The translations under genes were made by a program, and so were the position numbers. Positions 1-64,000 of a stretch of 64,000 nt of DNA are shown piece by piece. The notes below the pieces were generated by a model. It had not been told where the DNA came from. It saw nothing but the letters and a program-made list of their open reading frames with translations, and did not search any database. The stretch comes from Candidatus Nealsonbacteria bacterium. Its GTDB lineage: Bacteria > Patescibacteriota > Minisyncoccia > Minisyncoccales > CAZKCU01. The DNA lies in the NCBI GenBank assembly GCA_047456305.1, contig CP179888.1, positions 317,307-381,306 on the forward strand, written 5' to 3'. Position 1 is the stretch's first letter. Every line of letters starts with the position of its first letter.

Positions 1-89
1 AAATGTTCAGCTCAGCTGAAGATTTCTTCGCCAAGAGCGAACAAATTTAAGATAAAATTGAAAGAGTAGATAGGCCTATAATAACTTTT

Positions 90-123
90 GGTCGAAGAAC
101 ATTCGTTCTTCTCCAGCTTCGCT
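90..123 (+). repeat. Family A repeat, copy A1 (forward, 3'-truncated)
   Basis: GGTC-GAAGAAC ATTC GTTCTTC-TCCAGCTTCGC, ends 3 nt before ATG at 126; matches hairpin-1 plus linker of copies A3/A4/A7. Confidence 0.6.
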
Positions 124-125
124 AT

Positions 126-335
126 ATGAAGAAAAAATCAGCCATTACAAAGGAAATGACTATTGGTGAGGTTATCAAAAAATACCCAAAGGCAGTTTTT
201 GTTTTTATTGATTATGGACTCCATTGCGTTGGTTGTCCGATGGCAATACCAGAGACAATTGAAGAGGCAACTAAACTTCATCAGATTGACCTAAAAAAGT
301 TTTTGAAAGATTTAAATAAAGCAATTAAAAAATGA
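126..335 (+). CDS. small DUF1858-like redox disulfide domain protein
   Basis: 69 aa ORF with central HCVGCP motif and the overall pattern of hybrid-cluster-associated small proteins. Confidence 0.55.
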   Translation: MKKKSAITKEMTIGEVIKKYPKAVFVFIDYGLHCVGCPMAIPETIEEATKLHQIDLKKFLKDLNKAIKK

Positions 336-361
336 AATTTTCCATTCAGACCAAAAAATTA

Positions 362-383
362 CCCCCACCAAAAATGGTGGGGG
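362..383 (+). terminator. stem-loop terminator after ORF 126..335
   Basis: CCCCCACCA AAAA TGGTGGGGG, a 9-bp perfect stem followed by TT-rich sequence. Confidence 0.5.
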
Positions 384-389
384 TTAAGT

Positions 390-418
390 TTGAGCTAAAA
401 GCAAGTGTTTAGTATAAT
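390..418 (+). promoter_or_regulatory. sigma70-like promoter for yjbQ-like gene
   Basis: TTGAGC, 17-nt spacer, TATAAT; the -10 box ends 8 nt before ATG 427, implying a very short leader or none. Confidence 0.4.
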
Positions 419-426
419 TAATTAAT

Positions 427-831
427 ATGAGATTTTGCATTAGTACAAAAGGTTTTAATGATATTATTGATATTACCTCCCGGGTTTCTCAGATAGTTAA
501 AAATTCCAAAGTAAAAGATGGAGTCTGTTTAATATCTTCTCCTGGTTCAACTTGCGGGATAACTACTATTGAATATGAGCCGAATTTAGTGGCAGACTTT
601 AAAGAATTTTTAGAAAAATTAGCCCCCTCAAATAGAACTTACCGCCACGACCAGACTTGGGGAGAGGCAAACGCGCCTGCTCATATTCGCTCAGCCTTGA
701 TTAAACCTTTTTTAGCAGTATCAATTGAAAATGGGAAATTGGTTTTAGGAACTTGGCAGCAAATCGTATTCTTGGATTTTGACAATCGGCCGAGAGAAAG
801 AGAAATAATGGTGAAAATAATTCATGCTTAA
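427..831 (+). CDS. YjbQ/UPF0047 family protein (secondary thiamine-phosphate synthase-like)
   Basis: 134 aa; typical length and motifs (GITTIEYEP, HIRSAL, GTWQQI) of the UPF0047 family. Confidence 0.75.
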   Translation: MRFCISTKGFNDIIDITSRVSQIVKNSKVKDGVCLISSPGSTCGITTIEYEPNLVADFKEFLEKLAPSNRTYRHDQTWGEANAPAHIRSALIKPFLAVSIENGKLVLGTWQQIVFLDFDNRPREREIMVKIIHA

Positions 832-872
832 GTCTGTCGGTTAAATTATCAAATTGCTATTAATTTTGACTG

Positions 873-1532
873 GTGGCCTTCTTTAAAATGAGAATTTCTT
901 TATTACCCAATCGGGTTATAAAATATTTAATATTAAGCGATTTGGCCTTTTGGACCGGCTGGGGATTAATTACCCCGATTTTTGCCATTTTTATTGTTGA
1001 AAGAATTGAAGGAGGGAATGCCTTTATTGTCGGAATTGCCTCTGCTACTTACTGGATTACAAAGTCCTTATTAAGAGTTCCCATCGGAGTGTTTTTAGAT
1101 GCTTGTCCTTCAGAAAGAGATGATTATTTTAGTTTGGTAGCCGGACTTTTTATTGCAGCTTTAGTTCCTTTTGGACTTATTTTTGTTACAACTCCCCTGT
1201 CTCTCTATATTATGCAAGGATTTCATGGATTAGGTTTAGCACTGAGCCTTGCTGGCTGGACAGCCATTTTTACTCGCCATATTGACAAAGGTAAAGAAGC
1301 TACTGAATGGAGTTTAAATGCTACCTCAATTGGCTTGGGGACAGGGGCTGCTGGAGCAATCGGTGGTTGGGCAGTAACCCGGTTTGGTTTTACTCCAGTC
1401 CTTCTTGTAGTGGGAATTCTTGGTTTAATTGGAGTGGTCTTACTTTTTGGTTTAAGAAATCAAATAAAAGGGGTTTTCGATCACGGCTTCCATTTTTCTT
1501 TTAAAGACGTCTTCCAGCGCGAAGAAAAATGA
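873..1532 (+). CDS. polytopic membrane protein, half-size MFS-like
   Basis: 219 aa with about 6 hydrophobic segments; GTG start; no specific motif recognised. Confidence 0.35.
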   Translation: MAFFKMRISLLPNRVIKYLILSDLAFWTGWGLITPIFAIFIVERIEGGNAFIVGIASATYWITKSLLRVPIGVFLDACPSERDDYFSLVAGLFIAALVPFGLIFVTTPLSLYIMQGFHGLGLALSLAGWTAIFTRHIDKGKEATEWSLNATSIGLGTGAAGAIGGWAVTRFGFTPVLLVVGILGLIGVVLLFGLRNQIKGVFDHGFHFSFKDVFQREEK

Positions 1533-3259
1533 AAAATCAAGAAATAGCTAAAATATTATATGGAATAGCCCAATATCTCGAGATGGAAGGAGTGGCTTTC
1601 AAGCCCTATGCCTATGAGAAGGCAGCCCTGACTTTGGAAACCTTGGAGGAAGATATTGAAGAAATTTATAAAAAAGGGGGGATTAAAGCCCTAAAAGATA
1701 TTCCCGGGATAGGAGAAAGCATTGCCGAGAAAATTGAAGAATATTTAAAAACCGGAAAGATAAGGTATTACCAAGAACTTAAGAGAAAAACTCCGCTGAA
1801 TCTCGGAGAATTAGTAGCTGTGGAGGGAATGGGCCCAAAAAAGGTAAAAGTATTATACCAAAAATTGGGGATTAGAAATTTAAAAGATTTAGAGAAAGCA
1901 GCCAGAGCTCACAAAATTGCTCCTCTCTTCGGTTTTGGGGAAAAAACTGAAAAAAATATCTTGGAGGGGATAGCTTTTTTGAAAAGAAGTAAAGGAAGAT
2001 TTCTTTTAGGAGAGATTTTGCCAGTCGTTAAAGAAGTTTATGAAAAATTAAAAAGTTTAAAAGAAGTTGAAAAAGTTGATTCGGCAGGTTCTATCAGAAG
2101 AATGAAAGAAACAATCGGCGATGTCGATTTTTTGGTAATTTCCAAAAATCCAGAGAAAGTTATGGATTTTTTTGTTCAGCTACCTGGGGTTATTAAAATT
2201 TGGGGCAAGGGCAAAACTAAATCATCGGTTAAAATGAGAGAAGGTTTCGATATGGATATTAGAGTGGTGCCAAGGAAAAGTTATGGTTCGGCTCTCCAAT
2301 ACTTTACTGGTTCAAAAGAACATAATATCGCCACCAGAAAAATTGCCATACAGAAGGGTTTAAAACTGAATGAATATGGAGTTTTCCGGGGGGAGAAACA
2401 GATTGCTGGGAGAAATGAAGAAGAAGTTTATAAAATCTTAGGGATGACTTGGATACCTCCTGAGTTGAGAGAAAACCAGGGCGAAATTGGAGCAGCCCTC
2501 CGACAGGCTCAGGGTAAATCAAATGGGTTACCAAAGTTAGTCGAACTAAAAGATATTAAAGGTGATTTACATTGCCATTCCAAATGGGATGGAGGAACAA
2601 ATACAATTTTTGAGATGGCCGAAGCTGCCAGAAAAATGGGATATGAATATTTAGGAATTACTGATCATACTAAATTTCTACGAATTGAGCATGGCTTGGA
2701 TGAAAAGAAATTAGCTTTACAAAGAAAAGAAATTGATAAATTGAATAGCCGATTAAAGAATTTCAAAATTTTTCAGGGAGCAGAAACAAACATTTTAAAT
2801 GATGGCTCAATTGATATAAAAGATGAGGCATTAAAAAAATTAGATTATGCCATAGCCGGGGTTCATTCTAGTTTTAAAATGGAAAAATCTAAAATGACCG
2901 AAAGAATTATTCAGGCAATGAAAAATCCCTATATTAAAATTATTTCCCATCCAACTGGGAGAATATTGAAGAGAAGAGATGAGTATCAAATTGACTTTGG
3001 CAAGATTTTAAGAGCAGCTAAAGAATTTGGAGTAATTTTGGAAGTTAATTCTTTTCCAGAAAGGTTAGATTTAAATGATAAAAACGTTAGAGCGGCCAAA
3101 GAGATGGGAGTTAAAATAGTCATAAATACAGATTCTCATCGCAGAAGCCAATTAAGGTATATGGAGTTTGGAGTATATCAAGCTAGGAGAGGATGGGCAG
3201 AAAAAAAAGATATAATTAATACCCAACCACTTGAGAAATTGTTGAAATTTTTCAAATAA
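1529..3259 (+). CDS. polX: DNA polymerase X family protein with C-terminal PHP domain
   Basis: 576 aa; N-terminal HhH/pol-beta-like region (GIGESIAEKI, GDVDFLV) and PHP histidinol-phosphatase motifs (GDLHCHS, ITDH). Confidence 0.85.
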   Translation: MKNQEIAKILYGIAQYLEMEGVAFKPYAYEKAALTLETLEEDIEEIYKKGGIKALKDIPGIGESIAEKIEEYLKTGKIRYYQELKRKTPLNLGELVAVEGMGPKKVKVLYQKLGIRNLKDLEKAARAHKIAPLFGFGEKTEKNILEGIAFLKRSKGRFLLGEILPVVKEVYEKLKSLKEVEKVDSAGSIRRMKETIGDVDFLVISKNPEKVMDFFVQLPGVIKIWGKGKTKSSVKMREGFDMDIRVVPRKSYGSALQYFTGSKEHNIATRKIAIQKGLKLNEYGVFRGEKQIAGRNEEEVYKILGMTWIPPELRENQGEIGAALRQAQGKSNGLPKLVELKDIKGDLHCHSKWDGGTNTIFEMAEAARKMGYEYLGITDHTKFLRIEHGLDEKKLALQRKEIDKLNSRLKNFKIFQGAETNILNDGSIDIKDEALKKLDYAIAGVHSSFKMEKSKMTERIIQAMKNPYIKIISHPTGRILKRRDEYQIDFGKILRAAKEFGVILEVNSFPERLDLNDKNVRAAKEMGVKIVINTDSHRRSQLRYMEFGVYQARRGWAEKKDIINTQPLEKLLKFFK

Positions 3260-3261
3260 CT

Positions 3262-3702
3262 ATGCCAGTAGAAAAATCAGCCGGAGCTATAATTTTCCGA
3301 CGAGGGAACAAAAAAATAAAATATTTATTATTACACTATCCTTCTTCAACTAAGGTGGCAGGAGAATATTGGGATTTGCCCAAGGGTCATATCAAAAAAG
3401 GGGAAAAGGAGATTGAAACCGTGAGAAGAGAAGTGGAAGAAGAAACCGGATTGAAAGACATTGAATTCTTAGAAGGCTTTAAAGAGTGGATAAAATATTT
3501 TTTTAAATTTAAAGAAAAAAACATCCTGAAATTTGTTACTTTTTATCTAGCTGAAACGAAAGAAGAAGACATTAAAATTTCTTTTGAACATATTGGATAT
3601 AAATGGTTTCCCTATAAAGAGGCGTTAAAACAATTGACATTTAAAAATGCCAAAGAAATCCTTAAAAAAGCCAATGATTTTATCATAGAACATGAAACAT
3701 AA
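3262..3702 (+). CDS. NUDIX hydrolase
   Basis: Nudix box GHIKKGEKEIETVRREVEEETGL. Confidence 0.75.
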   Translation: MPVEKSAGAIIFRRGNKKIKYLLLHYPSSTKVAGEYWDLPKGHIKKGEKEIETVRREVEEETGLKDIEFLEGFKEWIKYFFKFKEKNILKFVTFYLAETKEEDIKISFEHIGYKWFPYKEALKQLTFKNAKEILKKANDFIIEHET

Positions 3703-4006
3703 AACAAAATTTCAAAAACAAGTTTTCAAAATTGTTAAAAAGATTCCAAGAGGAAAAGTGATGACTTACAGCGAGATAGCTAGGAAAAGTGGTTATCCTA
3801 AAGCTTGGCGGGCAGTAGGGAATATCTTGAATAAAAACAAAGATTCAAAAATTCCCTGCCATAGAGTAATAAGATTTGATGGAGAAATTGGCGGTTATAA
3901 TTTGGGCAAAGAGAAAAAGTTAATTTTATTAAGAAAGGAAGGCATAGAAATAAAAAGGCGCAAGAAATCGCGCTTTTTTTGTTATTTATCCCCAAAAATA
4001 AATTAA
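3692..4006 (+). CDS. ogt: methylated-DNA--protein-cysteine methyltransferase (DNA-binding domain type)
   Basis: IPCHRVI active-site motif; about 100 aa. Confidence 0.8.
   Translation: MKHKTKFQKQVFKIVKKIPRGKVMTYSEIARKSGYPKAWRAVGNILNKNKDSKIPCHRVIRFDGEIGGYNLGKEKKLILLRKEGIEIKRRKKSRFFCYLSPKIN
3952..3981. terminator. bidirectional stem-loop between convergent ogt and rplT
   Basis: AAAAAGGCGC..GCGCTTTTTTT, a short GC stem flanked by an A-run and a T-run; overlaps both gene ends. Confidence 0.35.
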
Positions 4007-4350
4007 TCTTTTGCTTTCTCAACTATTTTTTCAAAAATTTTGGGATGACTTTGAGCTAAAGTAGCTAAGATTTTTCTATCTAACTCAATTTTATTTTTCT
4101 TTAAGCCAACAATGAATCGGCTATAGGAAATTCCTGCCTGGCGGCAGGCAGCATTAATTTGAGTTTGCCAGAGTTTTCGAAAATCTCTTTTTTTAGCTTT
4201 TCTGTCTCGATAGGCATATTTCCAGGCATGCATTAGAGCTTCTTTAGCTGCTCGATATTTTGCCTTTCTTCCCCAGCGAAAACCTTTGGCATATTTTAAT
4301 AAATGCTTTCTTCTTTTGTGAGCAATTTTTCCTCGTTTAACACGAACCAT
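4003..4350 (-). CDS. rplT: 50S ribosomal protein L20
   Basis: MVRVKRG..HKRRK..GFRWGR typical L20 sequence; in the infC-rpmI-rplT operon. Confidence 0.95.
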   Translation of the reverse strand: MVRVKRGKIAHKRRKHLLKYAKGFRWGRKAKYRAAKEALMHAWKYAYRDRKAKKRDFRKLWQTQINAACRQAGISYSRFIVGLKKNKIELDRKILATLAQSHPKIFEKIVEKAKD

Positions 4351-4361
4351 ATTGGGATGTT

Positions 4362-4547
4362 TTAGCCTGTTAATAGTTTCTTTATTTTTTTAGCTTCAGC
4401 TTTTGAAACCAGAACCAATTTTCGGCTTTTTCTAATTCTTTTCCCTGATTTTTTTGCTCGATAATGACTAAGGCCAGTTGGTCTTCTTAAGACCTTGCCG
4501 GTTTTAGTAAATTTAAAACGTTTTAAAATAGATTTTCTTGTCTTCAT
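4362..4547 (-). CDS. rpmI: 50S ribosomal protein L35
   Basis: 61 aa basic protein, MKTRKSILKRFKFTKTGKV, in operon context. Confidence 0.9.
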   Translation of the reverse strand: MKTRKSILKRFKFTKTGKVLRRPTGLSHYRAKKSGKRIRKSRKLVLVSKAEAKKIKKLLTG

Positions 4548-4552
4548 TTTAC

Positions 4553-4600
4553 AAGCTTCCGTAGGAAGCGAAGTTTAAGAAGAGGATTTATCCTCTTTGC
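4553..4600 (-). repeat. Family A repeat, copy A2 (forward relative to rpmI)
   Basis: + strand AAGCTTCCGTAGGAAGC-GAAGTTTAA-GAAGAGGATTTATCCTCTT; lies between the infC 3' end and the rpmI ATG; hairpin 1 overlaps the last infC codons. Confidence 0.65.
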
Positions 4601-5102
4601 TTTTTGAAATTATTGTTGTAAAACCTCTTGACTCTCTTTTTAATTCCCGCTCAATTTTTATTGGTAAAATCCCTTCTAAAATTCTAAGAAATTGGTTCAT
4701 TTTCTCTCTGGCAAAGTCAGGAAGGGCTTTTTGCCGGCCCCTTAAGATTAGTTCCACTCTGACTTTGTGCCCTTTTTTTAAAAATTTTTCTGCCAACTTT
4801 GCCCTAACTTCTAAATCATGTTGGGAAATTCCAAACCCTAATCTTATTCCTTTTAACTCACCCGAACTTTTTGGAGCTAACTTTTCTTTCTTTTTTTCCT
4901 GATAAAGATACTTCCCGTAATCCATTATTTTACAGACTGGCGGTATTACCTTCTCGGTGACTTGAATTAAATCTAAATTACGCTCCCTGGCTATCTGGAG
5001 CGCTTTTTCAATTGGCAAAATTCCCAGCTGTTTTCCGGTTTCATCAATTAACCTAACCTGAGAAGCCCTTATTCGATAGTTGACTAATGGTCTTTTAAAG
5101 AT
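4575..5102 (-). CDS. infC: translation initiation factor IF-3 (non-AUG start, 5' end approximate)
   Basis: The ORF-track M at 5018 is an internal TTG. The frame stays open upstream and encodes ..IFKRPLVNYRIRASQVRLIDETGKQLGI, the conserved IF-3 N-domain. Likely an AUC/AUU-class start near 5102. Confidence 0.8.
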   Translation of the reverse strand: MFKRPLVNYRIRASQVRLIDETGKQLGILPIEKALQIARERNLDLIQVTEKVIPPVCKIMDYGKYLYQEKKKEKLAPKSSGELKGIRLGFGISQHDLEVRAKLAEKFLKKGHKVRVELILRGRQKALPDFAREKMNQFLRILEGILPIKIERELKRESRGFTTIISKSKEDKSSS

Positions 5103-5120
5103 AGTTTTTAAGTTTTTGCG

Positions 5121-5519
5121 GGTGGAAGTGGCGAGTTGTGGTCTCGCATCTAAAAATCATCTTAAAATATTTCTACCAACATAGCCCAATTAGAATTTCT
5201 TAAGCTAAATAAGAATCGGGCAAAAATTTAGCTAAAGACCACCAAGTTTTTATTTTAGCATTATTTCCTTGATGCAAAAATAATACCTATCTCGATGAAT
5301 ATAACACCTAAATAGGTTTATCGAGAATCAACCGATTAGATGTACGCCTGAATTTCTTTAGGCGTAGGCAAGGACAGGAGCGCTGAAAGCCGAAGCCACA
5401 ACACTCTTTACCTTAGAAAGTAAGTTGGCACTTATTTCTGTTATTAGCAGTTTTCCAAGGAGCTAATACCTTGGTTGGCATATTTTAATTAGATTTCTAT
5501 CGAATCTTTTTACACTCCC
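5121..5519 (-). ncRNA. ssrA: tmRNA (SsrA)
   Basis: 5' GGGAGUG pairs with 3' CACUUCC-ACC, giving the G3:U alanine identity pair; 5' AGAUUCGAU matches the conserved GGAUUCGAC box; T-arm GCGAG-ACCACAA-CUCGC; PK1 (CCAAGG/CCUUGG with UAUUAGC/GCUAAUA); candidate tag ORF 5429..5358; adjacent to smpB. Confidence 0.85.
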
Positions 5520-5520
5520 A

Positions 5521-5976
5521 TTAAAATTTTTTAAGAGCTTTTGCTATTTCTCTTTGGATTTCTCTTTTTTTAATTAATTCTCTTTTATCAGCTTTTTTCT
5601 TTCCTTTTGCTATTCCGAACTCTAACTTTATTTTCCCATTTTTAGTATATAACCTAAGGGGTATCAAAGTCAAGCCTTTTTGTTTTGATTTACCAATTAA
5701 ATATTTAATTTCTGATTTTTTAAGAAGAAGTTTTCGTGTTCTTTCTGGATTATAGTCTTTTGGCGCATTTTTGGGTTGATAAGGAGGAATATTAAGCCCA
5801 ATCCAAAAAACTTCCTCATCCTTTAAGACCACATATGAACCAGCCAAACTTACTCCCCTTGTTTTTATTGATTTCACTTCCTGCCCAATCAAAGAAATTC
5901 CTGCCTCAAATTTTTCCAGGATTTCGTAATTAAAATAAGCTTTTCTGTTTTTGGCCAATACCTTCATCTCTTTCAT
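5521..5976 (-). CDS. smpB: SsrA-binding protein SmpB
   Basis: 151 aa, NRKAYFNY..GTEVKS-like motifs; next to tmRNA. Confidence 0.95.
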   Translation of the reverse strand: MKEMKVLAKNRKAYFNYEILEKFEAGISLIGQEVKSIKTRGVSLAGSYVVLKDEEVFWIGLNIPPYQPKNAPKDYNPERTRKLLLKKSEIKYLIGKSKQKGLTLIPLRLYTKNGKIKLEFGIAKGKKKADKRELIKKREIQREIAKALKKF

Positions 5977-6005
5977 TTTAGCAAAAATGTGTTAAATTAG
6001 AAGTA

Positions 6006-7607
6006 ATGATTCGTCAAGAGATAGCAAAATTAATAGAAAAATCAATAAAAGTCCTCCAAAAAGAGAAGGATTTGCCTCAATTTGAAATTCCCGAGATTGA
6101 GATTGAACATCCGGAGGAAAAAATTCACGGCGATCATGCCACAAACATTGCGATGGTAATTGCAAAGAAGGTGAGGAAGAATCCGATGGAAACAGCCAAC
6201 TTGTTAAGTTTAAAGTTTAAGGTTAAAGGTTTAAGGTACCTCGACAAAGTTGAGGTAGTCAAACCAGGATTTATTAATTTTTTTCTTTCAAAAGAATATT
6301 TACAACAGAGAATTGGAGAAATTTTAAAGAAGAGAGAGAAATTTGGTGAATTAAATATTGGTAAAGGAAAGAAGGTTCAGGTAGAATTTATTTCGGCAAA
6401 TCCAACAGGTCCTCTAACTGTCGGTAATGCTCGAGGTGGTCCTTTCGGTGATGTTTTGGGAAATGTTCTGAAAAAAGCAGGATTTAGGATAGAGAAAGCT
6501 TATTATATTAACGATTATGGAATGCAAATTTTAGCTCTTGGTCATTCTATTTTGAAAGATAGCGAAGCGAAATACAAAGGTAAATATATTGATGAACTTA
6601 CCAAAAGAATCAAAGAAAAAGAGCCCTATAAGGCAGGTGAGAGTGCAGCCAAAATTATTATTGAGAATTTTATAAAAAAAACTATAGATAAATTGAAAAT
6701 TAAGTTTGATGAATGGTATTCAGAAAATAAATTACACAGAGATTCTGAAGTTGATAAAACCTTAAAATTTTTAAAGAAGAAAGAATTGCTTTATGAAAAA
6801 GAAGGAGCAATTTGGTTCCAAAGCTCGAAATTTGGTGACAAAAGAGACAGAGTGATGGTAAAGTCCGATGGACCAAAAACCTATTTAGCCGGAGATATTG
6901 CTTATCACCGATATAAATTTGAAAAGAAGAAATTTGATAAGGTAATAGACATTTGGGGAGCAGACCATGCTGGTGATGTTGCTGGACTTCAAGCCGGGGT
7001 AGAGGCTTTAGGTTATAAAGGTAAACTTGATATTTTATTGCTCCAGTTTGTAACTATACTTGAAAAAGGGGAAAAGCTGAAAATTTCAAAAAGGAGAGGA
7101 ACTTTCGTTACTATGGATGAATTACTCCGAGAGGTAGGAGTTGATGTTGCTAGATTCTTTTTTCTCCAAAAATCAGCTAATACCCATTTAAATTTCGACC
7201 TCACTTTAGCCAAAAAACAGTCAGAGAAAAATCCGGTTTATTATATTCAGTATGCTCACGCCAGAATATGTAGTATTTTGCATAAAGCTGTTAATGTTGA
7301 ACGTCAACAAGGTTCTTCCCGGCAAGTCTTCAAACTATTAAATCATCCAAGTGAACTAGAGCTTATTAAACAACTGGTTAGGTTTCCTGAGATTGTTGAG
7401 GATACGACAAAGGATTATCAGGTTCAGAGATTGCCTCAGTATGCATTTGAACTTGCCCATCAATTTCACCAATTTTATAGAGATTGTCAAGTTTTATCAG
7501 ATAACAAAGAATTAACTGAGGCAAGATTGGCTTTAATCTCAGCCACTAAAACTGTCGTAAAAAATGTTTTAGATTTGATGGGCATTTCCGTTCCAGAAAA
7601 GATGTAA
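6006..7607 (+). CDS. argS: arginine--tRNA ligase
   Basis: 533 aa; SANPTGPLTVGNARG (HIGH-region equivalent), class I fold, DALR-type anticodon-binding C-terminus. Confidence 0.95.
   Translation: MIRQEIAKLIEKSIKVLQKEKDLPQFEIPEIEIEHPEEKIHGDHATNIAMVIAKKVRKNPMETANLLSLKFKVKGLRYLDKVEVVKPGFINFFLSKEYLQQRIGEILKKREKFGELNIGKGKKVQVEFISANPTGPLTVGNARGGPFGDVLGNVLKKAGFRIEKAYYINDYGMQILALGHSILKDSEAKYKGKYIDELTKRIKEKEPYKAGESAAKIIIENFIKKTIDKLKIKFDEWYSENKLHRDSEVDKTLKFLKKKELLYEKEGAIWFQSSKFGDKRDRVMVKSDGPKTYLAGDIAYHRYKFEKKKFDKVIDIWGADHAGDVAGLQAGVEALGYKGKLDILLLQFVTILEKGEKLKISKRRGTFVTMDELLREVGVDVARFFFLQKSANTHLNFDLTLAKKQSEKNPVYYIQYAHARICSILHKAVNVERQQGSSRQVFKLLNHPSELELIKQLVRFPEIVEDTTKDYQVQRLPQYAFELAHQFHQFYRDCQVLSDNKELTEARLALISATKTVVKNVLDLMGISVPEKM
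6204..6238. repeat. 7-nt periodic tandem array H1 inside argS
   Basis: TTAAGTT TAAAGTT TAAGGTT AAAGGTT TAAGGTA; translated LSLKFKVKGLRY. Confidence 0.75.
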
Positions 7608-7610
7608 TAA

Positions 7611-7666
7611 GGAACCGTTCGCTTCGCTCACTGTAATCGCTTCACGGTTAAAGCTTCGCGATTAAT
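7611..7666 (+). repeat. Family B repeat, copy B1
   Basis: GGAACCGTTCGCTTCGCTCACTGTAATCGC..GCGATTAAT, ends at ATG 7667. Confidence 0.7.
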
Positions 7667-8230
7667 ATGCAAAATACTTATTTCATTTTGAGACATGGCC
7701 AAACAATTTATCAGACAAAAAAGAAAGATTTTATTTATCCTTGGCCAGAAATTTCCCCTGTTAAATTAACTCAAAAAGGAAAGGTAGAGATTAAAAAAGT
7801 AGCCAAATTGCTTAAAAAAAAGAAGATTGATTTAATTTATTCTTCCGATATTTTTCGAGCTCGTCAGACAGTCAAAATTATAAATAAGGAATTAGGGTTA
7901 AAAATAATTTTTGATTCAAGGTTACGAGACATAAATTTGGGGATTTACCATGACGGCAAAAAAGAGGAATTTTATCAAGATTTTCCGAGAGTTTTTCCAT
8001 TAAGATTTATAAAAAGACCTCCAGGTGGAGAAAGCTGGCAAGACTGCCAAAAAAGGATGGTAAATTTTTTAAAAGAAATTGACAAAAAATACAAAAACAA
8101 AAAAATCTTAATTGTCAGCCATGGCGATCCTTTGTGGCTTTTGGAGGGAGCGGTAAAGGGCTTAGACAATGAACAACTTTTGGAGCAAGAGTATATAGAA
8201 GTTGGCGAACTAAGGAAACTATGTCCATAG
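7667..8230 (+). CDS. histidine phosphatase family protein (phosphoglycerate mutase-like)
   Basis: N-terminal RHGQT catalytic motif and C-terminal SHGD motif. Confidence 0.7.
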   Translation: MQNTYFILRHGQTIYQTKKKDFIYPWPEISPVKLTQKGKVEIKKVAKLLKKKKIDLIYSSDIFRARQTVKIINKELGLKIIFDSRLRDINLGIYHDGKKEEFYQDFPRVFPLRFIKRPPGGESWQDCQKRMVNFLKEIDKKYKNKKILIVSHGDPLWLLEGAVKGLDNEQLLEQEYIEVGELRKLCP

Positions 8231-11109
8231 ATTTTCCTAAAATTGAGAAAAAAATCCTAAAATTCTGGCAAGAAAACAAGATTTTCGAAAAACTTAAAAA
8301 GAAAAACCAAGGGAAAAAGCGCTGGTCGTTTTTGGACGGACCGATTACTGCTAACAATCCTATGGGAGTTCATCATGCCTGGGGAAGAACCTATAAAGAC
8401 CTTTTTCAGAGATACAAGGCAATGCAGGGTTTTGACCAGAGATTTCAAAACGGTTTTGATTGTCAGGGTTTGTGGGTAGAGGTAGAAGTTGAGAAGGAGC
8501 TTGGATTCAAGAATAAAAAAGATATAGAGAAATACGGCATAGAAAAATTTGTCAAAAAATGCAAAGAGAGAGTTGAGAAATATTCGAAAATTCAAACAGA
8601 ACAATCAATCCGGCTGGGTCAATGGATGGATTGGGGGAATTCTTATTACACAATGTCTGATGAGAATAACTATGCTATTTGGTATTTCCTAAAAAAATGC
8701 CACAAAGAGGGATTTTTATATAAAGGCAGAGATGTTGTTCCCTGGTGCCCGAGATGTGGGACAGCCATTTCCCAACACGAAATTTTAACAGAAGAGTATA
8801 AAGAATTGACTCACAAATCAATATTTTTCAAGTTGCCAGTCCAAAACCTAAAGAAAACTTATTTTCTTGTCTGGACAACTACTCCCTGGACATTATCAGG
8901 CAATGTTGCAATAGCTATTCATCCTGATTTTGATTATGTAAAAGTAAAAGATAAAAAAGGCGACATTTTTATCTTACTTAAAGAAAAATCTGATTTAATT
9001 GAAGCTGGAGAAATAATAGAAACATTCAAGGGCAAGAAATTAGAGGGATTTGAATACGAGGGGTTGTTTGACGAATTGCCATCTGTAAAAGAAACCTTAG
9101 GCAGCTACAAGCATTCTGTAATTCTATGGAAAGAAGTAACCAAAGAAGAAGGAACTGGTATTGTTCATGTGGCGCCCGGCTGTGGCCAGGAGGATTTTCA
9201 ATTAGCTAAAGAATTTAAACTGCCTGTTATTGACTTAACTAATGATGAAAGCAGCTACCTAAAGGGTTTTGGAGAGTTGAGTGACAAGTTTGTTGGCGGA
9301 GAAGAAGTAAGAGAATTGATTTTTGAAGATTTAAACCAAAAAGATAGAGTTTTTAAAATTGAAGGCTATAAACACCGCTATCCAATTTGCTGGCGCTGCC
9401 AGTCAGAATTGATTTTCCGCTTGGTTGATGAATGGTATATTTCAATGGCAAAGTTAAGAGAAAAACTGATGAAAATTGCCAAAAAAATAAAATGGATTCC
9501 TCCCTTTGGTCTGGACAGGGAATTGGATTGGTTAAAAAATATGCAAGATTGGTTGATTTCTAAAAAACGTTATTGGGGATTAGCTTTACCGATTTATGAA
9601 TGCCCAGACTGCGGAAACTTTGAGGTAATCGGTTCCAAAAAAGAATTAAAAGAAAAAGCGGTTAAGGATTGGCAAGAGTTTGAAGGTCATTCTCCTCACC
9701 GACCCTGGATAGATAAAGTAAAGATTAAATGTTCCAAATGTGGCAAAATAGTTTCTCGAATTCCTGATGTTGGTAATCCTTGGTTAGATGCCGGGATTGT
9801 GCCCTTCTCTACTCTAAAGTATTTTTCTGACCGGGAATTGTGGCAAAAATGGTTTCCGCCTGAATTTATTTGCGAATCTTTCCCGGGTCAATTCAAAAAT
9901 TGGTTTTATTCCCTTATTGTAATGAGTACTGTATTAGAGGAAGTTACTCCAGTGAAGACAATCTTTGGCTACGCCACAGTAGTCGATGAAAAGGGAGAAG
10001 AAATGCACAAATCCAAAGGAAATGTTATTTGGTTTGATGAGGCAGTTGAAAAAATAGGGGCTGATCTGATGCGTTGGATGTATGTTAGACAAAATCCAGT
10101 CTATAATCTAAGGTTTGGCTACAAGATTGCCAAAGAAACCCAAAGGAAACTTTTGACACTGTGGAATAGCTACACCTTTTTTGAGACGTATGTCTCAAAA
10201 AAGGAAATCCCAAATCCCAAATCCCAAATCCCAAAATCTAAAAATATCTTAGATAAGTGGATTAATTCAAGATTGAATAGGTTGATTACTCAAGTTACCC
10301 AAAGCTTAGATAATTTTGATGCTGCCAGAGCAAGTTCAGCCATTGAAGATTTCTTCATTAATGATTTATCTCTTTGGTATATAAGGAGATCAAGAAAGAG
10401 ATTTCAAAGACCAAGAAAGGAAGAAGAAAAAGATGAAGCAGCCGGTACTCTTTATTTTATTCTTTTGACTCTGGCAAAACTGATTGCTCCGATGATGCCA
10501 TTTCTGGCTGAAGAAATTTATTTGGGCTTGAAAACAAAAAACGAACCCCAGTCTATCCATCTTTGCGACTGGCCAAAATATTATGAAAAAGCAATTGACG
10601 ATAATTTAGAGGAGAAAATGAGAAAAGTTCGGGAGATTATAACTAAGGTTTTAGCTAAAAGAACTGAACTTGGAATTAAAGTGAGGCAGCCCCTACAGGG
10701 ATTAAGAATTACGAATTATAAATTACGAAGGGAGAAAGAATTACTGGAGTTGATTAAGGACGAGGTAAATGTAAAAGAAATTACTTTTGGCAAAACATTA
10801 AAATTGGATACAAAGATTAGCAAAGAGTTAAAAGAGGAGGGTCAGGTTCGAGAATTTATCCGACAAGTTCAGCAATTACGAAAAAACGCCAAACTCACCC
10901 CAAAAGATAAAATTATTATTTATTGCGAATGCCAGGAGAAACTGAAAAAAGTTTTACAAAAAAATAAAAAAGACATTTTAACAGAAACCAAGGCCAAAGA
11001 TTTTATCTTAGGAGGAAAAATTAAAAAGGCATTTAATGCGGAAAAGGAAATGCAAATCGGTCAACAAAAATTATGGTTAGGGATTAAAAAAAATCAAATA
11101 GTATGTTGA
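8221..11109 (+). CDS. ileS: isoleucine--tRNA ligase
   Basis: 962 aa; P..NNPMGVHH (HIGH), KMSKS variant (MHKSKGN), CP1 editing domain, zinc-ribbon cysteines. Confidence 0.95.
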   Translation: MSIDFPKIEKKILKFWQENKIFEKLKKKNQGKKRWSFLDGPITANNPMGVHHAWGRTYKDLFQRYKAMQGFDQRFQNGFDCQGLWVEVEVEKELGFKNKKDIEKYGIEKFVKKCKERVEKYSKIQTEQSIRLGQWMDWGNSYYTMSDENNYAIWYFLKKCHKEGFLYKGRDVVPWCPRCGTAISQHEILTEEYKELTHKSIFFKLPVQNLKKTYFLVWTTTPWTLSGNVAIAIHPDFDYVKVKDKKGDIFILLKEKSDLIEAGEIIETFKGKKLEGFEYEGLFDELPSVKETLGSYKHSVILWKEVTKEEGTGIVHVAPGCGQEDFQLAKEFKLPVIDLTNDESSYLKGFGELSDKFVGGEEVRELIFEDLNQKDRVFKIEGYKHRYPICWRCQSELIFRLVDEWYISMAKLREKLMKIAKKIKWIPPFGLDRELDWLKNMQDWLISKKRYWGLALPIYECPDCGNFEVIGSKKELKEKAVKDWQEFEGHSPHRPWIDKVKIKCSKCGKIVSRIPDVGNPWLDAGIVPFSTLKYFSDRELWQKWFPPEFICESFPGQFKNWFYSLIVMSTVLEEVTPVKTIFGYATVVDEKGEEMHKSKGNVIWFDEAVEKIGADLMRWMYVRQNPVYNLRFGYKIAKETQRKLLTLWNSYTFFETYVSKKEIPNPKSQIPKSKNILDKWINSRLNRLITQVTQSLDNFDAARASSAIEDFFINDLSLWYIRRSRKRFQRPRKEEEKDEAAGTLYFILLTLAKLIAPMMPFLAEEIYLGLKTKNEPQSIHLCDWPKYYEKAIDDNLEEKMRKVREIITKVLAKRTELGIKVRQPLQGLRITNYKLRREKELLELIKDEVNVKEITFGKTLKLDTKISKELKEEGQVREFIRQVQQLRKNAKLTPKDKIIIYCECQEKLKKVLQKNKKDILTETKAKDFILGGKIKKAFNAEKEMQIGQQKLWLGIKKNQIVC
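10206..10240. repeat. 7-nt periodic tandem array H2 inside ileS
   Basis: AATCCCA x4 (perfect) then AAATCTA; translated IPNPKSQIPKSK. Confidence 0.8.
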
Positions 11110-12113
11110 TATTTTGGATTTTAATTTTTATTTTAAGTTTAGCTTTGTTGGTAAAGTCGGCTGATTGGCTTGTTGAGAGTTCAGAGAAAATTGCGATATC
11201 TTTGAAAATTTCGCCTTTTATTATTGGGGTGACCATTGTTGCCGTTGGTACTTCTTTTCCCGAACTGGCTTCGTCTATCATCGCTGTTTTGAAAGGAGCT
11301 GGTGAGATCGTTACTGCAAATGTAATTGGTGCCAATATTACTAATATCCTTCTAGTCGTTGGTTTATCAGCAGTTTTTGCTCGAACCCTTATTGTTAAAA
11401 GAAGTTTGATTGATTTAGATGCTCCTCTTTTAGCTACTACTACTGTTTTATTCATTTTCATTATGTGGGACAGGAAAATCGTTTTTGGAGAAGGAATTTT
11501 ACTTCTGTTGGCTTTTGCGATTTATCTTCTTTACACAATTTTTCAAAGAAGAGAAGAAATTATTACTTCTGAATTAGTGGGAGTTTTACCCCGGGGAGCG
11601 AAAATTCAAATTTTACCCTCTCGAGCTGAAAGACGAAGAAAGGAAATAAAAGAAAGACCATCGAAATTGAATTTTAAAGTTTTCCTTTTCTTAATTTTAG
11701 GAATGGCTGGTTTAGTTGTTGGAGCCAATTACGCTATTGAGTCGATTGTAAATATCTCCAAGCTTTTAAAGATTTCCACTGCCTTGATAGCTATTACCGC
11801 CATGTCTTTGGGTACTACTTTACCTGAACTATTGGTTTCGGTCAGGGCGGCTTTAAAGAAAAAATATGAAATCGCTTTGGGAAATATTTTTGGTTCAAAT
11901 GTTTTTAATCTTTTAGTGGTGGTTGGAATCCCAGCTTTAATTAAACCATTAGCAATTGCTGACCTTACTTTTTCAATTGGCCTTCCGTTTTTAGTTGTTG
12001 CCACTTTGCTTTTTATTATTTCCGGAATTTCTCGAAGAATTCATATTTGGGAAGGAGCAATGTATCTCTTAATTTATATTTTATTTATCATCAAGCTCTG
12101 CGGCATATTTTAA
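11103..12113 (+). CDS. Ca2+/Na+ antiporter (CaCA/YrbG family)
   Basis: 336 aa, about 10 TM segments, two alpha-repeat motifs GTSFPEL and GTTLPEL. Confidence 0.8.
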   Translation: MLIFWILIFILSLALLVKSADWLVESSEKIAISLKISPFIIGVTIVAVGTSFPELASSIIAVLKGAGEIVTANVIGANITNILLVVGLSAVFARTLIVKRSLIDLDAPLLATTTVLFIFIMWDRKIVFGEGILLLLAFAIYLLYTIFQRREEIITSELVGVLPRGAKIQILPSRAERRRKEIKERPSKLNFKVFLFLILGMAGLVVGANYAIESIVNISKLLKISTALIAITAMSLGTTLPELLVSVRAALKKKYEIALGNIFGSNVFNLLVVVGIPALIKPLAIADLTFSIGLPFLVVATLLFIISGISRRIHIWEGAMYLLIYILFIIKLCGIF

Positions 12114-12119
12114 AGGTCG

Positions 12120-12147
12120 AATTTTAATTGTTAAATTATAAATTAAT
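12120..12147. repeat. weak 7-nt periodic AT-rich array H3 (intergenic)
   Basis: AATTTTA ATTGTTA AATTATA AATTAAT just upstream of ATG 12153; low complexity. Confidence 0.35.
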
Positions 12148-12152
12148 TATTT

Positions 12153-12524
12153 ATGGCAACTTTTGATATTAAAAAAATTTTTGGTGGAGAGATGAAAAAA
12201 AGACCAAAAAAAGCCCCAACTCCATCGCCAAAAAAAGAAGAGAAAGATCCTTCAATATTCAGAGGAAAGTCTTCTATGGATCGGGGGAATTTTATGCATC
12301 AATTAGGAAGTTCCGAGCTTTATAGAAAGACCGGCAGTTTGGGAGGAGGAGACAGGACTAGACTAGGGAAAAAGCTTTTCGGCCACGGCAGCCCTGTAAT
12401 GAAAAAAGACGTGGAGAAGGCAGAAAAACAATTAAATTTGGGGAAATGGGGGAAATTTAAAGATTTATCCTATGAAGATAAAGAGAAGGCAGAAAGGTTG
12501 ACAAAGGGAATTCTGGGGAAATAA
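12153..12524 (+). CDS. hypothetical basic/Lys-rich protein
   Basis: 123 aa ORF filling the gap between conserved genes; no motif recognised. Confidence 0.3.
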   Translation: MATFDIKKIFGGEMKKRPKKAPTPSPKKEEKDPSIFRGKSSMDRGNFMHQLGSSELYRKTGSLGGGDRTRLGKKLFGHGSPVMKKDVEKAEKQLNLGKWGKFKDLSYEDKEKAERLTKGILGK

Positions 12525-12530
12525 TTTAAG

Positions 12531-13268
12531 ATGTTCACCCATTACAGAACTCAAGGGATTTTTTTGAAAAAAGAAAATCGGGGAGAGGCCGATCAGCTTT
12601 TTACAATTTATACTAAAGATTTTGGAAAATTAGAGATTTTGGGAAGAGCTATCAGGAAAATCAAATCAAAATTAAGAGCAGGAGCCGAACTTTTTTATTT
12701 TTCAGAGATTGAATTTATTCAGGGGAAAGCCTACAAAACCCTAACCGATGCCATTTTAATTGAGAAATTTGAAAATATCAGAAAAGATTTAGAGAGATTG
12801 GGGATTTGTTATCAGATTTCAGAAGTTTTGGATAATTTAGTCAAAGGCCAAGAAAGAGATGAAAAAATCTGGCAGCTCCTAAACGAGGTTTTTAATAAAT
12901 TAAATAACCGTCAATTCTCAATTATCAATTGTCAATTGTCATATTACTATTTCCTCTGGAACCTTTTTTCTCTTTTAGGGTTTAAACCTGAGCTTTCTAC
13001 TTGCCCAATTTGCAGAGAGAAACTTTTACCCGAAACATTTCATTTTGTACCAAAAGAAGGAGGGGTAGTATGCTGGAGGTGTTTGAAAAAACTCAGCCCA
13101 GAAGAAAAAGAAAGAATAAAAGAAATAAGCGTAGGTACGGTTAAAATTTTAAGAATTTTTCTTTCAAAGAATTGGAAAATATTACCCAGACTTAAAATAA
13201 TAAAAGAAGAGAGAAAAAATCTAAAAGAGATATCAGAACTTTATCTTACTTTTTTAAAAGAAGCTTAA
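12531..13268 (+). CDS. recO: DNA repair protein RecO
   Basis: 245 aa; N-terminal OB-fold pattern and C-terminal zinc motif CPIC..CWRC. Confidence 0.8.
   Translation: MFTHYRTQGIFLKKENRGEADQLFTIYTKDFGKLEILGRAIRKIKSKLRAGAELFYFSEIEFIQGKAYKTLTDAILIEKFENIRKDLERLGICYQISEVLDNLVKGQERDEKIWQLLNEVFNKLNNRQFSIINCQLSYYYFLWNLFSLLGFKPELSTCPICREKLLPETFHFVPKEGGVVCWRCLKKLSPEEKERIKEISVGTVKILRIFLSKNWKILPRLKIIKEERKNLKEISELYLTFLKEA
12911..12945. repeat. 7-nt periodic tandem array H4 inside recO
   Basis: TCAATTC TCAATTA TCAATTG TCAATTG TCATATT; translated QFSIINCQLSY. Confidence 0.75.
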
Positions 13269-13289
13269 AGTATGCTAAAATAGATTAAA

Positions 13290-14978
13290 ATGAAAGGGAA
13301 ATTAATAAAAGTCGTTATCATTTTAACAATTATCTTAGGGATAGCCAGTTTTTGGTATTATCAAAGGAATATTTACTCCAAAGAAAGTTTGAGAGTGGAA
13401 ATTTTGGGGACAGAAGAAGCAGAAATGGCTCAAGAAATTGAATATATAGTGAAATATAAAAATAACGGCAACATCAGGTTGGAAGAACCAAAACTTATTT
13501 TTGAATATCCTAAAAATTCAATAGTTATAGGAGAAGAAATCCGGTCTGAAAATCAGGAAGCCCTGCCTCAAGAAGAAGTATCTCTAAGACAAGAAAAAGA
13601 ACTCGAGGATATCTACCCTGGCCAAGAGCGAACCTTCCATTTTAAAGCCAGATTGTTAGGTAGAGAAAATGAAGCTAAGATTGCCAAGGTTTGGTTAAGT
13701 TATAAACCAAAAAATCTAAAAACTCGCTATGAGTCAGCCACCACTTTCACTACTTTAATTAAAAGTGTTCCTCTTACTTTTGAGTTTGATTTTCCTTCAA
13801 AAGTTGAGCCTGGCAAAAAAACTCTCTTTAGGTTAAATTATTTTTCAAATATAGATTATCCTATTTCTAATTTAAGAATAAAGATTGAATATCCTTCTGG
13901 CTTTGAGTTTTTTGAGAGCCAACCAAAAGCCCTGGGGAAAACAGAGTGGGAGATTCCACTTTTAAATAAGGCTGGGGGAGGAAGAATTGAAGTTTCTGGT
14001 ATTCTGAGAGGCGAGGTTCAAGAGTCAAAAATCTTTCGGGCAAATTTGGGCATCTGGCAGGAAGGAGAATTTGTTTTGTTAAAAGAGACGATTAAGGGAA
14101 TAGAAATTACCAGACCTTCGATTTTTGTCTCCTATCAAATTAATAATTCTCCTCAATATGTTGCTAACCCTGGGGATTACCTGTATTACGAAATCTTCTT
14201 TAAAAATACCGGAGAAGAAGTTTTGGAAAATTTATTTTTGGTAGTTCAATTAGAAGGAGGAGTTTTAGATTTTAATACCCTTCAAGCTGGAGTCGGCCAA
14301 TTTCAAAAAGATTCAAACTCAATTATCTGGGACCATATCGTGTTCCCTCAATTACGCCTTCTCGATAGTATGGAAGAGGGAAAAGTTGGATTTTGGGTAA
14401 AAGTAAAAGATGATTTACCAATCAAGAATCCTCTAATCAGGACTAAAGTTAGTCTGAGTCAGGTTAAAGAAGAATTTATTACTAAAATCAACACAAAGCT
14501 GGCTATTTCTCAGGAAGGTTATTTTAACAAGGGAGCTTTTAAAAATTATGGACTTCTTCCTCCCCGGGTTGGTTCTGCAACAGCTTATACCATCTTTTGG
14601 CAGGCTAAAAATTTTTACAACGATGTTAAAAATCTAAAAGTTAAAGCTAATTTACCTCTTCAGGTGAGATTAACTGGCGAGATTTCTTCAAAAGAAGCTA
14701 AGTTTTCTTTTGATCCTACAAGCCGGGAAATTGTCTGGGAAATTGGGGAGTTAGCAGCAGGGAAAGGAATTTTAGGCCCTGGGCCTGAGATTTCCTTTCA
14801 AGTTGCTTTAACTCCTGATTTAACTCAAAGAGGAGAGATTCCTGAACTTATTTCTCGAGTTAGAATAATCGGAGACGATATCTGGACAAGAGAAGAGGTA
14901 GAGGCTATAGCTGGAGCAGTTAATACTTCTTTGCCAGATGACCCGACTATTACTGAGGAGATGGGTCAGGTCCAATAA
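13290..14978 (+). CDS. membrane-anchored extracellular protein with repeated beta-sandwich (DUF11/CARDB-like) regions
   Basis: 562 aa; N-terminal TM helix; repeated YxxxxKNxGxxxL patterns. Confidence 0.4.
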   Translation: MKGKLIKVVIILTIILGIASFWYYQRNIYSKESLRVEILGTEEAEMAQEIEYIVKYKNNGNIRLEEPKLIFEYPKNSIVIGEEIRSENQEALPQEEVSLRQEKELEDIYPGQERTFHFKARLLGRENEAKIAKVWLSYKPKNLKTRYESATTFTTLIKSVPLTFEFDFPSKVEPGKKTLFRLNYFSNIDYPISNLRIKIEYPSGFEFFESQPKALGKTEWEIPLLNKAGGGRIEVSGILRGEVQESKIFRANLGIWQEGEFVLLKETIKGIEITRPSIFVSYQINNSPQYVANPGDYLYYEIFFKNTGEEVLENLFLVVQLEGGVLDFNTLQAGVGQFQKDSNSIIWDHIVFPQLRLLDSMEEGKVGFWVKVKDDLPIKNPLIRTKVSLSQVKEEFITKINTKLAISQEGYFNKGAFKNYGLLPPRVGSATAYTIFWQAKNFYNDVKNLKVKANLPLQVRLTGEISSKEAKFSFDPTSREIVWEIGELAAGKGILGPGPEISFQVALTPDLTQRGEIPELISRVRIIGDDIWTREEVEAIAGAVNTSLPDDPTITEEMGQVQ

Positions 14979-14984
14979 GAAAAT

Positions 14985-16352
14985 ATGACTGATTTGATGT
15001 CAAAAATTATATCTTTGTGTAAAAGAAGAGGATTTATTTTTCAATCCTCAGAGATTTACGGTGGGGTAGAGGCTCTTTGGGATTATGGGCCGTTAGGTTC
15101 GCTTTTGAAAAATAATATTAAAGAGGAGTGGTTAAAAAGATTTGTCCAAAAAAGAGATAATATAGTTTTGATTGACGGTTCAGTTTTAATGCACCCTAAT
15201 GTCTGGAAAGCTTCTGGGCATCTGGAACATTTTACTGATCCTCTTGTTGAGTGTAAAAATTGTCATTCCCGTTATCGGGCTGATTATATGACAGATGGTC
15301 GTTTTGTAAAACAGGGTAAAGCAAAAACTAAAAATCAGTGTCCTCAATGCGGCGACAAAGATTTCACTCCGCCTCGTCAATTTAATCTGATGTTCAAAAC
15401 ATTTTTGGGGCCGGTAAAAGATAAAGCCCACCAAACTTACTTAAGACCAGAGACCGCTCAATCAATGTTTACTAATTTTAAGCAAATTCAAGAGTCAATG
15501 CGCCTTAAAATTCCCTTTGGGATTGCCCAGATAGGAAGGTCTTTCCGAAACGAAATAACTACCGGCAATTTTACTTTCCGTTCCCGAGAATTTGATATTG
15601 CCGAGATTGAATATTTTGTTAAACCAGGCGCTGATGAAAAATGGTTTGATTTTTGGGTCAATGAATGGGAAAAATTCTTTTTAGATTTAGGGTTAAAAAA
15701 GAAAAATCTTCGCCGATATGAGCATCCAAAAACAGCCCTTTCTCATTATTCAAAAAAGACGATAGATATTGAATACAAATTTCCTTTTGGCTGGTCAGAA
15801 CTTGCCGGCATTGCCAATCGAACTGATTTTGATTTGAAACAACATTCAAAATATTCGGGCCGAGATTTAAGCTATTTCGATGAGGATTCTGGTAAAAGAT
15901 ATATTCCTTATGTAATTGAACCAACTTTAGGCGTTGAAAGACTTTTACTCGCTTTATTAATTGATGCTTATCAAGAAATAAAAGGCGGTCGAACAAAAAC
16001 TACTAAAGCCGCTAAAGAAACTGAAATTTTATTGAAGCTTCACAAAGCTTTAGCTCCAATAAAAGTTGCTGTTTTACCTTTGGTGAGGAATAAACCAGAA
16101 TTGGTGAAAAAAAGCAAAGAAGTTTATCAACTTTTAAAGCCTCATTTTACTTGTCAATATGATGAACTCGGCTCAATTGGTCGTCGCTATCGACGAACGG
16201 ATGAGATTGGATGTCCTCTTGCAATTACGATTGATTTCGAAACTTTAAAGCAAAAAGATGTTACCATCCGTGATCGCGATACAATGAAGCAGGAAAGAGT
16301 AAAGATTTCAGATTTAATAAATGTTTTAAAAGAGAAATTAAATACTCAATGA
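14985..16352 (+). CDS. glyQS: glycine--tRNA ligase (homodimeric type)
   Basis: 455 aa; class II motifs (YLRPETAQ, GRSFRNE, GVERL). Confidence 0.95.
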   Translation: MTDLMSKIISLCKRRGFIFQSSEIYGGVEALWDYGPLGSLLKNNIKEEWLKRFVQKRDNIVLIDGSVLMHPNVWKASGHLEHFTDPLVECKNCHSRYRADYMTDGRFVKQGKAKTKNQCPQCGDKDFTPPRQFNLMFKTFLGPVKDKAHQTYLRPETAQSMFTNFKQIQESMRLKIPFGIAQIGRSFRNEITTGNFTFRSREFDIAEIEYFVKPGADEKWFDFWVNEWEKFFLDLGLKKKNLRRYEHPKTALSHYSKKTIDIEYKFPFGWSELAGIANRTDFDLKQHSKYSGRDLSYFDEDSGKRYIPYVIEPTLGVERLLLALLIDAYQEIKGGRTKTTKAAKETEILLKLHKALAPIKVAVLPLVRNKPELVKKSKEVYQLLKPHFTCQYDELGSIGRRYRRTDEIGCPLAITIDFETLKQKDVTIRDRDTMKQERVKISDLINVLKEKLNTQ

Positions 16353-16397
16353 ATCTTCGATTCATTTCGATCTTCTATAAATTAAAAATTTATCTCG

Positions 16398-17663
16398 ATG
16401 TATAAAAAAACCACTCTTAAAAACGGTTTGAGAATTATTACTGTTCCCTTGCGAAACACCCAGGCAATAACTGTTTTGATATTAGTAGCTACTGGTTCGA
16501 AGTATGAAAAAAAAGAGATAAATGGTATTTCTCATTTCTTAGAACATATGGCTTTTCGGGGAACAAAAAAACGTCCCCAGACCTTAGACATTGCCAAAGA
16601 ATTAGATAGGGTAGGCGGCCTTTATAATGCCTTTACCGGTAAAGAATTTATGGGATTTTGGGTAAAAGTTGATTCAAAGCATTTTGACTTAGCAACCGAT
16701 GTTTTATCTGATATGATTTTTAATTCTCTCTTTAAAGAAAAAGAAATTGGAAAGGAAAAAAAGACGATTATAGAAGAAATTAATATGTATTTAGATACTC
16801 CCCAGAGTTATGTTTTGGAACTTTGGGAAAAACTTTTATACGGAAACCAACCAGCTGGCTGGATGATTGCCGGTCAAAAGGAAACGGTAAAAAGAATTTC
16901 CAGAAAAAATATTTTGGATTATTTTAGAAAACAATTTAGTGCAGAAAATGTAGTCGTTTCCTTAGCTGGAAATTTTAAAACTAAAGAAGCCGTTTCTAAA
17001 ATAAAAATTTTTTTTGAGAAATTCAAAAAGACCAAAACTTTATCCAAAAAACCGGTAATTGAAAGACAAAAATCTCCTCAGATTTTACTTCAGACAAAAG
17101 AAACCGATCAGACCCATTTAACCTTAGGGGTCCGAGCTTATAACATTTTTAAACCCGAAAGATACCCCCTCGCTGTTTTAGCAAACCTCTTGGGAGGAAT
17201 TATGAGTTCCCGTCTTTTTATTGAAATTAGGGAAAAGAGAGGAATGGCTTATTATATTAAGACTATTCCTGAAAATTATAGTGATACAGGATATTTGGTA
17301 ACTCATGCTGGAATTGACAATAAAAGAACGGAGGAGGCAATAAAAATCATTTTGAAAGAATATAAAAATTTAAAAGAGAAAAAAGTTCCGAAAGAAGAAC
17401 TTCAGAAAGTCAAAGACAATATTAAGGGCCATCTTTATTTAGGTTTGGAAACCTCTGATGCCTGGGCTAGTTATCTTGGCGTTCAGGAAATTTTAAAAAG
17501 GAAAATTTCTACTCCCGCTCAAGAATGCAAAATGATTGATAAAGTCAGCCAAGATGATATTCTAAAAGTAGCCAGAGATATTTTTCAACCCAAAAAATTA
17601 AATTTAGCTCTCATCGGCCCATTTAAGGATAAAAATCAGTTCCAAAAATTATTAAAGCTGTAG
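16398..17663 (+). CDS. M16 family zinc peptidase (insulinase-like)
   Basis: HFLEHMAF inverted zinc motif (HxxEH); 421 aa. Confidence 0.8.
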   Translation: MYKKTTLKNGLRIITVPLRNTQAITVLILVATGSKYEKKEINGISHFLEHMAFRGTKKRPQTLDIAKELDRVGGLYNAFTGKEFMGFWVKVDSKHFDLATDVLSDMIFNSLFKEKEIGKEKKTIIEEINMYLDTPQSYVLELWEKLLYGNQPAGWMIAGQKETVKRISRKNILDYFRKQFSAENVVVSLAGNFKTKEAVSKIKIFFEKFKKTKTLSKKPVIERQKSPQILLQTKETDQTHLTLGVRAYNIFKPERYPLAVLANLLGGIMSSRLFIEIREKRGMAYYIKTIPENYSDTGYLVTHAGIDNKRTEEAIKIILKEYKNLKEKKVPKEELQKVKDNIKGHLYLGLETSDAWASYLGVQEILKRKISTPAQECKMIDKVSQDDILKVARDIFQPKKLNLALIGPFKDKNQFQKLLKL

Positions 17664-17668
17664 AATCG

Positions 17669-17727
17669 TAGGCGAAGAGAACTTCGTTCTCTTCTTCACC
17701 TTCGCTTTCGCTGCGCGAAAGCTCGGT
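17669..17727 (+). repeat. Family A repeat, copy A3 (forward, most complete)
   Basis: TAGGC-GAAGAGAAC TTC GTTCTCTTC-TTCACCTTCGC-TTTCGC TGC GCGAAA-GCTCGGT; ends 2 nt before ATG 17730. Confidence 0.8.
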
Positions 17728-17729
17728 TT

Positions 17730-18761
17730 ATGAATAATGGACAACGGATATTAGATATTTCCTGGGGGACAATTTTGAAAATTTCTGTTGCTATTCTTTC
17801 TTTTTACATTCTCTACCAGATTAGAGATATTTTGGTCTGGTTTATTTTCGCCTTAATAATTTCCCTTTTATTTAATCCAGTCATTAATTTTTTAAGGAAA
17901 TTAAAAATCCCCCGGGTCTTGGCAGTTATTTTTGTCTATGTTGGAGTTTTTGGATTCTTGACCCTTTTGATTTATTTGATTGTTCCCATATTTGTTTCTG
18001 AAATTCAACAATTTTCAAAAATTCTCCCCCAATATTTTGAAAAGATTTCCCCTCCTTTAAAAGGAATGGGCATTCAGGCATTTGAAAATATTGAAACTTT
18101 TGTTAATACTCTGGGAGGGGCATTAGATAGAATAGCTGCCAATATTTTTAATGTCTTATTAATAATCTTTGGAGGAATTTTCAAAACAATTTTTATCTTA
18201 TCTATTGCTATTTTCCTCTCTTTAGACGAAAAACTGATTGAAAAGAGTTTAAACCTTCTTTTCCCTAAAAAATATGAGGATTATGTTTTATCTCTCTGGA
18301 GAAGATGTCAAAAAAAAGTTAGCGGTTGGTTTCTGACAAGAATATTAACCTGTCTATTTGTTGGAGCAGCGACTTATGTTGCTTTATTGCTTTTTAATGT
18401 AGGTTATCCTGCCTCCTTGGGATTGCTTGCTGGAGCCCTTAATTTTATTCCTTATCTGGGACCAATTATTACAGCAGTTCTCCTTTTTGTAATTATCTCT
18501 TTAGAAAATGTATATAAAGCAATTTTTGTTTTTATTGTTTTTATCTTAATTCAGCAAATTGAAAATAATATTTTAACGCCAGTTTTGACAAAAAAATTTA
18601 TTGGCCTTTCTCCGGTTTTAGTTTTAATGTCTTTGGCAATTGGGGGAACTCTCTGGGGATTTTTAGGAGCAATTTTAGCTGTTCCTTTAGCTGGAATTCT
18701 ATTTGAATTCTTAAAAGACTTTTTGAAGAAAAAGAAAGAGGAAGAAGCAGTAGTTTTATGA
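17730..18761 (+). CDS. AI-2E family transporter (PerM/UPF0118)
   Basis: 343 aa, 7-8 TM segments, typical PF01594-like architecture. Confidence 0.75.
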   Translation: MNNGQRILDISWGTILKISVAILSFYILYQIRDILVWFIFALIISLLFNPVINFLRKLKIPRVLAVIFVYVGVFGFLTLLIYLIVPIFVSEIQQFSKILPQYFEKISPPLKGMGIQAFENIETFVNTLGGALDRIAANIFNVLLIIFGGIFKTIFILSIAIFLSLDEKLIEKSLNLLFPKKYEDYVLSLWRRCQKKVSGWFLTRILTCLFVGAATYVALLLFNVGYPASLGLLAGALNFIPYLGPIITAVLLFVIISLENVYKAIFVFIVFILIQQIENNILTPVLTKKFIGLSPVLVLMSLAIGGTLWGFLGAILAVPLAGILFEFLKDFLKKKKEEEAVVL

Positions 18762-19459
18762 GCGCTTTCTATATTATAAGTACTCCAATTGGGAACCTCG
18801 AAGATTTATCATTTAGAGCCCTCCAAATTTTAAGGGGGGTTGATTTAATTTTGTGTGAAGACACAAGAGTGACCAAAAAATTATTGAGTCATTATCAAAT
18901 AAAAACTCCAACCCTAAGTTATCATCAACATTCCAAACTAAAAAAAGTTGAATACATTATTCAACTTTTAAAAGAAGGTAAAAATCTGGCTTTGGTTTCT
19001 GATGCCGGCACCCCGGGAATTTCCGACCCCGGGAATTTATTAGTTAATGAAGTGATTAATAGATTAACAGATAGAGTAAAAATAGTACCGATTCCCGGGC
19101 CTTCGGCAGTAACGGCGGCAGCTTCTATTTCTGGCTTTCCAATGGATAAATTTATTTTTATGGGTTTCCCGCCAACAAAAAGAAAAAGGAAGAAATTTTT
19201 TGAGGAGGTGGTAAATTCAAAATATCCCGTGATTTTTTATGAGTCCCCCTACCGAATAATAAGAACCTTAAAGGAGCTAAGCTCCTTCTTCCTGCAAATT
19301 TGTGGTCAAATTCGTGAAAATTCGCGAAAAATAGTTGTTTGTCGCGAATTAACTAAAAAATTTGAAACAATTTATCGGGGGAAAATTGAAGAGGTAATAA
19401 AACAAATTGAAAAAGACGAAATAAAAGGAGAATTTGTAATTATTGTAGAAGGAAAATAG
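18758..19459 (+). CDS. rsmI: 16S rRNA (cytidine1402-2'-O)-methyltransferase
   Basis: ISTPIGNLEDLS, CEDTR, DAGTPGISDPG, CRELTKKFE motifs. Confidence 0.9.
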   Translation: MSAFYIISTPIGNLEDLSFRALQILRGVDLILCEDTRVTKKLLSHYQIKTPTLSYHQHSKLKKVEYIIQLLKEGKNLALVSDAGTPGISDPGNLLVNEVINRLTDRVKIVPIPGPSAVTAAASISGFPMDKFIFMGFPPTKRKRKKFFEEVVNSKYPVIFYESPYRIIRTLKELSSFFLQICGQIRENSRKIVVCRELTKKFETIYRGKIEEVIKQIEKDEIKGEFVIIVEGK

Positions 19460-19895
19460 CTATTAAAACTATCAAAATTTGGCTAAAAATTCTCCAAAAA
19501 ATGGAGATTTTTTTGTTTTCAAAGAAGTGAATTTTTTGATGAAGCTTATAATGCATTTTTAAAATTTTGTTAGGGAAAACGAAATTTAAAAAATTAAGAC
19601 CATCGGTCAAGATAGCTAAAAAAGCCCCAATAAAAATGATTGGTTGATTTTTTGAAAAAATTAAAATAAGAAAAAGAGCTAAAGAAATGTCTAAAATTAC
19701 TTTTAAAAAATCTGGAAAGAATTTTTTCCACTTTTTTTCGTAAATGTTTTCGTAAATATCTTTACTTGTATAGTCAATATGGGGTATAAAATCCAAAAAA
19801 TAATGACTTAAAAAAGCGAGGAGAAATGCCAAAGGTAAAAATTTAATTTTCGAAACTATGACAGCACCTATAAGAAGATGAGGAGTTGCAATCAT
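19440..19895 (-). CDS. membrane-bound metal-dependent hydrolase-like protein (YdjM/DUF457-like)
   Basis: 151 aa, 4 TM segments, N-terminal THLLIGA and HYFLDFIPH motifs. Confidence 0.35.
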   Translation of the reverse strand: MIATPHLLIGAVIVSKIKFLPLAFLLAFLSHYFLDFIPHIDYTSKDIYENIYEKKWKKFFPDFLKVILDISLALFLILIFSKNQPIIFIGAFLAILTDGLNFLNFVFPNKILKMHYKLHQKIHFFENKKISIFWRIFSQILIVLIAIFLLQ

Positions 19896-19967
19896 GCAAT
19901 TTTAATAAAAATATGATAAAATAAATTATTAAGTTAATTTATATTTGATTGTATTAATTATATTCTA

Positions 19968-21392
19968 ATGTCAACAAAAAACAAAAAATCCTTCCTGATT
20001 TCTACTGCCATAGATTACCCATCGGAGAAACCACATTTGGGCCACTGCTTGGAGAAAGTTCAAGCAGATGTATTGGCTCGATATAAACGGCTTCAGAGTT
20101 TTGATGTGCATTTTAGCACCGGGGCAGATGAACACGGTCTTAAAATTCAAAGACGGGCCCAGAAAACAGGAAAAGACCCTCAGGAATTTGTAGATGAAAT
20201 GAGTGGACATTTTAAAGATTTGTGGAAAGCACTCAATATTTCAAATGATGATTTTATTCGGACGACAGAGAATAGACATCTAAAAATTGTCCAAGAGATT
20301 CTTAAAAAAATAAACAAAAAAGGAGACATTTATAAAGGAAAATATAAAGGTTTATATTGTGTAGAATGTGAGAGTTTCTATTTGCCAAAAGATTTAAAAG
20401 ATGAGAAATGCCCTGTTCATCATAAACCAGTGGAGACGATCGAAGAAGAAACATATTTTTTTAGAATGAGTAAATATCAAAAACAGATTTTGGAGCATAT
20501 TAAAGAAAATAAAAATTTCATTATTCCTGAAAGCAGAAGAAATGAGATTTTAAGTAGATTAAAGATGACTTTGCAGGATTTGAGCATTTCAAGGACAACA
20601 GTTAAGTGGGGGATTCCATTTCCTATGAATAAAAAATTCACCATTGCGGTTTGGCCCGAAGCTTTAATTAATTATTTAACCACTGTAAATTATCCAAGTA
20701 GCAAATTTAAAAAATTCTGGCCGGCAATTCATATTATAGGAAAGGATATCATCTGGCATCATGCAGTAATTTTTCCATGTTTGCTTTTTTCGGCTGGTCT
20801 TAAATTTCCAAAAACTATATTTGTTCACGGATTTATTACAGTTAATGGCCAAAAAATGTCAAAGAGTTTAGGCAATGTTATTGACCCCTTTGAATTGGTT
20901 GAAAAATATAGCACTGATGCCGTTCGCTATTTTCTCTTGCGGGAAATTCCTCCAACTGAAGACGGTGATTTTACTTATGAGAAATTTGAAGAGAGATATA
21001 ATGCTGACCTATCTAAAGGGTTGGGGAATTTGGTAGCTAGAGTTTTGACAATGGCAGAAAAAGTATCAAGTATTAACTACCAACCATCAAAGGGGAAAGA
21101 AATAGAGAAAGTTATCAATAATACTCGCAAGAAATATAAAAAAGCCCTTGATGAATTTAAATTTAATGAAGCCTTAATTTCCATTTGGGAATTAATTAGT
21201 TTTTGCGATAGATATATTGAAAAAGAAAGACCTTGGGAAGAAAAAGAAAATCAAAAAATAGTTATTGGTAATTTGTTATTTACTATTAGTAACATCGCTG
21301 AGATGTTAAGGCCATTTTTGCCAGAAACATCGGAAAAAATACTCAAACAATTAGCAACAAAAAAAAGCAAACCATTATTCCCCAGGATTTAA
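19968..21392 (+). CDS. metG: methionine--tRNA ligase
   Basis: 474 aa; KPHLGH (HIGH), KMSKSLGN, zinc knuckle CVECESF..CPVH. Confidence 0.9.
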   Translation: MSTKNKKSFLISTAIDYPSEKPHLGHCLEKVQADVLARYKRLQSFDVHFSTGADEHGLKIQRRAQKTGKDPQEFVDEMSGHFKDLWKALNISNDDFIRTTENRHLKIVQEILKKINKKGDIYKGKYKGLYCVECESFYLPKDLKDEKCPVHHKPVETIEEETYFFRMSKYQKQILEHIKENKNFIIPESRRNEILSRLKMTLQDLSISRTTVKWGIPFPMNKKFTIAVWPEALINYLTTVNYPSSKFKKFWPAIHIIGKDIIWHHAVIFPCLLFSAGLKFPKTIFVHGFITVNGQKMSKSLGNVIDPFELVEKYSTDAVRYFLLREIPPTEDGDFTYEKFEERYNADLSKGLGNLVARVLTMAEKVSSINYQPSKGKEIEKVINNTRKKYKKALDEFKFNEALISIWELISFCDRYIEKERPWEEKENQKIVIGNLLFTISNIAEMLRPFLPETSEKILKQLATKKSKPLFPRI

Positions 21393-21397
21393 ATAAA

Positions 21398-21670
21398 ATG
21401 AAGTCAGAAAAAATAATTCAAAAAAATAGGAAAAAATTAGATGAAATAACTAGAGATATAACTAAGTTAATTGCGAAAAGAAATAGAATTGTTTTAAAAA
21501 TAGGTAAAATTAAAAAACAATTCGGCTTACCGGTAACTGATTTAAAAAGAGATAAAGAAGTTATTAAAAAAGCCAAAACCATTGCAAAAAAGACTGGAGT
21601 TAATATCGATGCCATTGAAAAAATAATAAAAATTTTAATTAAACATGCAAAAGAAATTCAAAAAAAATAA
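21398..21670 (+). CDS. chorismate mutase (AroQ class, monofunctional)
   Basis: 90 aa all-helical; R..LD.I..DI..L...R pattern and DLKRDKEV. Confidence 0.6.
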   Translation: MKSEKIIQKNRKKLDEITRDITKLIAKRNRIVLKIGKIKKQFGLPVTDLKRDKEVIKKAKTIAKKTGVNIDAIEKIIKILIKHAKEIQKK

Positions 21671-21703
21671 AAGAAGTTTTTGGGCGGTTGAAATAATCTT
21701 CAT

Positions 21704-22534
21704 ATGTTAATCGACACTCACGCTCATTTAAATTTTAATGCCTATAAAAAGAATGTGAAGGAGATTATTAAACGTTCTTTAGATAATAATATCTGGATGA
21801 TAAATATTGGTTCTCAATATGAGACAAGTAAAAGGGCAGTGGAAATAGCAGAAAAATACGAAAAAGGCGTATACGCTGCTATTGGACTTCATCCGATTCA
21901 TTTGGCTAAAGGAATTTTCAAGACAAAAATAGACAAAGAAGAAATTGCATTTGAGACAAATGAAGAGAACTTCGATACTTCAAACTATAGAAGTTTGGGC
22001 AGTTCCTCGAAAGTGGTGGCCATTGGTGAAATCGGTCTTGATTATTATTACCGGCCGAAAACCAAAACCAAACTTGGACAATTCAAAAATAAACAAAAAG
22101 AAGTATTTCTGAAACAACTAGATTTGGCTCAGGAATTGAACTTGCCAGTTATTTTTCACTGTCGAGTGGCTCACGGCGAGTTATTAGAAACATTAAAGTT
22201 TAAAGTTTCAAGTTTCAAGTTTCGGGGCGTCATCCACTGTTTTACCGGAAACTGGATGCAGGCTAAACAATATTTAGAAATGGGATTTTACCTTGGATTT
22301 AACGGAATAATTTTCAAATTAAATTTAGACGAGATAATAAAAAAAACTCCCTTGGAAAGAATTTTAATTGAGACTGATTGTCCTTATCTTGCTCCACCAC
22401 CTTTTGAAAACCAAAGAAACGAACCTCTTTATGTAAAATATATCGCTCAGAGAGTCGCTGAAATTAAAAATCTTAGTTTTGAAGAAATATCTAAAATTAC
22501 TACTAAAAATGCTAAAAAATTATTTAAAATTTAA
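21704..22534 (+). CDS. tatD: TatD family metal-dependent DNase/hydrolase
   Basis: IDTHAHL start, GEIGLDYY, FHCR, ETDCPYL motifs. Confidence 0.85.
   Translation: MLIDTHAHLNFNAYKKNVKEIIKRSLDNNIWMINIGSQYETSKRAVEIAEKYEKGVYAAIGLHPIHLAKGIFKTKIDKEEIAFETNEENFDTSNYRSLGSSSKVVAIGEIGLDYYYRPKTKTKLGQFKNKQKEVFLKQLDLAQELNLPVIFHCRVAHGELLETLKFKVSSFKFRGVIHCFTGNWMQAKQYLEMGFYLGFNGIIFKLNLDEIIKKTPLERILIETDCPYLAPPPFENQRNEPLYVKYIAQRVAEIKNLSFEEISKITTKNAKKLFKI
22194..22221. repeat. 7-nt periodic tandem array H5 inside tatD
   Basis: TAAAGTT TAAAGTT TCAAGTT TCAAGTT; translated LKFKVSSFKF. Confidence 0.75.
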
Positions 22535-22536
22535 AT

Positions 22537-25032
22537 ATGGTCAATTATAATCCTCAGAAAATAGAAAAAAAATGGCAGAGAGTTTGGGAGAAAATAGGAA
22601 TTTTTGAAGCGAAAGACTTTTCCAAAAAGGCAAAGAGCTATATTTTGGTTGAGTTTCCTTATCCATCTGGCGAAGGGCTTCATGTTGGGCATTGCCGACC
22701 TTATATTGCTTTGGATATAGTCAGCCGCAAAAGAAGAATGGAGGGTTTTAATGTTTTGTTTCCTATGGGCTGGGATGCTTTTGGATTGCCAACCGAAAAC
22801 TATGCTATTAAAACCGGGATTCATCCCCGAGAAGCTACCAGGAAAAACATCTCTTTTTTTAAGGGCCAGCAAAAAAGTATAGGTCTGTCTTTTGATTGGA
22901 GCCGCGAAATTAACACTACTGATCCGGACTACTATAAATGGACTCAATGGATATTTACACAGCTTTTTAAAAAAGGCTTAGCTTATAAAAGCAAAATGCC
23001 AATTAACTGGTGCCCGGCTTGTAAAATTGGTTTGGCTAATGAGGAAGTGGTTGATGGAAAATGCGAAAGGTGTGAGACAAAAGTTGTGAAAAAAGAAAAA
23101 GAACAGTGGATGCTGAAAATAACCAGGTATGCCGAAAGACTAATTCAGGATTTAGACAAAGTTGATTACCCGGAGAAAGTTAAGATTCTCCAGAAAGATT
23201 GGATAGGGAAATCAGAAGGCTGGGAAATAACTTTCAAGTTCAAAGATTCAAGTTCAAAGATTCAAGTATTCACTACTCGGGCAGATACCCTTTTTGGAGC
23301 TACTTATTTGGTGGTAGCTCCTGAGCATCCAATAATTCAAAATCTGAAATCTAAAATCCTAAATCTTAAATCTGTAGAGAAATATATTGAAGAATCCAAG
23401 AAAAAGATTGAGAGAGAAAGAATTAGTGAAATTAAAGAGAAAACTGGAATAGAAGTTAAAGGAATAAAAGCAGTCAACCCGGTCAATTTGAGACAAATTC
23501 CCATTTTTTTAGCAGATTATGTTTTGATGCACTATGGCACTGGGGCAATTATGGCTGTTCCAGCTCACGACCAAAGAGATTTTGATTTTGCCAGACAATA
23601 TAATTTGCCAATGATTGAGGTGATTAAACCTTTTAAAGAAAAAAAAGAATTACCAAAAGAAGCTGGAATAGTGGTTTCCAACGGTAGATTTAAAAAAGCT
23701 TATGAAGAAGAAGGATATTTAATTAATTCTGGAAGATTTAATGGAATAGGTTCAGAAATTGCCAAAGAAAGAATTGGTGAGTGGTTAGAAAGAAAAGGTT
23801 TAGCAAAAAAAACTGTCCATTATAAATTAAGAGATTGGATTTTTTCTCGGCAGCGTTATTGGGGAGAGCCAATTCCAATGATAAAGTGTGAGAGATGTGG
23901 TTGGTTGCCGGTAGCAGAAAAAGATTTACCGGTTAAACTTCCTCGAGTTAAAAAATATCAGCCGACTGAGACTGGCGAATCCCCATTAGCAGCAGTTGAA
24001 AATTGGGTAAATGTCAAATGCCCTAAATGTGAAGGTCCTGCCAAAAGAGAAACCGATGTTATGCCAAACTGGGCTGGTTCTAATTGGTATTATCTTCGCT
24101 ATTGTGATCCCAAAAACGATAAAAAATTAGCCAATCCAAAATTACTTAAATATTGGATGCTAGTAGACTGGTATAATGGAGGCATGGAACATACTACTTT
24201 GCATCTTTTGTATTCTCGTTTTATTTATAAATTTTTATGGGACATAGATGCCTTTCCAAAGTCTATTGGCCCTGAGCCATATAAGAAACGAACTTCTCAT
24301 GGAATGATTCTTGGCGAAGGAGGAATTAAAATGTCCAAATCTCGGGGCAACGTAATTAACCCTGAACAAATTATAAAGCAATACGGCGCTGATACTTTGA
24401 GAATTTACGAGATGTTTATAGGGCCCTTTGCTGAAACTATCGCTTGGGATACCAAAGGAGTAAAAGGAGCAAAGAGGTTTTTAGATAAAGTCTGGAAATT
24501 AGCTAATCAATTTTCCTATTCTCAGAAATCTAAAAGCTCTTCTGTTTTAAGAAAATTACTTCATCAGACTATTAAAAAAGTTTCAGAAGACATTGAATCT
24601 TTAAAGTTCAATACAGCTATTAGCTCGCTGATGGAGTTTTCTAATAATTGGCAAAAAGAGAAGGGAGGATTAGAAAAAGGAGATTTTAAAAATTTCCTAA
24701 AGATTTTTTCTCCTTTTGCTCCTCATATGGCAGAAGAACTTTGGCGAAAATTAAAAGTTAAAGGAGACCTTAAAGATTATAAGAAAAGAGATTCAATTTT
24801 CTTTCAGCCCTGGCCAAAATATGACCCAAAATTGATTAAAGAGAAAAAAATAACTTTAGTTATTCAGGTCAATGGTAAAATTCGTGATAAAATAGAAGTT
24901 GAAGCAGATATAAAAGAAGAAGAAGCAAAAGAACTTGCTTTGTCTCAAGAAAAAATCAAAAAATGGATAGAAGGAAAAGGGATAAAAAAAGTAATTTTTG
25001 TCCCCGGAAAACTTATAAATATAGTAATATAA
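22537..25032 (+). CDS. leuS: leucine--tRNA ligase
   Basis: 831 aa; FPYPSGEGLHVGH (HIGH), KMSKSRGN, CP1 editing domain. Confidence 0.95.
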   Translation: MVNYNPQKIEKKWQRVWEKIGIFEAKDFSKKAKSYILVEFPYPSGEGLHVGHCRPYIALDIVSRKRRMEGFNVLFPMGWDAFGLPTENYAIKTGIHPREATRKNISFFKGQQKSIGLSFDWSREINTTDPDYYKWTQWIFTQLFKKGLAYKSKMPINWCPACKIGLANEEVVDGKCERCETKVVKKEKEQWMLKITRYAERLIQDLDKVDYPEKVKILQKDWIGKSEGWEITFKFKDSSSKIQVFTTRADTLFGATYLVVAPEHPIIQNLKSKILNLKSVEKYIEESKKKIERERISEIKEKTGIEVKGIKAVNPVNLRQIPIFLADYVLMHYGTGAIMAVPAHDQRDFDFARQYNLPMIEVIKPFKEKKELPKEAGIVVSNGRFKKAYEEEGYLINSGRFNGIGSEIAKERIGEWLERKGLAKKTVHYKLRDWIFSRQRYWGEPIPMIKCERCGWLPVAEKDLPVKLPRVKKYQPTETGESPLAAVENWVNVKCPKCEGPAKRETDVMPNWAGSNWYYLRYCDPKNDKKLANPKLLKYWMLVDWYNGGMEHTTLHLLYSRFIYKFLWDIDAFPKSIGPEPYKKRTSHGMILGEGGIKMSKSRGNVINPEQIIKQYGADTLRIYEMFIGPFAETIAWDTKGVKGAKRFLDKVWKLANQFSYSQKSKSSSVLRKLLHQTIKKVSEDIESLKFNTAISSLMEFSNNWQKEKGGLEKGDFKNFLKIFSPFAPHMAEELWRKLKVKGDLKDYKKRDSIFFQPWPKYDPKLIKEKKITLVIQVNGKIRDKIEVEADIKEEEAKELALSQEKIKKWIEGKGIKKVIFVPGKLINIVI
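23233..23267. repeat. 7/14-nt periodic tandem array H6 inside leuS
   Basis: TTCAAGT TCAAAGA TTCAAGT TCAAAGA TTCAAGT; translated FKFKDSSSKIQV. Confidence 0.8.
23341..23375. repeat. 7-nt periodic tandem array H7 inside leuS
   Basis: AATCTGA AATCTAA AATCCTA AATCTTA AATCTGT; translated NLKSKILNLKSV. Confidence 0.8.
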
Positions 25033-25043
25033 TTAAAAATTGA

Positions 25044-25097
25044 TAGGCGATGAGGACTTCGTCCTCATCTTCACCTTCGCTTCTGCGGAAGCTCGGT
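25044..25097 (+). repeat. Family A repeat, copy A4 (forward)
   Basis: TAGGC-GATGAGGAC TTC GTCCTCATC-TTCACCTTCGC-TTC TGCG GAA-GCTCGGT; 27 nt before ATG 25125. Confidence 0.8.
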
Positions 25098-25124
25098 AAT
25101 TAATTAATATTGTAGTTTAAATAT

Positions 25125-26807
25125 ATGGGAGAAGTTCTCTTAAATAAATCTGGTAAAAAAAATATTTTATTAGGTAACGAAGCCATTTGTCGGGGAGCTT
25201 TGGAATCAGGGGTTCAATTTGTTTCTACTTATCCTGGAACCCCGGCTTCAGAAATTGGAAATACCTTTTTTAAACTTTCTCAAGCAGGAAAATATAAAGG
25301 TTATTTTGAGTTTTCTACCAATGAAAAAGTAGCTTTGGAAGCAGGAATTGGAGCTTCTTTTTCTGGTTTGAAAACTTTGGTGGCAATGAAAAATTTTGGG
25401 ACAAATGTTGCTTTAGATGCTTTAATTCCCTTTGTTTATACGGGAACCAAAGGCCCTACAGTAATAATATCTGCCGATGATCCTTCCTGCCACAGTTCAG
25501 CTCAATCGGAAGAGAATACCAGAGGGATTTCTTATTTAGCTCATATTCCAACTTTGGAACCTTCTGACCCTCAAGAATGCAAGGATTTTACAAAATTAGC
25601 TTTTAAAATTTCTGAAAAATTCAAAATTCCAGTAATGATAAGAACTACAACCAGAGTTGCTCACCAGCGAGCAATAGTAGAGCTCTCAAATATTCAACAC
25701 CCAAGGTTGGTAAAGGGTGGATTTGTTAAAGACCCTAAAAGATTCGTGACCATGCCTCCGAGAGTTTTAGAAATGAAAAAAGAGCTGCTTAAAAAAATCG
25801 AACAAATCAGAAAATTTTCCGAAAAAAACCCTATAAATTCAATCTCCCGAGCGGTAGCGAAAGGAAAAGAAGAAGATTTATCTTCTTCGCCCTATCGATT
25901 TACGAAATCAATAGATGGAGTGGGGGTGATTACTTCAGGGATTGCTTATTTATATGTAATGGAGGCATTAAATGAGCTTAATTTAAAATTGCCAGTTTTG
26001 AAGCTGGGATTTTTTTATCCCCTGCCGGAAAAGAAAATTCAAAATTTCATTAAAAAATTTAAAAAAGTTTTGATTGTTGAAGAATTAGAGCCATATTTAG
26101 AAAAAGAAATAGAAAGATTAGCAAAAGATGTAAACTCCGAATTAGAGGTAATTGGCAAAAAAATACTATCTGAAGTTGGTGAATTAAAACCCGAAAATGT
26201 AATCTTAGCCATCGCTAAAATTACTGGAAAAAACTACCAACTAAGAACTAAAAACTATCAACTAAAGACTAAGCGTTCTCCTCAGCTTTGTCCAGGTTGT
26301 CCTTATTGGTTAGTTTTTGGAGCAGTTAAAAAAGCGGTTGACTCAAAGAAGGTAATTTTTGGTGGAGACATTGGCTGCTATATGTTGGCTGGCCTGCCTC
26401 CTCATTTCCTTCAAGATTATCTTTCTTGTATGGGTTCTTCAATAGGAATTGCTCACGGGATAAAAAAAGTGACTGGTCAAAAATTAATTACTTTTATTGG
26501 TGACTCAACTTTTTTTCACGCCGGTATCCCAGCTTTGATTAATACAGTTTTCAATAAATCCAATCCTTTAATTATCGTAATGGAGAACCAAACCACTGCA
26601 ATGACCGGTCACCAGCCCCATCCGGGGGCGCCAGCCAAACCAGATGGAATTAAAATAGAAGAAATTGTTAAAGCTTGCGGTGTAAAGAATTTAAAAGTAA
26701 TTGACCCTGTCAATCAAAAAGACTTTATCGCTACCATTAAAGAATTTTTGAACAAAAAAGATGTATCAGTAATTATAGCTCGCCATCCATGCGTAAGGAT
26801 AAAATAG
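25125..26807 (+). CDS. iorA: indolepyruvate:ferredoxin oxidoreductase alpha subunit
   Basis: 560 aa; TPP-binding 2-oxoacid:ferredoxin oxidoreductase pattern, CPGCPY and GDIGCY motifs; followed by iorB. Confidence 0.85.
   Translation: MGEVLLNKSGKKNILLGNEAICRGALESGVQFVSTYPGTPASEIGNTFFKLSQAGKYKGYFEFSTNEKVALEAGIGASFSGLKTLVAMKNFGTNVALDALIPFVYTGTKGPTVIISADDPSCHSSAQSEENTRGISYLAHIPTLEPSDPQECKDFTKLAFKISEKFKIPVMIRTTTRVAHQRAIVELSNIQHPRLVKGGFVKDPKRFVTMPPRVLEMKKELLKKIEQIRKFSEKNPINSISRAVAKGKEEDLSSSPYRFTKSIDGVGVITSGIAYLYVMEALNELNLKLPVLKLGFFYPLPEKKIQNFIKKFKKVLIVEELEPYLEKEIERLAKDVNSELEVIGKKILSEVGELKPENVILAIAKITGKNYQLRTKNYQLKTKRSPQLCPGCPYWLVFGAVKKAVDSKKVIFGGDIGCYMLAGLPPHFLQDYLSCMGSSIGIAHGIKKVTGQKLITFIGDSTFFHAGIPALINTVFNKSNPLIIVMENQTTAMTGHQPHPGAPAKPDGIKIEEIVKACGVKNLKVIDPVNQKDFIATIKEFLNKKDVSVIIARHPCVRIK
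25846..25891 (-). repeat. Family A repeat, copy A5 (reverse), in frame inside iorA
   Basis: CCCGAGC-GGTA-GCGAAAGGAAAA-GAAGAAGAT TT ATCTTCTTC-GCC; translated SRAVAKGKEEDLSSS. Confidence 0.7.
25892..25916. repeat. REP-like palindrome, copy R1, in frame inside iorA
   Basis: CTATCGATTTACGAAATCAATAGAT, same sequence as the copies flanking the Y1 transposase at 62530 and 63060; translated PYRFTKSID. Confidence 0.8.
26232..26273. repeat. 7-nt (21-nt) periodic tandem array H8 inside iorA
   Basis: AACTACC AACTAAG AACTAAA AACTATC AACTAAA GACTAAG; translated KNYQLRTKNYQLKTK. Confidence 0.8.
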
Positions 26808-27376
26808 AAAAATTTAATATGTTAATTGTTGGCACTGGCGGTCAAGGGCAAATTACTCTTTTGCAGATTTTAGCCCAAGCTGCTTTATTCGAAGGTAAAG
26901 AGATTAGGACTTCAGAGCTTCATGGTTTGTCTCAAAGAGGGGGTTCGGTTGAAGTTCATATTAGGTTTGGCAAAAAAATCCATTCTCCTTTAATTCTTCT
27001 AGGAGAAGCAGATTTAATTTTAGGATTAGAAATGCAAGAAGCTTTAAAGGCTTACTCCTTTGCCAATTCGGGAACCACTTTTTTACTTAACAAAAAGATT
27101 ATTTCTATTTCTTTAGCAAAATCTTTATCTGAAAAAGAGATTTTAAAGTGCCTAAAAAAGATTAGCAAAAATATTATTTTAGTTCCGGCAGAGGAAATCT
27201 GCCAGGAAAAACTGGGAGCTAAAGTAGTCGCTGGAATTTATCTAATTAGTTTAGCCTCCTTTAAAAATTTAATTCCGATTAAACCAAATTCAATTTTAAA
27301 AGCAATTAATAAAATTATTCCGAAAAAATATCTGGAATTAAATAAAAAAGCTTTTAAGCTCGCTAAAACTTATTAA
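26789..27376 (+). CDS. iorB: indolepyruvate:ferredoxin oxidoreductase beta subunit
   Basis: 195 aa; GTGGQG motif; overlaps the iorA end. Confidence 0.75.
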   Translation: MRKDKIEKFNMLIVGTGGQGQITLLQILAQAALFEGKEIRTSELHGLSQRGGSVEVHIRFGKKIHSPLILLGEADLILGLEMQEALKAYSFANSGTTFLLNKKIISISLAKSLSEKEILKCLKKISKNIILVPAEEICQEKLGAKVVAGIYLISLASFKNLIPIKPNSILKAINKIIPKKYLELNKKAFKLAKTY

Positions 27377-27392
27377 CTAACCCTTCTTTACT

Positions 27393-28601
27393 GTGATAAA
27401 AAACTTACAGGCAATAATTTTAGCCGCCGGAAAAGGCAAGAGATTTCAACCTCTTACCGAAACCCGACCAAAACCTCTTTTAAAAGTTTTAAATAAAACT
27501 ATTTTAGAATATAATTTGGACCAATTAAATAATTTAGTAGGAGAGGTAGTTTTAGTCATTGGTTATCAAGGCGAGAAAATAAGAAACCTTATTGGAGAGC
27601 ATTACAAAAACCTAAAAATAAAATATGTTTTTCAAAAAGAGCAATTAGGAACGGGTAATGCGGCAAAAAAGACTCTTTCTTTAATTAAAGATAAATTTTT
27701 ACTTTTAAACGGCGATGATTTATACGATAGAGAGGATATTAAAAAATGCTTTAAAAAATATCCTTGTATTTTGTTAGCTCGGGTAAAAAATCCTTCTAAT
27801 TTCGGGATTGTTTCTTGTAAGGGAAGATTTGTTAAAGGTATAGTTGAAAAACCAAAAGAGCCAGCAGATAACTTAGTAAATACCGGGCTTTATTTTTTAC
27901 CAAAACTAATTTTTAATTTCAAAATTAAAAAATCGTTGAGAGGTGAGTATGAATTCACTGATTATTTAAGGGAATTTATAAAAAAAGAAAAATTATTTTT
28001 TGTTAAGGCAAAAAAATGGCACTCTCTTTCTTATCCCTGGGATTTATTTGAAGTTAATGAGCTTTTAATAAAGAGAGAAAAAGGAATTAGGGAAGGTAAA
28101 ATTGAGAAAGAAACCCAACTAAAAGGAAAAGTAATAATTAAAAAAGGAACTCTAATTAAGAGCGGGAGCTACCTTGAAGGCCCGATTTATATTGGGAAAA
28201 ACTCTCAGATCGGGCCAAATTGTTATATAAGAGGACCTGTTAGTATTGGTTCAAATTGCCGAATTGGCCGAGCGGTAGAAATAAAAAATTCAATTATAGG
28301 AGCCAATGTTGAAATTTCTCATTTAAGCTATATCGGCGATTCAATAATTGGAGAAGATTGTAACCTTGGGACAGGAACAATTATTGCCAATCTCCGATTT
28401 GACAAAAAAACAATTAGATTAATGACTAATGGGAAATTGGTTGATACCGGGAGAGAGAAATTTGGCTGCGTCTTAGGAGATAATGTTAAAACCGGAATAA
28501 ACGTTTCTATAATGCCAGGACTATTAATTGGTTCTAATTGCTTAATTTATCCTAATTCTTTAGTAAAGAGAAATATTAAAGATAAAGAGATTTTCAAATG
28601 A
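27393..28601 (+). CDS. sugar-1-phosphate nucleotidyltransferase with C-terminal left-handed beta-helix (archaeal GlmU-like)
   Basis: AIILAAGKGKRFQPLT..PKPLL nucleotidyltransferase signature; hexapeptide repeats in the C-terminal half; GTG start. Confidence 0.7.
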   Translation: MIKNLQAIILAAGKGKRFQPLTETRPKPLLKVLNKTILEYNLDQLNNLVGEVVLVIGYQGEKIRNLIGEHYKNLKIKYVFQKEQLGTGNAAKKTLSLIKDKFLLLNGDDLYDREDIKKCFKKYPCILLARVKNPSNFGIVSCKGRFVKGIVEKPKEPADNLVNTGLYFLPKLIFNFKIKKSLRGEYEFTDYLREFIKKEKLFFVKAKKWHSLSYPWDLFEVNELLIKREKGIREGKIEKETQLKGKVIIKKGTLIKSGSYLEGPIYIGKNSQIGPNCYIRGPVSIGSNCRIGRAVEIKNSIIGANVEISHLSYIGDSIIGEDCNLGTGTIIANLRFDKKTIRLMTNGKLVDTGREKFGCVLGDNVKTGINVSIMPGLLIGSNCLIYPNSLVKRNIKDKEIFK

Positions 28602-30151
28602 AAGAAGAGAAGCAATTAAATTATGTAATTGGAGTTGACGGTGGAGGGGTAAAAACAGTGGCTGTCCTATCTGATTTAAAGGGGAAAATTTTAGCTAAGG
28701 CAAAGTCAGGTCCCTCTAGTTTTATTAAAGTAGGGATTAAAGAAACTATATTGAATATCACTAAAGCCATTGAAAAAATTCTAAAAAAGAATAAAAAAGG
28801 TAAAATCCTTTCAACTTTTATTGCTTTAGCCGCCGTAGAAGAAAACAAAGAAATGGGTAGGGAAATAAAAAGGATACTTTCTCGGCAATCGAAACTTTCT
28901 GAAATTTTTAAGGGCAAGGTAGTAGTTGGAAGTGACCAGATTGCAGCATTTAGGTCGGCCACAGATAAAAAAGAAGGAGTGGTTTTAATTTCCGGTGCTG
29001 GATGTTCTGCCCACGGATGGCGAAGGAATAAAGAATTTAAAACCAGCGGCTGGGGCTATCTTAACGATGAGGGTTCGGCTTTTTGGATTGGCCAGGAGGG
29101 CTTTAGAGCAGTTTATAAAGACTTAGATAGACGGGGCCCAAAAACACTGATTACTAAATTAATTTTCCGGAAACTGAAAATAAAGAACATAGAAGACTTA
29201 AAGAAAAAGGTTTATACCCCAGATTTAATTAAAACCATTCTTTCATTTTCAATTTTAGTTGCAAAAGCATCTAAAAGGAATGACAAGGTTGCAAAAAATA
29301 TATTAATCAAAGCTGGAAATGAATTAGCCTTAGCGGCAAATACAGTAATTAAAAAACTTAATTTTCAAAAGGAAAAGTTTTCTTTTATTTTAGTCGGTGG
29401 TATGTTTAAATCAAAGTTTATTTTAGATATTGTTAAAAGAGAGATTAAAAAAGTAGCTCCAAAAGTTCAATTTATTCAACCAAAAATAGAGCCAGTAATT
29501 GGTGCTCTGAAATTAGCCCAAAAAAAGCTTTCCAAAGCTAAGATGAGAGAATTGGGGGTCATTTCGAAAAATTTAGATTCAATAATGAAAATGGCAGAAA
29601 AATCTATTAAGGAAGGAGAGGTCGTGATTTGCCCCACTGATACGGTTTATGGATTGATATCTGATGCGACAAACGAGAAGGCAGTTAAAAAACTTTTTAA
29701 AATAAAAAAGAGATCAGTCCTCAAACCTATCCCTATTTTTGTTAAAGATATGAAAATGGCAAAAAAGTTTGCCCATATCAACAAAAAACAAGAAGAATTT
29801 TTAAAAAAAGTTTGGCCGGGAAAAGTAACTGTAGTTTTAAAAAGGAGAAAGAAAAAAATAAAATTATTTGGAGTTGCTAAAGATACAATTGCTCTCCGAA
29901 TTCCAAAATATAAATTAATTAATGAATTGCTTAAAAAACTAAATTGTCCTTTAACTGGCACCTCAGCTAACATTTCAGGGAAACCTGCTTCAACCAAAAT
30001 AAAAATAGTTACTTTTCAATTTAAAAATCAGAAATTTCTGCCAGATTTAGTTTTAAATAGCGGTAATTTAAGAAAAAGTTCGCCTTCTACAGTTATTGAT
30101 TTAACAAAAAAGAAACCGAAGATATTAAGAAAAGGGGAAATAATACCTTAA
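28598..30151 (+). CDS. fusion protein: BadF/BadG/BcrA/BcrD-type ATPase (GlcNAc-kinase-like) plus YrdC/Sua5 (TsaC) domain
   Basis: N-terminal half has VIGVDGGGVKT, ISGAGCS, GWGYLNDEGSAFWIG; C-terminal about 190 aa has ICPTDTVYGL..KIKKR..KPIPIFV..GTSANISG. Confidence 0.7.
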   Translation: MKEEKQLNYVIGVDGGGVKTVAVLSDLKGKILAKAKSGPSSFIKVGIKETILNITKAIEKILKKNKKGKILSTFIALAAVEENKEMGREIKRILSRQSKLSEIFKGKVVVGSDQIAAFRSATDKKEGVVLISGAGCSAHGWRRNKEFKTSGWGYLNDEGSAFWIGQEGFRAVYKDLDRRGPKTLITKLIFRKLKIKNIEDLKKKVYTPDLIKTILSFSILVAKASKRNDKVAKNILIKAGNELALAANTVIKKLNFQKEKFSFILVGGMFKSKFILDIVKREIKKVAPKVQFIQPKIEPVIGALKLAQKKLSKAKMRELGVISKNLDSIMKMAEKSIKEGEVVICPTDTVYGLISDATNEKAVKKLFKIKKRSVLKPIPIFVKDMKMAKKFAHINKKQEEFLKKVWPGKVTVVLKRRKKKIKLFGVAKDTIALRIPKYKLINELLKKLNCPLTGTSANISGKPASTKIKIVTFQFKNQKFLPDLVLNSGNLRKSSPSTVIDLTKKKPKILRKGEIIP

Positions 30152-30185
30152 TGAATTTTTACTAAACTATTTTTTCTAAAAAATT

Positions 30186-31424
30186 ATGAACATCAAAGAA
30201 ATCAAAAAAGTAGATAGAGAAATTGAAGAACTTATTAAAAAGGAGACAAGAAGGCAACAAGACTCCTTAGATTTAATTGCCTCGGAAAACTATCCCTCAA
30301 AAGCTGTTAGAGAAGCTCTAACTTCAATTTTCATTGCTAAATACGCCGAAGGAAGGTCCCATAAAAGATATTACGGAGGAATGGAAAACATTGATAAATT
30401 GGAAACCTTAGTTGAAGAAAGGGTAAGAAAAGTTTTTGGTTTAGATTCTAAAAATTGGGCAGTTAATGTTCAGCCCTCTTCGGGTGCACCAGCGAACTAC
30501 GAGATTTTACGAGGCCTTTTAAAATTAAATGATAAATTTTTATGCCTATATTTACCTCACGGTGGACATTTAAGTCAAGGAGGCAAAGCATCTTTAACTG
30601 GTCAAGATTTTAGACCTATTTATTATTACCTGGATAAAGATGGTTTTTTAAATTACAAAGAAATTGAAAAATTAGCTATAAAAGAAAAGCCAAAATTGAT
30701 TATTTGTGGTTTTACTGCTTATCCCAGGAAGGCCGACTTTAAAAAATTTGCCAAAATTGCTAAAAAAGTTGGGGCTTATCTTTTAGCCGACACCTCTCAT
30801 ATTACTGGTTTAATTATTGGTGGAGTTCATCCAAGTCCATTTCCTTTTGCTGATGTAGTAATGACTACAACCCATAAAACTTTAAGGGGACCAAGGGGAG
30901 CAATTATTATTTGTAAAAGAAAATTAGAAAACAAAATTTTTCCAAAAGTTTTCCCGGGATTACAAGGAGGTCCTCACCAACATACAATTTGTGCCATTGG
31001 AGTAGCTTTGAAAGAAGCAATGACTCCTGGTTTTAAAAAATATACTAGACAGATTGTTAAAAATACTAAAGCTCTAGCAGCAGGACTTAAAAAATACAAT
31101 TTTAATTTAATTTCTGGTGGCACCGATAACCATTTAGTTTTAGTTGATTTAAGAAACAAAAATATTACTGGTAAACCTGCCCAGGAGTTACTGGAAAAAG
31201 CCGGAATAGTTACCAATAGAAACACTATTCCTTATGATCCTCGCCCTCCCTATAATCCTTCGGGAATCAGGTTAGGCACTCCAGCAATAACTACTCGAGG
31301 GATGAAAGAAAAAGAGATGAAAAAGATTGCCTTTTGGATTAATAAGGTGATTTCAAGCCCAAAATCTTCTCTAAAAATAAAGAAAGAAGTTAAAAAGCTC
31401 TGTCAAAAATTTCCAATTCCATAG
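30186..31424 (+). CDS. glyA: serine hydroxymethyltransferase
   Basis: 412 aa; LIASENY, TTTHKTLRGPRG PLP-lysine motif. Confidence 0.95.
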   Translation: MNIKEIKKVDREIEELIKKETRRQQDSLDLIASENYPSKAVREALTSIFIAKYAEGRSHKRYYGGMENIDKLETLVEERVRKVFGLDSKNWAVNVQPSSGAPANYEILRGLLKLNDKFLCLYLPHGGHLSQGGKASLTGQDFRPIYYYLDKDGFLNYKEIEKLAIKEKPKLIICGFTAYPRKADFKKFAKIAKKVGAYLLADTSHITGLIIGGVHPSPFPFADVVMTTTHKTLRGPRGAIIICKRKLENKIFPKVFPGLQGGPHQHTICAIGVALKEAMTPGFKKYTRQIVKNTKALAAGLKKYNFNLISGGTDNHLVLVDLRNKNITGKPAQELLEKAGIVTNRNTIPYDPRPPYNPSGIRLGTPAITTRGMKEKEMKKIAFWINKVISSPKSSLKIKKEVKKLCQKFPIP

Positions 31425-31439
31425 TTTTTAATTAACATT

Positions 31440-32315
31440 ATGGCGAAAATCCTCGATGGTAAAAAATTATCTGAAGAAATTTTAGAGAATCTTAAAAAAG
31501 ATTACAACCCGTCCACCGCGTCCTCCCACCCGCCGAAGGGCGGGAGGGCCCCTATTAAAAAGAGGAAATTGAAGTTAAGATTGGCAGTAGTCCAAGTTGG
31601 AGAAAACCCAGTTTCTAAAATTTTTATCAATCAGAAAGAAAAAGCCTGTGAAAAAGTTGGCATTGATTTTAAGCTATTTAAATTTTCAACAAAAGCCAAA
31701 ACTCAAAAATTAAAAAAAGAAATTGGGGGAATTATTAAAAATTCAAGCAATTCAGGGGTAGTTATCCAATTACCTTTACCTAAAAAATTTTTGATAGAAG
31801 AATTTTTAAATTTAATTCCAGAAGAAAAAGATATTGATGTTCTATCTGAAAAAAGTTTAGGAAAATTTTATCAAGGGACATTGCCAATTCTCCCGCCAAC
31901 TGTCAGCGGGATTTTCCGTCTTTTAAAAAGTTATCAAATAAAAGTAAAAGGTAAAAACGTTGTTATTGTGGGTGCTGGAAGATTAATTGGTAACCCTTTA
32001 GTCCTCAGGCTTTTACAGCAAGAAGCAACCATTTCAGTTCTTAATGAATTTACAAAAGATACTCCTTCTTTTACAAAAAAAGCCGATATTTTAATTTCTG
32101 GAGTAGGCAAACCTGATTTAATTACCGGGAAGATGGTTAAAAAAGGAGTGGTGGTAATTGATGCCGGAACCTTTATTAAGAAAGGCAGGTTAGTGGGCGA
32201 TGTTAATTTTAAATCAGTTTCCAAAAAAGCAAGCTATATTACCCCGGTCCCTGGCGGTGTAGGACCAATGACCGTAGCCTGCCTAATTGAAAATTTGGTG
32301 AAACTTAATTTATGA
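31440..32315 (+). CDS. folD: bifunctional methylenetetrahydrofolate dehydrogenase/cyclohydrolase
   Basis: ILDGK start, VVQVGENPVS, VVIVGAGRLIGNP, PVPGGVGPMT motifs. Confidence 0.9.
   Translation: MAKILDGKKLSEEILENLKKDYNPSTASSHPPKGGRAPIKKRKLKLRLAVVQVGENPVSKIFINQKEKACEKVGIDFKLFKFSTKAKTQKLKKEIGGIIKNSSNSGVVIQLPLPKKFLIEEFLNLIPEEKDIDVLSEKSLGKFYQGTLPILPPTVSGIFRLLKSYQIKVKGKNVVIVGAGRLIGNPLVLRLLQQEATISVLNEFTKDTPSFTKKADILISGVGKPDLITGKMVKKGVVVIDAGTFIKKGRLVGDVNFKSVSKKASYITPVPGGVGPMTVACLIENLVKLNL
31507..31553 (+). repeat. GC-rich imperfect hairpin carried in frame inside folD
   Basis: CCCGTCCACCGCGTCCTCCCACCCGCC GAAG GGCGGGAGGGCCCC; translated NPSTASSHPPKGGRAP; composition contrasts sharply with the AT-rich flanks. 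Confidence 0.65.
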
Positions 32316-32884
32316 ATTTGGATTTCTTTTTATTTCAACAAATTAATAGTCTTGCTGGAAAATGGTTATGGCTCGATAGTTTGAGTATTTATTTTGCTGA
32401 ACATTTCGAGCATGTTTTATGGTTCATTCTTTTTTTGTTTTTACTGAAAAATTACAAACCGTTCGCTCAGCTCCCTGTAATCCCGCGATTAAAGAAAAAA
32501 TACTGGCCGATGATAATTCAGGCTTTTGGGGCAGCAATTTTAGCAAGATTAGTTGTTGTTAATTTTATTCGCTGGCTTTGGCCAAGACCCAGACCATTTA
32601 TTGAAAACACTGTTAATTTGCTCCTATCTCATAAGGCAGCTTCTTTTCCTTCTGGTCATGCTGCCTTTTATTTTGCTATATCTACGGTTGTTTATTTTTA
32701 CAATAAAAAAGCTGGCATCGGATTTTTTGTTGCCAGTTTTTTAATTTCTATTTCCCGAGTGATTTGTGGAATTCACTGGCCATCTGATATTTTGGTTGGA
32801 GCTTTGATTGGAATTTTTTCTGCTTGGTTGATTATTCTTTTTTTTCAGCGATTTTTCTCAACCTCATCGAAACAATCACTATAA
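32312..32884 (+). CDS. PAP2 family phosphatase (undecaprenyl-diphosphatase-like)
   Basis: 190 aa, about 5 TM segments; PSGH and SRV..G.H..SD PAP2 motifs. Confidence 0.7.
   Translation: MNLDFFLFQQINSLAGKWLWLDSLSIYFAEHFEHVLWFILFLFLLKNYKPFAQLPVIPRLKKKYWPMIIQAFGAAILARLVVVNFIRWLWPRPRPFIENTVNLLLSHKAASFPSGHAAFYFAISTVVYFYNKKAGIGFFVASFLISISRVICGIHWPSDILVGALIGIFSAWLIILFFQRFFSTSSKQSL
32457..32494 (+). repeat. Family B repeat, copy B5, in frame inside PAP2 gene
   Basis: AACCGTTCGCTCAGCTCCCTGTAATCCCGCGATTAAAG aligns with B1 apart from an internal deletion; translated KPFAQLPVIPRLK. Confidence 0.65.
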
Positions 32885-33107
32885 TAATTGTAACTATTAT
32901 TGCATAAAGAAATTTTCCAATTAATTCATTACTTTTCTCAAAAAAAGTCTCAAACAAACTTTTTATTGCCTCGTTCCAGGCCAAAGCTGCCACTAATCCA
33001 AACCCGCCCAAAATTAAAGTAATTGTTTTTTCTTTAAATTCTCTTTTTGTTTCCCCAATCTCCTTCAATGGTTTTATGTTTTTGATTTTATTTATTGGAG
33101 ATTTCAT
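32832..33107 (-). CDS. small two-TM membrane protein
   Basis: 91 aa with two hydrophobic helices; its 3' end overlaps the PAP2 3' end convergently by 53 nt. Confidence 0.4.
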   Translation of the reverse strand: MKSPINKIKNIKPLKEIGETKREFKEKTITLILGGFGLVAALAWNEAIKSLFETFFEKSNELIGKFLYAIIVTIIIVIVSMRLRKIAEKKE

Positions 33108-33264
33108 AATTTAAAATAGTAGTTAAAATTCCACGATTATATTATTATATAAAAAGATCGATTTTTAAGCAAGGGTTCCGGGAAGCCGTCCCGGAGGTGC
33201 TATTTTTAAGTAAAGCCCGCCCAAGTATTATCCGAGCGGGTTATTTTTTATGGTGGCCTTCTGT

Positions 33265-33624
33265 CTATGAGAGTTTAAGGCCCTCAACTTTTGCAGGGTC
33301 GAGAGTGTTCTCATTATTTAGCGGAAACAGAGTTACTTTTTCACTAGTGAAGTGAGGAGTAAGGATAAGCTGGCCGCGGATTATTGATATACGATAAAGT
33401 TTCAAATTTCTTACATATCCGCAAGAGGCAAATATATCCTCCTTTACCCATTTATTTCCTTCTTTTTTTGCCAACCATTCGCACTGGATCAGAAGCGTAT
33501 TATTCCTAATGATGGCATTTTTAATTCTGCCTTGGTATAAATAACTTCTGTCTTTATTCTGGTCTTTATTCTGAATTTTTATATCACCTACAAATTCTGT
33601 AAGTATTTCATTGGTAAGGTTCAT
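33265..33624 (-). CDS. hypothetical protein (119 aa)
   Basis: ORF preceded by a strong SD (GAAGGAGGG, 4 nt before ATG); no recognisable motif; adjacent to tRNA-Leu. Confidence 0.4.
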   Translation of the reverse strand: MNLTNEILTEFVGDIKIQNKDQNKDRSYLYQGRIKNAIIRNNTLLIQCEWLAKKEGNKWVKEDIFASCGYVRNLKLYRISIIRGQLILTPHFTSEKVTLFPLNNENTLDPAKVEGLKLS

Positions 33625-33692
33625 AACTTCCCTCCTTCGTTATGCTATTAAATGTCTTTTATTATATTAGCAAATTGATTTTTTAAAAATTG

Positions 33693-33776
33693 TGCCGGAG
33701 GTGGGACTTGAACCCACAAGCCCTTGCGGACAGTAGATTTTGAATCTACCCTGTTTTCCAATTTCAGCACTCCGGC
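33693..33776 (-). tRNA. tRNA-Leu (anticodon CAA), class II with long variable arm
   Basis: Reverse complement GCCGGAG..CTCCGGCA acceptor stem; anticodon stem-loop GTAGA-TTCAAAA-TCTAC; variable arm GTCCGCAAGGGCTTGT; T-arm GTGGGTTCAAGTCCCAC; CCA not encoded. Confidence 0.9.
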
Positions 33777-33791
33777 AAGTACTTTATTCTT

Positions 33792-35906
33792 TTATTTTGC
33801 CATATTTTTCTCGAAATTGCAATCTTTGTCGGAACACTTAATTTTCCTCCCTTTTTCTACCAAAAGTGAGCCGCATTTTGGGCATTTTTTTCCTGTTGGC
33901 TTATCCCATAAGGCAAAATCACATTTTGGCCATTGATTGCAGCCATAAAAGATTTTTTTCTTTTTAGTTCTTTTTTCAACTATCTCACCCTTTTTACATT
34001 TTGGGCATTTAATTCCCAATTTCTTTTTTTCAAAAGGTTCAGTATATTTACATTTAGGAAAGCGAGAGCAGCCATAGAATTTTCCGAATTTCCCCAGCCG
34101 AATTAAAAGTTGGGCTTTGCATTCTGGACAGATTTTTTCGGTTTTTTCAGTTAAAACCTTTTTTGAAACCTCCTGATATTTTTGTTTTAGGTTTTTTTCG
34201 AAAGGATTGTAAAAATCTCTTATAACCTGAACCCATTTTTCTTTCCCTTGGGCAATTTTATCTAAATCCTCTTCCATTAGGGCGGTAAATTTAATATCAA
34301 CAATTTTTGGGAAGTGTTCTACCAAAATATCGTTCACTACTGTTCCAATTTCAGTTGGTTGAAAGCGCTTCTCTGTATTTTTCTCAATATAATTTCTTTC
34401 TTGAACTGTAGATAAAATGGGGGCATAAGTTGAGGGTCTGCCAATACCATTTTCTTCCAAAGCCTTAATTAGAGTAGCTTCACTGTATCGAGGAGGAGGC
34501 TGAGTAAAGTGCTGGGAAGGAATTAATTTTATAAGTTCTAAAATTTCATTTATCTCTAAAAGTGGCAATTCAGTCTCCTCATATCTTATTGGATATATTT
34601 TTAGAAATCCATCAAACTTCAAGACCTGGCCAGTAGCTTTAAAAGTGTAATTTTTAGCGCCAATATCAATAGTCGTTGAGTCAAGAACAGCTTGACTCAT
34701 CTGACAAGCAATAAATCTTCGCCAGATAAGATCGTAAAGCCGAAACTGCCTCTTGTCTAATTTTGCTTTAATTTTTAAATTTTCAGGAGTTTTCTCAGGA
34801 TAGGTCGGCCTTATTGCCTCATGAGCTTCCTGGGCCCTTTTAATTTTTGTTTTATATCTTCTTAAAAAACCAGCCCAATATTCTTTGCCATAACTCTCAA
34901 TGATAAATTTTCTGGCAGCAAATAAAGATAAATCAGAGAGATTCAGAGAATCGGTTCGATGGTAACTCGTGTATCCCCTTTCATAAAGTTGTTGTGCCAC
35001 TTGCATTGTTAGCCTTGCCGGCCAGTGAAACCTTTTCCAGGTTTCCTGTTGTAAGGTGCTGGTGCTAAATGGCGGTAGGGGATTCCTTTTCACTTCCTTT
35101 CTTTCAATATTGATTACTTTGTATACACAAGCTCGGCGAAGCCGAGCGCAGCGTGAAGATGAAGCGTTAGCTTCATCGACTTCAGCTTTTTCTAAATCTT
35201 TAACAATTTTATCTGCTTCTTTTTTAATTTTAATTCCAAGTTTTGGAATAGTTTCCCCATCTCTTTTAATTAAAATAGCTTCAAGTTGCGGAGAACCGTT
35301 CTCTGTAATTTTCTTAAGTTGGGCGGCAATTGTCCAGTATTCTTGGGGTACAAAATTTTTAATTTCTCTTTCCCTTTCTACAACCAGACGAACTGCTACT
35401 GACTGAACTCTTCCAGCTGACAGGCGTCGAGCCACCTTTTTCCATAAAAAAGGGGATAATTTATAACCAACAATTCTATCTAAAATTCTTCTCGTTTGTT
35501 GAGCATCAACCAAATTTAAATCAATTTTTCTTGGATTCTTTAATGCCTCCTCAATAGCAGATTTTGTAATCTCATGAAAAACAATTCTTTGATAAGGTTT
35601 TTGGCCATTTAGATTTAAAATCTTGGTCAAATGCCAGGCAATACTTTCGCCCTCTCTGTCCGGATCGGTACTTACTATTACTAAATCTGCTTTCTCCACC
35701 TCTTTTTTTAAAACCTGAATTATCTTTCTTGATTTGGGAGGAATAACATATTTAGGTTTAAAGTTATGTTCAACATCAATCCCAAATTCACCCTTAGGCA
35801 AATCTCTGATGTGACCATAGGAAGAAAGAACCCGATATTTAGGGCCTAAAAATCCTTGAAGTGTTTTTGATTTCGTTGGTGACTCAACTACTACGATTAA
35901 TTGCAT
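33792..35906 (-). CDS. topA: DNA topoisomerase I
   Basis: 704 aa; Toprim (VVVESPTKSKT), active-site region YTSYHRTDS, C-terminal C4 zinc-ribbon repeats. Confidence 0.95.
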   Translation of the reverse strand: MQLIVVVESPTKSKTLQGFLGPKYRVLSSYGHIRDLPKGEFGIDVEHNFKPKYVIPPKSRKIIQVLKKEVEKADLVIVSTDPDREGESIAWHLTKILNLNGQKPYQRIVFHEITKSAIEEALKNPRKIDLNLVDAQQTRRILDRIVGYKLSPFLWKKVARRLSAGRVQSVAVRLVVEREREIKNFVPQEYWTIAAQLKKITENGSPQLEAILIKRDGETIPKLGIKIKKEADKIVKDLEKAEVDEANASSSRCARLRRACVYKVINIERKEVKRNPLPPFSTSTLQQETWKRFHWPARLTMQVAQQLYERGYTSYHRTDSLNLSDLSLFAARKFIIESYGKEYWAGFLRRYKTKIKRAQEAHEAIRPTYPEKTPENLKIKAKLDKRQFRLYDLIWRRFIACQMSQAVLDSTTIDIGAKNYTFKATGQVLKFDGFLKIYPIRYEETELPLLEINEILELIKLIPSQHFTQPPPRYSEATLIKALEENGIGRPSTYAPILSTVQERNYIEKNTEKRFQPTEIGTVVNDILVEHFPKIVDIKFTALMEEDLDKIAQGKEKWVQVIRDFYNPFEKNLKQKYQEVSKKVLTEKTEKICPECKAQLLIRLGKFGKFYGCSRFPKCKYTEPFEKKKLGIKCPKCKKGEIVEKRTKKKKIFYGCNQWPKCDFALWDKPTGKKCPKCGSLLVEKGRKIKCSDKDCNFEKNMAK
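35129..35180 (-). repeat. Family A repeat, copy A6, in frame inside topA (forward relative to the mRNA)
   Basis: + strand AAGCTCGG CGAAG CCGAGC-GCA-GCGTGAA-GATGAAGC GTTA GCTTCATC-GAC; translated (minus strand) EVDEANASSSRCARLRRAC. Confidence 0.7.
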
Positions 35907-36753
35907 AAATATTTCTTCCTAAATTCCTTACTTTATCTTTTATTTCCAAAATAGCAAGGGTGCTGGCTACAATAGAAGCCGGAAGTTTTGTTTTTTCAAT
36001 AATTTTATCAATGTCTAAAGCCCCTTCCTTTAAAGTAGCCAAAATTAAATTTTCTTCCTTATTTTCACCTACTACGTTGCCGGGTTTCGTAATTTCGAGA
36101 AGGTTTAGCTCTTTTAGAATGTCGTTGGCATTTTCGACTAATTTCGCACCATTTTTGATTAAATAATGAGGGCCTTTTGAATTTAAAGAATGGATTAGAC
36201 CAGGAACGGCAAAAATTTTTCTTCCTTGTTTCTTAGCCCAGTCTGCCGTAATTAAAGCTCCTGATTTTTGTTTAGCTTCCACAACTAAAACTCCAAAAGA
36301 AAGACCAGAAATTATCCGATTTCTCTGGGGAAAAGTGAATTTTGACCCAGGAGTTCCCGAAGGATATTCGGAAATTAAACACCCTCCGGTTTCTAAAATC
36401 CTTTGAGCTAATTTTAAATTCGACTGGGGATAAATACTTTTTTCATCAAGCCCGGTACCTAAAACAGCAATCGTTCTTTTGTTTCTTTCAACTGTTGCTG
36501 TATGAGCGAAAGTATCAATTCCTGGTGCTAATCCTGAAACAATAATTAATCCTGCTTCAGCTAAATCTCCAGCAATTTCTAAAGCTACCTGTTTCCCGTA
36601 AGGAGAGCACATTCTGGTTCCAACTATGGCAAAACATTGCTCATGGGGATTGAGTTCTCCCCTAACATAAAGAATCTCCGGAGGGTTAATAATTTTTTTG
36701 AGAAGCTCAAAGTATTTTTTATCTTTAATAGTTATGGTTTTAATCTCGTCCAT
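35884..36753 (-). CDS. dprA: DNA processing protein DprA
   Basis: 289 aa; VGTRMCSPYG, SGLAPGIDTFAH, Rossmann-like DprA core. Confidence 0.9.
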   Translation of the reverse strand: MDEIKTITIKDKKYFELLKKIINPPEILYVRGELNPHEQCFAIVGTRMCSPYGKQVALEIAGDLAEAGLIIVSGLAPGIDTFAHTATVERNKRTIAVLGTGLDEKSIYPQSNLKLAQRILETGGCLISEYPSGTPGSKFTFPQRNRIISGLSFGVLVVEAKQKSGALITADWAKKQGRKIFAVPGLIHSLNSKGPHYLIKNGAKLVENANDILKELNLLEITKPGNVVGENKEENLILATLKEGALDIDKIIEKTKLPASIVASTLAILEIKDKVRNLGRNIYAINRSS

Positions 36754-36765
36754 TTTTAGAGTTTA

Positions 36766-38721
36766 TCATTTCGCCTTTAATTTTTCTATACTTTCCGATA
36801 GTATCTGGCAATAAAGATTGAGACCGATTGAGTTTATGTTTCCTGATTGCTCTTTGCCCAAAATATTACCTCCTCCTCTCATTTCTAAATCTTTTAAAGC
36901 AATTCGATAACCTGAACCTAATTCCTCAGCTTCTTTTAAGGCCTGAAGTCTTTCTTCTGCCAGGGGAGAAAGTCTTTGAGGATATAAAAAGTAAGAGAAG
37001 GCCTGAATATGGGAACGGCCGATTCTTCCCCGGATTTGATAAGCTTCTGCCAGACCCAACCTTGTTGAATCAGCAACAATTAAAGTATTCACATTGGGCA
37101 AATCAAGGCCATTTTCAATAATAGTAGTCGCGACTAAAACATCAATTTTTTTATTCTGGAAATCTTCCATTACTTTGACTAATTCCTTTTCTTTTAATCT
37201 TCCATGAGCTATTCCAAATTTTGCTTTTGGAGATAAGTTTTCTAAAAACCTTTTTACCATTTCAATTGTTTCTATTCTATTATGCAAATAATAAATTTGG
37301 CCGCCTCTTTCAATTTCAGTTTCAATTGCTTCTTTAATTATTTTATCCTTGAAAGACAAAATAAAAGTTTTAACTGGCAATCTGCCAACCGGTGGAGTTT
37401 GAATCAGGCTAATATCTTTTAAGGAAGAGAGGGCCATATATAAAGTTCGGGGGATAGGGGTTGCAGAAAGGCTTAAAATATCTAAAGAGGCCCTTATTTT
37501 CTTTAATTTTTCTTTTTGCCTAACTCCAAATCTTTGTTCGTCATCAATAACCAATAGTCCCAAATTTTTAAATTCGACATCAGAAGACAAAATTCGGTGA
37601 GTGCCCACCGCTATATCAACTTTCCCATTTTTTAAATCATTAATTATTTCTCTCTGCTTTTTTTTGGATTGTAACCTGGATAGCATTGCTATTTTAACTG
37701 GTAAATTTTTTAATCGTCCCTTAAAATTTTGAAAATGTTGAGAAGCTAAAATAGTAGTTGGACAAATCATGGCTGCCTGATAGCCAGAATTAACTACCTT
37801 TATCATTGCCCTCAAAGCTACCTCCGTCTTTCCAAATCCAACATCGCCGCAAACAATTCTATCCATTGGTTCTGGCTTCTCTAAATCCTTTTTTATATCT
37901 TCAATTGCCTGGGATTGATCCGGAGTCTCTTCAAATTGGAAAGAAGAATTTATTTGGAGATTTATCTCATCTTCTGATAAATAAGGAGGACGAGTGACAA
38001 TTTCTCTAATAGCCGCAACCTCTAAAAGTTCTCTGGCTAATTTTTCAACTTCTTCCTTGATTTTTCTTTTTGTTCTCTGCCAGAGAGGAGAGCCGAGCCG
38101 GGAAATTTTTGGTTTAATAAAACCAATGTAGCGAGATAATTTTCTTTCTAATCCTACTGGAACATACAATTTATCTCCCTGAGCATATTCGAGTTGGTAA
38201 TATTGTTGATTGTTAATTGCTAATTGTCGATTGTATATTCCTATGCCGTGGTCTAAATGAACTAAATAATCTTTGGGCTTTAATCCCTTTAAATCGGAAA
38301 ATAGTTTTTGGGATTTTAATTTCTTTTTTAAAATCTCTTTTGATTTCTTCTCATCTTCAACCCTTATATCTAAAGATTCAATATTCTCAATTTGATTTCC
38401 AAAAAATTCAAAACGAACAGCTAAATTTAGATTTACTGGAAAAACATCAATAATTCCTCCTCTCTGGGAAAATTCTCCGGGTTCTGAAACTCTCAAAACT
38501 TTTTCATATCCCATCTCGTCCAATTTTCTTAAAAATTGAGAAAAATTGTAAATTTGATTTCTTTCTAAATATAAAGTATTGTCTTCAAAAAAAGATTGAG
38601 TTTTCTTGGCTTCTAAAATTTTTCTTAGATTTTCCTCAAACCAAAAAACAGGCTTTTCTAAAAAATAGGGGGTAAGCCCAACAATTAAGACTTTTTCTAA
38701 TCTTAATCTTGACAAATCCAT
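36766..38721 (-). CDS. mfd: transcription-repair coupling factor, compact form
   Basis: 651 aa; UvrB-like GEFSQRGGIIDVFP, RNAP-interaction region LVHLDHGIGIY, helicase motifs GDVGFGKTEVA, DDEQRFG, GRIGRS. Confidence 0.85.
   Translation of the reverse strand: MDLSRLRLEKVLIVGLTPYFLEKPVFWFEENLRKILEAKKTQSFFEDNTLYLERNQIYNFSQFLRKLDEMGYEKVLRVSEPGEFSQRGGIIDVFPVNLNLAVRFEFFGNQIENIESLDIRVEDEKKSKEILKKKLKSQKLFSDLKGLKPKDYLVHLDHGIGIYNRQLAINNQQYYQLEYAQGDKLYVPVGLERKLSRYIGFIKPKISRLGSPLWQRTKRKIKEEVEKLARELLEVAAIREIVTRPPYLSEDEINLQINSSFQFEETPDQSQAIEDIKKDLEKPEPMDRIVCGDVGFGKTEVALRAMIKVVNSGYQAAMICPTTILASQHFQNFKGRLKNLPVKIAMLSRLQSKKKQREIINDLKNGKVDIAVGTHRILSSDVEFKNLGLLVIDDEQRFGVRQKEKLKKIRASLDILSLSATPIPRTLYMALSSLKDISLIQTPPVGRLPVKTFILSFKDKIIKEAIETEIERGGQIYYLHNRIETIEMVKRFLENLSPKAKFGIAHGRLKEKELVKVMEDFQNKKIDVLVATTIIENGLDLPNVNTLIVADSTRLGLAEAYQIRGRIGRSHIQAFSYFLYPQRLSPLAEERLQALKEAEELGSGYRIALKDLEMRGGGNILGKEQSGNINSIGLNLYCQILSESIEKLKAK
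38200..38234. repeat. 7-nt periodic tandem array H9 inside mfd
   Basis: ATATTGT TGATTGT TAATTGC TAATTGT CGATTGT; translated (minus strand) NRQLAINNQQY. Confidence 0.75.
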
Positions 38722-38737
38722 TTTATTAAATTATAAT
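38709..38737 (+). promoter_or_regulatory. consensus sigma70-type promoter facing the small ORF cassette
   Basis: TTGACA (38709-14), 17-nt spacer, TATAAT (38732-37); overlaps the mfd start codon on the other strand. Confidence 0.5.
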
Positions 38738-38788
38738 ATAATATAATACTTCTTTTACAAGTTTTGGACTAAAGAATTAAACATTTTT

Positions 38789-38944
38789 CCTTCCAGTCTA
38801 CCTGTGAGTGGCTAAACCGAGTACATAAATTTTTTACGTGCTCGGGGATGGATTCTAAGCAATCCCTCCTTAAGCTTAGTAGCCTTAAGTTATGGATTGG
38901 AACTTTTGTTCTTAATTTATAGCGCTCGGAGGTAGACTGGAGGG
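38789..38944 (+). ncRNA. unclassified structured element (5' leader/sRNA, or MITE with 15-bp terminal inverted repeats)
   Basis: CCTTCCAGTCTACCT (38789-803) pairs with AGGTAGACTGGAGGG (38930-44), 14 Watson-Crick pairs plus 1 G:U; internal hairpins include D1 (38817-45) and GGATT-CTAAGC-AATCC. Confidence 0.4.
38817..38845. repeat. Family D hairpin, copy D1
   Basis: CCGAGTACATAAAT..ACGTGCTCGG, related to D2/D3 at 39296-39355. Confidence 0.6.
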
Positions 38945-38971
38945 TAAAAAGAAAATTAAAAAGGAGGCAAA

Positions 38972-39217
38972 ATGAAAATATGTGAAATTTGTGGCAATGA
39001 CGATTTGAGTGAGATCGAAGTTAGGATTGAAGAAAGCAGAGTTACGTTCAAGACATTTAAAGCAAACGACTTGAAAAATCCGATTAAGGTCGATGATGAC
39101 GTTCCAGAACATATAGTTAAGTCGATAGAAGCAGCAAAATGTACTAAGTGTGGAAACGAGTTTGACGGCGATGAGTTGGACAAGCTATCCAAAGAAATAG
39201 GGGTGTCAGTTTTCTGA
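38972..39217 (+). CDS. small zinc-ribbon-like protein (81 aa)
   Basis: CEIC near the N-terminus and CTKC about 55 aa later; strong SD AAAGGAGG 5 nt upstream; followed by a stem-loop; an antisense ORF also exists but lacks these signals. Confidence 0.5.
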   Translation: MKICEICGNDDLSEIEVRIEESRVTFKTFKANDLKNPIKVDDDVPEHIVKSIEAAKCTKCGNEFDGDELDKLSKEIGVSVF

Positions 39218-39221
39218 CGCA

Positions 39222-39280
39222 AAGCCGAGGCGAGGGGTGATTTAAGCTCCCTCTATTCCTTGTCTCGGCTTTTCTATTTA
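39222..39280 (+). terminator. stem-loop after the small ORF
   Basis: AAGCCGAG..(inner hairpin GAGGG/CCCTC)..CTCGGCTT followed by TTCTATTTATT. Confidence 0.4.
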
Positions 39281-39295
39281 TTAAATTTATTCATT

Positions 39296-39355
39296 CCAGA
39301 GCACATAAATATTATTTATGTGCTCGGCCGAGCACATATGTTATATGTGCTCTGG
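39296..39355. repeat. Family D hairpins D2 and D3 (tandem, mutually complementary)
   Basis: CCAGAGCACATAAAT ATT ATTTATGTGCTCGG then CCGAGCACATAT GTT ATATGTGCTCTGG; overlaps the last 13 codons and the stop of pth. Confidence 0.7.
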
Positions 39356-39906
39356 GCTTTTCCTAAACCTGATTTTAAAGAAAGCTCAATCGCCTCAACC
39401 GTTTTTTTAATCACTTCTTTAACTATCTTTTCTTCTTCTTTGTTAAATTTTTGAAGAACAAATTTTTCGGGATTTTTAGGTTTGCCAAACTTAGGTTGAA
39501 TGCCAATTCTAAACCTAACAAAATTTTTAGTTTCAATTTCTTTAATTATTGATTTCACTCCTTTGTGGCCAGCCGAACCACGATTTTTGACAATTCGGAT
39601 TTTACCCAGGGGCAAATCAATGTCGTCGTGAATTACTAAAACATTTGACATTTGACACTTAACACTTAACACTACTTTTTTTACTGCTTGGCCAGAGAGA
39701 TTCATAAAAGTAAGCGGTTTTGCGAGTAAAACTTTTTGGCTGTTAATCTCACCTTTACTAATTTCAGCCTGTAATTTTTTTATATTTTTCCAATCCGAAA
39801 ATTTGTCAATTGTTAATTGTAAATTGTCAATTGTCATAAAGCCAAGATTGTGGCGAGTTTTTTGAAATTTTTCTCCGGGATTACCCAGACCAAGGATAAT
39901 TCTCAT
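39316..39906 (-). CDS. pth: peptidyl-tRNA hydrolase
   Basis: LGLGNPG..TRHNLGF, MNLSG, GSAGHKG motifs. Confidence 0.9.
   Translation of the reverse strand: MRIILGLGNPGEKFQKTRHNLGFMTIDNLQLTIDKFSDWKNIKKLQAEISKGEINSQKVLLAKPLTFMNLSGQAVKKVVLSVKCQMSNVLVIHDDIDLPLGKIRIVKNRGSAGHKGVKSIIKEIETKNFVRFRIGIQPKFGKPKNPEKFVLQKFNKEEEKIVKEVIKKTVEAIELSLKSGLGKAQSTYNICARPST
39642..39676. repeat. 7-nt periodic tandem array H10 inside pth
   Basis: CATTTGA CATTTGA CACTTAA CACTTAA CACTACT; translated (minus strand) VVLSVKCQMSN. Confidence 0.8.
39800..39834. repeat. 7-nt periodic tandem array H11 inside pth
   Basis: AATTTGT CAATTGT TAATTGT AAATTGT CAATTGT; translated (minus strand) TIDNLQLTIDKF. Confidence 0.8.
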
Positions 39907-39936
39907 AGTTATTTAATTATAAGCAAAGCTTGAAGT

Positions 39937-39966
39937 TGGTCGTTCGGGCCCTCACTCCCAATTATA
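39937..39966 (+). repeat. Family B-like repeat, copy B4 (diverged)
   Basis: GGTCGTTCGGGCCCTCACTCCCAATTAT compared with GRACCGTTCGCTNNGCTCACTRTAAT; lies upstream of A7 and lepB. Confidence 0.45.
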
Positions 39967-40009
39967 CATCTTGTTGCAAAAATAAAAAATTTAACTTATA
40001 CTTAAAAAA

Positions 40010-40065
40010 GGCAGAGAGGACTTCGTCCTCTTCTTAACCTTCGCCATTATAAATAAAAGCTCGGT
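40010..40065 (+). repeat. Family A repeat, copy A7 (forward)
   Basis: AAGGC-AGAGAGGAC TTC GTCCTCTTC-TTAACCTTCGC-CATTATAAATAAAA-GCTCGGT; ends 2 nt before ATG 40068; hairpin 2 is replaced by AT-rich sequence. Confidence 0.75.
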
Positions 40066-40067
40066 GT

Positions 40068-40616
40068 ATGAAAAATTTCTTATCTTTCATCTGGGAGATC
40101 ACAAAAATCGTCATCGTTGCCTTAGTAATAGTTATTCCTATTCGTTATTTTTTATTTCAGCCATTTTTTGTTAAAGGCCAGTCAATGGAGCCGAATTTTG
40201 AAAATGGTGATTATTTAATTATTGATGAGATTTCCTATCGCCTTCGAACTCCCAAAAGAGGAGAAGTGATAGTTTTTAAATATCCGGAAAATCCTTCCCA
40301 GCGCTATATTAAAAGAATTGCCGGTCTTCCCGGAGAAACGATAGAAATAAAAGATGGTAAAGTTATAATTTTTGAAAATAATCAAAGACCCCTCGCTGCG
40401 GCTCGGGTATTAGATGAATCTGATTATCTTTCAGGAGATTTAATGTTTATTAATTACCCAGAGATTACTTTAGGCCCAGATGAATACTTTGTTTTGGGAG
40501 ATAATCGAGCAAGTACCTGGCGGGGAGTAGTTCCTCAGGGAAATATTATTGGCCGAGTATTTTTCCGCGCTTGGCCATTCACCGCCTTGGCAAAAATTGA
40601 AGCCCCCTCATATTGA
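40068..40616 (+). CDS. lepB: signal peptidase I
   Basis: N-terminal TM helix, GQSMEPN catalytic Ser box, YIKRIAGLPGE, GDNR. Confidence 0.85.
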   Translation: MKNFLSFIWEITKIVIVALVIVIPIRYFLFQPFFVKGQSMEPNFENGDYLIIDEISYRLRTPKRGEVIVFKYPENPSQRYIKRIAGLPGETIEIKDGKVIIFENNQRPLAAARVLDESDYLSGDLMFINYPEITLGPDEYFVLGDNRASTWRGVVPQGNIIGRVFFRAWPFTALAKIEAPSY

Positions 40617-40695
40617 TTAACGCAAGATTTAGAAGAAGATCGACACTAGATAATCTTACGTAAATCTTGTTTTAATCTCGTGTAAATCATTACAT

Positions 40696-41976
40696 ATGAA
40701 GAGACCTAAATTTCAAAGCCCGACAGGGATGCACGATATTTTGCCCGAGGAGCAGAAATATTTCCAGATAATTTATAATGTTTGTGAGGATATAGCCAAA
40801 TTTTACGGGTTTGGGAAAATAGATACCCCCATTCTTGAGGAAGCTGATCTTTTTTCAAGAGGGATAGGGCTCTCGACTGATATTGTCCAGAAACAAATGT
40901 ATAGTTTTAAAACTAAAGGAGATGATATTTTAGCTCTCAGGCCAGAATGCACAGCTCCAGTTGTCAGAGCCTATATTGAACATGGAATGTTTAATTTGCC
41001 CCAGCCCTTAAAGCTTTGGCATTGGGGCCCCTGTTTTCGATATGAGAGCCCTCAGGCTGGAAGATACCGTCAGTTCTGGCAATTTGGATTCGAGATTTTA
41101 GGAGAAAGAAGTCCGGTAATGGATGTTCAAATTATTCAAATTTTTTATAATATTTTAGAGAAAATTCGTTTAAAAAAATTAATTGTCGAGATAAATAGTA
41201 TCGGAGATAATCAATGCCGGCCTTATTATAAAAAACTTTTGGGAAGTTATTTTAAATCAAGAGCACAGTCTTTGTGTTCTAACTGTAAAAGGAGGCTTAG
41301 AGAAAATCCTTTGAGAATTTTAGACTGCAAAGAAGAAAAATGTCAGAGGATTAAAGCTCAGGCTCCCCAAATGATAGATCATCTTTGCGATGAGTGTCAC
41401 AATCATTTTAAGGAAGTTTTAGAGTTTTTGGATGAAATTGAATTACCTTATCGTCTTAATCCCTATTTGGTTCGGGGGCTGGATTATTATACTAAGACTG
41501 TCTTTGAGATATATTATGATGCTGAAGAAGGTAGAGGGCAGGATGCCCTTGTAGGAGGGGGGAGATATGATTCTTTAGTTAAACTTTTGAGAGGAAAAGA
41601 TACTCCTGCTGTCGGAGCAGCAGCCGGGGTAGAGAGGATTATTCAGGTAATGAAATCCAGAGATATAAAAATTCCAAAAGCGCCCGAAACTAAGGTTTTT
41701 TTGGCTCAATTAGGGGATTTAGCAAAAAGAAAGAGTTTAAAACTTTTTGAAGATTTCAGAAAAGCAAAAATTCCAATTTCTGAATCTTTTGGCCGAGATT
41801 CTTTAAAAGCCCAGCTGAACAGAGCTAATAGGCTTGGAATAAAATATACTTTAATTTTAGGACAAAAAGAGGCTCTGGAAGGAACAATAATAATTAGAGA
41901 CATGGCTACTGGAAAACAAGAAATAGTAAAGATGGATAAAGTGGTAGAGAAGATGAAAAAAAGACTTAAGAAATAA
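40696..41976 (+). CDS. hisS: histidine--tRNA ligase
   Basis: 426 aa; class II motifs (LRPECT, FRYESPQAGRYRQF, GGGRYD). Confidence 0.95.
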   Translation: MKRPKFQSPTGMHDILPEEQKYFQIIYNVCEDIAKFYGFGKIDTPILEEADLFSRGIGLSTDIVQKQMYSFKTKGDDILALRPECTAPVVRAYIEHGMFNLPQPLKLWHWGPCFRYESPQAGRYRQFWQFGFEILGERSPVMDVQIIQIFYNILEKIRLKKLIVEINSIGDNQCRPYYKKLLGSYFKSRAQSLCSNCKRRLRENPLRILDCKEEKCQRIKAQAPQMIDHLCDECHNHFKEVLEFLDEIELPYRLNPYLVRGLDYYTKTVFEIYYDAEEGRGQDALVGGGRYDSLVKLLRGKDTPAVGAAAGVERIIQVMKSRDIKIPKAPETKVFLAQLGDLAKRKSLKLFEDFRKAKIPISESFGRDSLKAQLNRANRLGIKYTLILGQKEALEGTIIIRDMATGKQEIVKMDKVVEKMKKRLKK

Positions 41977-41982
41977 CCAATT

Positions 41983-42309
41983 ATGGATTGTCTTTTTTGC
42001 AAAATCATTAAAAAGGAATTACCATCTGAAATCGTTTACGAAGACGATAAGGTTTTGGCTTTTAAGGATATTAACCCTCGGGCTCCCGTACACTTTTTAA
42101 TTGTTCCTAAAAAGCACATTCCTTCAGTAGACCATGTTGAGTTTCAAGACAAAGAGTTGATGGGAGATTTAATTTTAGCTGCCCAAAAAATCGCTAAAGA
42201 AAAAAAATTGAGAGGTTACAGATTACAGATTAATGTTGGCCGCTCAGCTGGCCAAATAGTTGATCACTTACACTTGCATTTACTTAGCCGAGCCGCAGGC
42301 GAAAGATGA
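41983..42309 (+). CDS. HIT family hydrolase
   Basis: CLFCKI start and histidine triad HLHLHLL. Confidence 0.85.
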   Translation: MDCLFCKIIKKELPSEIVYEDDKVLAFKDINPRAPVHFLIVPKKHIPSVDHVEFQDKELMGDLILAAQKIAKEKKLRGYRLQINVGRSAGQIVDHLHLHLLSRAAGER

Positions 42310-42334
42310 AGAAGAGATTTATCTCTTCGCCTAG
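42288..42334 (-). repeat. Family A repeat, copy A8 (reverse)
   Basis: CCGAGC-CGCAGG-CGAAAGATGAA-GAAGAGAT TT ATCTCTTC-GCCTAG; supplies the last codons (SRAAGER) and the stop of the HIT gene; 13 nt before the rpsU ATG. Confidence 0.7.
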
Positions 42335-42346
42335 TGAAAAACCAAT

Positions 42347-42565
42347 ATGATTTTAGAAGTTAAAAAACAAGAAAGGGAAAGTCCCCAGAGTTTAACTCGC
42401 CGCTTCTACCGCAGGGTTCAACAAAGCGGGATTTTGCATCGGGCAAGAAAAAACAGGTTTAGAAAGAGAAAAAAATCTGAACAGATGAAAAAGAGAGCAG
42501 CTTTAAGAAGAGAAGAGATAAAAAGAGAATATGAAAAATTAAGAAAATTGGGTAAACTAAAATAA
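42347..42565 (+). CDS. rpsU: 30S ribosomal protein S21
   Basis: 72 aa highly basic, L.RRF.R.....G pattern. Confidence 0.8.
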   Translation: MILEVKKQERESPQSLTRRFYRRVQQSGILHRARKNRFRKRKKSEQMKKRAALRREEIKREYEKLRKLGKLK

Positions 42566-42583
42566 GCCAGCGTTTTTCAGCAA

Positions 42584-43099
42584 ATGGAAAAAATAAAAGA
42601 AAAAATCCAAAACGATTTAAACCAAGCAGTGAAGAAAAAAGGAGAATTAGAATCTCTAGTTTTACGGCAGCTTTCAGCAGCTATTTTAAATAAAGAAAAA
42701 GAAAAAAGATATAAATTAAGCAAGGAAAAACCAGAACTGAAAGAAGCAGAATTGGCAAAAGAAAGTCAACTTACTGACCAAGAGATAATAGAAGTTATCT
42801 CTTCAGAAGTTAAAAAAAGAAAGGAAGCCTCTTCAGAATTTGAGAAAGGAAAAAGAATCGACCTGGCAGAGAGAGAAAAAAAAGAGATGGAAATTCTCGA
42901 AAAATATCTACCTGAGCAACTTTCTGAAGAAAAGCTTAAAGGATTAGTTAAAGAGGCGATTGCAAAAACTGGTGCTACAGAACCCAAAGATATGGGAAAA
43001 GTAATGGCAGAGCTAATGCCAAAAGTTAAAGGGAAAGCAGAAGGAGCTGTGGTAAGCAAAATTGTAAAAGAATTATTGACCCCAAAAGAGGAGATTTAA
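42584..43099 (+). CDS. GatB/YqeY domain protein
   Basis: 171 aa; L..A.K..D...L..LR...A; C-terminal MGKVM..L..K.KG.A.G pattern. Confidence 0.8.
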   Translation: MEKIKEKIQNDLNQAVKKKGELESLVLRQLSAAILNKEKEKRYKLSKEKPELKEAELAKESQLTDQEIIEVISSEVKKRKEASSEFEKGKRIDLAEREKKEMEILEKYLPEQLSEEKLKGLVKEAIAKTGATEPKDMGKVMAELMPKVKGKAEGAVVSKIVKELLTPKEEI

Positions 43100-43106
43100 T
43101 TTTAAA

Positions 43107-43949
43107 ATGACTTCCATTTCTAAAATTTGGACTGTAGTTGTTCTTACTATCTTTATTCTGGGAGGAATCTTAGTTTGGGAGTATTGGTTTTTTAAACAGG
43201 AAGAGGCAAAGGTATCTAAAGAAAAAGAAGAGGAAATAAAATTATCGCAAGAACTTACCCCTGAAATGATAGAGAAAAATGTCGGAGAGATAATTAATAA
43301 AGTGCTTCCTTTAAATTTTGATAGAAAAAATGCAGAATATCTTATTGATGATTTAAATAATGATGGATGGTTAGAAATTATTGTTACAGCTTGCCTCCCT
43401 ACTACAAAAGCTCAATATTATAAAAAAGCCTATCTTGGTGTCCTGAAAGTTCTTAACAAAAGAGGAGATTATCAAAAGATTGGAGAGCTTGAATTTGGGG
43501 AACCTGTTACCATATTCAGGGCTATCCCGAAAGTTGCTGAATTAGATGATTTAGAGAGCTTGCAAGATATTGATGGCGATGGTCAAAAAGAAATAATTTT
43601 ATATTTAGGAGCAGGAGGTGCTAGCAATGAAGCCTATGGAATCTTTGGTCTGGATTGGTCTAAACAAGAAATTAATTGGTTAAATATGCGTTACGAGTCG
43701 GGAGCTGTCCAGCCAACATTTCTCCTTAGAGGAGGATCAGTTATGCACCAGGAGACCTTCCAATTAAATGATATTGATGGAGATGGTAGATTGGAAATTA
43801 TCGAGAAAAACGGAGGATTTATAGGAAGCTCATTGGTAGAAGAGAAAGACTGGTTAAAAGAAGAAAATTGGCAATGGCAGAAAAAAGTATATAGGTGGGA
43901 TGGAGGAGTTTTTTCTTACGATAAAGAGCTTACTGAACAACTGGATTGA
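43107..43949 (+). CDS. membrane-anchored protein with FG-GAP/VCBS-like repeats
   Basis: N-terminal TM helix; DLNNDGWLEIIV, DIDGDGQKEIIL, DIDGDGRLEIIE repeats. Confidence 0.4.
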   Translation: MTSISKIWTVVVLTIFILGGILVWEYWFFKQEEAKVSKEKEEEIKLSQELTPEMIEKNVGEIINKVLPLNFDRKNAEYLIDDLNNDGWLEIIVTACLPTTKAQYYKKAYLGVLKVLNKRGDYQKIGELEFGEPVTIFRAIPKVAELDDLESLQDIDGDGQKEIILYLGAGGASNEAYGIFGLDWSKQEINWLNMRYESGAVQPTFLLRGGSVMHQETFQLNDIDGDGRLEIIEKNGGFIGSSLVEEKDWLKEENWQWQKKVYRWDGGVFSYDKELTEQLD

Positions 43950-43960
43950 GAACCATAAAG

Positions 43961-44007
43961 AGAACCGTTCACTTCGCTCACTGTAATTTGCTCCGCAAAT
44001 TAAAACT
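43961..44007 (+). repeat. Family B repeat, copy B2
   Basis: AGAACCGTTCACTTCGCTCACTGTAATTTGC TCC GCAAATTAAAACT, ends at ATG 44008. Confidence 0.7.
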
Positions 44008-44406
44008 ATGGTTGAAATTAATAATTTAACTACCAATCCAATTGATGAGGAATTTTTAAAGAGGGTTGCAAAAAAAGTTTTGGAAGGGGAAAATAAGAAA
44101 AAAGATAATTTATCTATTGTTTTAGTTGGCCAGGGAAGAATGAGAGAATTAAATAAAAAATATCGGAAGAAAAATAAAGTTACAGATGTTTTAACTTTTG
44201 GCGATGGGTTAAATGAAATTGTTATTTGTCTTCGGGAAGTGAAGAAAAATGCTAAGGGGTTTAAATCGAGTTTTGAAAAAGAACTGGCCCGGGTTTTAAT
44301 CCATGGAATTTTGCATCTTTCAGGATATAATCATGAAAGAAGCGAAATGAGAGCTAAAAAAATGGAAGACAAACAAAATTACTATTTATCCCGATTTAAT
44401 TTATAA
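44008..44406 (+). CDS. ybeY: rRNA maturation endoribonuclease YbeY
   Basis: HGILHLSGYNH zinc motif; 132 aa. Confidence 0.85.
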   Translation: MVEINNLTTNPIDEEFLKRVAKKVLEGENKKKDNLSIVLVGQGRMRELNKKYRKKNKVTDVLTFGDGLNEIVICLREVKKNAKGFKSSFEKELARVLIHGILHLSGYNHERSEMRAKKMEDKQNYYLSRFNL

Positions 44407-44410
44407 GAAT

Positions 44411-45628
44411 ATGCCTAGGTCCCATATTATAACTGGTTTAGACATCGGAACAAGCGCTATAAAAGTCCTGGTTATTCAAAAAAAACCTGGGGAATCAGAA
44501 ATAGAAGTTTTGGAAAAGAACCAACAAAAAGCTTCAGGGATTAGAAGAGGAGTGGTTGTTAATATTGAAGAGGTGGCAGGGATTATCTCTTCTTCTATAA
44601 AGAAAGCTGAGGAGAGGTCAGGTAAGAGAATAAATAGTGTCTACGCTAATATTGGTGGAAGCCACATATTTTGTACCTCTTCTCATGGATTAGTCTCAGT
44701 TTCTCGGGCTGACCAAAAAATTTCTTCAGAAGATATTGAAAGAGTAATTCAGGCTGCCAGGACTTTTTCTTTACCCGCAAATAAAGAAATTTTGGAGGTT
44801 TTTCCTAAAGAATTTATTGTCGATGGGGAAAAAGGAATAAAAGAACCTTTAGGAATGCGAGGGGTAAGGTTGGAAGCTGAAGTATTAGTTCTTGGTGGTT
44901 TTTCTCCCTATTTAAAAAATTTGACTCAGGCAATTTTAAATTCCGACCTCCAGATTAATGACTTAATATTGACTTCTCTGGCCAGCTCAAGAGCGGTTCT
45001 TACCCCTAGAGAGAAAGAATTGGGAGTGGCCCTTTTAGATATTGGGGCCGGGACTAGTTCTCTGGCTGTTTTTGAAGAGGAAGATTTAATTCATACGGCC
45101 ATATTTCCAATTGGATCTGCTAATATTACATCAGATATTGCCATTGGTCTTAGAACTGATATTGATACGGCTGAAAGAATTAAATTAGAATTTGGCTCTT
45201 GCTTGTTTCAGAAAACCAGAAAAAAAGAAAAAATCAAAGGGGAGTTTTTGCCAGAACCATTGGTTTTTTCTCAAAAAAACCTGGTAGAAATTATTGAGGC
45301 CAGGGTTTCGGAAATTTTTGACCAGGTTAATAAAGAATTAAAGAAAATTTCTCGCTTAAGTCTTCTCCCAGCCGGAATAGTTTTAACCGGGGGAGGGGCA
45401 AAATTGCCCAAAATTACTGATCTTGCTAAAAAAGAATTAAAACTTCCTTGTCGGATTGGACTCCCTCTGGGATTTTTTCCTCCCCAGGAAGATCCTTCTT
45501 TATCTGCAGTTTGTGGTTTAGCTCTTAGGGGAGTTGATCTCGAAACCGAAAGAGGTGTATCTGGTTTTAATTTCGGAGAAGGAATTGGAGCAAAACTAAA
45601 AAAAATATTTAAAATTTTTATACCATGA
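44411..45628 (+). CDS. ftsA: cell division protein FtsA
   Basis: 405 aa actin-like ATPase (GLDIGTS, LDIGAGTS, LTGGGA) with a C-terminal amphipathic tail. Confidence 0.9.
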   Translation: MPRSHIITGLDIGTSAIKVLVIQKKPGESEIEVLEKNQQKASGIRRGVVVNIEEVAGIISSSIKKAEERSGKRINSVYANIGGSHIFCTSSHGLVSVSRADQKISSEDIERVIQAARTFSLPANKEILEVFPKEFIVDGEKGIKEPLGMRGVRLEAEVLVLGGFSPYLKNLTQAILNSDLQINDLILTSLASSRAVLTPREKELGVALLDIGAGTSSLAVFEEEDLIHTAIFPIGSANITSDIAIGLRTDIDTAERIKLEFGSCLFQKTRKKEKIKGEFLPEPLVFSQKNLVEIIEARVSEIFDQVNKELKKISRLSLLPAGIVLTGGGAKLPKITDLAKKELKLPCRIGLPLGFFPPQEDPSLSAVCGLALRGVDLETERGVSGFNFGEGIGAKLKKIFKIFIP

Positions 45629-46554
45629 AAACTGCTACTAAAATTAAAGTAGTTGGTGTGGGCGGTTCTGGTTCAAATGCTGTATCGAGAATGATGAAAT
45701 GTAAAATTAAGGGGGTAGATTTGATTGCCATAAATACTGATGCCCAGGATTTAAAAAAAACCAGAGCCCATTTGAAACTTCGGATTGGTAGAAATTTAAC
45801 CAAAGGATTGGGGACAGGAATGAATCCGGAAATCGGCAGAAAGGCTGCCGAAGAAAATAAAGAAGAAATTTCAGAAATTTTAAAAGGTTCAGATATGATT
45901 TTTATTACTGGAGGATTTGGTGGAGGGACTTGCAGTGGGGCAGCGCCAATTGTTGCCCAGATAGCAAAAGGAACTGGAGCCTTGACGATTGCTATTGTAA
46001 CCAAACCTTTTTCTTTTGAAGGTGCTTTTCGCCAGAGGATTGCTGAAAATGGCTTAAAAAAGTTAAAAGAAAAAGTTGATACCTTAATTTCTATTCAGAA
46101 TGATAGACTGCTGGAAATTTTAGACCCCCAAACTTCAGTTTTGAATGCTTTTTGGGTTTGTGATGAAATACTGAGGCAGGCTGTCCAGGGAATTTCCGAT
46201 TTAATTGTTCTTCCGGGGATTATTAATGTTGATTTTGCTGATATTAAAGCAATTATGGAAAATTCAGGGTCAGCTTTGTTTGGGATAGGCAAGGCCAAAG
46301 GGGAAAGGAGAGCGACAGCTGCCGCTCTATCTGCTATTAGTTCGCCCTTACTTAATACATCGATAATTGGAGCAAAGGGAGTTTTATTTAATATTAGCGG
46401 AGACCGAAATATCAGTCTTTCCGAAATAAATGAGGCAGCCAAGGTTATTACTGAGAATGTATCTCCGGATGCCAAAGTAATTTTTGGAGCAGTTCAGTCA
46501 GAAATTTTAAGAAAAGGAGAAATAAAAGTGACTGTAATTGCTACTGGGTTTTGA
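45625..46554 (+). CDS. ftsZ: cell division protein FtsZ
   Basis: GVGGSGSNAV, tubulin signature GGFGGGTCSG, NTDAQ. Confidence 0.95.
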   Translation: MKTATKIKVVGVGGSGSNAVSRMMKCKIKGVDLIAINTDAQDLKKTRAHLKLRIGRNLTKGLGTGMNPEIGRKAAEENKEEISEILKGSDMIFITGGFGGGTCSGAAPIVAQIAKGTGALTIAIVTKPFSFEGAFRQRIAENGLKKLKEKVDTLISIQNDRLLEILDPQTSVLNAFWVCDEILRQAVQGISDLIVLPGIINVDFADIKAIMENSGSALFGIGKAKGERRATAAALSAISSPLLNTSIIGAKGVLFNISGDRNISLSEINEAAKVITENVSPDAKVIFGAVQSEILRKGEIKVTVIATGF

Positions 46555-46583
46555 AAGGACTTTTCCACAGGTTTTGGCTTTAA

Positions 46584-46606
46584 TCCCGGATTGACGGGGT
46601 TTTTTT
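46584..46606 (+). terminator. weak intrinsic terminator after ftsZ
   Basis: TCCCG GATTGA CGGGG followed by T7. Confidence 0.4.
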
Positions 46607-46630
46607 GTTGGGTTAGAATAAAATAATTTA

Positions 46631-46674
46631 GCGGACCGTTCGCTCAACTCACTATAATTTACTCCGTAAATTAT
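46631..46674 (+). repeat. Family B repeat, copy B3
   Basis: GCGGACCGTTCGCTCAACTCACTATAATTTAC TCC GTAAATTAT, ends at ATG 46675. Confidence 0.7.
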
Positions 46675-49600
46675 ATGAAAAATAAAATTACAAAAGTTTA
46701 CCCGCCAAAATTTTCCGAAAGAAAACTTAAGCGGGTGAAAAAAAGAGACGGAGAGATTGTTGAATTTGATCAAGCCAGAATTGAAGAAGCGATTTTTAAA
46801 GCCTTAACATCCTCTGGTCAAGGTGATGGAAAGCGGGCGAAAAAAGTTTCCAAAAGAGTAGTCCAAATTTTAAATCGCCGTTTCAAGAAAACAGAAATTC
46901 CTCAGGTTGAGCAAATCCAGGATATTGTAGAAGAAGTTTTAATTTTAGAAGGCCTGGTTGAAGCTGCCAAGGCTTATATTTTATATAGAGAACAGAGAAG
47001 AAGAATAAGGGAAGCAACAATGGTGGCTGAAGAAGCAGTAGATAGAATTGATCAATACTTAGAAAAATTGGATTGGGAAGTTCAGGAGAATGCTAATATG
47101 GCATTTTCTTTACAAGGGCTGAATCATTATGGGGTTTCTTACATTGTTAAAAAATATTGGCTAAATAAAATCTATCCAAAAGAAATCAGGGAAGCGAATG
47201 AAGGCGGAGACTTGCATATTCATAATTTAGATACTTTAGGTCCTTACTGTGTTGGTTGGGACCTTTATGATTTATTACTTAAAGGATTTGGCGGGGTTTC
47301 AGGAAAAATAGAATCAAAACCAGCCAAACATTTTCAAGCAGCTCTGGGCCAGGTAGTGAATTTTATGTATACACTTCAAGGGGAGGCCGCTGGCGCAATC
47401 GCTTTTTCAAATTTTGATACTCTCTTAGCCCCTTTTATAAAATATGATAACTTGAGTTATCCCCAGGTAAAGCAAGCTCTTCAGGAATTCATGTTCAATA
47501 TGGCTATACCCACTCGGGTCGGATTTCAGTGTGTATCAGAGGATACTGAAATATTAACTCCAGAAGGGTGGAAAGGATATGATGATGTTGAAAGGGGAGA
47601 TATTATTAAAACCTTTAATTTAAAAACAAGGGAAATAGAAGACAAAAAAGTAGATTTTATTTTCAAGAGAAGATATCAAGGAATAATGTATCGATTAAGA
47701 AATAGAATTCAAGATCAGTTAATCTCGCCGCATCATAGAGTTTTGAGAAGAAAATTCAACACCCCAAATTATACCTTACAACCAATTGAAGAAGTTCTAA
47801 AATTGAAATCTCCAATTGTTGTTCCTATCGCTGGTAAAAACTCTGATCCTGAGGCAAAAATTTCTGATGAGCAGATAAAATTGATGGCTTGGATAATAAG
47901 CGAAGGGACTGTGGAAAGACCGGGAAAATATAGATGTTGCCATAGAGTAAGCATTTATCAATCAAAAATTAAAAATAGAAAAAATTACGATGAGATAATT
48001 AACCTATTGAAGCAGTTTAAATTAAATTATGCTAACCATCCAGCTACCTCTTTAGGTGAAGAAGTTCAACAGATTAGATTAAATGCCGAAAGTTCAAGAG
48101 AAATTCATCAGTGGTTTAGAACTCGAGAAAATATTCATTTTATCCCTGATTATTTATTAAATTTAAGCGAAAGACAATCGAGATTATTTTTAGAAACTTA
48201 TTTAAAAGGAGATGGAACTAAAGAATGGAAAATAGCCGCTAGCGATTTAGATTTATTAAGTGACCTTCAAACTATTATTGTTAATTCTGGGTATGGATTT
48301 ACAGTTTTGAAAAGAAAACCAACTGATATCGGTAAAAAGAATATTTACATTTTAAGAATAATTCGCCATCCAGAAACTTATATCACAAAAATAAAGAAAG
48401 TAAATTACGAAGGAATAATATGGTGTCCTCATACAGAAAATGGAACAATAATTGCCAGAAGAAAAGGAAAGGTGTTTATTACAGGAAATTGCCCTTTTAC
48501 TAATATTACCATAGATCTTAAACCCTCTCCGGCTTTCGCTAAACAACCAGTAATTATTGGTGGTAAACCCCAAAAAGAAACCTATGGAGAATTTGAAGAA
48601 GAAATGAAAATGTTTAATAAAGCTCTCTATGAAACAATGTTAGAAGGAGATAAATCAGGAAGGCCTTTTTCTTTTCCGATCCCCACTATTAATATTACTA
48701 AAGATTTTCCTTGGGATGAGCCAGCTTTTGACGGAATTTTTGAAGCTTCAGCTAAATACGGAACAAATTATTTTGCCAATTATATAAATTCGGAAATGGA
48801 CCCCTCTGATGTAAGAAGTATGTGTTTTCCAGCTACCACCAAAATAATTTATAAAGAAGGAAAACACAGTCGCTATCAAAGAACAACTATTAGAAATTTA
48901 GTTAACAATTGGAATCCCCAAAAAGAATTTTCGCTTTTAATAAATGGAAAATGGGTAAAAATTACTGATGCCTTTAAACTCAAAAATAGTTCAGGAAAAA
49001 TTGTTAAAGTTACTTTAAAAAATGGAGAAGTTGTGAAGATGACTCTGGATCATCCAGCGATGATTATAGAAGGCGGAAAGTTGAAACAAGTCTCAGCAAA
49101 AAATTTAAAAAAAGGTAATATTATTCCGATAGCTAAGCAGGGCTACGAAGGTAAATTAGGAGATTTTGAGCTGGGCAGATTTTTAGGTTTGTATATTTCT
49201 GAGGGAGGGGTAACAAAAGAAAATACAGTTTACTTCTCTTTTAATGAAAAAGAAAAAGAGTTTCAAAAATTTGTAAAAGAGATTGCAGAAAGAAGATTCG
49301 CCTTCCCGGTTCATATTACGAAAGACCCAAGATGGAAGACTATCCAGGTTTGGGTAAAAAGTAGAGCAGCGGTAGAATGGGTAAAGAAATTTTGTTCAGG
49401 CCAAACCGCTCCAGAGAAACGGCTTCTTTCTTCTTTATATGGAATGTCAAGAGATTTTAGATTAGGAGCATTAATTGGAATTTATCAAGGAGATGGTTAT
49501 GAAAGAGATGTAGAATTTCACACCACTAATAAAAAATTAAGAAATGATACTGCGGATTTAGCTAGAAGTGTGGGAATTAACTATACAAAAAGAATTAATC

Positions 49601-50826
49601 CTAATAATAGAAAAGGGGAAATACAATTTACTTCTTATGTGTTACGACTTTGCAGGGATAGTTTAAAAGAACTAATACCTCATTTTGAAAACATAAGAAC
49701 GTCAGCATCTTCAATCTTTAAAGATTTTGGCGAGTTTTATGGGATCAAAATTAAATCAGTCAAAGTTCAAAATTATCGCGCTCCGGTTTATGATTTTGAA
49801 GTAGATTCAAAAGAGCACCTTTTTCAATTAGCTAACGGAGTAATCACTCACAATTGTTGCCGTTTGCGATTGAATTTGAAAGACCTTTACAATCGGGGCG
49901 GAGGAGGATTATTCGGGAGTGGCTCGTTAACTGGCAGTATCGGCGTGGTAACCATTAACTTGCCTCGAATTGGCTATCTTTCCAAAACTAAAAAAGATTT
50001 TTTTGAGAGATTGGAAAAAATGATGGATATAGCCAAAGATAGTTTGGAAATAAAAAGAAAGACAGTTGAGAATTTTATTGAAAAAGGTTTGTATCCCTAT
50101 TCCAAATTCTATTTATCAGGAATTAAAAAAATGAGAGATAATTATTGGGGCAATCACTTTTCAACTATTGGCCTGGTTGGAATGAATGAAGCTCTTTTAA
50201 ATTTCATTGGAGAGAATACTGGCTCAAAAAGAGGAAGAAAATTCGCCCTGGAAGTTTTAGATTTTATGAGAAAAAAATTAGTGAAATATCAAAAAGCGAC
50301 TGAAAATATTTACAATTTAGAACAAACACCAGCTGAGAGTACTGCTTATCGTTTAGCTTTAAAAGATAAAGAAAAATATCCAGAGATAATCACAGCTGGG
50401 ACAAAGAAAGTTCCTTATTATACAAATAGTACTCAGTTGCCGGTTAACTATACTGATGATATCTTTGAAGCCCTTAAACTCCAGGATGAAATCCAATGTA
50501 AATACACAGGAGGCAGTGTCCTCCATCTCTTTTTAGGCGAAAGAATTTCTGATATCCAAACAGTGAAAAATTTAATTAAGAAAGTTTTTGAAAATTTCAG
50601 ATTACCTTATATTACTTTAACTCCTACCTTTTCAATTTGCCCGGTTCATGGCTATCTATCCGGAGAGCATTTTTATTGTCCAAAATGCACAATTAAACAG
50701 CTCTGTGAAGTTTACACAAGAATAGTGGGATATTTGAGGCCCCTGTCACAGTTCAATACCGGAAAGCAGCAGGAATTCAAAGAGAGAAAAGAATTTGAAA
50801 TTCCTAAAGTTGCAGTTTTAAAATAA
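46675..50826 (+). CDS. nrdD: anaerobic ribonucleoside-triphosphate reductase (class III), interrupted by two inteins
   Basis: N-terminal ATP-cone (VKKRDGEIVEFD), RSM|CCRLRL active-site cysteine motif, C-terminal Zn cysteines (CPVHG..CPKC) and glycyl-radical motif RIVGYLRP; extein about 719 aa. Confidence 0.9.
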   Translation: MKNKITKVYPPKFSERKLKRVKKRDGEIVEFDQARIEEAIFKALTSSGQGDGKRAKKVSKRVVQILNRRFKKTEIPQVEQIQDIVEEVLILEGLVEAAKAYILYREQRRRIREATMVAEEAVDRIDQYLEKLDWEVQENANMAFSLQGLNHYGVSYIVKKYWLNKIYPKEIREANEGGDLHIHNLDTLGPYCVGWDLYDLLLKGFGGVSGKIESKPAKHFQAALGQVVNFMYTLQGEAAGAIAFSNFDTLLAPFIKYDNLSYPQVKQALQEFMFNMAIPTRVGFQCVSEDTEILTPEGWKGYDDVERGDIIKTFNLKTREIEDKKVDFIFKRRYQGIMYRLRNRIQDQLISPHHRVLRRKFNTPNYTLQPIEEVLKLKSPIVVPIAGKNSDPEAKISDEQIKLMAWIISEGTVERPGKYRCCHRVSIYQSKIKNRKNYDEIINLLKQFKLNYANHPATSLGEEVQQIRLNAESSREIHQWFRTRENIHFIPDYLLNLSERQSRLFLETYLKGDGTKEWKIAASDLDLLSDLQTIIVNSGYGFTVLKRKPTDIGKKNIYILRIIRHPETYITKIKKVNYEGIIWCPHTENGTIIARRKGKVFITGNCPFTNITIDLKPSPAFAKQPVIIGGKPQKETYGEFEEEMKMFNKALYETMLEGDKSGRPFSFPIPTINITKDFPWDEPAFDGIFEASAKYGTNYFANYINSEMDPSDVRSMCFPATTKIIYKEGKHSRYQRTTIRNLVNNWNPQKEFSLLINGKWVKITDAFKLKNSSGKIVKVTLKNGEVVKMTLDHPAMIIEGGKLKQVSAKNLKKGNIIPIAKQGYEGKLGDFELGRFLGLYISEGGVTKENTVYFSFNEKEKEFQKFVKEIAERRFAFPVHITKDPRWKTIQVWVKSRAAVEWVKKFCSGQTAPEKRLLSSLYGMSRDFRLGALIGIYQGDGYERDVEFHTTNKKLRNDTADLARSVGINYTKRINPNNRKGEIQFTSYVLRLCRDSLKELIPHFENIRTSASSIFKDFGEFYGIKIKSVKVQNYRAPVYDFEVDSKEHLFQLANGVITHNCCRLRLNLKDLYNRGGGGLFGSGSLTGSIGVVTINLPRIGYLSKTKKDFFERLEKMMDIAKDSLEIKRKTVENFIEKGLYPYSKFYLSGIKKMRDNYWGNHFSTIGLVGMNEALLNFIGENTGSKRGRKFALEVLDFMRKKLVKYQKATENIYNLEQTPAESTAYRLALKDKEKYPEIITAGTKKVPYYTNSTQLPVNYTDDIFEALKLQDEIQCKYTGGSVLHLFLGERISDIQTVKNLIKKVFENFRLPYITLTPTFSICPVHGYLSGEHFYCPKCTIKQLCEVYTRIVGYLRPLSQFNTGKQQEFKERKEFEIPKVAVLK
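47530..48489 (+). mobile_element. intein 1 in nrdD (320 aa, LAGLIDADG homing endonuclease type)
   Basis: Starts CVSEDTEILT (block A), block B SPHHRV, LAGLIDADG-like MAWIISEGT and LETYLKGDGT, ends VFITGN with +1 Cys (CPFTN); penultimate residue is Gly, not His. Confidence 0.8.
48823..49854 (+). mobile_element. intein 2 in nrdD (344 aa, LAGLIDADG homing endonuclease type)
   Basis: Starts CFPATTKIIY, block B TLDHPAMI, LAGLIDADG-like FLGLYISEGG and LIGIYQGDGY, ends GVITHN with +1 Cys; removal restores the RSMCCRL motif. Confidence 0.85.
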
Positions 50827-50892
50827 TTTATCCCGTTAGAAATTTATTCCAAATAGAACTTCTGATGGGGTAAACTTTTTAATGAGATACTT

Positions 50893-51606
50893 ATGAAAAT
50901 TTCTAAGGGGGTGAAAATTGGTGGTTTGCAAAAAGTAACTTTAATAGATTATCCGGGCAAGATAGCTTGCACCGTTTTTTTAATTGGCTGTAATTTTAAA
51001 TGCCCCTGGTGTTATAGCTCAGAATTAGTTTTGCCAGAAAAAATAAAAAAGCAGCCAAAAATTCCAAAAAAAGATTTTTTTGATTTTTTAAAAAAGAGAA
51101 AAGGATTGTTAGAAGGAGTTGTAATTTGCGGAGGTGAGCCGACTATAAATAAAGATTTGCCAGAATTTATAAAAAAGATTAAAAAATTAGGATATTTGGT
51201 AAAACTTGATACCAATGGTTCAAATCCAAAAATGCTAAAAAGGTTAATTGATAAAAAATTGATAGATTATGTAGCAATGGATGTAAAATTATCAAAAAAA
51301 AGATATCCTCAAATTTTTGGTAAAAAAGTAAGACTTAAAGATATTGAACAAAGTATAAAAATTTTAAAAAAAGAAAAAATAGACAGCGAATTTAGAACAA
51401 CAGTAATTCCCACAATTTTAGATAAAAAAGACATTTTGGACATTGTCCAATGGATTGGGCCTGCAAAAAAATATTATTTGCAAAACTTCCGACCAGAGAA
51501 AACCATTGACCCAAAATTTGAAAAAATAAAACCCTATTCTGAAGAATATTTATTAGAAATCCAAAAAGCAATCGCCCCATTTTTTGAAGTCTGTCAGGTA
51601 AAATAA
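50893..51606 (+). CDS. nrdG: anaerobic ribonucleotide reductase activating protein (radical SAM)
   Basis: CNFKCPWC radical-SAM cluster motif, GGEPT; immediately downstream of nrdD. Confidence 0.85.
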   Translation: MKISKGVKIGGLQKVTLIDYPGKIACTVFLIGCNFKCPWCYSSELVLPEKIKKQPKIPKKDFFDFLKKRKGLLEGVVICGGEPTINKDLPEFIKKIKKLGYLVKLDTNGSNPKMLKRLIDKKLIDYVAMDVKLSKKRYPQIFGKKVRLKDIEQSIKILKKEKIDSEFRTTVIPTILDKKDILDIVQWIGPAKKYYLQNFRPEKTIDPKFEKIKPYSEEYLLEIQKAIAPFFEVCQVK

Positions 51607-51615
51607 CATTAAATA

Positions 51616-53178
51616 ATGACTGCCTCAAAAATCCTTCTTTATTTTTGTCTTTCCTTCATTGGAGGAATTTTTTTAAATTCATTTTTCACTCCGTCCATAA
51701 TTTTTCTATGGCTGGGGTTAACTTCAGGACTAATTTTAATATCAATTTTTTGGCAATATAAAAAAGCGGTTATTATTGGTTTTTGTCTTTTGTTTTTGGT
51801 TTTTGGAATTTGGCGCTACCAAATTAAAGAATTGCAGATTGCAAATAGCAAATTGCAAATTTACAATAATGGGGAAGAGATTACTACTTTAATTGGGACA
51901 GTTTCTGCTGAGCCAGATATTCGAGAAACAAATACTAAACTTATAGTTAAAACAAATAAAATTTTAACAGAGAACGGTTCTCTGTTAATTAGAGAGAAGA
52001 TTTTGGTTACCACTTGGAGATATCCGGAATATCAGTATGGCGATAAATTAAAAATTACTGGAAAGTTAGAAGCTCCAAAGATTTTTGAAGATTTTAACTA
52101 CAAAGATTACCTATTTAAAGAAGGAATTTATTCAGTAATAAATTTTCCCAAAATTGAATTAATTGAGAAAAATCAGGGAAACTTTATCTATACTAAGATT
52201 CTTAATTTCAAAAATAAATTAAGAAAAAGTATTTATCAAAATCTTTCTCCGCCCCAGAGTTCGATTTTAGGGGCGATGATTTTGGGCGATAAAAGAAAGA
52301 TTTCCGAGAATTTAAAACAAAAATTAAATATTGCTGGAGTGAGGCACATTACGGCGATTTCCGGTATGCATATTATGATTCTTTCTGGGGTTTTAATGTA
52401 TTTAGGCATTTTTTTGGGATTATATAGAGGCCAGGCTTTTTATTTTGCTATAACTTTGCTTTCGCTTTTTATTATTATGGTTGGGGCGCCAGCTTCAGCA
52501 ATTAGAGCCGGAATAATGGGTGGGCTTTTTCTTTTGGGCCAAAAATTGGGAAGGTTGTCCTCAAGTTCTCGAGCCATAGTTATGGCAGCAACAGTAATGT
52601 TAGCTGCAAATCCTTTGCTTTTAAAATCAGATGTTGGATTTCAACTCTCATTTTTGGCCGTAATGGGAATAATTTATTTGATGCCTATTTTCAGAAATTG
52701 GATTTCATCTCCACCGCCAAAAAATGTTAAAAAATTTGTCTATCATCTTTATAATTTTCGTTATTATTTTTTCTCAATTATTTTATTAAAAAATCCTGCG
52801 TTCCAAAACATAGCAGCCATGACTTTATCCGCTCAAGTTTTTACTTTGCCAATTCTGATATATAATTTCGGGAGAATTTCTTTAATAGCTCCAATTACTA
52901 ATATTTTAATTGTTCCTTTACTGCCGGCTATTATGGTTTCAGGATTTATTTTTGGCCTATCTGGAATAATTTTTCAACCTTTGGGTTTTGTTCTTTCTTG
53001 GCCGACCTGGTTATTATTAACTTATCTGGCAAAAATAGTAGATTGGTTCTCGAGCATTCCTTTTGCTTCTTTAACTTTAGAAATTTCTTGGATTTGGCTG
53101 ATAATTTTTTATTTAATCTTGGGCTACTTTGTTTGGCGATTACAAGAGAAACAAAAATTAAAATTTTTAAACTATTAA
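51616..53178 (+). CDS. comEC: DNA internalization competence protein ComEC/Rec2 (membrane domain only)
   Basis: 520 aa polytopic; OB/DUF4131-like N-terminus and competence domain (GVRHITAISGMHI). Confidence 0.8.
   Translation: MTASKILLYFCLSFIGGIFLNSFFTPSIIFLWLGLTSGLILISIFWQYKKAVIIGFCLLFLVFGIWRYQIKELQIANSKLQIYNNGEEITTLIGTVSAEPDIRETNTKLIVKTNKILTENGSLLIREKILVTTWRYPEYQYGDKLKITGKLEAPKIFEDFNYKDYLFKEGIYSVINFPKIELIEKNQGNFIYTKILNFKNKLRKSIYQNLSPPQSSILGAMILGDKRKISENLKQKLNIAGVRHITAISGMHIMILSGVLMYLGIFLGLYRGQAFYFAITLLSLFIIMVGAPASAIRAGIMGGLFLLGQKLGRLSSSSRAIVMAATVMLAANPLLLKSDVGFQLSFLAVMGIIYLMPIFRNWISSPPPKNVKKFVYHLYNFRYYFFSIILLKNPAFQNIAAMTLSAQVFTLPILIYNFGRISLIAPITNILIVPLLPAIMVSGFIFGLSGIIFQPLGFVLSWPTWLLLTYLAKIVDWFSSIPFASLTLEISWIWLIIFYLILGYFVWRLQEKQKLKFLNY
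51830..51864. repeat. 7-nt periodic tandem array H12 inside comEC
   Basis: AATTGCA GATTGCA AATAGCA AATTGCA AATTTAC; translated ELQIANSKLQIY. Confidence 0.75.
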
Positions 53179-53200
53179 AAAATAAGATAAAATAAAAGAT

Positions 53201-54514
53201 ATGACTAAAAAGGTTTGGTTAATTTCAGTTAATATGGGTTATGGGCACCAGAGGACGGCTTATCCTCTTAAAAATTTGGCTTATGAGGAGAAAATTATTA
53301 ATGCTAATGACTATCAGAGAATTCCCAAAAAAGACAGGGTAATTTGGGAAACTACCAGAAAATTTTATGAATTTATCTCTAATTTTAAAAGAACTCCCCT
53401 CCTTGGAAATCTGGTTTTTGCTATTTTCGATACTTTTCAAAAAATTTTAAGTTTCTATCCAAAAAGAGACTTATCAAAACCTAATTTTCAGTTAAAACAA
53501 AACTATTCTTTAATAAAAAAAGGATGGGGAAGGGATTTTGTTGAGAAATTAAAAATTAAAAATAAAAAATTAAAAAGGAATTTACCCCTCATTTCTACTT
53601 TTTTTACTCCAGCTTTTATGGCCGAATTTTTTAATTATCCAGACGAGATTTTTTGCGTTGTCTGTGATGCTGATATTTCCCGGAGCTGGGTCCCTTTAAG
53701 ACCAAAGAAAAGCAAGATTAAATATTTTGCTCCGACTGAAAGAGTAGTTGAAAGATTAAAACTCTATGGTGTAAAAAAAGAGAATATTTTTTTGACAGGA
53801 TATCCCTTACCCCTGGAAAATATTGGGGGAGAAAATACGGAAATTTTAAAAGAGGATTTGAGAAATCGGCTTTTAAATTTAGATCCTCAGAGAAAATATT
53901 TTAAAAAGTATCAGGTCTTAATTGAAGAAAATTTGAGAAAACTACCCGAAAAATCTGACCATCCCTTAACATTAATGTTTTCTGTTGGTGGAGCCGGTGT
54001 TCAAAAAGAAATCGGAATTAAAATTGTGAATGGTTTAGCTAAAAAAATCGAAGATGACGAATTGAAAATAATTTTAACAGCTGGTATTAGAGAAAAAGTT
54101 AAAGAATATTTTAAAAAGAGTATTGAAAAATTAGGCTTAGAAGGTTATTTAGGACAAAACATTGAGATAATCTTTGAAAGAGATATTGAAAGCTATTTTC
54201 AAAAATTTAATCTGGCCTTAAGAAAAACTGATATTTTATGGACAAAACCATCGGAACTCTCTTTTTACTCTGCTTTAGGTCTACCTATCATTATTGCACC
54301 GCCCGTTGGCTCGCAAGAGGAATTTAATATGAGGTGGCTTTTAAAATCCGGTTTTGGAATCTTACAAGAAAATCCAAATTATATAAGAGAATGGCTTTTT
54401 GATTGGCTGGAAAAAGGCTATTTGGCCGAAGCCGCCATGCAAGGATTTATCGAAGGCGAAAAATTAGCAACTTTTAATATAAAAAATATAATTAAAAAAT
54501 GTCCTGGATTTTAA
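53201..54514 (+). CDS. GT28/MGDG-synthase-like glycosyltransferase
   Basis: N-terminal GYGHQR; C-terminal TKPSELSFYSALGLPIII..GSQEEFN resembles the YpfP/MurG-type donor-binding motif. Confidence 0.5.
   Translation: MTKKVWLISVNMGYGHQRTAYPLKNLAYEEKIINANDYQRIPKKDRVIWETTRKFYEFISNFKRTPLLGNLVFAIFDTFQKILSFYPKRDLSKPNFQLKQNYSLIKKGWGRDFVEKLKIKNKKLKRNLPLISTFFTPAFMAEFFNYPDEIFCVVCDADISRSWVPLRPKKSKIKYFAPTERVVERLKLYGVKKENIFLTGYPLPLENIGGENTEILKEDLRNRLLNLDPQRKYFKKYQVLIEENLRKLPEKSDHPLTLMFSVGGAGVQKEIGIKIVNGLAKKIEDDELKIILTAGIREKVKEYFKKSIEKLGLEGYLGQNIEIIFERDIESYFQKFNLALRKTDILWTKPSELSFYSALGLPIIIAPPVGSQEEFNMRWLLKSGFGILQENPNYIREWLFDWLEKGYLAEAAMQGFIEGEKLATFNIKNIIKKCPGF
53544..53578. repeat. A-rich 7-nt periodic array H13 inside the glycosyltransferase gene
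   Basis: AGAAATT AAAAATT AAAAATA AAAAATT AAAAAGG; low complexity, so weaker than the other arrays. Confidence 0.45.
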
Positions 54515-55407
54515 TTGCAATTTCAGCTTATTTCATTTTGGCAATTGTTTTTTTGGTGGACAAATATCTTTTGGTTGGCCCTATTCCTAACCCTAAAGTT
54601 TATACTTTTTATATAGGTACTCTGGGAATTTTTGTTCTAATTTTAGTTCCTTTTGTCGGTTTTTATATTCCGGAGCTTCCCCAAATTATTTTAAGCCTTT
54701 CGGCTGGAGCTATTTTTATCTATGGCCTTTTTTGGTTTTATAAAGCCTTGCGAGATTTTGAGGCTTCTCGAGTGGTGCCGGCAATTGGCGGAATTTTACC
54801 TCTCTTTACTTTGGGATTAGTTTATATTTTCTCAGCCGGAAAAGAAACTCTTGGCTATTTTGAATTTTTTGCTTTTATTTTACTTATTCTGGGAAGTATT
54901 TTAATTACCTATGAAAGAAGCAAAAAAATTTCTTTTCAAAGCCTCCGAATTTCTGCTATTGCTGCTTTTTTTCTGGCTCTATCTTTTGTTTTAACCAAAT
55001 ACGTTTATTTAGCCCAGCCATTTTGGTCAGGTTTTATTTGGATAAGAATTGGCGGATTCCTGATGGCCATTTTTTCCTTTCTTTTATTCAAAGAAATTAG
55101 GGAAGAAATTTTCAAGAAAAAAGTTAGTTTTAAAAAGAGAACCATTGGAATTTTCCTTTCAAACCAAGCTATGGGAGCTGGAGCCGGTATCTTGCAAAAC
55201 TGGGCAATCTTTTTAGCCCCCTTGGTTTATGTGGCAATAATTAATGCTCTTCAAGGAATACAATACGCTTTTTTACTGGTTTTTATCATTTTCCTTTCTT
55301 TAAAATTCCCTAAAATCTTAAAAGAGGAAATTTCAAGAAAACTCCTTCTCCAAAAAATTATCGCAATTTTACTAATTGGAGGGGGGTTGGTATTATTAAC
55401 AATATGA
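54499..55407 (+). CDS. polytopic membrane protein, DMT/EamA-like
   Basis: 302 aa, about 10 TM segments arranged as two similar halves. Confidence 0.4.
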   Translation: MSWILIAISAYFILAIVFLVDKYLLVGPIPNPKVYTFYIGTLGIFVLILVPFVGFYIPELPQIILSLSAGAIFIYGLFWFYKALRDFEASRVVPAIGGILPLFTLGLVYIFSAGKETLGYFEFFAFILLILGSILITYERSKKISFQSLRISAIAAFFLALSFVLTKYVYLAQPFWSGFIWIRIGGFLMAIFSFLLFKEIREEIFKKKVSFKKRTIGIFLSNQAMGAGAGILQNWAIFLAPLVYVAIINALQGIQYAFLLVFIIFLSLKFPKILKEEISRKLLLQKIIAILLIGGGLVLLTI

Positions 55408-56399
55408 TTAAAAAGATTATGTTTTATATTATATTTTTTATTTTAATCACTATTTTTATTCTTTTTCTTTTCTTTTTTGTAGGTTCGTCGCCCGAGGCAG
55501 AAGAAATTATTTGGGGAGTCGATTTTTCCCAAAAACATGCCGAAAATTTAGGACTTGACTGGAAAGAAACTTATTCCTCTTTGCTTGATGATTTAGGGGT
55601 AAAAAACTTGAAAATAGCTGTTCCTTGGGATATATTTGAACCAGAACCAAAAAAATATAATTTTGAGTCTTTGGATTGGCAAATCAAAAAAGCTGAAGAA
55701 AAAGGGGCAAGTCTCCTTTTAGTAATTGGGATGAAAACCCCCCGTTGGCCAGAGTGTCACGTTCCGGAATGGGCGAAAAATTTGGAAAAATCTCAACAGC
55801 AGGAAAGAATTTTAGAGATGCTTGAAGAAATCGTTTTAAGATATAAAGATTTAGCGGCAATAAAATATTGGCAAGTTGAAAATGAGCCTCTTCTTGCTTT
55901 TGGAGATTGTCCCTGGAGAGATAGAGAATTTTTAGAAAAGGAAGTAAATTTAGTAAAAACATTAGATAACCAAAAAAGACCAGTTATTGTTTCTGCTCCG
56001 GGAGAGCTGTCTTTTTGGATCAGGACAGCTAAAATAGGGGATATAGTAGGAACTACTCTCTATAAAAAAGTCTGGTTTCGGCAAGGAGGTTTTTATCTTA
56101 CCTATCCTCTTCCTTCAGTTTTCTATTGGAGAAAAAGCCAAATTATAAAAAAACTATTTAATAAAGAAGTGATTTGCATTGAACTTCAGGCTGAACCTTG
56201 GGGACCAAACCTGCTTTATGATTCACCGATTGAAGAGCAGAAAAAGACAATGGATTTAGAACAATTTAAAAAAAATGTCGAATGGGCTAAAAGAACCGGA
56301 CTAAAAGAATTCTATCTATGGGGAGCTGAATGGTGGTATTGGCTAAAGGTAAAACAAAATGACTCCCGAATTTGGGAAGAAGCAAGAAAATTATTTTAA
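55404..56399 (+). CDS. membrane-anchored clan GH-A glycoside hydrolase-like protein
   Basis: N-terminal TM helix; WQVENEP acid/base motif typical of TIM-barrel GH-A families. Confidence 0.5.
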   Translation: MIKKIMFYIIFFILITIFILFLFFFVGSSPEAEEIIWGVDFSQKHAENLGLDWKETYSSLLDDLGVKNLKIAVPWDIFEPEPKKYNFESLDWQIKKAEEKGASLLLVIGMKTPRWPECHVPEWAKNLEKSQQQERILEMLEEIVLRYKDLAAIKYWQVENEPLLAFGDCPWRDREFLEKEVNLVKTLDNQKRPVIVSAPGELSFWIRTAKIGDIVGTTLYKKVWFRQGGFYLTYPLPSVFYWRKSQIIKKLFNKEVICIELQAEPWGPNLLYDSPIEEQKKTMDLEQFKKNVEWAKRTGLKEFYLWGAEWWYWLKVKQNDSRIWEEARKLF

Positions 56400-57134
56400 A
56401 TGAATTTAAGCATCATTATTCCAACCTTAAACGAAGAAGATTATTTACCTTTATTATTGGAATCAATTAAGAAGCAAAATTTTAACGGAGATTATGAAAT
56501 AATTGTAGCTGATGCCAACTCAAAAGATAGAACAATAGAAATTGCCAAAAAATACGGCTGTAAAATAACAAAAGGTGGACTTCCAGCTAAAGGAAAAAAT
56601 GAAGGAGCAAAAATAGCTAAAGGTGATTTACTTTTATTCTTAGATGCTGATACAATTTCTCTGCCGCCTAAATTCTTAGATACGATTTTAGAGAAATTTA
56701 GAGCAAGAGATTTAGGTATAGTTTCTTTTTCACTTTCCCCCAAGGAAAATAAATTTGATAAATTTGCTTATGGTCTTTATAATTTTTGGGCAAGATTTAC
56801 CCAGGGTTTTTTGCCCCATGCTGCTCAAGCTATTTTGATTAAAAAAAAGGTTCATCAAGTTGTAGGAGGATTTGATGAAGAAATAAAAATTGCCGAGGAT
56901 CATTTTTATGCCAGGAAAGCTGCAAAATTTGCTAAATTTCGCTTTATTAATCTTCCAGTTTTAATTTCTTCTCGGAGATTTGAGAGAGACGGAAGATTCA
57001 AAACTTATCTGAAATATCTTTTAGTCGGGCTTCATTTGTTTTTTTTGGGACCAATTAAATCAGATATTTTTAGATATAGGTTCGGGTACCATTCAAAAAA
57101 TCAAAAACCGAGCTTCCGAAGGAAGCGAAGGTGA
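56400..57134 (+). CDS. family 2 glycosyltransferase
   Basis: LSIIIPTLNEE, DADT (DxD) and EDH motifs. Confidence 0.75.
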   Translation: MNLSIIIPTLNEEDYLPLLLESIKKQNFNGDYEIIVADANSKDRTIEIAKKYGCKITKGGLPAKGKNEGAKIAKGDLLLFLDADTISLPPKFLDTILEKFRARDLGIVSFSLSPKENKFDKFAYGLYNFWARFTQGFLPHAAQAILIKKKVHQVVGGFDEEIKIAEDHFYARKAAKFAKFRFINLPVLISSRRFERDGRFKTYLKYLLVGLHLFFLGPIKSDIFRYRFGYHSKNQKPSFRRKRR

Positions 57135-57159
57135 AGAAGAGAACAAAGTTCTCTTCGAC
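57107..57159 (-). repeat. Family A repeat, copy A9 (reverse)
   Basis: ACCGAGC-TTCC GAA GGAA-GCGAAGGTGAA-GAAGAGAAC AAA GTTCTCTTC-GAC; encodes the tail PSFRRKRR and the stop of the GT2 gene; 24 nt before the htrA ATG. Confidence 0.8.
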
Positions 57160-57182
57160 TGTCTAAAATAATTTATATATCA

Positions 57183-58523
57183 ATGCAAAAATTACCAAAA
57201 CCTAAGATGCTAAAAGTTCTCTCTAATTTAAAAGTTTATGGGCAGAGAAAAATTTCCTGGCCAAAATTCCTGAAAAACCGAATTTTCTGGATTATAATTT
57301 TAACTATTTTTTTCTCCTCTTCTTTTGGATTCTTAGCTGGTAGTCTTTCTAGCAGTTATTTTTATTCTGAAATAAGAGATTATCTTAAAAAACTAAAAAT
57401 TGAGTTTCCCCAACTTGGATTACCAGAGGTTGAAAAGCAAAATAATTCTGGTCAGGAATTAATTGGAGAATATTTACCGCAAACCTCTCAAGAGGAGGCC
57501 GTAATTTCAGTGGTTAATGAAGTTTCTCCGTCCGTAGTCTCAATCATTATTAGTAAAGATCTTCCCGTAATTGAAGAATACTTTGAAGAGTTTTTTGGGC
57601 CAGGCCCTTTTGAATTTAAAATTCCTCAATATCGCCAAAAAGGAGTTGAAAAAAGAGAGATTGGAGGAGGGACTGGCTTTATTATTTCTTCTGAGGGAAT
57701 GATTTTGACCAATCGCCATCTTGTTTTAGATAAAGAAGCTGATTATACCGTCTTAACTAATGATGGCAGAAAATTTCCAGCTAAAGTTTTGGCAAGGGAC
57801 CCGGTTCAGGATTTGGCGATAATTAAAATTGAAAAAACTGACGAGTCCTTTAAAGTAGTAAAACTCGGTGATTCTTCAAAATTGCAAATTGGCCAGACAG
57901 TTATTACCATTGGTAATGCCTTGGGAGAGTTTCGAAATACTGTTTCAGTAGGAGTAATTTCCGGGCTTGGCCGGACAGTCACAGCTGTAGGCGGCGGAAT
58001 AGTGGAGACAATCGAAGATGTTATTCAGACTGATGCCGCAATTAACAAAGGAAATTCCGGGGGACCCCTTTTAAATTTAAGAGGGGAGATAATTGGAATT
58101 AATACAGCTATGGCTTTAGAGGCTGAAAATATTGGTTTTGCTATTCCAATTAATAAAGCCAAAAGGGCAATTGAGCAGGTCAAGGCTTTTGGGAAAATTG
58201 TCTATCCATTTTTAGGAATCAGATATGTTTTAATTACTGAGAAAATTCAGCTTGAAAATAATTTACCAGTAAATTATGGAGCCTGGATTATTCGAGGCGA
58301 TAGACCTGATGAGCCAGCAATTTATTCAGGGTCAGCGGCTGAAAAAGCTGGATTAAAAGAAAATGATATTTTGCTTGAATTTAATGGCGAAAAAATAACT
58401 CCCGAGAATTCTTTGGCAAAAATCATAATGCTTTATAATCCAGGCAATATCGTTACTTTGAAGATTTTAAGAGCCAATAAGGAAAAAACTATTGAGGTAA
58501 CTCTTGGTGAGAGAAGTGATTGA
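57183..58523 (+). CDS. htrA: HtrA/DegP family serine protease with PDZ domain
   Basis: TNRHLV, DLAIIKI, GNSGGPL catalytic triad context; C-terminal PDZ. Confidence 0.9.
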   Translation: MQKLPKPKMLKVLSNLKVYGQRKISWPKFLKNRIFWIIILTIFFSSSFGFLAGSLSSSYFYSEIRDYLKKLKIEFPQLGLPEVEKQNNSGQELIGEYLPQTSQEEAVISVVNEVSPSVVSIIISKDLPVIEEYFEEFFGPGPFEFKIPQYRQKGVEKREIGGGTGFIISSEGMILTNRHLVLDKEADYTVLTNDGRKFPAKVLARDPVQDLAIIKIEKTDESFKVVKLGDSSKLQIGQTVITIGNALGEFRNTVSVGVISGLGRTVTAVGGGIVETIEDVIQTDAAINKGNSGGPLLNLRGEIIGINTAMALEAENIGFAIPINKAKRAIEQVKAFGKIVYPFLGIRYVLITEKIQLENNLPVNYGAWIIRGDRPDEPAIYSGSAAEKAGLKENDILLEFNGEKITPENSLAKIIMLYNPGNIVTLKILRANKEKTIEVTLGERSD

Positions 58524-58555
58524 CTTTTTCACTTTTCTTGATAAAATAAATAGGT

Positions 58556-61252
58556 ATGAACGGTATTAACTTTACTCACAAAGCCCAAGAAACTATACTT
58601 TCTTCTCAAAATATTGCCCAGGAAAAAGGTCAGCAGCAGATAGATGCCTTACATCTTTTATATGCCTTGCTTTCCCAGGAAGGAAGTGTGGTTTTAAATT
58701 TGCTTCAGAGATTAGGGGTTGATATTGAGGGGTTAAAAAGAAAAACAAAATCAGCCTTGGATAAAATTTCGGTAGTTGTTACCCCCAAAACCTTTGGACA
58801 ATTTTATTTAACTCAGGATATGGCTAAAGTCCTTGACCGAGCCAGACAAGAATCAATGAAAATGGGCGATGAATTTATTTCAGTTGAGCATCTATTTTTA
58901 GCCTTACTTATTACCGAGACAAAAGCCAAAGAGATTTTGCAAAAAGCCAGCTTTTTGCAGTCAGGGGGAGCTGCAACCTTAGAGCTTGGTAAATTAGATT
59001 ATGAAACTGTTTTGAAAATTTTAGCTGAGATTCGAGGGGGTCAAAGAATTACTGACCCTGAGCCGGAATCAAAATATCAGGTTGTTGAAAAATATGCCCG
59101 AGATTTAACTTCCCTTGCCCGTCAGGGGAAACTTGACCCGGTGATTGGTAGGGCCACAGAAATTCGTAGACTTATGCAGGTTCTTTCCCGGAGAACAAAA
59201 AATAATCCAGTTTTGATTGGAGAAGCCGGAGTTGGGAAAACAGCTATTGTTGAAGGACTGGCTCAGGGAATTGTCAAAGGGGATGTCCCGGAAAGCATCA
59301 AGGAAAAAGAGATTATTGCTCTGGATTTAGGGGCAATAGTAGCTGGAACAAAATATCGTGGAGAATTTGAGAATAGAGTAAAAGCTCTACTTAGAGAAAT
59401 CAATCGGGCCTCGGGTAGATATATTTTATTTATTGATGAACTTCATACATTAGTAGGGGCTGGGGCGGCTGAAGGAGCAATTGACGCCTCAAATCTTTTA
59501 AAACCAGCTCTATCCCGAGGCGAACTAAGAGCTATTGGAGCTACTACCTTGAAAGAATATCAAAAATATATTGAAAGAGATCCAGCCTTAGAAAGAAGGT
59601 TTCAGCCAATTTATGTTACTGAACCTTCAATTGAGGATACAATTTTGATTTTAAGAGGAATTAAAGAAAAATATGAATTACATCACGGAGTAAAGATAAC
59701 AGATTCAGCCTTGGAGGACTGCGCCCAATTAGCTGCCAGATATATTACTGACAGATTTCTGCCAGATAAAGCCGTAGATTTAATGGATGAGGCAATGAGC
59801 TCTTTAAGGTTAGAAATTGAGTCAGAGCCAGCTGAATTAGATAATTTAAAGAAGGAAATTCAAAAATTGGAAATTGAAAGGGAAGCAATAAAAAATGAGA
59901 AAGAAACTCGAAGAAAAAAGGTGATTCCTCGCCAGTTAGCCGATTTAAAAGAAAAGGCAAAAGAAATTGAGGCAAAGTGGAAATCAGAGAGAGAAACCAT
60001 TACCAAAATTAAAAATCTGAAAAAAGAGATAGAAGAGGCTCGCTTCGAGCTTGAAAGAGAACAGGCAGCAACTAATCTTCAAAAAATGGCTGAAATAAAA
60101 TATGGGAAAATCCCAGATTTAATAAAAGAGTTGAAGGCAGCTGAAAGAAAATTAGCTCGTCTTCAAAAAAATCGGCCACTTTTGAAAGAAGAGGTATCAA
60201 AAGAGAATGTTGCTCAGGCTGTTTCTCGCTGGACAGGAATACCAGTAACTAGACTTTTGGAAGCAGAAGCCAAAAAACTGGAAAGGATGGAAAAAATTAT
60301 TTCTCGGCGGGTGGTTGGTCAAAAAGAGGCAATTGTGGCAATTTCTAATGCTATTCGGCGCTCCCGAGCGGGAATTTCTGAGGAAAAGCGACCTTTAGGT
60401 TCATTTATGTTTTTGGGACCAACCGGAGTAGGGAAGACCGAGACCGCCCGGGCTTTGGCTGAATTCTTATTTAATGATGAAAATGCCCTAGTCAGATTGG
60501 ATATGTCAGAATATATGGAGAAACACACTGTTTCAAGAATGATAGGTTCTCCTCCCGGCTATGTTGGGTATGAGGAAGGAGGCCAGCTGACTGAAAAAAT
60601 TCGAAGAAGGCCTTATAGCGTAATTTTGCTTGATGAAATTGAAAAAGCTCATCCTGAAGTTTTCAATATTTTACTTCAGATTTTTGAAGATGGGAGATTG
60701 ACCGATGCCAAAGGCAGGGTGGCTTCCTTTAAAAATGCAATTTTAATTATGACCTCAAATGTCGGTTCAGAATATATTGCCAAGATGGGAACTCTGGGAT
60801 TTTTGGGGAAAAAAGAGGATTCCTCCCAAAAAGAATCCCTGAAAGAAAAAATCCAGGAGGCTCTAAAAGAAAATTTTCGGCCGGAATTTTTAAATAGAAT
60901 TGATGAGATTATTATTTTTAACTATCTTGGAAAACCGGAAATTAAAAAAATTGTTGAACTTGAACTTTCAAAGGTTGAGGAACGTCTGAAAAATAAAAAA
61001 CTTGAAATTAAGATTACAGATTCTGCCAAAGAACTTTTAGCAGAGAAAGGTTTTGACCAAAGTTTGGGAGCAAGGCCTTTAAAAAGAGTAATCCAGAGAT
61101 TAATTCTCGACCCTTTATCCTTAAAAATAGTTTCTGGCCAAGTCAAAGAAGGAGAAAGAGTGGTGATTGATATTGAGGAGGATAAAATTAAATTTCTGAC
61201 TCCAAAAGACTTAATTAAAACTAAATCCCAAAGAGAAAAAATTACTGTCTAA
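58556..61252 (+). CDS. clpB: ATP-dependent chaperone ClpB
   Basis: 898 aa; Clp N-domain, two AAA+ modules ([16 protein letters not shown]), long coiled-coil M-domain. Confidence 0.95.
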
Positions 61253-61260
61253 GATTTGAA

Positions 61261-61980
61261 ATGTTTAAAAATATTTTTAAAATTATTACCATCTTTATTA
61301 TTGGAATGGTCGGGGGGATTTTCGCCGATCAAATTTTCTGGCCTTATTTCGTGGAAAGGCCTCTTTTTTATCAATACCGGCTTGAGCAGGCCCCAATTTA
61401 TGTTACCGAAAGAAAAGAAATTATAGTTGAAGAAAATGTTGCTCTAAGAAACGCTATTGAAAAAGTAGAGAAGGCGGTGGTCGGAGTAAAGACAAAAACA
61501 AAAACAGGGAAAATTTTGGAAGGTTCAGGGTTAATTGTTTCTTCAGATGGTCTGGTAGTGACCCTGGCTAATTTAGTTCCTTCAGGTTCCGATATCACTT
61601 TTTTTTGGGAGGGGAAAACGCTCTCATTTCAAATTTTGAAGAGAGATTTGAAAGAAAATTTAGCTTTGATAAAAATCGAGGAAACTAATTTGCCTACTAC
61701 TGGATTTGTTGATTTAGAAAGAATAAAGTTAGGGGAGAGAGTTTTTCTAATGGGTGTAATTTTTGAAAAAGGAAAAGTTCCTAAAAAAGAAGTAAATGAG
61801 GGAATTGTCAAAACTTTTGATGAAAATTCTATTCAAACCAACATCTTTGAAAAAAGTACTTTTTCGGGAAGCCCCTTATTTAATATCGAAGGCAATGCCT
61901 TGGGGTTAAATATAGTTGATAAAGAAGGAAAAGTCACAGCCATTCCCATTTCTAAAATCAAAGACTTCATCGGATTCTAA
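61261..61980 (+). CDS. membrane-anchored trypsin-like (S1C-like) protease without PDZ domain
   Basis: N-terminal TM helix; GSGLIVSSDGLVVT, NLALIKIE, degenerate Ser box FSGSPLF. Confidence 0.5.
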   Translation: MFKNIFKIITIFIIGMVGGIFADQIFWPYFVERPLFYQYRLEQAPIYVTERKEIIVEENVALRNAIEKVEKAVVGVKTKTKTGKILEGSGLIVSSDGLVVTLANLVPSGSDITFFWEGKTLSFQILKRDLKENLALIKIEETNLPTTGFVDLERIKLGERVFLMGVIFEKGKVPKKEVNEGIVKTFDENSIQTNIFEKSTFSGSPLFNIEGNALGLNIVDKEGKVTAIPISKIKDFIGF

Positions 61981-62014
61981 TCTCAAACACTTTAATATAA
62001 CAAACTTCTAATGT

Positions 62015-62051
62015 AAAAAAGGTCGAGAACTCTAAACTCGACCTTTTTTTT
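62015..62051. terminator. bidirectional intrinsic terminator
   Basis: AAAAAAGGTCGAG AACTCTAAA CTCGACCTTTTTTTT between convergent genes. Confidence 0.65.
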
Positions 62052-62059
62052 AGATAATT

Positions 62060-62362
62060 TTAGACAATGGAGGCACTAAATCCCTGGTATGAACCTGGAA
62101 CGCCTTCAAGGGCCTTATGCGCCATTTCATTTCCGATCCTAAACTTTATCTCATAATTGTCTATCCTATCTCTTATTTTTTCGCTTTTGCCTTTCTTTAA
62201 AAAGAGCTTGTTTATTGCTTTGATATCCTTTCTCCAGCTCTTCACCTGCCTTCTTTTAAGGATAATTTCCTCTCCTTTATGTAAACTCTCTTTTTCAATA
62301 TATAAGAACAGATTTTCAATTCTTAAGAGCGGGTCATTAACTTCTAAGGCATATTTTTCCAT
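62060..62362 (-). CDS. hypothetical protein (100 aa)
   Basis: ORF preceded by a strong SD (AAGGAAGGAGGAAG); no motif recognised. Confidence 0.35.
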   Translation of the reverse strand: MEKYALEVNDPLLRIENLFLYIEKESLHKGEEIILKRRQVKSWRKDIKAINKLFLKKGKSEKIRDRIDNYEIKFRIGNEMAHKALEGVPGSYQGFSASIV

Positions 62363-62529
62363 TTTCTTCCTCCTTCCTTAATTTTTGACAAATTAAAATT
62401 TATTTATAATCACTCCCAATATTAAATTTTTAATTTACGGATTTATTTGAAAAAGTTACATCGCTCTTGATTTAAAGATACCACAATAAATAAAAAAGTC
62501 AATTTTATAGGTGTGGATTCAATTTATCT

Positions 62530-62556
62530 CTATCGATTTACGAAATCAATAGATTG
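62530..62556. repeat. REP-like palindrome, copy R2 (3' flank of Y1 transposase gene)
   Basis: CTATCGATTT ACG AAATCAATAG ATTG; ends 2 nt from the transposase stop codon. Confidence 0.8.
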
Positions 62557-62558
62557 TA

Positions 62559-63128
62559 TTACTCTAAGATTATTTTTTTTATTTTCTCTAGCTCCATTTC
62601 TTTTAACCAATTTTTAACGTTATCTTTATAATTTTCTGCTCCACCAAAAATTTTCAAAAGAAATTCTCTTTGGGTAACTGATGGAAAATTCTTTTTGCCG
62701 ATATAATCTAAATGGCTAGACCAACGAAAAGAATTTAAAATTTCTACGGCTTTTTGGTAGTTTTGGATTTCCCCTTTTCTCCATTCTGGCATCGTTAAAT
62801 CAAGAGGATTGAAATGGATGTAATAAGGTAAGTGTACAAAATGAAGTTCTGAATTTACTAAAACCAATTTATATCGTCCTTGGAATAAAGTTCCTGATCT
62901 TTTATATTTTTGATTAAAATAATTAGCATAACCCACTCCTATTTTTCTCATAAATTTTGTTAAACCACCTTCTTCTCTTTGTCTTAAAAGTAAATGAAAG
63001 TGATTTGGCATTAAACAAAAGGCTAAAATTTCAACAATCAGTTTTCTTGGTTTTTTAATATATTGATTTACGAAATCAATAGATTGGATTATAGTAAAAT
63101 AAAAGGTTACAATATAAAAAATAACCAA
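62559..63128 (-). pseudogene. RAYT / IS200-like Y1 (HUH) transposase, apparently 5'-truncated
   Basis: CLMPNHFHLLL (HUH motif), GTLFQGRYK, YYIHFNP (catalytic Tyr region). The usual N-terminal YHV.NRG strand is absent, and the annotated N-terminus (..IQSIDFVNQYI..) is encoded by REP copy R3. Confidence 0.65.
63060..63087. repeat. REP-like palindrome, copy R3 (inside the 5' end of the transposase ORF)
   Basis: ATATTGATTT ACG AAATCAATAG ATTGG; perfect 9-bp stem. Confidence 0.8.
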
Positions 63129-63135
63129 TAAATCT

Positions 63136-64000
63136 ATGATTAAACTTAATATTAAAAACTTAACAAGAACTGTGTTTTTAGGAATGTTTTTGTTTGGAGT
63201 AATAACTGGTGCAAACGCCCAACAAACATTACCAAAAGGTGGAGATAGTTATGAGACTGCGGTTAAGCTGGAGCTAGGAAATTATCAAAGAGAGGCAATG
63301 GAAGAGAAAGAATACTTTTATGTAGATGTAAAGGCGGGTCAGGAAATCAATATCAAGTATACCTTCGGTGTTGGGACTGGCAGGGACGGATGGGGCATCC
63401 TGTTTTTATATGATGAAGATAGGACAAATTTAGTTGATAAGTGGGATGCGGTTAGCGAGAATGATTTGAAATCGATTACAATTTCTTGGCTGTCAAATTC
63501 AGAGAAAGATTCTTATAAATACTACATCAAGGCAGGATATGACTATGGTTATGATGTGAGTTCAGTCTCATTTGATATATCATTGACGGACCGCTACGAT
63601 ACCGGAAGTCAAACAGATGCCGGAAACACATTTGAAAAAGCAATGAGTATTACTGCAGGAAACTACACGGCTTACCTTTCTGGAAAAGAGGGCACAGACA
63701 CCAAAGACTTTTATAAAGTAGGAATTAAAAAAGAAGAGAAGTTGACTATTAAAATAACTCCGCCAACTGAGGCAAAGCCCAGTTTGAAAATATATAATAG
63801 CGATAGAGTGGTAATTAAAGAAGAATATGCGCCAAATCCCGGAGCAATTATTCAAGCTTCTTTGACTACAAAAAAAAGTGAAGATCTGTTCGTTAAAGTT
63901 TCCTGTGATAGCTGGTGCAGTAAAAATTTAGTTAAATATGCTTTAAATATCGGAATACAGCCACCACCAGAAGTCGAAACACCGGTTGAGGAAGAAATAG
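63136..64000 (+). CDS. secreted protein with two PPC (bacterial pre-peptidase C-terminal)-like domains, 3'-partial
   Basis: Not in the ORF track because it runs off the window. ATG 63136; signal peptide ..FLFGVITGANA/QQ; two modules GDSYETAVKLELGNY..EYFYVDV and DAGNTFEKAMSITAGNY..KDFYKVGI; open to the window end. Confidence 0.6.
   Translation, partial: MIKLNIKNLTRTVFLGMFLFGVITGANAQQTLPKGGDSYETAVKLELGNYQREAMEEKEYFYVDVKAGQEINIKYTFGVGTGRDGWGILFLYDEDRTNLVDKWDAVSENDLKSITISWLSNSEKDSYKYYIKAGYDYGYDVSSVSFDISLTDRYDTGSQTDAGNTFEKAMSITAGNYTAYLSGKEGTDTKDFYKVGIKKEEKLTIKITPPTEAKPSLKIYNSDRVVIKEEYAPNPGAIIQASLTTKKSEDLFVKVSCDSWCSKNLVKYALNIGIQPPPEVETPVEEEI

Follow-up and report, generated by a model that had tools for sequence, protein, structure and literature searches.

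A previously undescribed family of ~55-base, two-hairpin insertion elements in Nealsonbacteria-like genomes

Rickettsia palindromic elements (RPEs) are reportedly short palindromic selfish repeats of ~100–150 bp that lie in frame within housekeeping genes, as well as in spacers, of a reduced genome of alphaproteobacterial lineage, and their translation is said to add peptides to the protein surface. REPs lie outside genes and are usually found on the flanks of their RAYT gene. BOX, Correia and ERIC repeats are often co-transcribed with neighbouring genes; Correia and ERIC elements end in inverted repeats and duplicate a target of fixed length, and none of the three is known to insert routinely in frame. 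Few known genomes are as small and streamlined as those of CPR/Patescibacteria.

Family A is a previously undescribed repeat family of ~55-base two-hairpin insertion elements in Nealsonbacteria-like (CPR) genomes, analysed here in a contiguous 64-kb stretch of DNA (the window) and in related contigs and metagenome loci. The unit, A-GGCGAWGAG-hp1-TCTTCACCTTCGC-hp2-GCTCGG-T, is ~48–66 nt long with modal sizes of 54 and 57. The modular two-hairpin layout of the original prediction is real and is seen in all nine window copies; in addition, the linker ACC probably pairs with GGT as a third helix extending hp2 (96.4% of cells are paired, and ATC/GAT variants also occur). Either strand is predicted to fold into two tight hairpins, one of hp1 and one of hp2 with the ACC:GGT helix (z-scores −3.2 to −5.5, both strands). 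The element has no terminal inverted repeats of the kind that mark a MITE of a DDE transposon, the AGGCGAWG and GCTCGGT ends not being mutually reverse-complementary. Copies are found in both orientations and can occur as head-to-tail tandem arrays, and five of the six reading frames are stop-free.

A covariance model (R1) built on four window copies and four from other genomes recovers all nine window copies, with E-values from 1e-25 to 0.036, and matches 230 times across 651 kb of related contigs; 130 exact copies are present in 120 metagenome loci of 32–42% GC. The density is ~1 copy per 6–7 kb (9–10 in the window), and densities in the metagenome loci are biased upward because these loci were selected for containing a copy. 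The box GGCGAWGA occurs 11 times in the window against 1.8 expected, with six of the 11 outside family copies. An Rfam scan of the window returned tRNA-Leu only (the best sub-threshold match on copy A3 scores 18 bits, with a cut-off of 40), and Family A has no match among phages, plasmids or the literature searched, in agreement with the original prediction that it is not a described family; the comparison made there with modular BOX/BIME-type elements is also apt.

All nine proposed copies (A1–A9) are present where they had been placed, and the distances claimed for five of them from start codons hold; the ORFs concerned start at 126 (DUF1858), 4547 (L35), 17730 (AI-2E transporter), 25125 (IorA) and 40068 (signal peptidase). 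A1 (90–123, forward) is truncated, with the 5′ box, hp1 and linker but no hp2, and ends 2 nt before the ATG (126) of a gene with a Pfam DUF1858 match; it is a marginal copy because it scores only 13.9 bits (E 0.036). A3 (17670–17727, forward; 85.5 bits) is full, consisting of A-GGCGAAGAG, hp1, the linker, hp2 and GCTCGG-T, and lies between the stop codon of an M16 peptidase gene and the ATG (17730) of a perM-like (AI-2E transporter) gene. A4 (25045–25097, forward; 78.6 bits) is a full copy between the LeuRS gene and iorA, flanked on each side by a copy of the last seven LeuRS codons and the stop codon. A7 (40009–40065, forward; 76.1 bits) is full with a decayed hp2, lies in the divergent pth/lepB spacer, and ends 2 nt before the lepB ATG (40068; Pfam Peptidase_S26 match from residue 9).

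Three reverse-strand copies supply gene ends, providing the last codons and the stop. A2 (4553–4600; 46.5 bits), a diverged copy between infC and rpmI with linker TTAAAC and 3′ box GCTTGT, codes for the C-terminal codons and stop of infC, and the rpmI ATG follows 5 nt past the box (Pfam IF3 and L35); its AAC/GT pairing supports the third helix. A8 (42287–42332; 31.0 bits) is diverged with a short hp2 and provides the C-terminal residues SRAAGER and the stop codon of a HIT-family protein (ORF 41983–42309; Pfam HIT). A9 (57107–57160; 78.4 bits) is a full 54-nt copy on the opposite strand that encodes the last eight residues (PSFRRKRR) and TGA stop of a GT2 glycosyltransferase, whose ORF (56400–57134) ends within it. 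Two further reverse-strand copies lie in frame within genes. A5 (25845–25892; 23.3 bits) is a 48-nt insertion in iorA, on the opposite strand to the gene (SRAVAKGKEEDLSSSP), and corresponds to a 16-residue insert in the IorA alignment. A6 (35129–35180; 25.8 bits) is diverged, lies in topA and shares the gene's strand, and adds ~16 residues to TopA (DEANASSSRCARLRRA), opposite which the aligned solved TopA 6ozw has a 16-residue gap; its hp1 subtype is also present in locus L200.

A candidate tenth copy (16342–16404, forward; 19.6 bits, E 5e-4) is AT-rich with the same architecture (AATGAATC/GATTCATT, TCGATCTTC, ATAAATT/AATTTAT, CTCG) and ends CTCG|ATG at the start of the M16 peptidase gene (ATG 16398). 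In other loci, AT-rich hairpins of this type come after Family A copies. The possible fragment suggested at 16–32 could not be substantiated, since it has only a GGCGAAGA box and a 4-bp hairpin and is missed by R1 at E≤10.

Comparison of orthologous sites shows filled and empty states. The syntenic locus L242 lacks A3 and has the empty site TAA-TTTTT-ATG; the A4 site is empty in both L241 and L242 and filled in L179/L205, with a compensatory change in hp1; and the glyS start is empty in the window and filled in L215. L241 lacks A5 yet keeps the REP palindrome that A5 directly abuts, so A5 inserted as exactly 48 nt and did not duplicate its target. Further filled/empty pairs likewise show clean insertion of A-GGCGA...GCTCGG-T, and these clean pairs lack the fixed-length target-site duplication of a MITE derived from a DDE transposon. 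Register-exact flanking direct repeats (at least 6 of 7 nt) are found at ~12% of copies and vary in length, with the A4 flank being a 21–24 nt duplication of the LeuRS end.

New copies arise immediately 5′ of sequence fitting T-W-W-W-T-G-A-W. The 3′ flank of copies reads T.78 W W W T.69 G.59 A.89, and the 5′ flank has almost no signal. The same motif is also what usually surrounds start codons (WWATGA) in this AT-rich genome, and 94% of its occurrences are intragenic with only 3% at starts. Orthologous sites without the element already have this context, so insertion takes place at an existing start and does not create one. In ~31% of strict copies a real ATG follows at a distance of exactly 3 nt, compared with ~3% of available target motifs, and ATG is at +4 in 50 of 176 copies, 39 of these opening ORFs of at least 60 aa. 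The concentration at gene starts that had been proposed is therefore a real enrichment, but starts are only one of three habitats, the others being deep within coding sequence and at gene ends. By gene calls that were made with a crude ORF caller in the metagenome loci, 40 of 138 strict copies (~29%) are deep inside long ORFs, mostly on the opposite strand, and 37 of these 40 preserve the reading frame; their core length is 1 mod 3, a class to which 33 of the 64 intergenic copies belong (Fisher p = 1e-5). It had also been noted that the genes downstream of start-adjacent copies have no visible Shine-Dalgarno sequence; the motif is indeed absent, but this is a genome-wide trait (an SD-like motif precedes only 7 of 54 genes) and is not specific to Family A.

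Both stems covary strongly: in an alignment fitted to the covariance model's own structure, 97.5% of cells are paired compared with 80% after shuffling and ~54% for slid partners, and 13 of 16 stem pairs have changes on both sides, which bears out the compensatory changes noted earlier. The covariation in Family A does not show RNA function, however. G.T and A.C mismatches are about equally common (27 vs 34), and at orthologous sites hp2 is either identical or replaced as a whole. The 138 strict copies contain 80 hp1 variants and 73 hp2 variants in 111 combinations. It is possible that the compensatory pattern is a mutational by-product and owes nothing to selection, with quasi-palindrome template switching and gene conversion keeping the arms of decaying repeats complementary; this would fit the exchange of whole hp2 modules, the mismatches without strand asymmetry, and the rarity of G.U-type intermediates even at pairs where A-U and G-C are about equally frequent (columns 14/75: AU 69, GC 65, GU 2). 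Such a process leaves unexplained the conserved unpaired boxes and the slow change of hp1 and boxes, which differ by 2% at orthologous sites compared with 13% for flanks (p = 7e-6), and it would account for stem maintenance and not for copy spread; it is compatible with the spread of a selfish element.

Mobile selfish DNA is a better reading of Family A than a dedicated 5′-UTR RNA, and we put at roughly 0.7 the probability that it is a non-autonomous selfish insertion element spread through small Nealsonbacteria-like CPR genomes. Copies persist where harm is small: ~3 nt before ATG codons, at the extreme 3′ ends of genes where the element provides the stop codon, and in frame within protein loops, where survival is aided by the stop-free frames and by element lengths divisible by three. 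The mobilising machinery likely needs the hairpins, most likely on single-stranded DNA, and may be akin to HUH/Y1-type or other structure-reading recombinases, with the target possibly recognised because it resembles the 5′ end of the element itself. Selection on source copies to stay mobile would then preserve stem complementarity, to which templated quasi-palindrome correction and inter-copy recombination may add. Against a selfish element, the copies have no linked transposase or recombinase gene, the genes between neighbouring copies being all housekeeping genes, and no autonomous, TnpA-encoding partner with the same ends is present in the window or in ~0.85–0.9 Mb of loci. The ~12% of copies with flanking repeats and the long A4 duplication argue against a simple, duplication-free HUH-type insertion, and the conservation of the boxes across many genomes, together with their slower-than-flank change, could reflect a host function.

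Two variants of this account, together doubtful, are that mobilisation uses a mechanism not yet recognised in CPR bacteria, or that start-adjacent copies have been co-opted as modules bridging stop to start or stabilising mRNA. An unrecognised mechanism would fit the absence of a linked transposase, the resemblance of the target to the element's 5′ end, the minority of copies with long, variable target duplications, and the hypervariable hp2 that is replaced as a module. Co-opted copies would serve as such compact modules in a genome that initiates translation without Shine-Dalgarno pairing. Boxes and hp1 do change more slowly than flanks.

It is unlikely that Family A is primarily a cis-acting RNA of 5′ UTRs, in which hairpins 2–3 nt before the AUG control or enable initiation or coupling, or stabilise the mRNA, with mobility secondary. 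The exact GCTCGG-T-NN-ATG spacing in ~31% of strict copies and the real ORFs opened by 39 of 50 such ATGs favour this role, as do the preference for forward orientation between co-directional genes (48 vs 25), the very stable predicted folds, the slower evolution of boxes and hp1 than of flanks at orthologous sites, and empty sites that are tightly coupled stop/start junctions. However, orthologous genes in related contigs use the same ATG without the element, the downstream genes are unrelated housekeeping genes, and 29% of copies are in coding sequence, mostly on the opposite strand and with the frame kept. Tandem arrays, the lack of a G.U over A.C asymmetry and the absence of an Rfam match also argue against it.

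An origin as an extra module of a REP/BIME-type system, moved by the genome-encoded RAYT, is likewise improbable. A RAYT-like Y1 transposase locus lies at 62530–63128 (reverse), where a 5′-truncated ORF (62559–63128) matches Pfam Y1_Tnp over profile positions 38–119 of 121, with REP matches at 62530–62552 and 63060–63082; homologues are present in L231, L201 and L125. The REP palindrome CTATTGATTTCGTAAATCGATAG abutting A5 is an exact match (25892–25914, reverse) that lies in frame inside iorA (YRFTKSID), is shared with L241 and L242, and is not Family A. The REP-arm resemblance claimed for the 5′ flank of copies holds for A5 only, next to this full REP, while other copies have just (T)A and a weak TTGA; the conserved 5′ end of the element itself (T.44 A.65 G.86 G.76 C, or (T)AGGC, followed by hp1) is similar but not identical to the GTAG of REPs. 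The presence of hairpins without inverted terminal repeats, and mostly without target duplication, is also in keeping with a RAYT-mobilised element. Against it, each RAYT gene in the four loci has its own palindrome on its flanks and within it, four in all and none of them Family A. Family A boxes are the same across genomes whose RAYT palindromes differ. In addition, copies are frequent in genes and in head-to-tail arrays as opposed to inverted REPIN doublets, and the window RAYT is 5′-truncated.

Intrinsic terminators, or a protein-level module selected for its peptide, are hardly credible: 31 of 138 copies have a T run just after them and peptides such as TELPKEAKVKKRTKFSSP recur in ORF-embedded copies, but 20 of the 31 are deep in ORFs, where most copies are antisense to the gene and the T run complements Lys-rich codons and is not a U tract following a GC-rich hairpin at the end of a transcription unit, while intergenic copies fall in all three mod 3 length classes and at least three reading frames and both strands are used.

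Read as a mobile selfish element, Family A shows that a streamlined CPR lineage still carries ~1 copy per 6–7 kb, including within topoisomerase I and IorA, and would be a second, independent case of the selfish DNA in protein-coding genes known from Rickettsia, much smaller and with a sharply defined structure. Gene calls and protein alignments of these organisms hold systematic inserts of 16–19 residues and element-supplied gene ends. Family A is a ready marker of strain-level insertion polymorphism in metagenomes and a clean substrate with which to look for the CPR enzyme, whatever it is, that mobilises structured single-stranded DNA. Any effect of start-adjacent copies on expression would also be relevant to translation initiation in bacteria without Shine-Dalgarno sequences.

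Pneumococcal BOX, Neisseria Correia and ERIC elements are, like Family A, modular structured intergenic repeats close to gene starts, but all are longer and none matches it in sequence. Integron attC sites share conserved short boxes around a variable, always palindromic centre, are read as a folded single strand, and resemble Family A in that the sequence just 3′ is similar to the site's own core; Family A lacks cassette arrays or integrase context in the contexts examined, which are conserved housekeeping operons and synteny, plus gene interiors. REP/BIME repeats (E. coli, and the Pseudomonas REPINs) are similarly abundant hairpin repeats with short conserved boxes and variable complementary stems, forming modular mosaics with other repeats in genomes that also encode Y1 (HUH) transposases. 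Family A differs in flanking no RAYT in the four loci and in head-to-tail, not inverted, doublets, and it is common inside genes; an extragenic location does not describe it, with 40 of 138 strict copies deep in ORFs, including A5 in iorA and A6 in topA.

The IS200/IS605-derived PATEs, which are linked to single-strand transposition, likewise have a hairpin close to each end, lack inverted terminal repeats and mostly leave the target unduplicated. Family A has both the subterminal hairpins and the one-sided target (3′ T-W-W-W-T-G-A) of IS200/IS605-type elements. It differs from PATEs in that no autonomous partner with its ends was found in the loci searched, its hairpins are unlike each other with hp2 hypervariable, and a minority of copies have long flanking duplications. 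Like RPEs, Family A inserts in frame in protein-coding genes and is translated through (37 of 40 deep copies keeping the frame, with 16-residue inserts in IorA and TopA). No sequence kinship with RPEs is expected, and Family A is set apart from them by its 48–66 nt length, two separate hairpins in place of a single palindrome and conserved linkers, and also by its one-sided target motif and its strong habit of landing 3 nt before starts.

All nine copies of Family A (A1–A9) in the window, which has a G+C content of 34%, are present with the predicted layout of GGCGA, hairpin 1 (hp1), TTCACCTTCGC, hairpin 2 (hp2) and GCTCGGT, or its reverse complement. A covariance model (R1), constructed from an alignment (A3) of four window copies and four from other genomes, recovers nine of nine with scores from 85.5 down to 13.9 bits; copy A1 is marginal (E 0.036) and lacks hp2. 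The tenth fragment proposed at 16–32 is not confirmed: apart from the GGCGAAGA box its only feature is a hairpin of 4 bp, and the model misses it. The model does identify an additional AT-rich candidate of the same architecture at 16342–16404, which extends as far as the M16 peptidase start codon (ATG). Other window matches to GGCGAWGA (15707, 27711, 34716, 39167, 52272 and 58865) lack hairpins and fall outside Family A, and 46284 and 53246 are among the false positives of a relaxed pattern; context statistics thus use 138 non-redundant copies (the strict set) in place of the relaxed pattern set (209 copies). The downstream genes named originally are genuine, and code for DUF1858, L35, AI-2E transporter, IorA and signal peptidase I proteins. 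The original prediction had not spotted that A5 and A6 are in frame within iorA and topA, or that A2, A8 and A9 provide the last codons and stop codons of infC, a HIT-family gene and a glycosyltransferase gene, respectively. Elsewhere in the window, an anaerobic ribonucleotide reductase (NrdD) ORF of 1383 aa (46675–50826) contains intein sequence (Pfam Intein_splicing and LAGLIDADG_3), and by eye appears to hold two inteins. Many of the window genes are joined stop-to-start with gaps of 3–10 nt.

Family A is an insertion that is polymorphic among related contigs. Metagenome locus L242, which is syntenic with the window at ~15–28 kb, has neither A3 nor A4, with 5 nt between the M16 peptidase stop codon and the transporter ATG, and 3 nt from LeuRS to iorA. 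Locus L241 also lacks A4 and at the A5 site holds only an adjacent REP palindrome, showing that exactly 48 nt (16 codons) were inserted at A5 and that the target was not duplicated. Further pairs of filled and empty sites (with and without a copy) were sought by matching joined flanks to all loci. These include the glyS start, which is filled in L215 and empty in L166 and in the window itself, as well as L195 versus L177, L184 and L204 versus L136, and L126 versus L194 and L232; in several pairs A-GGCGA...GCTCGG-T is the clean difference between the two sites. Empty sites already have the ATG in its context, and Family A therefore lands beside start codons rather than creating them. A4 is flanked on both sides by the last seven LeuRS codons and stop codon (24997–25032 and 25098–25121; a duplication of 21–24 nt). 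The upstream copy of the LeuRS end is functional and has 8/24 nt differences from the downstream copy, mostly at synonymous sites; the downstream one matches the native L241 gene end exactly. The same duplicated arrangement is found in L179 and L205 with a different downstream gene (glmS), and register-exact flanking repeats are present in ~12% of copies (z = 7).

The Family A unit is A-GGCGAWGAG...GCTCGG-T, and in predicted folds of either strand the two hairpins take in nearly every base. A further helix joins the linker ACC to the GGT in the 3′ box (96.4% of cells paired; variants ATC/GAT, AAC/GTx and CCG/CGx). The compensatory stem changes noted originally are supported by pairing counts in an alignment of 150 matches, which had been fitted to the model's structure: standard pairs fill 97.5% of stem cells compared to 80% when shuffled and ~54% with slid partners, both sides change at 13 of the 16 stem pairs, and there are double changes in 419 cells versus 106 expected. 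The strict copies contain 80 variants of hp1 and 73 of hp2, in 111 combinations. Units also form head-to-tail arrays of two to three with a period of 54 or 57 nt and joints of the form GCTCGG-TA/CA-GGCGA (L068 505–673, L159 2697–2856 and L229 2839–3007; also L136, L160, L199, L129 and L144), and some of these are within long ORFs and encode repeated peptides of 18–19 residues. An AT-rich hairpin module (CAATGAATT-TTC-AATTCATT and variants) is often situated directly 3′ of Family A copies (L017, L069, L131, L150, L173, L178 and L194); its resemblance to the window candidate at 16342–16404 (the module-like part at 16346–16405) suggests mosaics of several modules.

Using a simple ORF caller, 64 of the 138 strict copies are intergenic, 34 overlap ORF ends, and 40 are deep within long ORFs, 29 of them antisense to the ORF and 11 in the sense orientation (three tandem arrays account for 8 of these 11). 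The core length is 1 mod 3, such that core plus 2 corresponds to whole codons, in 37/40 in-ORF copies but only 33/64 intergenic copies (Fisher p = 1e-5). Because the in-ORF copies keep frame, the ORFs are real and the element is translated through, which rules out splicing or translational bypass. Intergenic copies do not act as upstream ORFs, leader peptides or N-terminal extensions, as their hp2 lengths are not multiples of three and stop codons intervene. Predicted peptides of copies that are read through include TELPKEAKVKKR and NRASEGSEGEEE, and TELPKEAKVKKRTKFSSP, NRASEGSEGEEENxVLFA and GDEAKTSSSPSP are recurrent. The A5 product is a 16-residue insert in the IorA family alignment, and A6 encodes a 16-residue insert relative to a solved topoisomerase I (6ozw). 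IorA homologues (P0004, P0012, P0015, P0034, P0042, P0046, P0062, P0069 and P0112; alignment A4) have many more lineage-specific short in-frame inserts at several positions (e.g. PAFAKASAGK, ALQHGSEQ, GARAIGRVVAGWR and NFLLPPSLSLGRL) that look like translations of further repeat families.

The flank following GCTCGG has the consensus T(.78) W W W T(.69) G(.59) A(.89). An ATG is located at +4 to +6 in 50/176 copies, and for 39 of these 50 it begins an ORF of 60 aa or more, whereas the same is true of just 2/24 copies with TTG at +4 to +6. The motif TWWWTGAW occurs 159 times in the window (94% intragenic, 3% at annotated starts), and with ~31% of strict copies at starts there is a roughly ten-fold excess. 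The originally predicted concentration at gene starts is therefore real as an enrichment, although it neglects the copies deep in ORFs, and the start ATGs predate insertion. The excess could be accounted for by target preference together with purging of harmful intragenic insertions. The 3′ flank resembles the first nine bases of the element (T-A-G-G-C-G-A-W-G) in degenerate form, and so does the tandem-array junction, suggesting that target recognition may rely on similarity to the element junction. A mariner/IS630-type TA target duplication does not account for the flanks, because the second flank base varies.

Several regulatory roles were considered. The absence of a visible Shine-Dalgarno sequence from the downstream genes is true but not special to them, as SD-like motifs precede only 7/54 window genes and their scarcity is a genome-wide trait. 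The linker TCACCT is not an anti-Shine-Dalgarno mimic, since its ACC pairs and covaries with the 3′-box GGT (ATC/GAT, AAC/GTx) and the genome hardly uses SD sequences. The 45 nt 5′ of the element have no conservation beyond the leading (T)A and no promoter boxes, and with no conserved -10/-35 signal there a promoter within or just 5′ of the element is rejected. Copies with a T-run flank are not terminators, as 20/31 are deep in ORFs, where copies lie mostly on the opposite strand and the T run reflects Lys-rich coding sequence on the complementary strand. The original emphasis on gene starts and on a part for the RNA in translation is not what the evidence best supports, although start-adjacent copies may have been co-opted.

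Among stem mismatches, G.T (27) is not commoner than A.C (34), and G.U-type intermediates are rare even at pairs with equal A-U and G-C. This balance, and the presence of copies in both orientations, argue against a structure selected only in forward-strand RNA. The stem pattern fits a DNA constraint in which either strand is able to fold, and it also fits templated quasi-palindrome correction or recombination between copies. In seven orthologous copy pairs the flanks differ by 13% compared to 2% for hp1 and the boxes (p = 7e-6), and hp2 is identical in four pairs and swapped whole in three. A4 and its L179/L205 orthologue differ by one compensatory hp1 pair (GAGGAC/GTCCTC versus GAGAAC/GTTCTC).

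The window contains a RAYT-like Y1 transposase ORF (62530–63128) that lacks the N-terminal third (the Pfam match covers profile positions 38–119 of 121) and starts at an internal copy of its own REP palindrome, CTATTGATTTCGTAAATCGATAG. This palindrome is at 62530–62552 and 63060–63082, with a third copy abutting A5 within iorA (25892–25914) that is in frame (YRFTKSID) and also present in L241 (~1650–1680) and L242 (~10770–10800); thus REPs too invade coding sequence here. In L231, L201 and L125, tblastn identified RAYT homologues whose flanks carry other palindromes; each is also interrupted, at the internal position seen in the window's ORF, by a palindrome whose sequence differs each time, and none of these palindromes is Family A. 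Ten genes bracketed by neighbouring copies, searched with Pfam for a linked transposase, are of housekeeping families only. In having hairpins and a target on one side only, while lacking inverted terminal repeats and, in most copies, duplications, the anatomy most resembles that of single-strand HUH-type elements, although the ~12% of copies with flanking repeats and the duplicated LeuRS end around A4 argue against a simple HUH-type model. Two more GC-rich palindromic structures near the pth 3′ end (39226–39274 and 39296–39360; e.g. CCAGAGCACATAAATATTATTTATGTGCTCGG / CCGAGCACATATGTTATATGTGCTCTGG) may represent another repeat family.

When one genome per species was scanned with a pattern, high-GC genomes gave a mass of chance matches; the only true copies are nine, with two hairpins and differing stems in every case, on eight contigs whose GC is 43% or lower. 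Seven of these eight contigs are titled 'Candidatus Saccharibacteria', but, labels aside, all eight probably come from organisms closely related to that of the window; the IorA of one relative, probably from one of the eight, is 79% identical to that of the window. With a stricter pattern, a metagenome collection yielded at least 120 loci with at least 130 exact copies, and the listed loci are all 32–42% GC. The covariance model has 230 matches in 651 kb of these listed loci, a density that is inflated because the loci were picked for holding a copy. One related locus (L190) carries a ribosomal protein S1 gene. No Family A-like sequence was found in viral contigs scanned with the strict pattern or in phage and plasmid records searched with BLAST. 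Rfam has no matching family, also at permissive thresholds, and the sole Rfam or ARAGORN match in the window is a tRNA-Leu (CAA) at 33692–33776. No such family is described in the literature retrieved by full-text search on CPR/Patescibacteria repeat elements, or in a paper on a closed Nealsonbacteria genome.

Family A is best read as a selfish element of CPR bacteria that is very small, has two hairpins and is neutral to the reading frame. The original view of a selected structure organised like BIME or BOX elements was partly right. Family A differs from REPs as they are defined in that its flanks have no RAYT and it is not extragenic, and from classical MITEs in having no inverted repeats and no fixed duplication. 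In its hairpin basis without inverted repeats it is nearest to REP/BIME and IS200/IS605-derived palindromic elements, and for entering housekeeping genes in frame its nearest counterparts are the Rickettsia palindromic elements.

Follow-up and report, generated by a model that had tools for sequence, protein, structure and literature searches.

The window analysed here, the whole 64-kb stretch of DNA, carries 11-14 tandem arrays with a period of 7 nt, compared to approximately 0.03-0.07 expected from shuffled sequences, and these are probably (probability of about 0.55) heptanucleotide arrays of the microsatellite type, which originate and are kept up in situ at the DNA level in a prone lineage, Nealsonbacteria and neighbouring Parcubacteria. 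At the strict setting (4 or more units, self-match of 85% or higher at lag 7), the window yielded 8 arrays against 0.03 expected (30 dinucleotide shuffles), and none with periods of 6 or 8-30. With the self-match lowered to 75-80%, period 7 gave 11-16 arrays in the window, while periods 6 and 8-15 gave 0-4 and period 21 gave none. A preliminary description, made from the sequence alone, had listed eleven main arrays with their units, all of which were recovered at the coordinates given there by direct reading and Tandem Repeats Finder. It had also named two outcomes that would refute it, a similar array count in shuffled controls and a period 7 that does not stand out from its neighbours; the shuffles gave 0.03-0.07 arrays versus 8-11 observed, and period 7 exceeded its neighbours in the period spectrum. 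Given these two results, the likelihood of chance, low-complexity composition or an assembly artefact is negligible for the main arrays, although the genome is AT-rich and two weaker examples may be compositional (12120-12147, which passed no threshold applied, and possibly the T-rich stretch at 51776-51815 in comEC). The same arrays were present in independent assemblies from NCBI, JGI, ENA and Logan, and this recurrence, together with a Pth that matches a public Nealsonbacteria protein at 100% identity, also led us to reject a planted or edited sequence.

According to Pfam, the host genes encode ArgRS, IleRS, RecO, TatD, LeuRS, a POR/IOR-type alpha subunit, Mfd, Pth and ComEC, and all host ORFs carrying arrays are intact. 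Thirteen of the 14 arrays lie within ORFs, with lengths of 42 nt or less, and about a dozen patches span 30-35 nt (about 4.5 units), with a sharp size mode at about 28-34 nt. On the forward strand, the argS array (6204..6238; TTAAGTT/TAAAGTT/TAAGGTT) covers residues 67-78 in the N-terminal domain of ArgRS, the first ileS array (10205..10240; residues 662-674) is a perfect repeat of the stop-free unit AATCCCA x4.4, and the recO array (12910..12945; TCAATTN x4.6) covers residues 127-139. The same strand holds the tatD array (22193..22223; TAAAGTT TAAAGTT TCAAGTT TCAAGTT), leuS site 1 (23233..23267; residues 233-244), where TTCAAGT and TCAAAGA alternate with a period of 14 (2 x 7), leuS site 2 (23340..23375; AATCTNA x5; residues 269-280), the array of the POR/IOR alpha-subunit gene, iorA (26229..26273; AACTAAN x6; residues 370-383), and the comEC array (51829..51864; AATTGCA x4.6; residues 72-83). 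On the reverse strand are the mfd array (38199..38234; coding strand ACAATNR), which encodes residues 163-174 within a loop of the CarD/TRCF RID domain, and the two pth arrays, at site 2 (39640..39676; coding strand AGTGTTA/AATGTCA; residues 77-89) and site 1 (39800..39837; coding strand ACAATTG; residues 25-36). Weak forward-strand arrays were located in a folD-like ORF (31689..31717; CAAAANY) and at two places overlooked in the preliminary description, a second ileS array (10697..10729; ATTANGA) and the T-rich period-7 stretch in a membrane segment of comEC (51776..51815). An A-rich array reported at 53544-53578 as a weaker, A-rich or intergenic example is real (53542..53578, forward strand; AAAATTA x4.4) but coding, at residues 115-126 of the DUF6938 ORF 53201-54514. 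At least 10 different units occur within 64 kb, and several tandem heptamer families are dispersed in one genome. Array starts fall in all three codon phases, the host genes lie on both strands and array lengths are not multiples of 21 nt; the earlier remark that every array is in frame is true, yet it is a statement about survivorship. Per 10 kb, the window holds 1.25 arrays, compared with 0.49 for CPR-rich loci and 0.06 for loci mostly from Firmicutes.

Synonymous-codon shuffling that kept every protein reduced the 11 arrays inside ORFs to a mean of 1.6 (maximum 4), and shuffling of the codon order left 0.07. Because so few arrays survive the synonymous shuffle, the periodicity sits in the DNA and not in the peptide, and selection for heptad-like peptides, from which the DNA periodicity would follow through codon bias, is very improbable and close to refuted. 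A 7-nt period makes each unit read in three frames, for which no protein constraint calls, lag 21 carries no separate signal, and arrays are also present outside long ORFs in the loci of relatives. In favour of such selection, the array peptides keep part of the ancestral residue pattern (MTIDNLQLTIDKF versus MAIDNIVKNLDVTF in solved Pth). The conservation of the same peptides in relatives whose DNA lacks the periodicity had been named beforehand as evidence against a DNA-level pattern; one relative comes close to this, L165, in which the peptide of Pth site 1 is retained and three synonymous changes erode the periodicity, and this case also speaks for selection on the peptide.

Close relatives, designated here as L-numbered loci, were obtained by protein searches followed by contig look-ups, while a scan of a genome collection with LeuRS gave no close relative (best match 58% identical). 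The comparison with related genomes, proposed in the preliminary description, revealed arrays at the same sites in many of them. Of 11 site comparisons, 9 showed no length change (two Pth, two LeuRS, the first IleRS and RecO), the exceptions being the second IleRS site and iorA. In Pth, LeuRS and IleRS, the arrays overwrite variable or tolerant protein segments with no insertion; a low-confidence guess to this effect for pth and leuS was confirmed by alignment and extends to IleRS and RecO. Both leuS sites have the same length as in other LeuRS, and among 121 LeuRS of relatives, 7-residue-periodic peptides occur in 28 and 36 at the two sites, with 0-7 at other lags. No net length change was observed at the first IleRS site in the alignment with T. 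thermophilus IleRS, whereas at the second, where the length differs, L169 carries a perfect AAAATCA x4.7 array. An origin by insertion or as a mobile cassette was rejected because length is unchanged and the units appear to be locally seeded. Among the relatives compared, copy number differs only in iorA, the arrays of Pth, LeuRS, RecO and mfd keeping their length: the 6 units of iorA in the window correspond to AATTGAA x8 plus 1 nt (57 nt) in L169, with the frame restored, and this is the one case that resembles a gain of units, with a 1-nt phase slip as the rescue. The leuS genes of the window and L169 are 92% identical in nucleotides and gap-free, site 2 being the only low-identity island, and L169 has ordinary sequence there with no array. 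Such wholesale unit differences between close relatives could reflect allele recombination or one-step rewriting, rather than gradual conversion.

The 83 Pth genes surveyed confine their arrays to two sites, although other segments of the protein are also variable, and contain no arrays of any other period. At site 2, at least 9 further units were found in relatives, all inside a 20-residue segment whose length is constant across 10 of 10 distinct genes with an array and most of those lacking one. Since the AlphaFold model of Pth (18-sequence alignment) reached a mean pLDDT of 41.6, sequence alignment to solved Pth structures was used instead; it was ungapped at site 2, and one of two alignments had a gap of one residue at site 1. 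The site 1 array hardly changes in nucleotide sequence, even at synonymous positions, in relatives down to 66% protein identity, which could mean selection on the DNA or on the peptide, while L081 and L095 carry different units at this site. Units vary by lineage at one Pth site, yet the register is kept and the arrays merge into the flanking conserved codons. The two Pth arrays co-occur (both sites in 5 cases, one site only in 1 and 4, neither in 41), and their distribution is patchy even within a clade, as judged from a weakly resolved neighbour-joining tree of Pth.

Orthologous arrays evolve in concert, as they differ by changes common to all units in one register. The recO array provides an instance, with TCAATTN in the window and ACAACTT x4.9 in L169, identical substitutions in every unit, and register and length preserved. 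Within arrays, adjacent units tend to share variants (28 change points versus 51.5 expected), a result that is suggestive only, because lag-based detection favours a block pattern. Stop codons are filtered: the units of 15 of 15 perfect coding arrays are circularly stop-free, the sole mismatch in six arrays is a base that breaks an in-frame stop, and in tatD the A-to-C switch is located where TAA would enter the frame. Some units recur across genes and lineages (AATTTTC, AACTTAC, AAAATCA and AATCTNA). Unit sharing between neighbouring genes (tatD/leuS and mfd/pth) was considered but given no weight as a sign of copying, since near matches are expected from 14 rotations and strand choices under AT-rich, stop-free constraints.

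Under the microsatellite-type reading, a 7-nt word from local, often conserved codons would be propagated across about 30-34 nt; the 3' edge of Pth site 2 offers AAT-TTA (Asn-Leu) as a candidate seed, and Pth site 1 offers AAT-TTT-CC (Asn-Phe-Pro) and ATT-GAC-AAT (Ile-Asp-Asn). One unit would be paired or copied out of register, and the slipped-strand misalignment would end in templated correction or conversion, not in an indel, so that adjacent units would overwrite one another at a fixed total length. Selection would then purge frameshifts, stop codons and intolerable peptides, leaving survivors that recur in a few indel-tolerant surface segments, with the 7-residue-periodic peptides as a by-product. 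We infer that the molecular mechanism is misaligned templated synthesis or repair; the preliminary description, which listed three origins and favoured none, had likewise raised repair or templated-synthesis scars, which are possible as the origin. Its suggestion of slippage-prone microsatellites purged unless in frame comes closest to the evidence and is incomplete, the process being mostly a homogenisation of units at fixed length. Simple stepwise slippage mispredicts the sizes: precursors of 2-3 units are few, the size mode is sharp, and about 0.8 Mb contained no perfect array reaching five full units. This counts against the microsatellite-type reading, as do the confinement of the Pth arrays to two sites, the near-invariance of Pth site 1 and the wholesale unit differences between close relatives. 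For the 7-nt step itself, the only proposal in the literature known to us is the stretch of DNA gripped by the replicative polymerase.

Palindromes at the same sites raise the question of a dedicated small-element system, an unlikely alternative in which machinery working in 7-nt modules, possibly via an RNA or single-strand intermediate, would write both heptamer arrays and GC-rich hairpins. At leuS site 1 of L172, two hairpins of 21 nt each (7-bp stem, 7-nt loop, 7-bp stem) lie inside the array with exactly one heptamer unit between them, L171 has a 35-nt GC-rich insert within an array, and Pth site 2 holds a 7+7+7 hairpin in L163 and a G-rich insert inside the array in L112. The mfd array, identical in L161-L164, is replaced by palindromes in L165 and L167, and the folD-like site, which carries the weak array in the window, has the palindrome CAGAGGTCGGACCTCTG in L169. 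Palindrome families (CCTGCCTGCCGGCAGGCAGG, CTGTCGG..CCGACAG and CCGAGCACATA..TATGTGCTCGG) are shared by distant loci and different genes, and the sharp 30-34-nt size mode and the use of the same units in different genes and lineages also speak for such a system. In the window itself, a hairpin only abuts an array, a perfect one (10175..10204, forward strand; 13-bp stem, 4-nt loop) in coding DNA next to the first ileS array, the nested ones being those of L172, L171 and L112. Against a dedicated system, none of the arrays had a visible candidate enzyme gene beside it, the units seem locally seeded and not imported, common tolerance in compact proteins can account for the shared sites, the recurrence of units is explicable by the stop-free and AT-rich constraints, and the nesting is statistically weak (inside arrays, 2 perfect hairpins versus about 0.4 expected by our estimate). 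By analogy, it might be the CPR counterpart of the cyanobacterial heptamer arrays with nested dispersed elements of 21-27 nt, which is similarly unlikely. Cyanobacteria reportedly contain short tandemly repeated repetitive (STRR) heptamer arrays with nested small dispersed repeats, and such arrays are said to occur inside the RNase P RNA gene. Their units contain G/C (e.g. CCCCAGT); the arrays, longer than those described here, lie mostly between genes and have hairpin elements of ~21-27 nt embedded in them. The arrays described here resemble these in the several heptamer families per genome, the location within an essential gene and the nested hairpins, and differ in the other phylum (a CPR host), the AT-rich units, the location of 13 of 14 arrays in ORFs and the lengths of 42 nt or less. 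We know of no description of length-neutral overwriting of protein-coding segments for the cyanobacterial arrays. That arrays and 7+7+7-type palindromes are two outputs of one 7-nt-module DNA-writing or mini-element process, akin to the cyanobacterial one and acting in essential CPR genes, is more doubtful still. If real, the link to nested GC-rich mini-palindromes would mean that a peculiarity of cyanobacteria also exists in a second, very distant phylum.

Comparably doubtful is a role as functional cis-elements, in which the periodicity itself would be selected with any unit, as DNA shape or flexibility or as a nucleoid-protein or RNA-binding platform of ~32 nt. It would agree with the persistence of arrays at the same gene sites across lineages despite unit turnover, their near-perfect upkeep with stop avoidance sometimes the sole deviation, the narrow size mode and the conserved synonymous sites of Pth site 1. 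However, no motif is common to the arrays, no positional rule within genes or relative to gene starts or ends was found for the window arrays, nothing ties them to promoters or terminators, close relatives have no array (L169 at leuS site 2) or a palindrome or ordinary sequence instead, and the distribution is patchy even within a clade. A single sequence-specific binding site was rejected because the units are diverse, and the earlier proposal of DNA-level binding arrays is disfavoured, as units vary between sites and close relatives and palindromes or ordinary sequence serve as substitutes. A dedicated function is less likely than the microsatellite-type origin.

To our knowledge, no mechanism has been tested for the excess of 7-nt tandem repeats in bacteria, on record since 1990 and 2007. 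The arrays in the window are an unusual coding-region form of this known bias towards 7-base repeats, consisting, as in prokaryotic heptanucleotide SSRs, of 7-nt units placed head-to-tail beyond the chance length in that genome. As they lie within essential reading frames, where constraint is as strong as it can be, indels are filtered out and the length-neutral component, unit-offset homogenisation, is exposed. Within genes that are otherwise conserved in these genomes, the arrays diverge fastest, which matters for CPR alignment, phylogeny and strain typing, and DNA-level processes can dictate stretches of 10-13 residues in housekeeping proteins. In the portions of Mrazek 2007 relayed by PMC4679880 and PMC4692102, heptanucleotides are the most abundant long SSR class in most prokaryotic genomes, with polymerase slippage proposed, whereas coding-region SSRs mostly have units that are multiples of three, heptamers having been studied mainly between genes. 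The window arrays share the over-representation of heptamers versus other unit sizes and the diverse units; unlike those SSRs, they are short, length-neutral, inside essential genes and recurrent at orthologous sites.

Several other repeat systems share single features with the arrays. Rickettsia palindromic elements are insertions of 100-150 bp belonging to one family; they likewise are short in-frame repeats tolerated in conserved genes of a reduced genome, which bears on the GC-rich palindromes, whereas the heptamer arrays are not insertions. The ribbon-helix-helix protein omega of Inc18 plasmids recognises a conserved heptad, WATCACW, repeated in promoter regions; in the window, by contrast, the units differ between arrays and the arrays are intragenic, and the WATCACW counts (11 and 9 on the two strands), for which no expectation was computed, are uninformative alone. 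In the coding repeats of Borgs, the unit length is a multiple of three and the protein gains residues; the window units are 7 nt long and replace existing residues with no gain in length. Borg tandem repeats in ORFs are described as fast-evolving, locally arising and perfect, and create new intrinsically disordered regions (PMC9879509). The TAACTGA direct repeats of Beggiatoaceae, Cyanobacteria and Bacteroidetes have one fixed unit, lie mostly just upstream of start codons and were proposed to be a regulator binding site (PMC4679880); no tandem TAACTGA was found in the window. The heptanucleotide tract of neuO, a phage-borne accessory gene, varies from 3 to 53 copies between strains and is out of frame in 66% of genomes (PMC13001214). 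Phase-variable loci are marked by wide copy variation with many out-of-frame alleles and by an accessory or surface-variation gene, neither of which applies to the window arrays, and a phase-variation (contingency) locus was rejected because copy number appears fixed and the host genes are essential. The window arrays share with neuO a 7-nt unit within coding sequence, translated successively in all three frames, but their hosts are housekeeping genes, all intact, in which the length of the segment is constant across relatives.

The heptamer arrays of the window are real and strongly non-random, and they act at the DNA level. The window has a G+C content of 34% and the plus strand carries the majority of its genes. 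Pfam assigned the host proteins as ArgRS, IleRS, RecO, TatD, LeuRS, a POR/IOR alpha subunit, Mfd, Pth and ComEC, in agreement with the gene names of the preliminary description, and in addition a DUF6938 protein. Each array listed there matched its description on direct reading and gave a period of 7 in Tandem Repeats Finder. With at least four units and at least 85% self-match required, eight period-7 arrays were observed compared to 0.03 in dinucleotide shuffles, and none at periods 6 and 8-30. When the thresholds were relaxed, period 7 gave 11-16 arrays, periods 6 and 8-15 gave 0-4, and period 21 gave none. Inside ORFs, the 11 arrays observed compare with 0.07 after codon-order shuffling, and only 1.6 (maximum 4) were left after synonymous-codon shuffling, in which all proteins are kept. 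The signal therefore lies in the DNA and reflects neither the peptide nor codon bias. Two entries of the preliminary description needed correction: an array at 12120-12147 was unsupported, and 53544-53578, listed among A-rich or intergenic examples, is coding. Two other arrays, at 10697-10729 and, weakly, at 51776-51815, had been overlooked.

Because heptamers pass through all three frames, a perfect array needs a unit that is free of TAA, TAG and TGA in any circular reading. The unit is circularly stop-free in all 15 perfect coding arrays. Arrays with a stop in the consensus unit contain 2.2 mismatches on average, compared to 1.3 for those with stop-free units, and six arrays have only one mismatch, located precisely at the base that breaks the stop; in tatD (22193-22223), TAAAGTT changes to TCAAGTT where TAA would enter the frame. 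This pattern points to a force pushing units towards identity, countered by purifying selection. Array starts fall in all three codon phases and host genes lie on both strands. Measured as maximal lag-7 segments, 11 of 14 arrays fall in the range of 28-34 nt, which no array exceeds. Perfect two-unit duplications (13 compared to 5.8 expected) are mostly located within the arrays themselves, two-unit and three-unit precursors are scarce, and no perfect array with five full units was present in the approximately 0.8 Mb examined.

The alignments show that the arrays substitute for existing sequence rather than being inserted. At Pth site 2 (39640-39676, minus strand), all ten distinct genes with an array, and most array-free orthologues, have 20 residues between FMNxSG and HDD; among the array-free orthologues this length varies from 13 to 34 residues, and changes in length are thus tolerated there. 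Of two alignments to solved Pth structures, neither has a gap at site 2, and one has a single one-residue gap at site 1 (39800-39837, minus strand). Both LeuRS array segments (23233-23267 and 23340-23375) match those of Firmicutes, spirochaete and other CPR LeuRS in length. The impression, first put forward at low confidence, that the pth and second leuS arrays involve little length change was confirmed by these alignments. IleRS array 1 (10205-10240) with its abutting hairpin shows one gap in each direction against T. thermophilus IleRS, and RecO is identical in length to that of L169, a close and largely syntenic relative. Length exceptions between the window and L169 are the second IleRS array (10697-10729), by two residues, and iorA (26229-26273), by five.

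The comparison covered 83 pth genes, drawn from the window, from metagenome loci and from close relatives. In these, period-7 arrays were confined to the window's two sites, and no arrays of period 5, 6, 8 or 9 were found anywhere in pth. At least nine site-2 units (AATTTTC, AACTTAC, GGAAATT, AATACAA, AATGTCA, AAAATTA, AATCTNA, AGTTTCA and ACTCAAA) share a single register, and at the 3' edge they run into the conserved codons for Asn-Leu. Three units occur at site 1 across relatives; that of locus L095, AATTTTC, is identical to the Asn-Phe-Pro codons conserved where the gene lacks an array, and locus L086 displays a two-unit stage. Both sites carry arrays in five genes, only one site in one and four genes, and neither in 41, with the arrays clustering patchily in one clade of a weakly resolved tree. 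Between the window and a relative of 66% protein identity, site 1 differs at one base in 35, compared with several synonymous differences in its flanks; in locus L165 the site-1 peptide is kept and the periodicity is eroded by three synonymous changes.

A survey of 121 LeuRS at 65-93% identity gave 7-residue-periodic peptides in 28 at site 1 and 36 at site 2, with 0-3 at other lags except seven at lag 10 of site 2. Per 10 kb, the window has 1.25 strict arrays, compared with 0.49 for CPR-rich Pth loci and 0.06 for mostly Firmicutes LeuRS loci; two of the eight arrays of this last set belong to a Shapirobacteria leuS. The Shapirobacteria leuS of L046 (11943-11972 and 12096-12127) carries paired AGATCTC arrays, both giving an identical peptide, and one gene of L097 (1846-1879 and 2011-2046) carries a pair with the common unit GATTCAA, the spacing being about 150-170 nt in both loci.

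Turnover was followed mainly against L169, in which leuS aligns gap-free at 92.3% nucleotide identity over 2,567 nt; identity drops in a single island, the site-2 array, and L169 shows ordinary sequence at that position. The recO array (12910-12945) has TCAATTN units in the window and ACAACTT units in L169 with register and length unchanged, and the substitutions are common to all units, the signature of concerted evolution. At ileS site 2, the window's array is a degenerate one of ATTANGA units, that of L169 a perfect one of AAAATCA units. The iorA array of the window spans 42 nt, with six AACTAAN units, and that of L169 spans 57 nt, with eight AATTGAA units and a phase slip of 1 nt, which by sequence comparison reads as a gain of two units with the frame rescued by one added base. 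The mfd array (38199-38234, minus strand) is unchanged in four close relatives. Within-array variants are grouped in blocks of neighbouring units, a pattern that is suggestive only, since the detection method favours such blocks. The array-bearing tatD (21704-22534) is missing between a metG-like gene and leuS in L169. Against L169, insertions specific to the window are located at 25820-25935 (iorA; two small hairpins, with another palindrome at that place in L169), 32435-32512 (PAP2-like ORF) and 16325-16416 (intergenic).

The window arrays fall within the definition of heptanucleotide simple-sequence repeats, and we consider it somewhat probable (about 0.55) that they are microsatellite-type arrays formed in place, locally seeded, homogenised and filtered by selection, without dedicated function. 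Local codons would seed an array; one unit would then pair or be copied out of register, with the outcome resolved as templated correction, a step that may be envisaged from what is established about slipped-strand and templated mutagenesis; the filter would act on the frame, on stop codons and on whether the protein can accommodate the peptide. According to the summaries in PMC4679880 and PMC4692102, Mrazek et al. 2007 described 7-nt units as generally over-represented in prokaryotes and proposed that 7 nt matches the DNA held by the polymerase. Awkward for this microsatellite-type explanation are the sharp size mode of 30-34 nt with no perfect five-unit array, the few precursors, the strict two-site restriction in Pth and the wholesale unit differences among close relatives. 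A contingency locus of the neuO type, which has 3-53 copies and is out of frame in 66% of genomes (PMC13001214), was rejected given the largely fixed copy number and essential hosts of the window arrays. TAACTGA repeats, heptad operator arrays and Borg-type coding repeats were likewise rejected on testing. Borg-type repeats lengthen the protein, with unit sizes that are multiples of three. Cyanobacterial STRR arrays resemble the CPR arrays in unit diversity and nested hairpins, but the window arrays have a different host, differ in the composition of the units and in array length, and are located in coding DNA. The literature searched gave no account of arrays of this kind for CPR bacteria.

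In relatives, the protein segments at array sites hold GC-rich palindromes in place of, or within, arrays. Pth site 2 contains the palindrome CTACGCG-gccgggt-CGCGTAG in L163, a 23-nt near-palindrome in L153 and a G-rich insert inside the array in L112, and the mfd site contains a hairpin with a 14-bp stem in L165 and a 16-nt palindrome in L167. At leuS site 1 of L172 (10707-10755), two 21-nt hairpins (7-bp stem, 7-nt loop, 7-bp stem) lie inside a CAAGTTC array, with a common stem (CCTGCCT/AGGCAGG), unlike loops and exactly one CAAGTTC unit between them; the CAATTTC array in leuS of L171 (about 10040-10075) is split by a 35-nt GC-rich insert, and L169 has a hairpin at the site of a weak window array. 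Palindrome families were found again in distant loci and different genes, with copies in the window. Cyanobacterial heptamer arrays harbour nested 21-27-nt hairpin elements, and on this resemblance a single module-of-seven process could be imagined behind both the arrays and the palindromes sharing their sites. We regard it as unlikely. A protein tolerance of compact genomes, common to arrays and palindromes, is the simpler account.

Perfect hairpins in the window are about two- to four-fold above shuffles, and those with stems of at least 10 bp occur at about 3-4 times the shuffle frequency. Mostly AT-rich examples with 9-13-bp stems lie in coding DNA at 10175-10204 (adjoining the ileS array), 51964-51988 (100 nt from the comEC arrays), 18943-18969 and 34677-34699. 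A folD-like ORF (31440-32315) has an in-frame GC-rich insert of about 50 nt (31499-61), absent from L169, which forms a strong hairpin, GTCCTCCCACCCGCCGAAGGGCGGGAGGGCC (-23 kcal/mol), against a 34% G+C genome. The palindrome CTGCCTGGCGGCAGGCAG (4134-4151, in the minus-strand ORF 4003-4350) is a member of the CCTGCCTGCCGGCAGGCAGG(TTT) family, with in-gene copies in L091, L095, L098, L141, L160 and L172, CPR loci that include distant relatives of one another; the family has the look of dispersed mini-palindromes. At the 3' end of pth and just past it (39299-39352), nested palindromes GAGCACATA..TATGTGCTC-GGCC-GAGCACATA..TATGTGCTC lengthen the Pth C-terminus (NICARPST) compared to relatives, and palindromes CCGAGCACATA..TATGTGCTCGG of the same family occur in L082, L166 and L167. 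Near-identical short hairpins directly follow stop codons at 17674-17694, 57136-57156 and 25049-25069 (GAAGAGAAC-nnn-GTTCTCTTC twice, GATGAGGAC-ttc-GTCCTCATC once) and could be terminator-like or a dispersed element family. The CTGTCGG..CCGACAG family occurs in dprA of L163 (13854-13876) and L167 (15502-15528) and in iorA of L169 (13225-13251), and its presence in different genes of different relatives suggests mobility or repeated generation. A short tandem array of TAACTGA, a heptamer known from Beggiatoaceae and cyanobacteria, was observed at 2816-2841 of an unrelated metagenome contig (L149).

Follow-up and report, generated by a model that had tools for sequence, protein, structure and literature searches.

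Copies of Family B within the window

The window, that is the whole 64-kb stretch of DNA that was analyzed, part of a very small Candidatus Nealsonbacteria genome, carries four copies of a short repeat designated Family B. Three of these had been described as close copies in an earlier note on this DNA, and they are present as described there: the head box GRACCGTTCRCTYNRCTCACTRTAAT occurs on the + strand at 7612-7637, 43962-43987 and 46633-46658 with 0 mismatches, and shuffled versions of the window yield 0 matches to the box, none being expected by chance. The fourth copy, whose head at 32456-32481 differs from the box by 2 mismatches, lies inside a gene encoding a PAP2 phosphatase. When a covariance model of Family B (R1) was run on the window, exactly these four copies were returned, a density of 4 per 64 kb with one of the four being intragenic. 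A weak model match at 35290-35318 (E 0.06) is conserved within the topoisomerase gene of a relative (L071:1301-1329), and was set aside as probable coding sequence. The copies and the other features relevant to their interpretation are as follows.

7609..7666, + strand: Family B copy 1; head 7612-7637, hairpin 7634-7664; model score 61 bits, E 5e-13
32453..32493, + strand: Family B copy 4, within the PAP2 phosphatase gene (32312-32884); model score 41.8 bits
about 39914..39958, + strand: 45-nt segment, possibly a degenerate or related element; missing in L070, L071 and L072; flanked by an AATTATA direct repeat (alignment A6)
43957..44006, + strand: Family B copy 2; head 43962-43987, hairpin 43984-44002; model score 63.8 bits
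46591..46632, + strand: putative native nrdD promoter-like site (TTGACG, 17 nt, TAGAAT; 46591-46619) and dead start
46633..46678, + strand: Family B copy 3; head 46633-46658 (TATAAT variant), hairpin 46655-46673; model score 47.7 bits
62559..63128, - strand: RAYT-like gene, truncated in this genome; Y1_Tnp match, with REP_Tyr_transpos below cutoff

Copy 1 is placed between argS (stop codon 7605-7607) and a histidine phosphatase gene (ATG 7667), and copy 2 stands between a gene encoding an FG-GAP protein (stop codon 43947-43949) and ybeY (ATG 44008). The unit that is shared consists of an asymmetric head of ~25 nt (RRAACCGTTCGCTTCGCTCACTG), within which lies the palindrome GAACCGTTC, joined to an AT-rich hairpin; it is ~40-48 nt long, non-coding and non-autonomous. 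The near-invariance of the head among the collected copies is in part a product of the pattern with which they were searched for. Similarly, the foot of the hairpin reads (C)TGTAAT, in which GTAA is near-invariant and TAAT forms part of the stem, a conservation likewise forced by the search pattern. The ends of the unit, RRAACCG... and ...AAATTAA, are not complementary, and terminal inverted repeats are thus absent.

The Family B hairpin follows the pattern TAAT-NNN(N)-triloop-N'N'N'(N')-ATTA. It had been claimed that the stem begins in the TAAT and that the stems differ yet remain complementary, and both points were confirmed at the positions concerned. Specifically, copies 2 and 3 form 8-bp stems with 3-nt loops, while copy 1 forms a 7-bp stem (TAATCGC/GCGATTA) with a 17-nt loop that includes 14 extra nt (ACGGTTAAAGCTTC) relative to the copy in L016. 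In copy 4 the hairpin is shortened to TAATC-CCGC-GATTA (32478-32491), and a TAA stop is avoided. Covariation supports the same stem: over 37 distinct copies from many genomes 97.7% of stem positions are paired, and the two apical pairs covary, one being G-C in 24 copies, C-G in 5 and A-U in 4, the other C-G in 31 and U-A in 3. Folding gave a divided answer, in that copy 3 folds clearly better than its shuffles (z = -3.6) whereas the three other window copies do not differ significantly from theirs.

Further copies, as the earlier note anticipated, exist beyond the three it described, both in the window (copy 4) and in other genomes. Approximately 40 distinct hairpin-bearing copies were found in many Patescibacteria genomes, with labels that include Parcubacteria and Gribaldobacteria, and 0 matches were found among viral contigs. 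Family B occurs in both orientations as well as in nested and tandem arrangements, and some copies are inserted into the hairpins of other copies. A partial tRNA-Lys duplicate has one copy in its anticodon loop. Neither a description of small repeat families in Patescibacteria nor the sequence itself was found in the searchable literature.

Filled and empty sites in relatives

Orthologous loci were compared in close relatives that share the gene order. At the ybeY site, three relatives (L070, L071, L073) carry just ACCATAATT between the upstream stop codon and the ATG (alignment A4), and copy 2 amounts to ~48 nt added within this 10-nt spacer. At the nrdD site, four relatives lack the element and read TAAAAT-GTAATA-ATGTTTCAAAATAAAATT (alignment A5), while the window reads TAGAAT-AAAATA-ATTTAGC-[element]-AAAATAAAATT; copy 3 thus represents ~46 nt placed after base 7 of the ancestral nrdD reading frame. 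The ancestral start in the window is now dead (ATT at 46626-46628, followed by TAG), and a new start, ATG 46675-46677, is found at the 3' edge of the copy. Upstream of copy 3, the TTGACG/TAGAAT site shows 10 of 12 matches to sigma-70 in a promoter scan and is conserved in all four relatives, in which the sigma-70-like promoter ends 6 nt before the nrdD ATG. From this arrangement the site would act as the native nrdD promoter, and copy 3, as judged from the aligned sequences, is what separated nrdD from this promoter-like site.

In the PAP2 gene, copy 4 forms a 39-nt in-frame insert (KPFAQLPVIPRLK) of 13 codons within a loop-coding part of the gene. The corresponding 13 residues are missing in 12 of the 14 aligned orthologues (protein alignment A1), and the empty site is present in L067 (DNA alignment A2). 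Insertion at the same site in two non-sister PAP2 lineages suggests either target preference or precise loss. A reverse case also exists: L008 is filled after recO at a position where the window is empty (13268-13290). Four relatives have no Family B copy in their syntenic regions of 12-20 kb. For copy 1, no orthologous junction of argS and the histidine phosphatase gene occurs among the loci compared. Across four filled-versus-empty comparisons no target duplication was seen, with at most 1-2 ambiguous bases. Taken together, the alignments show, at the level of sequence comparison, that the window copies at ybeY, nrdD and PAP2 are recent lineage-specific insertions.

Some insertions follow TTAC or TAC, namely those in PAP2 (two lineages), L016, L020 and L061, but this context is not general, and the empty sites share no common target motif. 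A preference for hairpin loops or palindromes as targets was considered in view of a 6-bp hairpin at the empty PAP2 site and a 10-nt palindrome at ybeY, and was rejected, as the empty sites overall fold no better than shuffled sequences.

Readings based on gene expression and host function

The earlier note had raised, as unproven, the idea of promoter function. In its full form this idea makes the element a portable promoter or 5' leader cassette, kept because it drives or tunes the downstream gene, with the TRTAAT hexamer serving as a -10 box and the adjacent start codon under control of the hairpin. Several observations are in keeping with such a role: short-form copies favor the gene-sense, G-rich strand (24 of 33) and are mostly co-oriented with the downstream gene, copy 3, which cut nrdD from its putative promoter, carries a perfect TATAAT, a tRNA-Glu gene follows one copy at a distance of ~90 nt, and promoters are known in small repeats such as the Correia elements of Neisseria. 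The absence of a convincing -35, already conceded by the earlier note, was however confirmed: a sigma-70 scan flagged no Family B box, its one match here being the putative native promoter of nrdD that precedes copy 3. The hexamer itself carries G at position 2 in 33 of 37 aligned copies (TGTAAT), a position that is critical for a -10 box, and in the three start-adjacent window copies it lies 20-32 nt from the ATG, as compared to 6-9 nt for the -10-like boxes of the organism itself. Moreover, a transcript starting ~7 nt past the hexamer would begin within the stem, such that the covarying hairpin would be missing from the RNA. Copies are also found in coding sequence (in frame in the case of PAP2), in the gaps of convergent gene pairs (L010, L042, L052) and in antisense orientation to genes (L003, L006, L014, L044), and in relatives ybeY and nrdD are expressed with no element in front of them. 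With the TGTAAT majority, the long hexamer-to-ATG distance, the placement of copies and the empty sites in relatives all standing against it, a promoter or start-codon-control module is an unlikely account of Family B, even if some promoter activity of copy 3 is conceivable given its perfect TATAAT.

Two other promoter types were considered and rejected. A T7-like promoter, to which a resemblance to CTCACTATA, the part of the 23-nt T7-type consensus directly before +1, might point, is contradicted by the presence of CACTATA in copy 3 only, the other window copies reading CACTGTA; no gene for a phage-type RNA polymerase was found among the window genes scanned, and the 0 matches among viral contigs likewise gave this reading no support. 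An ECF-sigma promoter (GGAAC, 16 nt, hexamer) does not fit, as the GG is variable while the supposed spacer is conserved.

The adjacency of three copies to start codons, as claimed in the earlier note, is real: the hairpin ends 2 nt before the ATG of the histidine phosphatase gene, 5 nt before that of ybeY and 1 nt before that of nrdD. It arises because insertions hit spacers of ~10-20 nt, or first codons, in a genome where Shine-Dalgarno sequences are hardly used. A Shine-Dalgarno-like 4-mer precedes 7 of 57 genes, against a background of 15%; spacers are short, mostly <50 nt, and many genes appear leaderless. Proximity to starts accordingly follows from which insertion sites are available and tolerated in so compact a genome.

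The same adjacency, together with the covarying hairpin, would suit translational control by a structured cis-regulatory RNA, leader-like or riboswitch-like, situated upstream of particular genes. Yet the genes downstream of Family B copies are unrelated to each other and functionally incoherent, the structure is one simple hairpin and nothing more, and its folding z-scores are not significant in three of the four window copies. Rfam searches returned tRNAs alone at gathering scores, and at permissive thresholds (E up to 1) matches at chance level, with no match to Family B in either case. Presence of the element varies among orthologues, and the empty sites largely refute this reading, which is highly improbable.

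A role serving the host outside of coding regions, comparable to those proposed for some REP sequences, was likewise weighed, the element acting either as an mRNA 3' stabilizer or terminator of the upstream gene or as a site for a DNA-binding protein. Many copies begin 2-26 nt past the stop codon of an upstream gene that runs in the same direction, even where no downstream gene does so (L010, L042, L052), similar sequence is found across distant lineages, and the head palindrome offers a candidate protein site. Termination was nonetheless rejected, as T-runs are missing after the hairpin on both strands. The hairpin is furthermore weak, at about -5 kcal/mol as DNA, the element is dispensable at sites that are empty in relatives, and the PAP2 copy forms an in-frame part of its gene. 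A host-serving function of this kind therefore seems improbable.

Family B as a probable insertion element and its possible mobilization

Family B is probably a REP-like non-autonomous insertion element of Patescibacteria, a promoter or switch role being unsupported. The genomes of Patescibacteria (the candidate phyla radiation) are tiny and streamlined; at least one element of ~45 nt appears to be actively inserting into them, in a lineage that also harbors a REP/RAYT-type gene. Such an insertion can divide a gene from its presumed promoter and force the use of a new start codon, or add 13 residues to a membrane enzyme, which bears on how reduced genomes keep changing. Start codons and open reading frames beside such repeats call for care in annotation, and what a comparative motif search picks out in such genomes as a conserved "regulatory" box may turn out to be a mobile repeat.

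Among known systems, the REP elements with their RAYT (REP-associated tyrosine transposase) partners, as in the REP/REPIN systems of E. coli and Pseudomonas, offer close parallels. Like Family B, so far as its copies in the window and the compared loci show, these repeats are short, non-coding, dispersed and mostly extragenic, they lack terminal inverted repeats and target duplications, and their copies cluster and nest. In REPs the hairpin follows a conserved GTAG or GTGG, to which the CTGTAAT of Family B may correspond, although its tetranucleotide is GTAA and not GTAG, and the short palindrome able to form a hairpin that is typical of REPs is present in Family B, with the non-palindromic ~25-nt head attached. 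It is this long asymmetric head that sets Family B apart, together with the prevalence of singletons over inverted doublets, a modest density (4 in the 64-kb window) and the intragenic position of one copy. PATEs, palindrome-associated elements derived from IS200/IS605, are also asymmetric and free of target duplications; as in Family B, their hairpin is subterminal, with ~20 nt on its 5' side and a few nt on its 3' side up to the element ends. The TTAC or TAC at some Family B insertions recalls the target of IS608. Family B differs in having one hairpin, whereas PATEs have distinct left-end and right-end hairpins.

Two further groups share single traits with Family B. Rickettsia palindromic elements are likewise small and palindromic, and are inserted in frame and translated in a reduced genome, as is the PAP2 copy; they measure ~100-150 nt, however, and many lie in genes, as compared to ~45 nt and one of four window copies for Family B. 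Correia elements and other bacterial MITEs also occur next to gene starts, where they are incorporated into the 5' untranslated region, with possible effects on expression. MITEs nevertheless possess terminal inverted repeats and target duplications (TA in Correia elements), and identity of Family B with a MITE was rejected, as it has neither.

How a non-autonomous element of this type might move is suggested by the same comparisons. A possible mobilizer of Family B is an HUH (Y1) tyrosine transposase of the IS200/RAYT type acting in trans on single-stranded DNA, with the hairpin and head as its presumed recognition features. Such movement would fit the lack of terminal inverted repeats and target duplications, the covarying hairpin, and the insertion of copies into the hairpins of others, as well as the presence in the lineage of a REP/RAYT-type gene. 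This RAYT-like gene is single and syntenic in relatives, where it lies between inverted hairpins; a full-length protein of this type, P0242, has 231 aa. Here too a difference from REP/RAYT systems emerges, in that the gene and its orthologues are flanked by hairpins of Family C (CAATCTATTGATTT-ACG-AAATCRATAG) rather than by Family B. Furthermore, no RAYT-like homologue lies within ~4 kb of Family B copies in the loci compared, which are genome fragments. Given the Family C flanks, the RAYT-like gene of the window is on this evidence not the mobilizer of Family B; a search for an IS200/IS605 transposase or TnpB gene with Family B ends found none.

The gene-sense strand bias described above might reflect selection for function rather than mechanism. 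A replication-linked strand bias was also considered and set aside, since in genome fragments it is inseparable from a gene-strand bias.

The 45-nt segment at ~39914 contains the sequence that the earlier note regarded as a diverged copy upstream of lepB (GTCGTTCGGGCCCTCACTCCCAAT, 39937-39966). That sequence gives no score with model R1, yet it lies in a segment missing from three relatives and bounded by a 7-nt repeat, and by this comparison the segment may be a degenerate or related element. As to the suggestion that Family B and a second repeat, Family A, may be modules of one system, the link is loose: a short TTCGC-rich stretch and a GC-TTC-GC motif are common to both, but evidence of one system was not found, and Family A is a separate small hairpin insertion element.

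A more speculative and rather doubtful proposal is that Family B, and independently Family A, are aimed at the initiation region of leaderless genes, where, driven by a Patescibacteria HUH enzyme, they would act as portable 5' leaders. The target would be the stretch that is single-stranded in the open promoter complex, and insertion would convert leaderless messages into leadered ones devoid of a Shine-Dalgarno sequence, occasionally donating a new start codon. If true, leader insertion would offer ultra-small genomes a way to rewire how translation is initiated. Three reconstructed insertions are bounded upstream by a -10-like box and downstream by the first codons, these being the insertion at nrdD, that before the gene following recO in L008, and that of Family A before lepB.

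Family B in the window and beyond

A scan of the window for the box GRACCGTTCRCTYNRCTCACTRTAAT of Family B, a repeat of about 45 nt in which this box is followed by a hairpin, returned exact matches on the + strand at 7612, 43962 and 46633, where none is expected by chance, and one match with two mismatches at 32456 (+). The exact matches establish as real the three copies named in an earlier note on this DNA. A covariance model trained on 37 distinct copies likewise finds exactly these four copies in the window and gives no score to a "diverged copy" which that note had placed at 39937. The model gives a weak score (E 0.03-0.06) to GGAGAACCGTTCTCTGTAATTTTCTTAAG at 35290-35318 (+) and in a relative (L071:1301-1329); this stretch runs antisense to the topoisomerase I gene and, being conserved in that relative, probably reflects coding sequence and not an element. 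In every window copy the hairpin stem opens with the box's own TAAT. In the three exact copies, as previously described, the hairpin abuts a start codon, ending 2 nt from the ATG of a histidine phosphatase gene, 5 nt from that of ybeY and 1 nt from that of nrdD.

Public collections scanned with the pattern CCGTTCRCTNNNCTCNCTRTAAT yielded 16 loci spread over roughly ten Patescibacteria genomes, whose labels include Parcubacteria and Gribaldobacteria, and 50 further loci in a metagenome collection, three of which (L024, L028 and L039) are fragments of the window's own organism; viral contigs gave zero matches. Once duplicates and a few chance matches in G+C-rich coding sequence were removed, about 40 distinct hairpin-bearing copies remained, with the consensus RRAACCGTTCGCTTCGCTCACTGTAAT-TTGC-TTC-GCAA-ATTAA, the invariant head of which is partly forced by the search pattern in this sample, copies found by the model being more variable. 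The stems differ yet stay complementary, as first noticed: the outer pairs TAAT/ATTA show no variation among aligned copies, while the inner pairs change in compensating fashion (G-C 24, C-G 5, A-U 4; and C-G 31, U-A 3). Pairing holds in 97.7% of cells, versus 34-46% when the partner is slid 1-3 columns 5'-ward or 1 column 3'-ward. We found no description in the literature of small repeat elements of this type in Patescibacteria.

Empty sites, promoters and start codons

Family B was originally read as a possible promoter or start-codon module; the underlying observation is confirmed and extended here, and the regulatory interpretation is replaced by that of a small REP-like insertion element, a known type of repeat. 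The decisive evidence, drawn from comparative alignment, is the existence of empty orthologous sites. The order FG-GAP protein, ybeY, ftsA, ftsZ, nrdD is common to the window and four relatives (YbeY identity 79-94%), and no Family B copy is present in the syntenic 12-20 kb of these relatives. Firstly, the spacer before the ybeY ATG is 10 nt (ACCATAATT) in three relatives and 30 nt in the fourth versus 58 nt in the window, where the surplus 48 nt are the Family B element. Secondly, the nrdD start region reads TTGACG, 17 nt, TAAAAT, GTAATA and ATGTTTCAAAATAAAATT in all four relatives, with a sigma-70-like promoter that ends 6 nt before the ATG, a layout that fits a leaderless message. In the window this promoter persists (TTGACG, 17 nt, TAGAAT) and is followed by AAAATA-ATT-TAG-C, the 46-nt element and AAAATAAAATT. 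Alignment of the two thus places the insertion after base seven of the former reading frame; the original ATG has decayed to ATT, and a new ATG stands at the 3' edge of the element. Thirdly, the fourth copy (32456), within the PAP2 phosphatase gene, accounts for exactly 13 residues absent from 12 of 14 aligned orthologues, and the DNA of one element-less orthologue gives the empty site as AAAAACTTT|AAGAAATAC. A PAP2 protein identical to that of the window is on record from a Candidatus Nealsonbacteria genome, on a contig of 639 kb. In the reciprocal case, a relative (L008) has an element that immediately precedes the start codon of the gene following recO, and the corresponding window site (13268-13290) is empty.

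Promoter activity of the Family B box, for which the TATAAT of the nrdD copy speaks, is best regarded as no more than a chance feature of individual copies. This follows from four observations: no box has a -35, in agreement with the earlier failure to find a convincing one, and nothing but the native nrdD promoter is flagged by the promoter scan; the hexamer is TGTAAT in most copies, so that G takes the place of the A required by sigma-70; the distance from hexamer to ATG is 20-32 nt in the three start-codon-proximal window copies versus 6-9 nt at the organism's own genes; and a transcript begun after the hexamer would miss the 5' arm of the hairpin, which evolution has kept paired.

The proximity of the insertion element to start codons can be considered in light of the window's genes, which are bacterial housekeeping genes, tightly packed and of 34% G+C. 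Even a 4-nt Shine-Dalgarno-like motif precedes only 7 of 57, a share lower than the background of 15%; most spacers between co-directional genes are shorter than 50 nt, and a TAnAAT box stands 6-9 nt ahead of the ATG at many genes, for example:

46591-46628, TAnAAT-box example
13270-13292, TAnAAT-box example
415-429, TAnAAT-box example
54480-54501, TAnAAT-box example

These features suggest that leaderless or near-leaderless messages are widespread in this Nealsonbacteria lineage. With spacers this short, an intergenic insertion must touch a start codon, and it meets no ribosome-binding site that it could destroy; the apparent preference needs no regulatory explanation. A true target preference for the initiation region is possible; the insertions at nrdD, at L008 and, in the case of the hairpin repeat Family A, before lepB each fall in the interval from a -10-like box to the first codons.

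Mobility and the RAYT-like gene

Several further signs of mobility have been observed. The genes flanking Family B copies are unrelated to one another, and copies occupy gaps between genes that run in the same direction or that converge (L010, L042, L052), or lie antisense to both neighbours. One copy is nested inside another's hairpin at L005:1940-2030, as also at L001, and tandem copies occur at L021, L030 and L023. A distant PAP2 orthologue (P0011, locus L068), an outgroup to a clade mostly without the element, carries it at exactly the same codon as the window copy, and therefore either one site was hit twice or precise losses have occurred. Neither terminal inverted repeats nor target-site duplications were found in Family B copies or in filled-versus-empty comparisons.

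At L019:2224-2419, an intact tRNA-Lys is followed after 32 nt by a duplicate of its 3' part, which begins at the anticodon stem and has a Family B element in its anticodon loop. There is also a long composite form, in which GGTTCT-hairpin-GGTTCTTA modules and the conserved stretch AATTCAAGAATATATAT enclose Family B:

L003:2780-2900, composite form
L007:560-730, composite form
L014:4880-5010 (-), composite form
L022:930-1146, composite form
L044, L006, L009 and L034, composite form

Always antisense to the flanking genes, in differing gene contexts and genomes, this form has the appearance of several repeat families pieced together.

HUH tyrosine (Y1) transposases act on IS200/IS605-type and REP elements in single-stranded form. 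Family B resembles these elements: it is asymmetric, has a single conserved hairpin, and shows neither inverted ends nor duplication. While the insertion itself is shown by comparison of orthologous sites, its movement as a single strand by such a transposase would be the corresponding mechanism. The window itself holds a gene of this type, resembling REP-associated tyrosine transposases (RAYTs), with two hairpins:

62559-63128 (-), RAYT-like gene (Pfam Y1_Tnp, 37.9 bits)
62531-62570, Family C hairpin
63061-63100, Family C hairpin

The gene scores 43 bits against the NCBIfam REP-associated tyrosine transposase model, below its 80-bit cutoff. Its 231-aa orthologues are single-copy, in a conserved neighbourhood, with an inverted hairpin on both sides, the classic REP/RAYT layout. 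However, this hairpin belongs to a separate family, Family C (CAATCTATTGATTT-ACG-AAATCRATAG), rather than to Family B, and no RAYT-like homologue lies near the fetched Family B copies; the machinery is therefore right in kind but not tied to Family B. Relative to its orthologues the window gene is short of about 45 codons at the N-terminus. From the internal Family C hairpin as far as the 3' flank, the window is almost identical to the relative L074, and 5' of this hairpin the two sequences are unrelated, which places a rearrangement breakpoint exactly there; in the window, the downstream hairpin has an inverted loop (CGT versus ACG). A third Family C hairpin, TCGATTTACGAAATCAATAGATGG at 25895-25918 (+), forms part of the reading frame of a thiamine-pyrophosphate oxidoreductase gene (25125-26807), encodes PYRFTKSID, and may be another coding-region insertion.

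Family A and other inserts

Family A opens with the hairpin GAGRACTTCGTYCTC, continues with TTCTTCACCTTCGC and another hairpin, and closes with CTCGGTKT, which stands right before an ATG (3 nt before it at two window sites):

17676-17720 (+), Family A hairpin element
25046-25096 (+), Family A hairpin element
40011-40067 (+), Family A hairpin element
57098-57160 (-), Family A hairpin element

Before lepB, it is absent in one relative (L070) and present in the window, L071, where the second module is tandemly repeated, and L072; by this comparison Family A, too, is an insertion. The proposed link between Families A and B extends to a common GC-TTC-GC motif and to nothing else.

In nrdD, a second in-frame insert of 39 nt (YPPKFSERKLKRV, 46699-46737 (+)), missing from the four relatives and found once in the window, forms a palindrome (ACCCGC...GCGGGT) whose inner stem is TTTTC/GAAAA. 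The protein (46675-50826 (+)) is 1383 aa long owing to an intein with a LAGLIDADG endonuclease domain; it is about 705 aa and intein-free in L070, L071 and L073, and 1113 aa with an intein in L072. Finally, a very basic 72-aa ORF (42348-42566 (+)) that looks like ribosomal protein S21 falls in a "gap" of 274 nt ahead of the YqeY-domain gene (42584-43099), and a matching 72-aa gene is called in the relatives.
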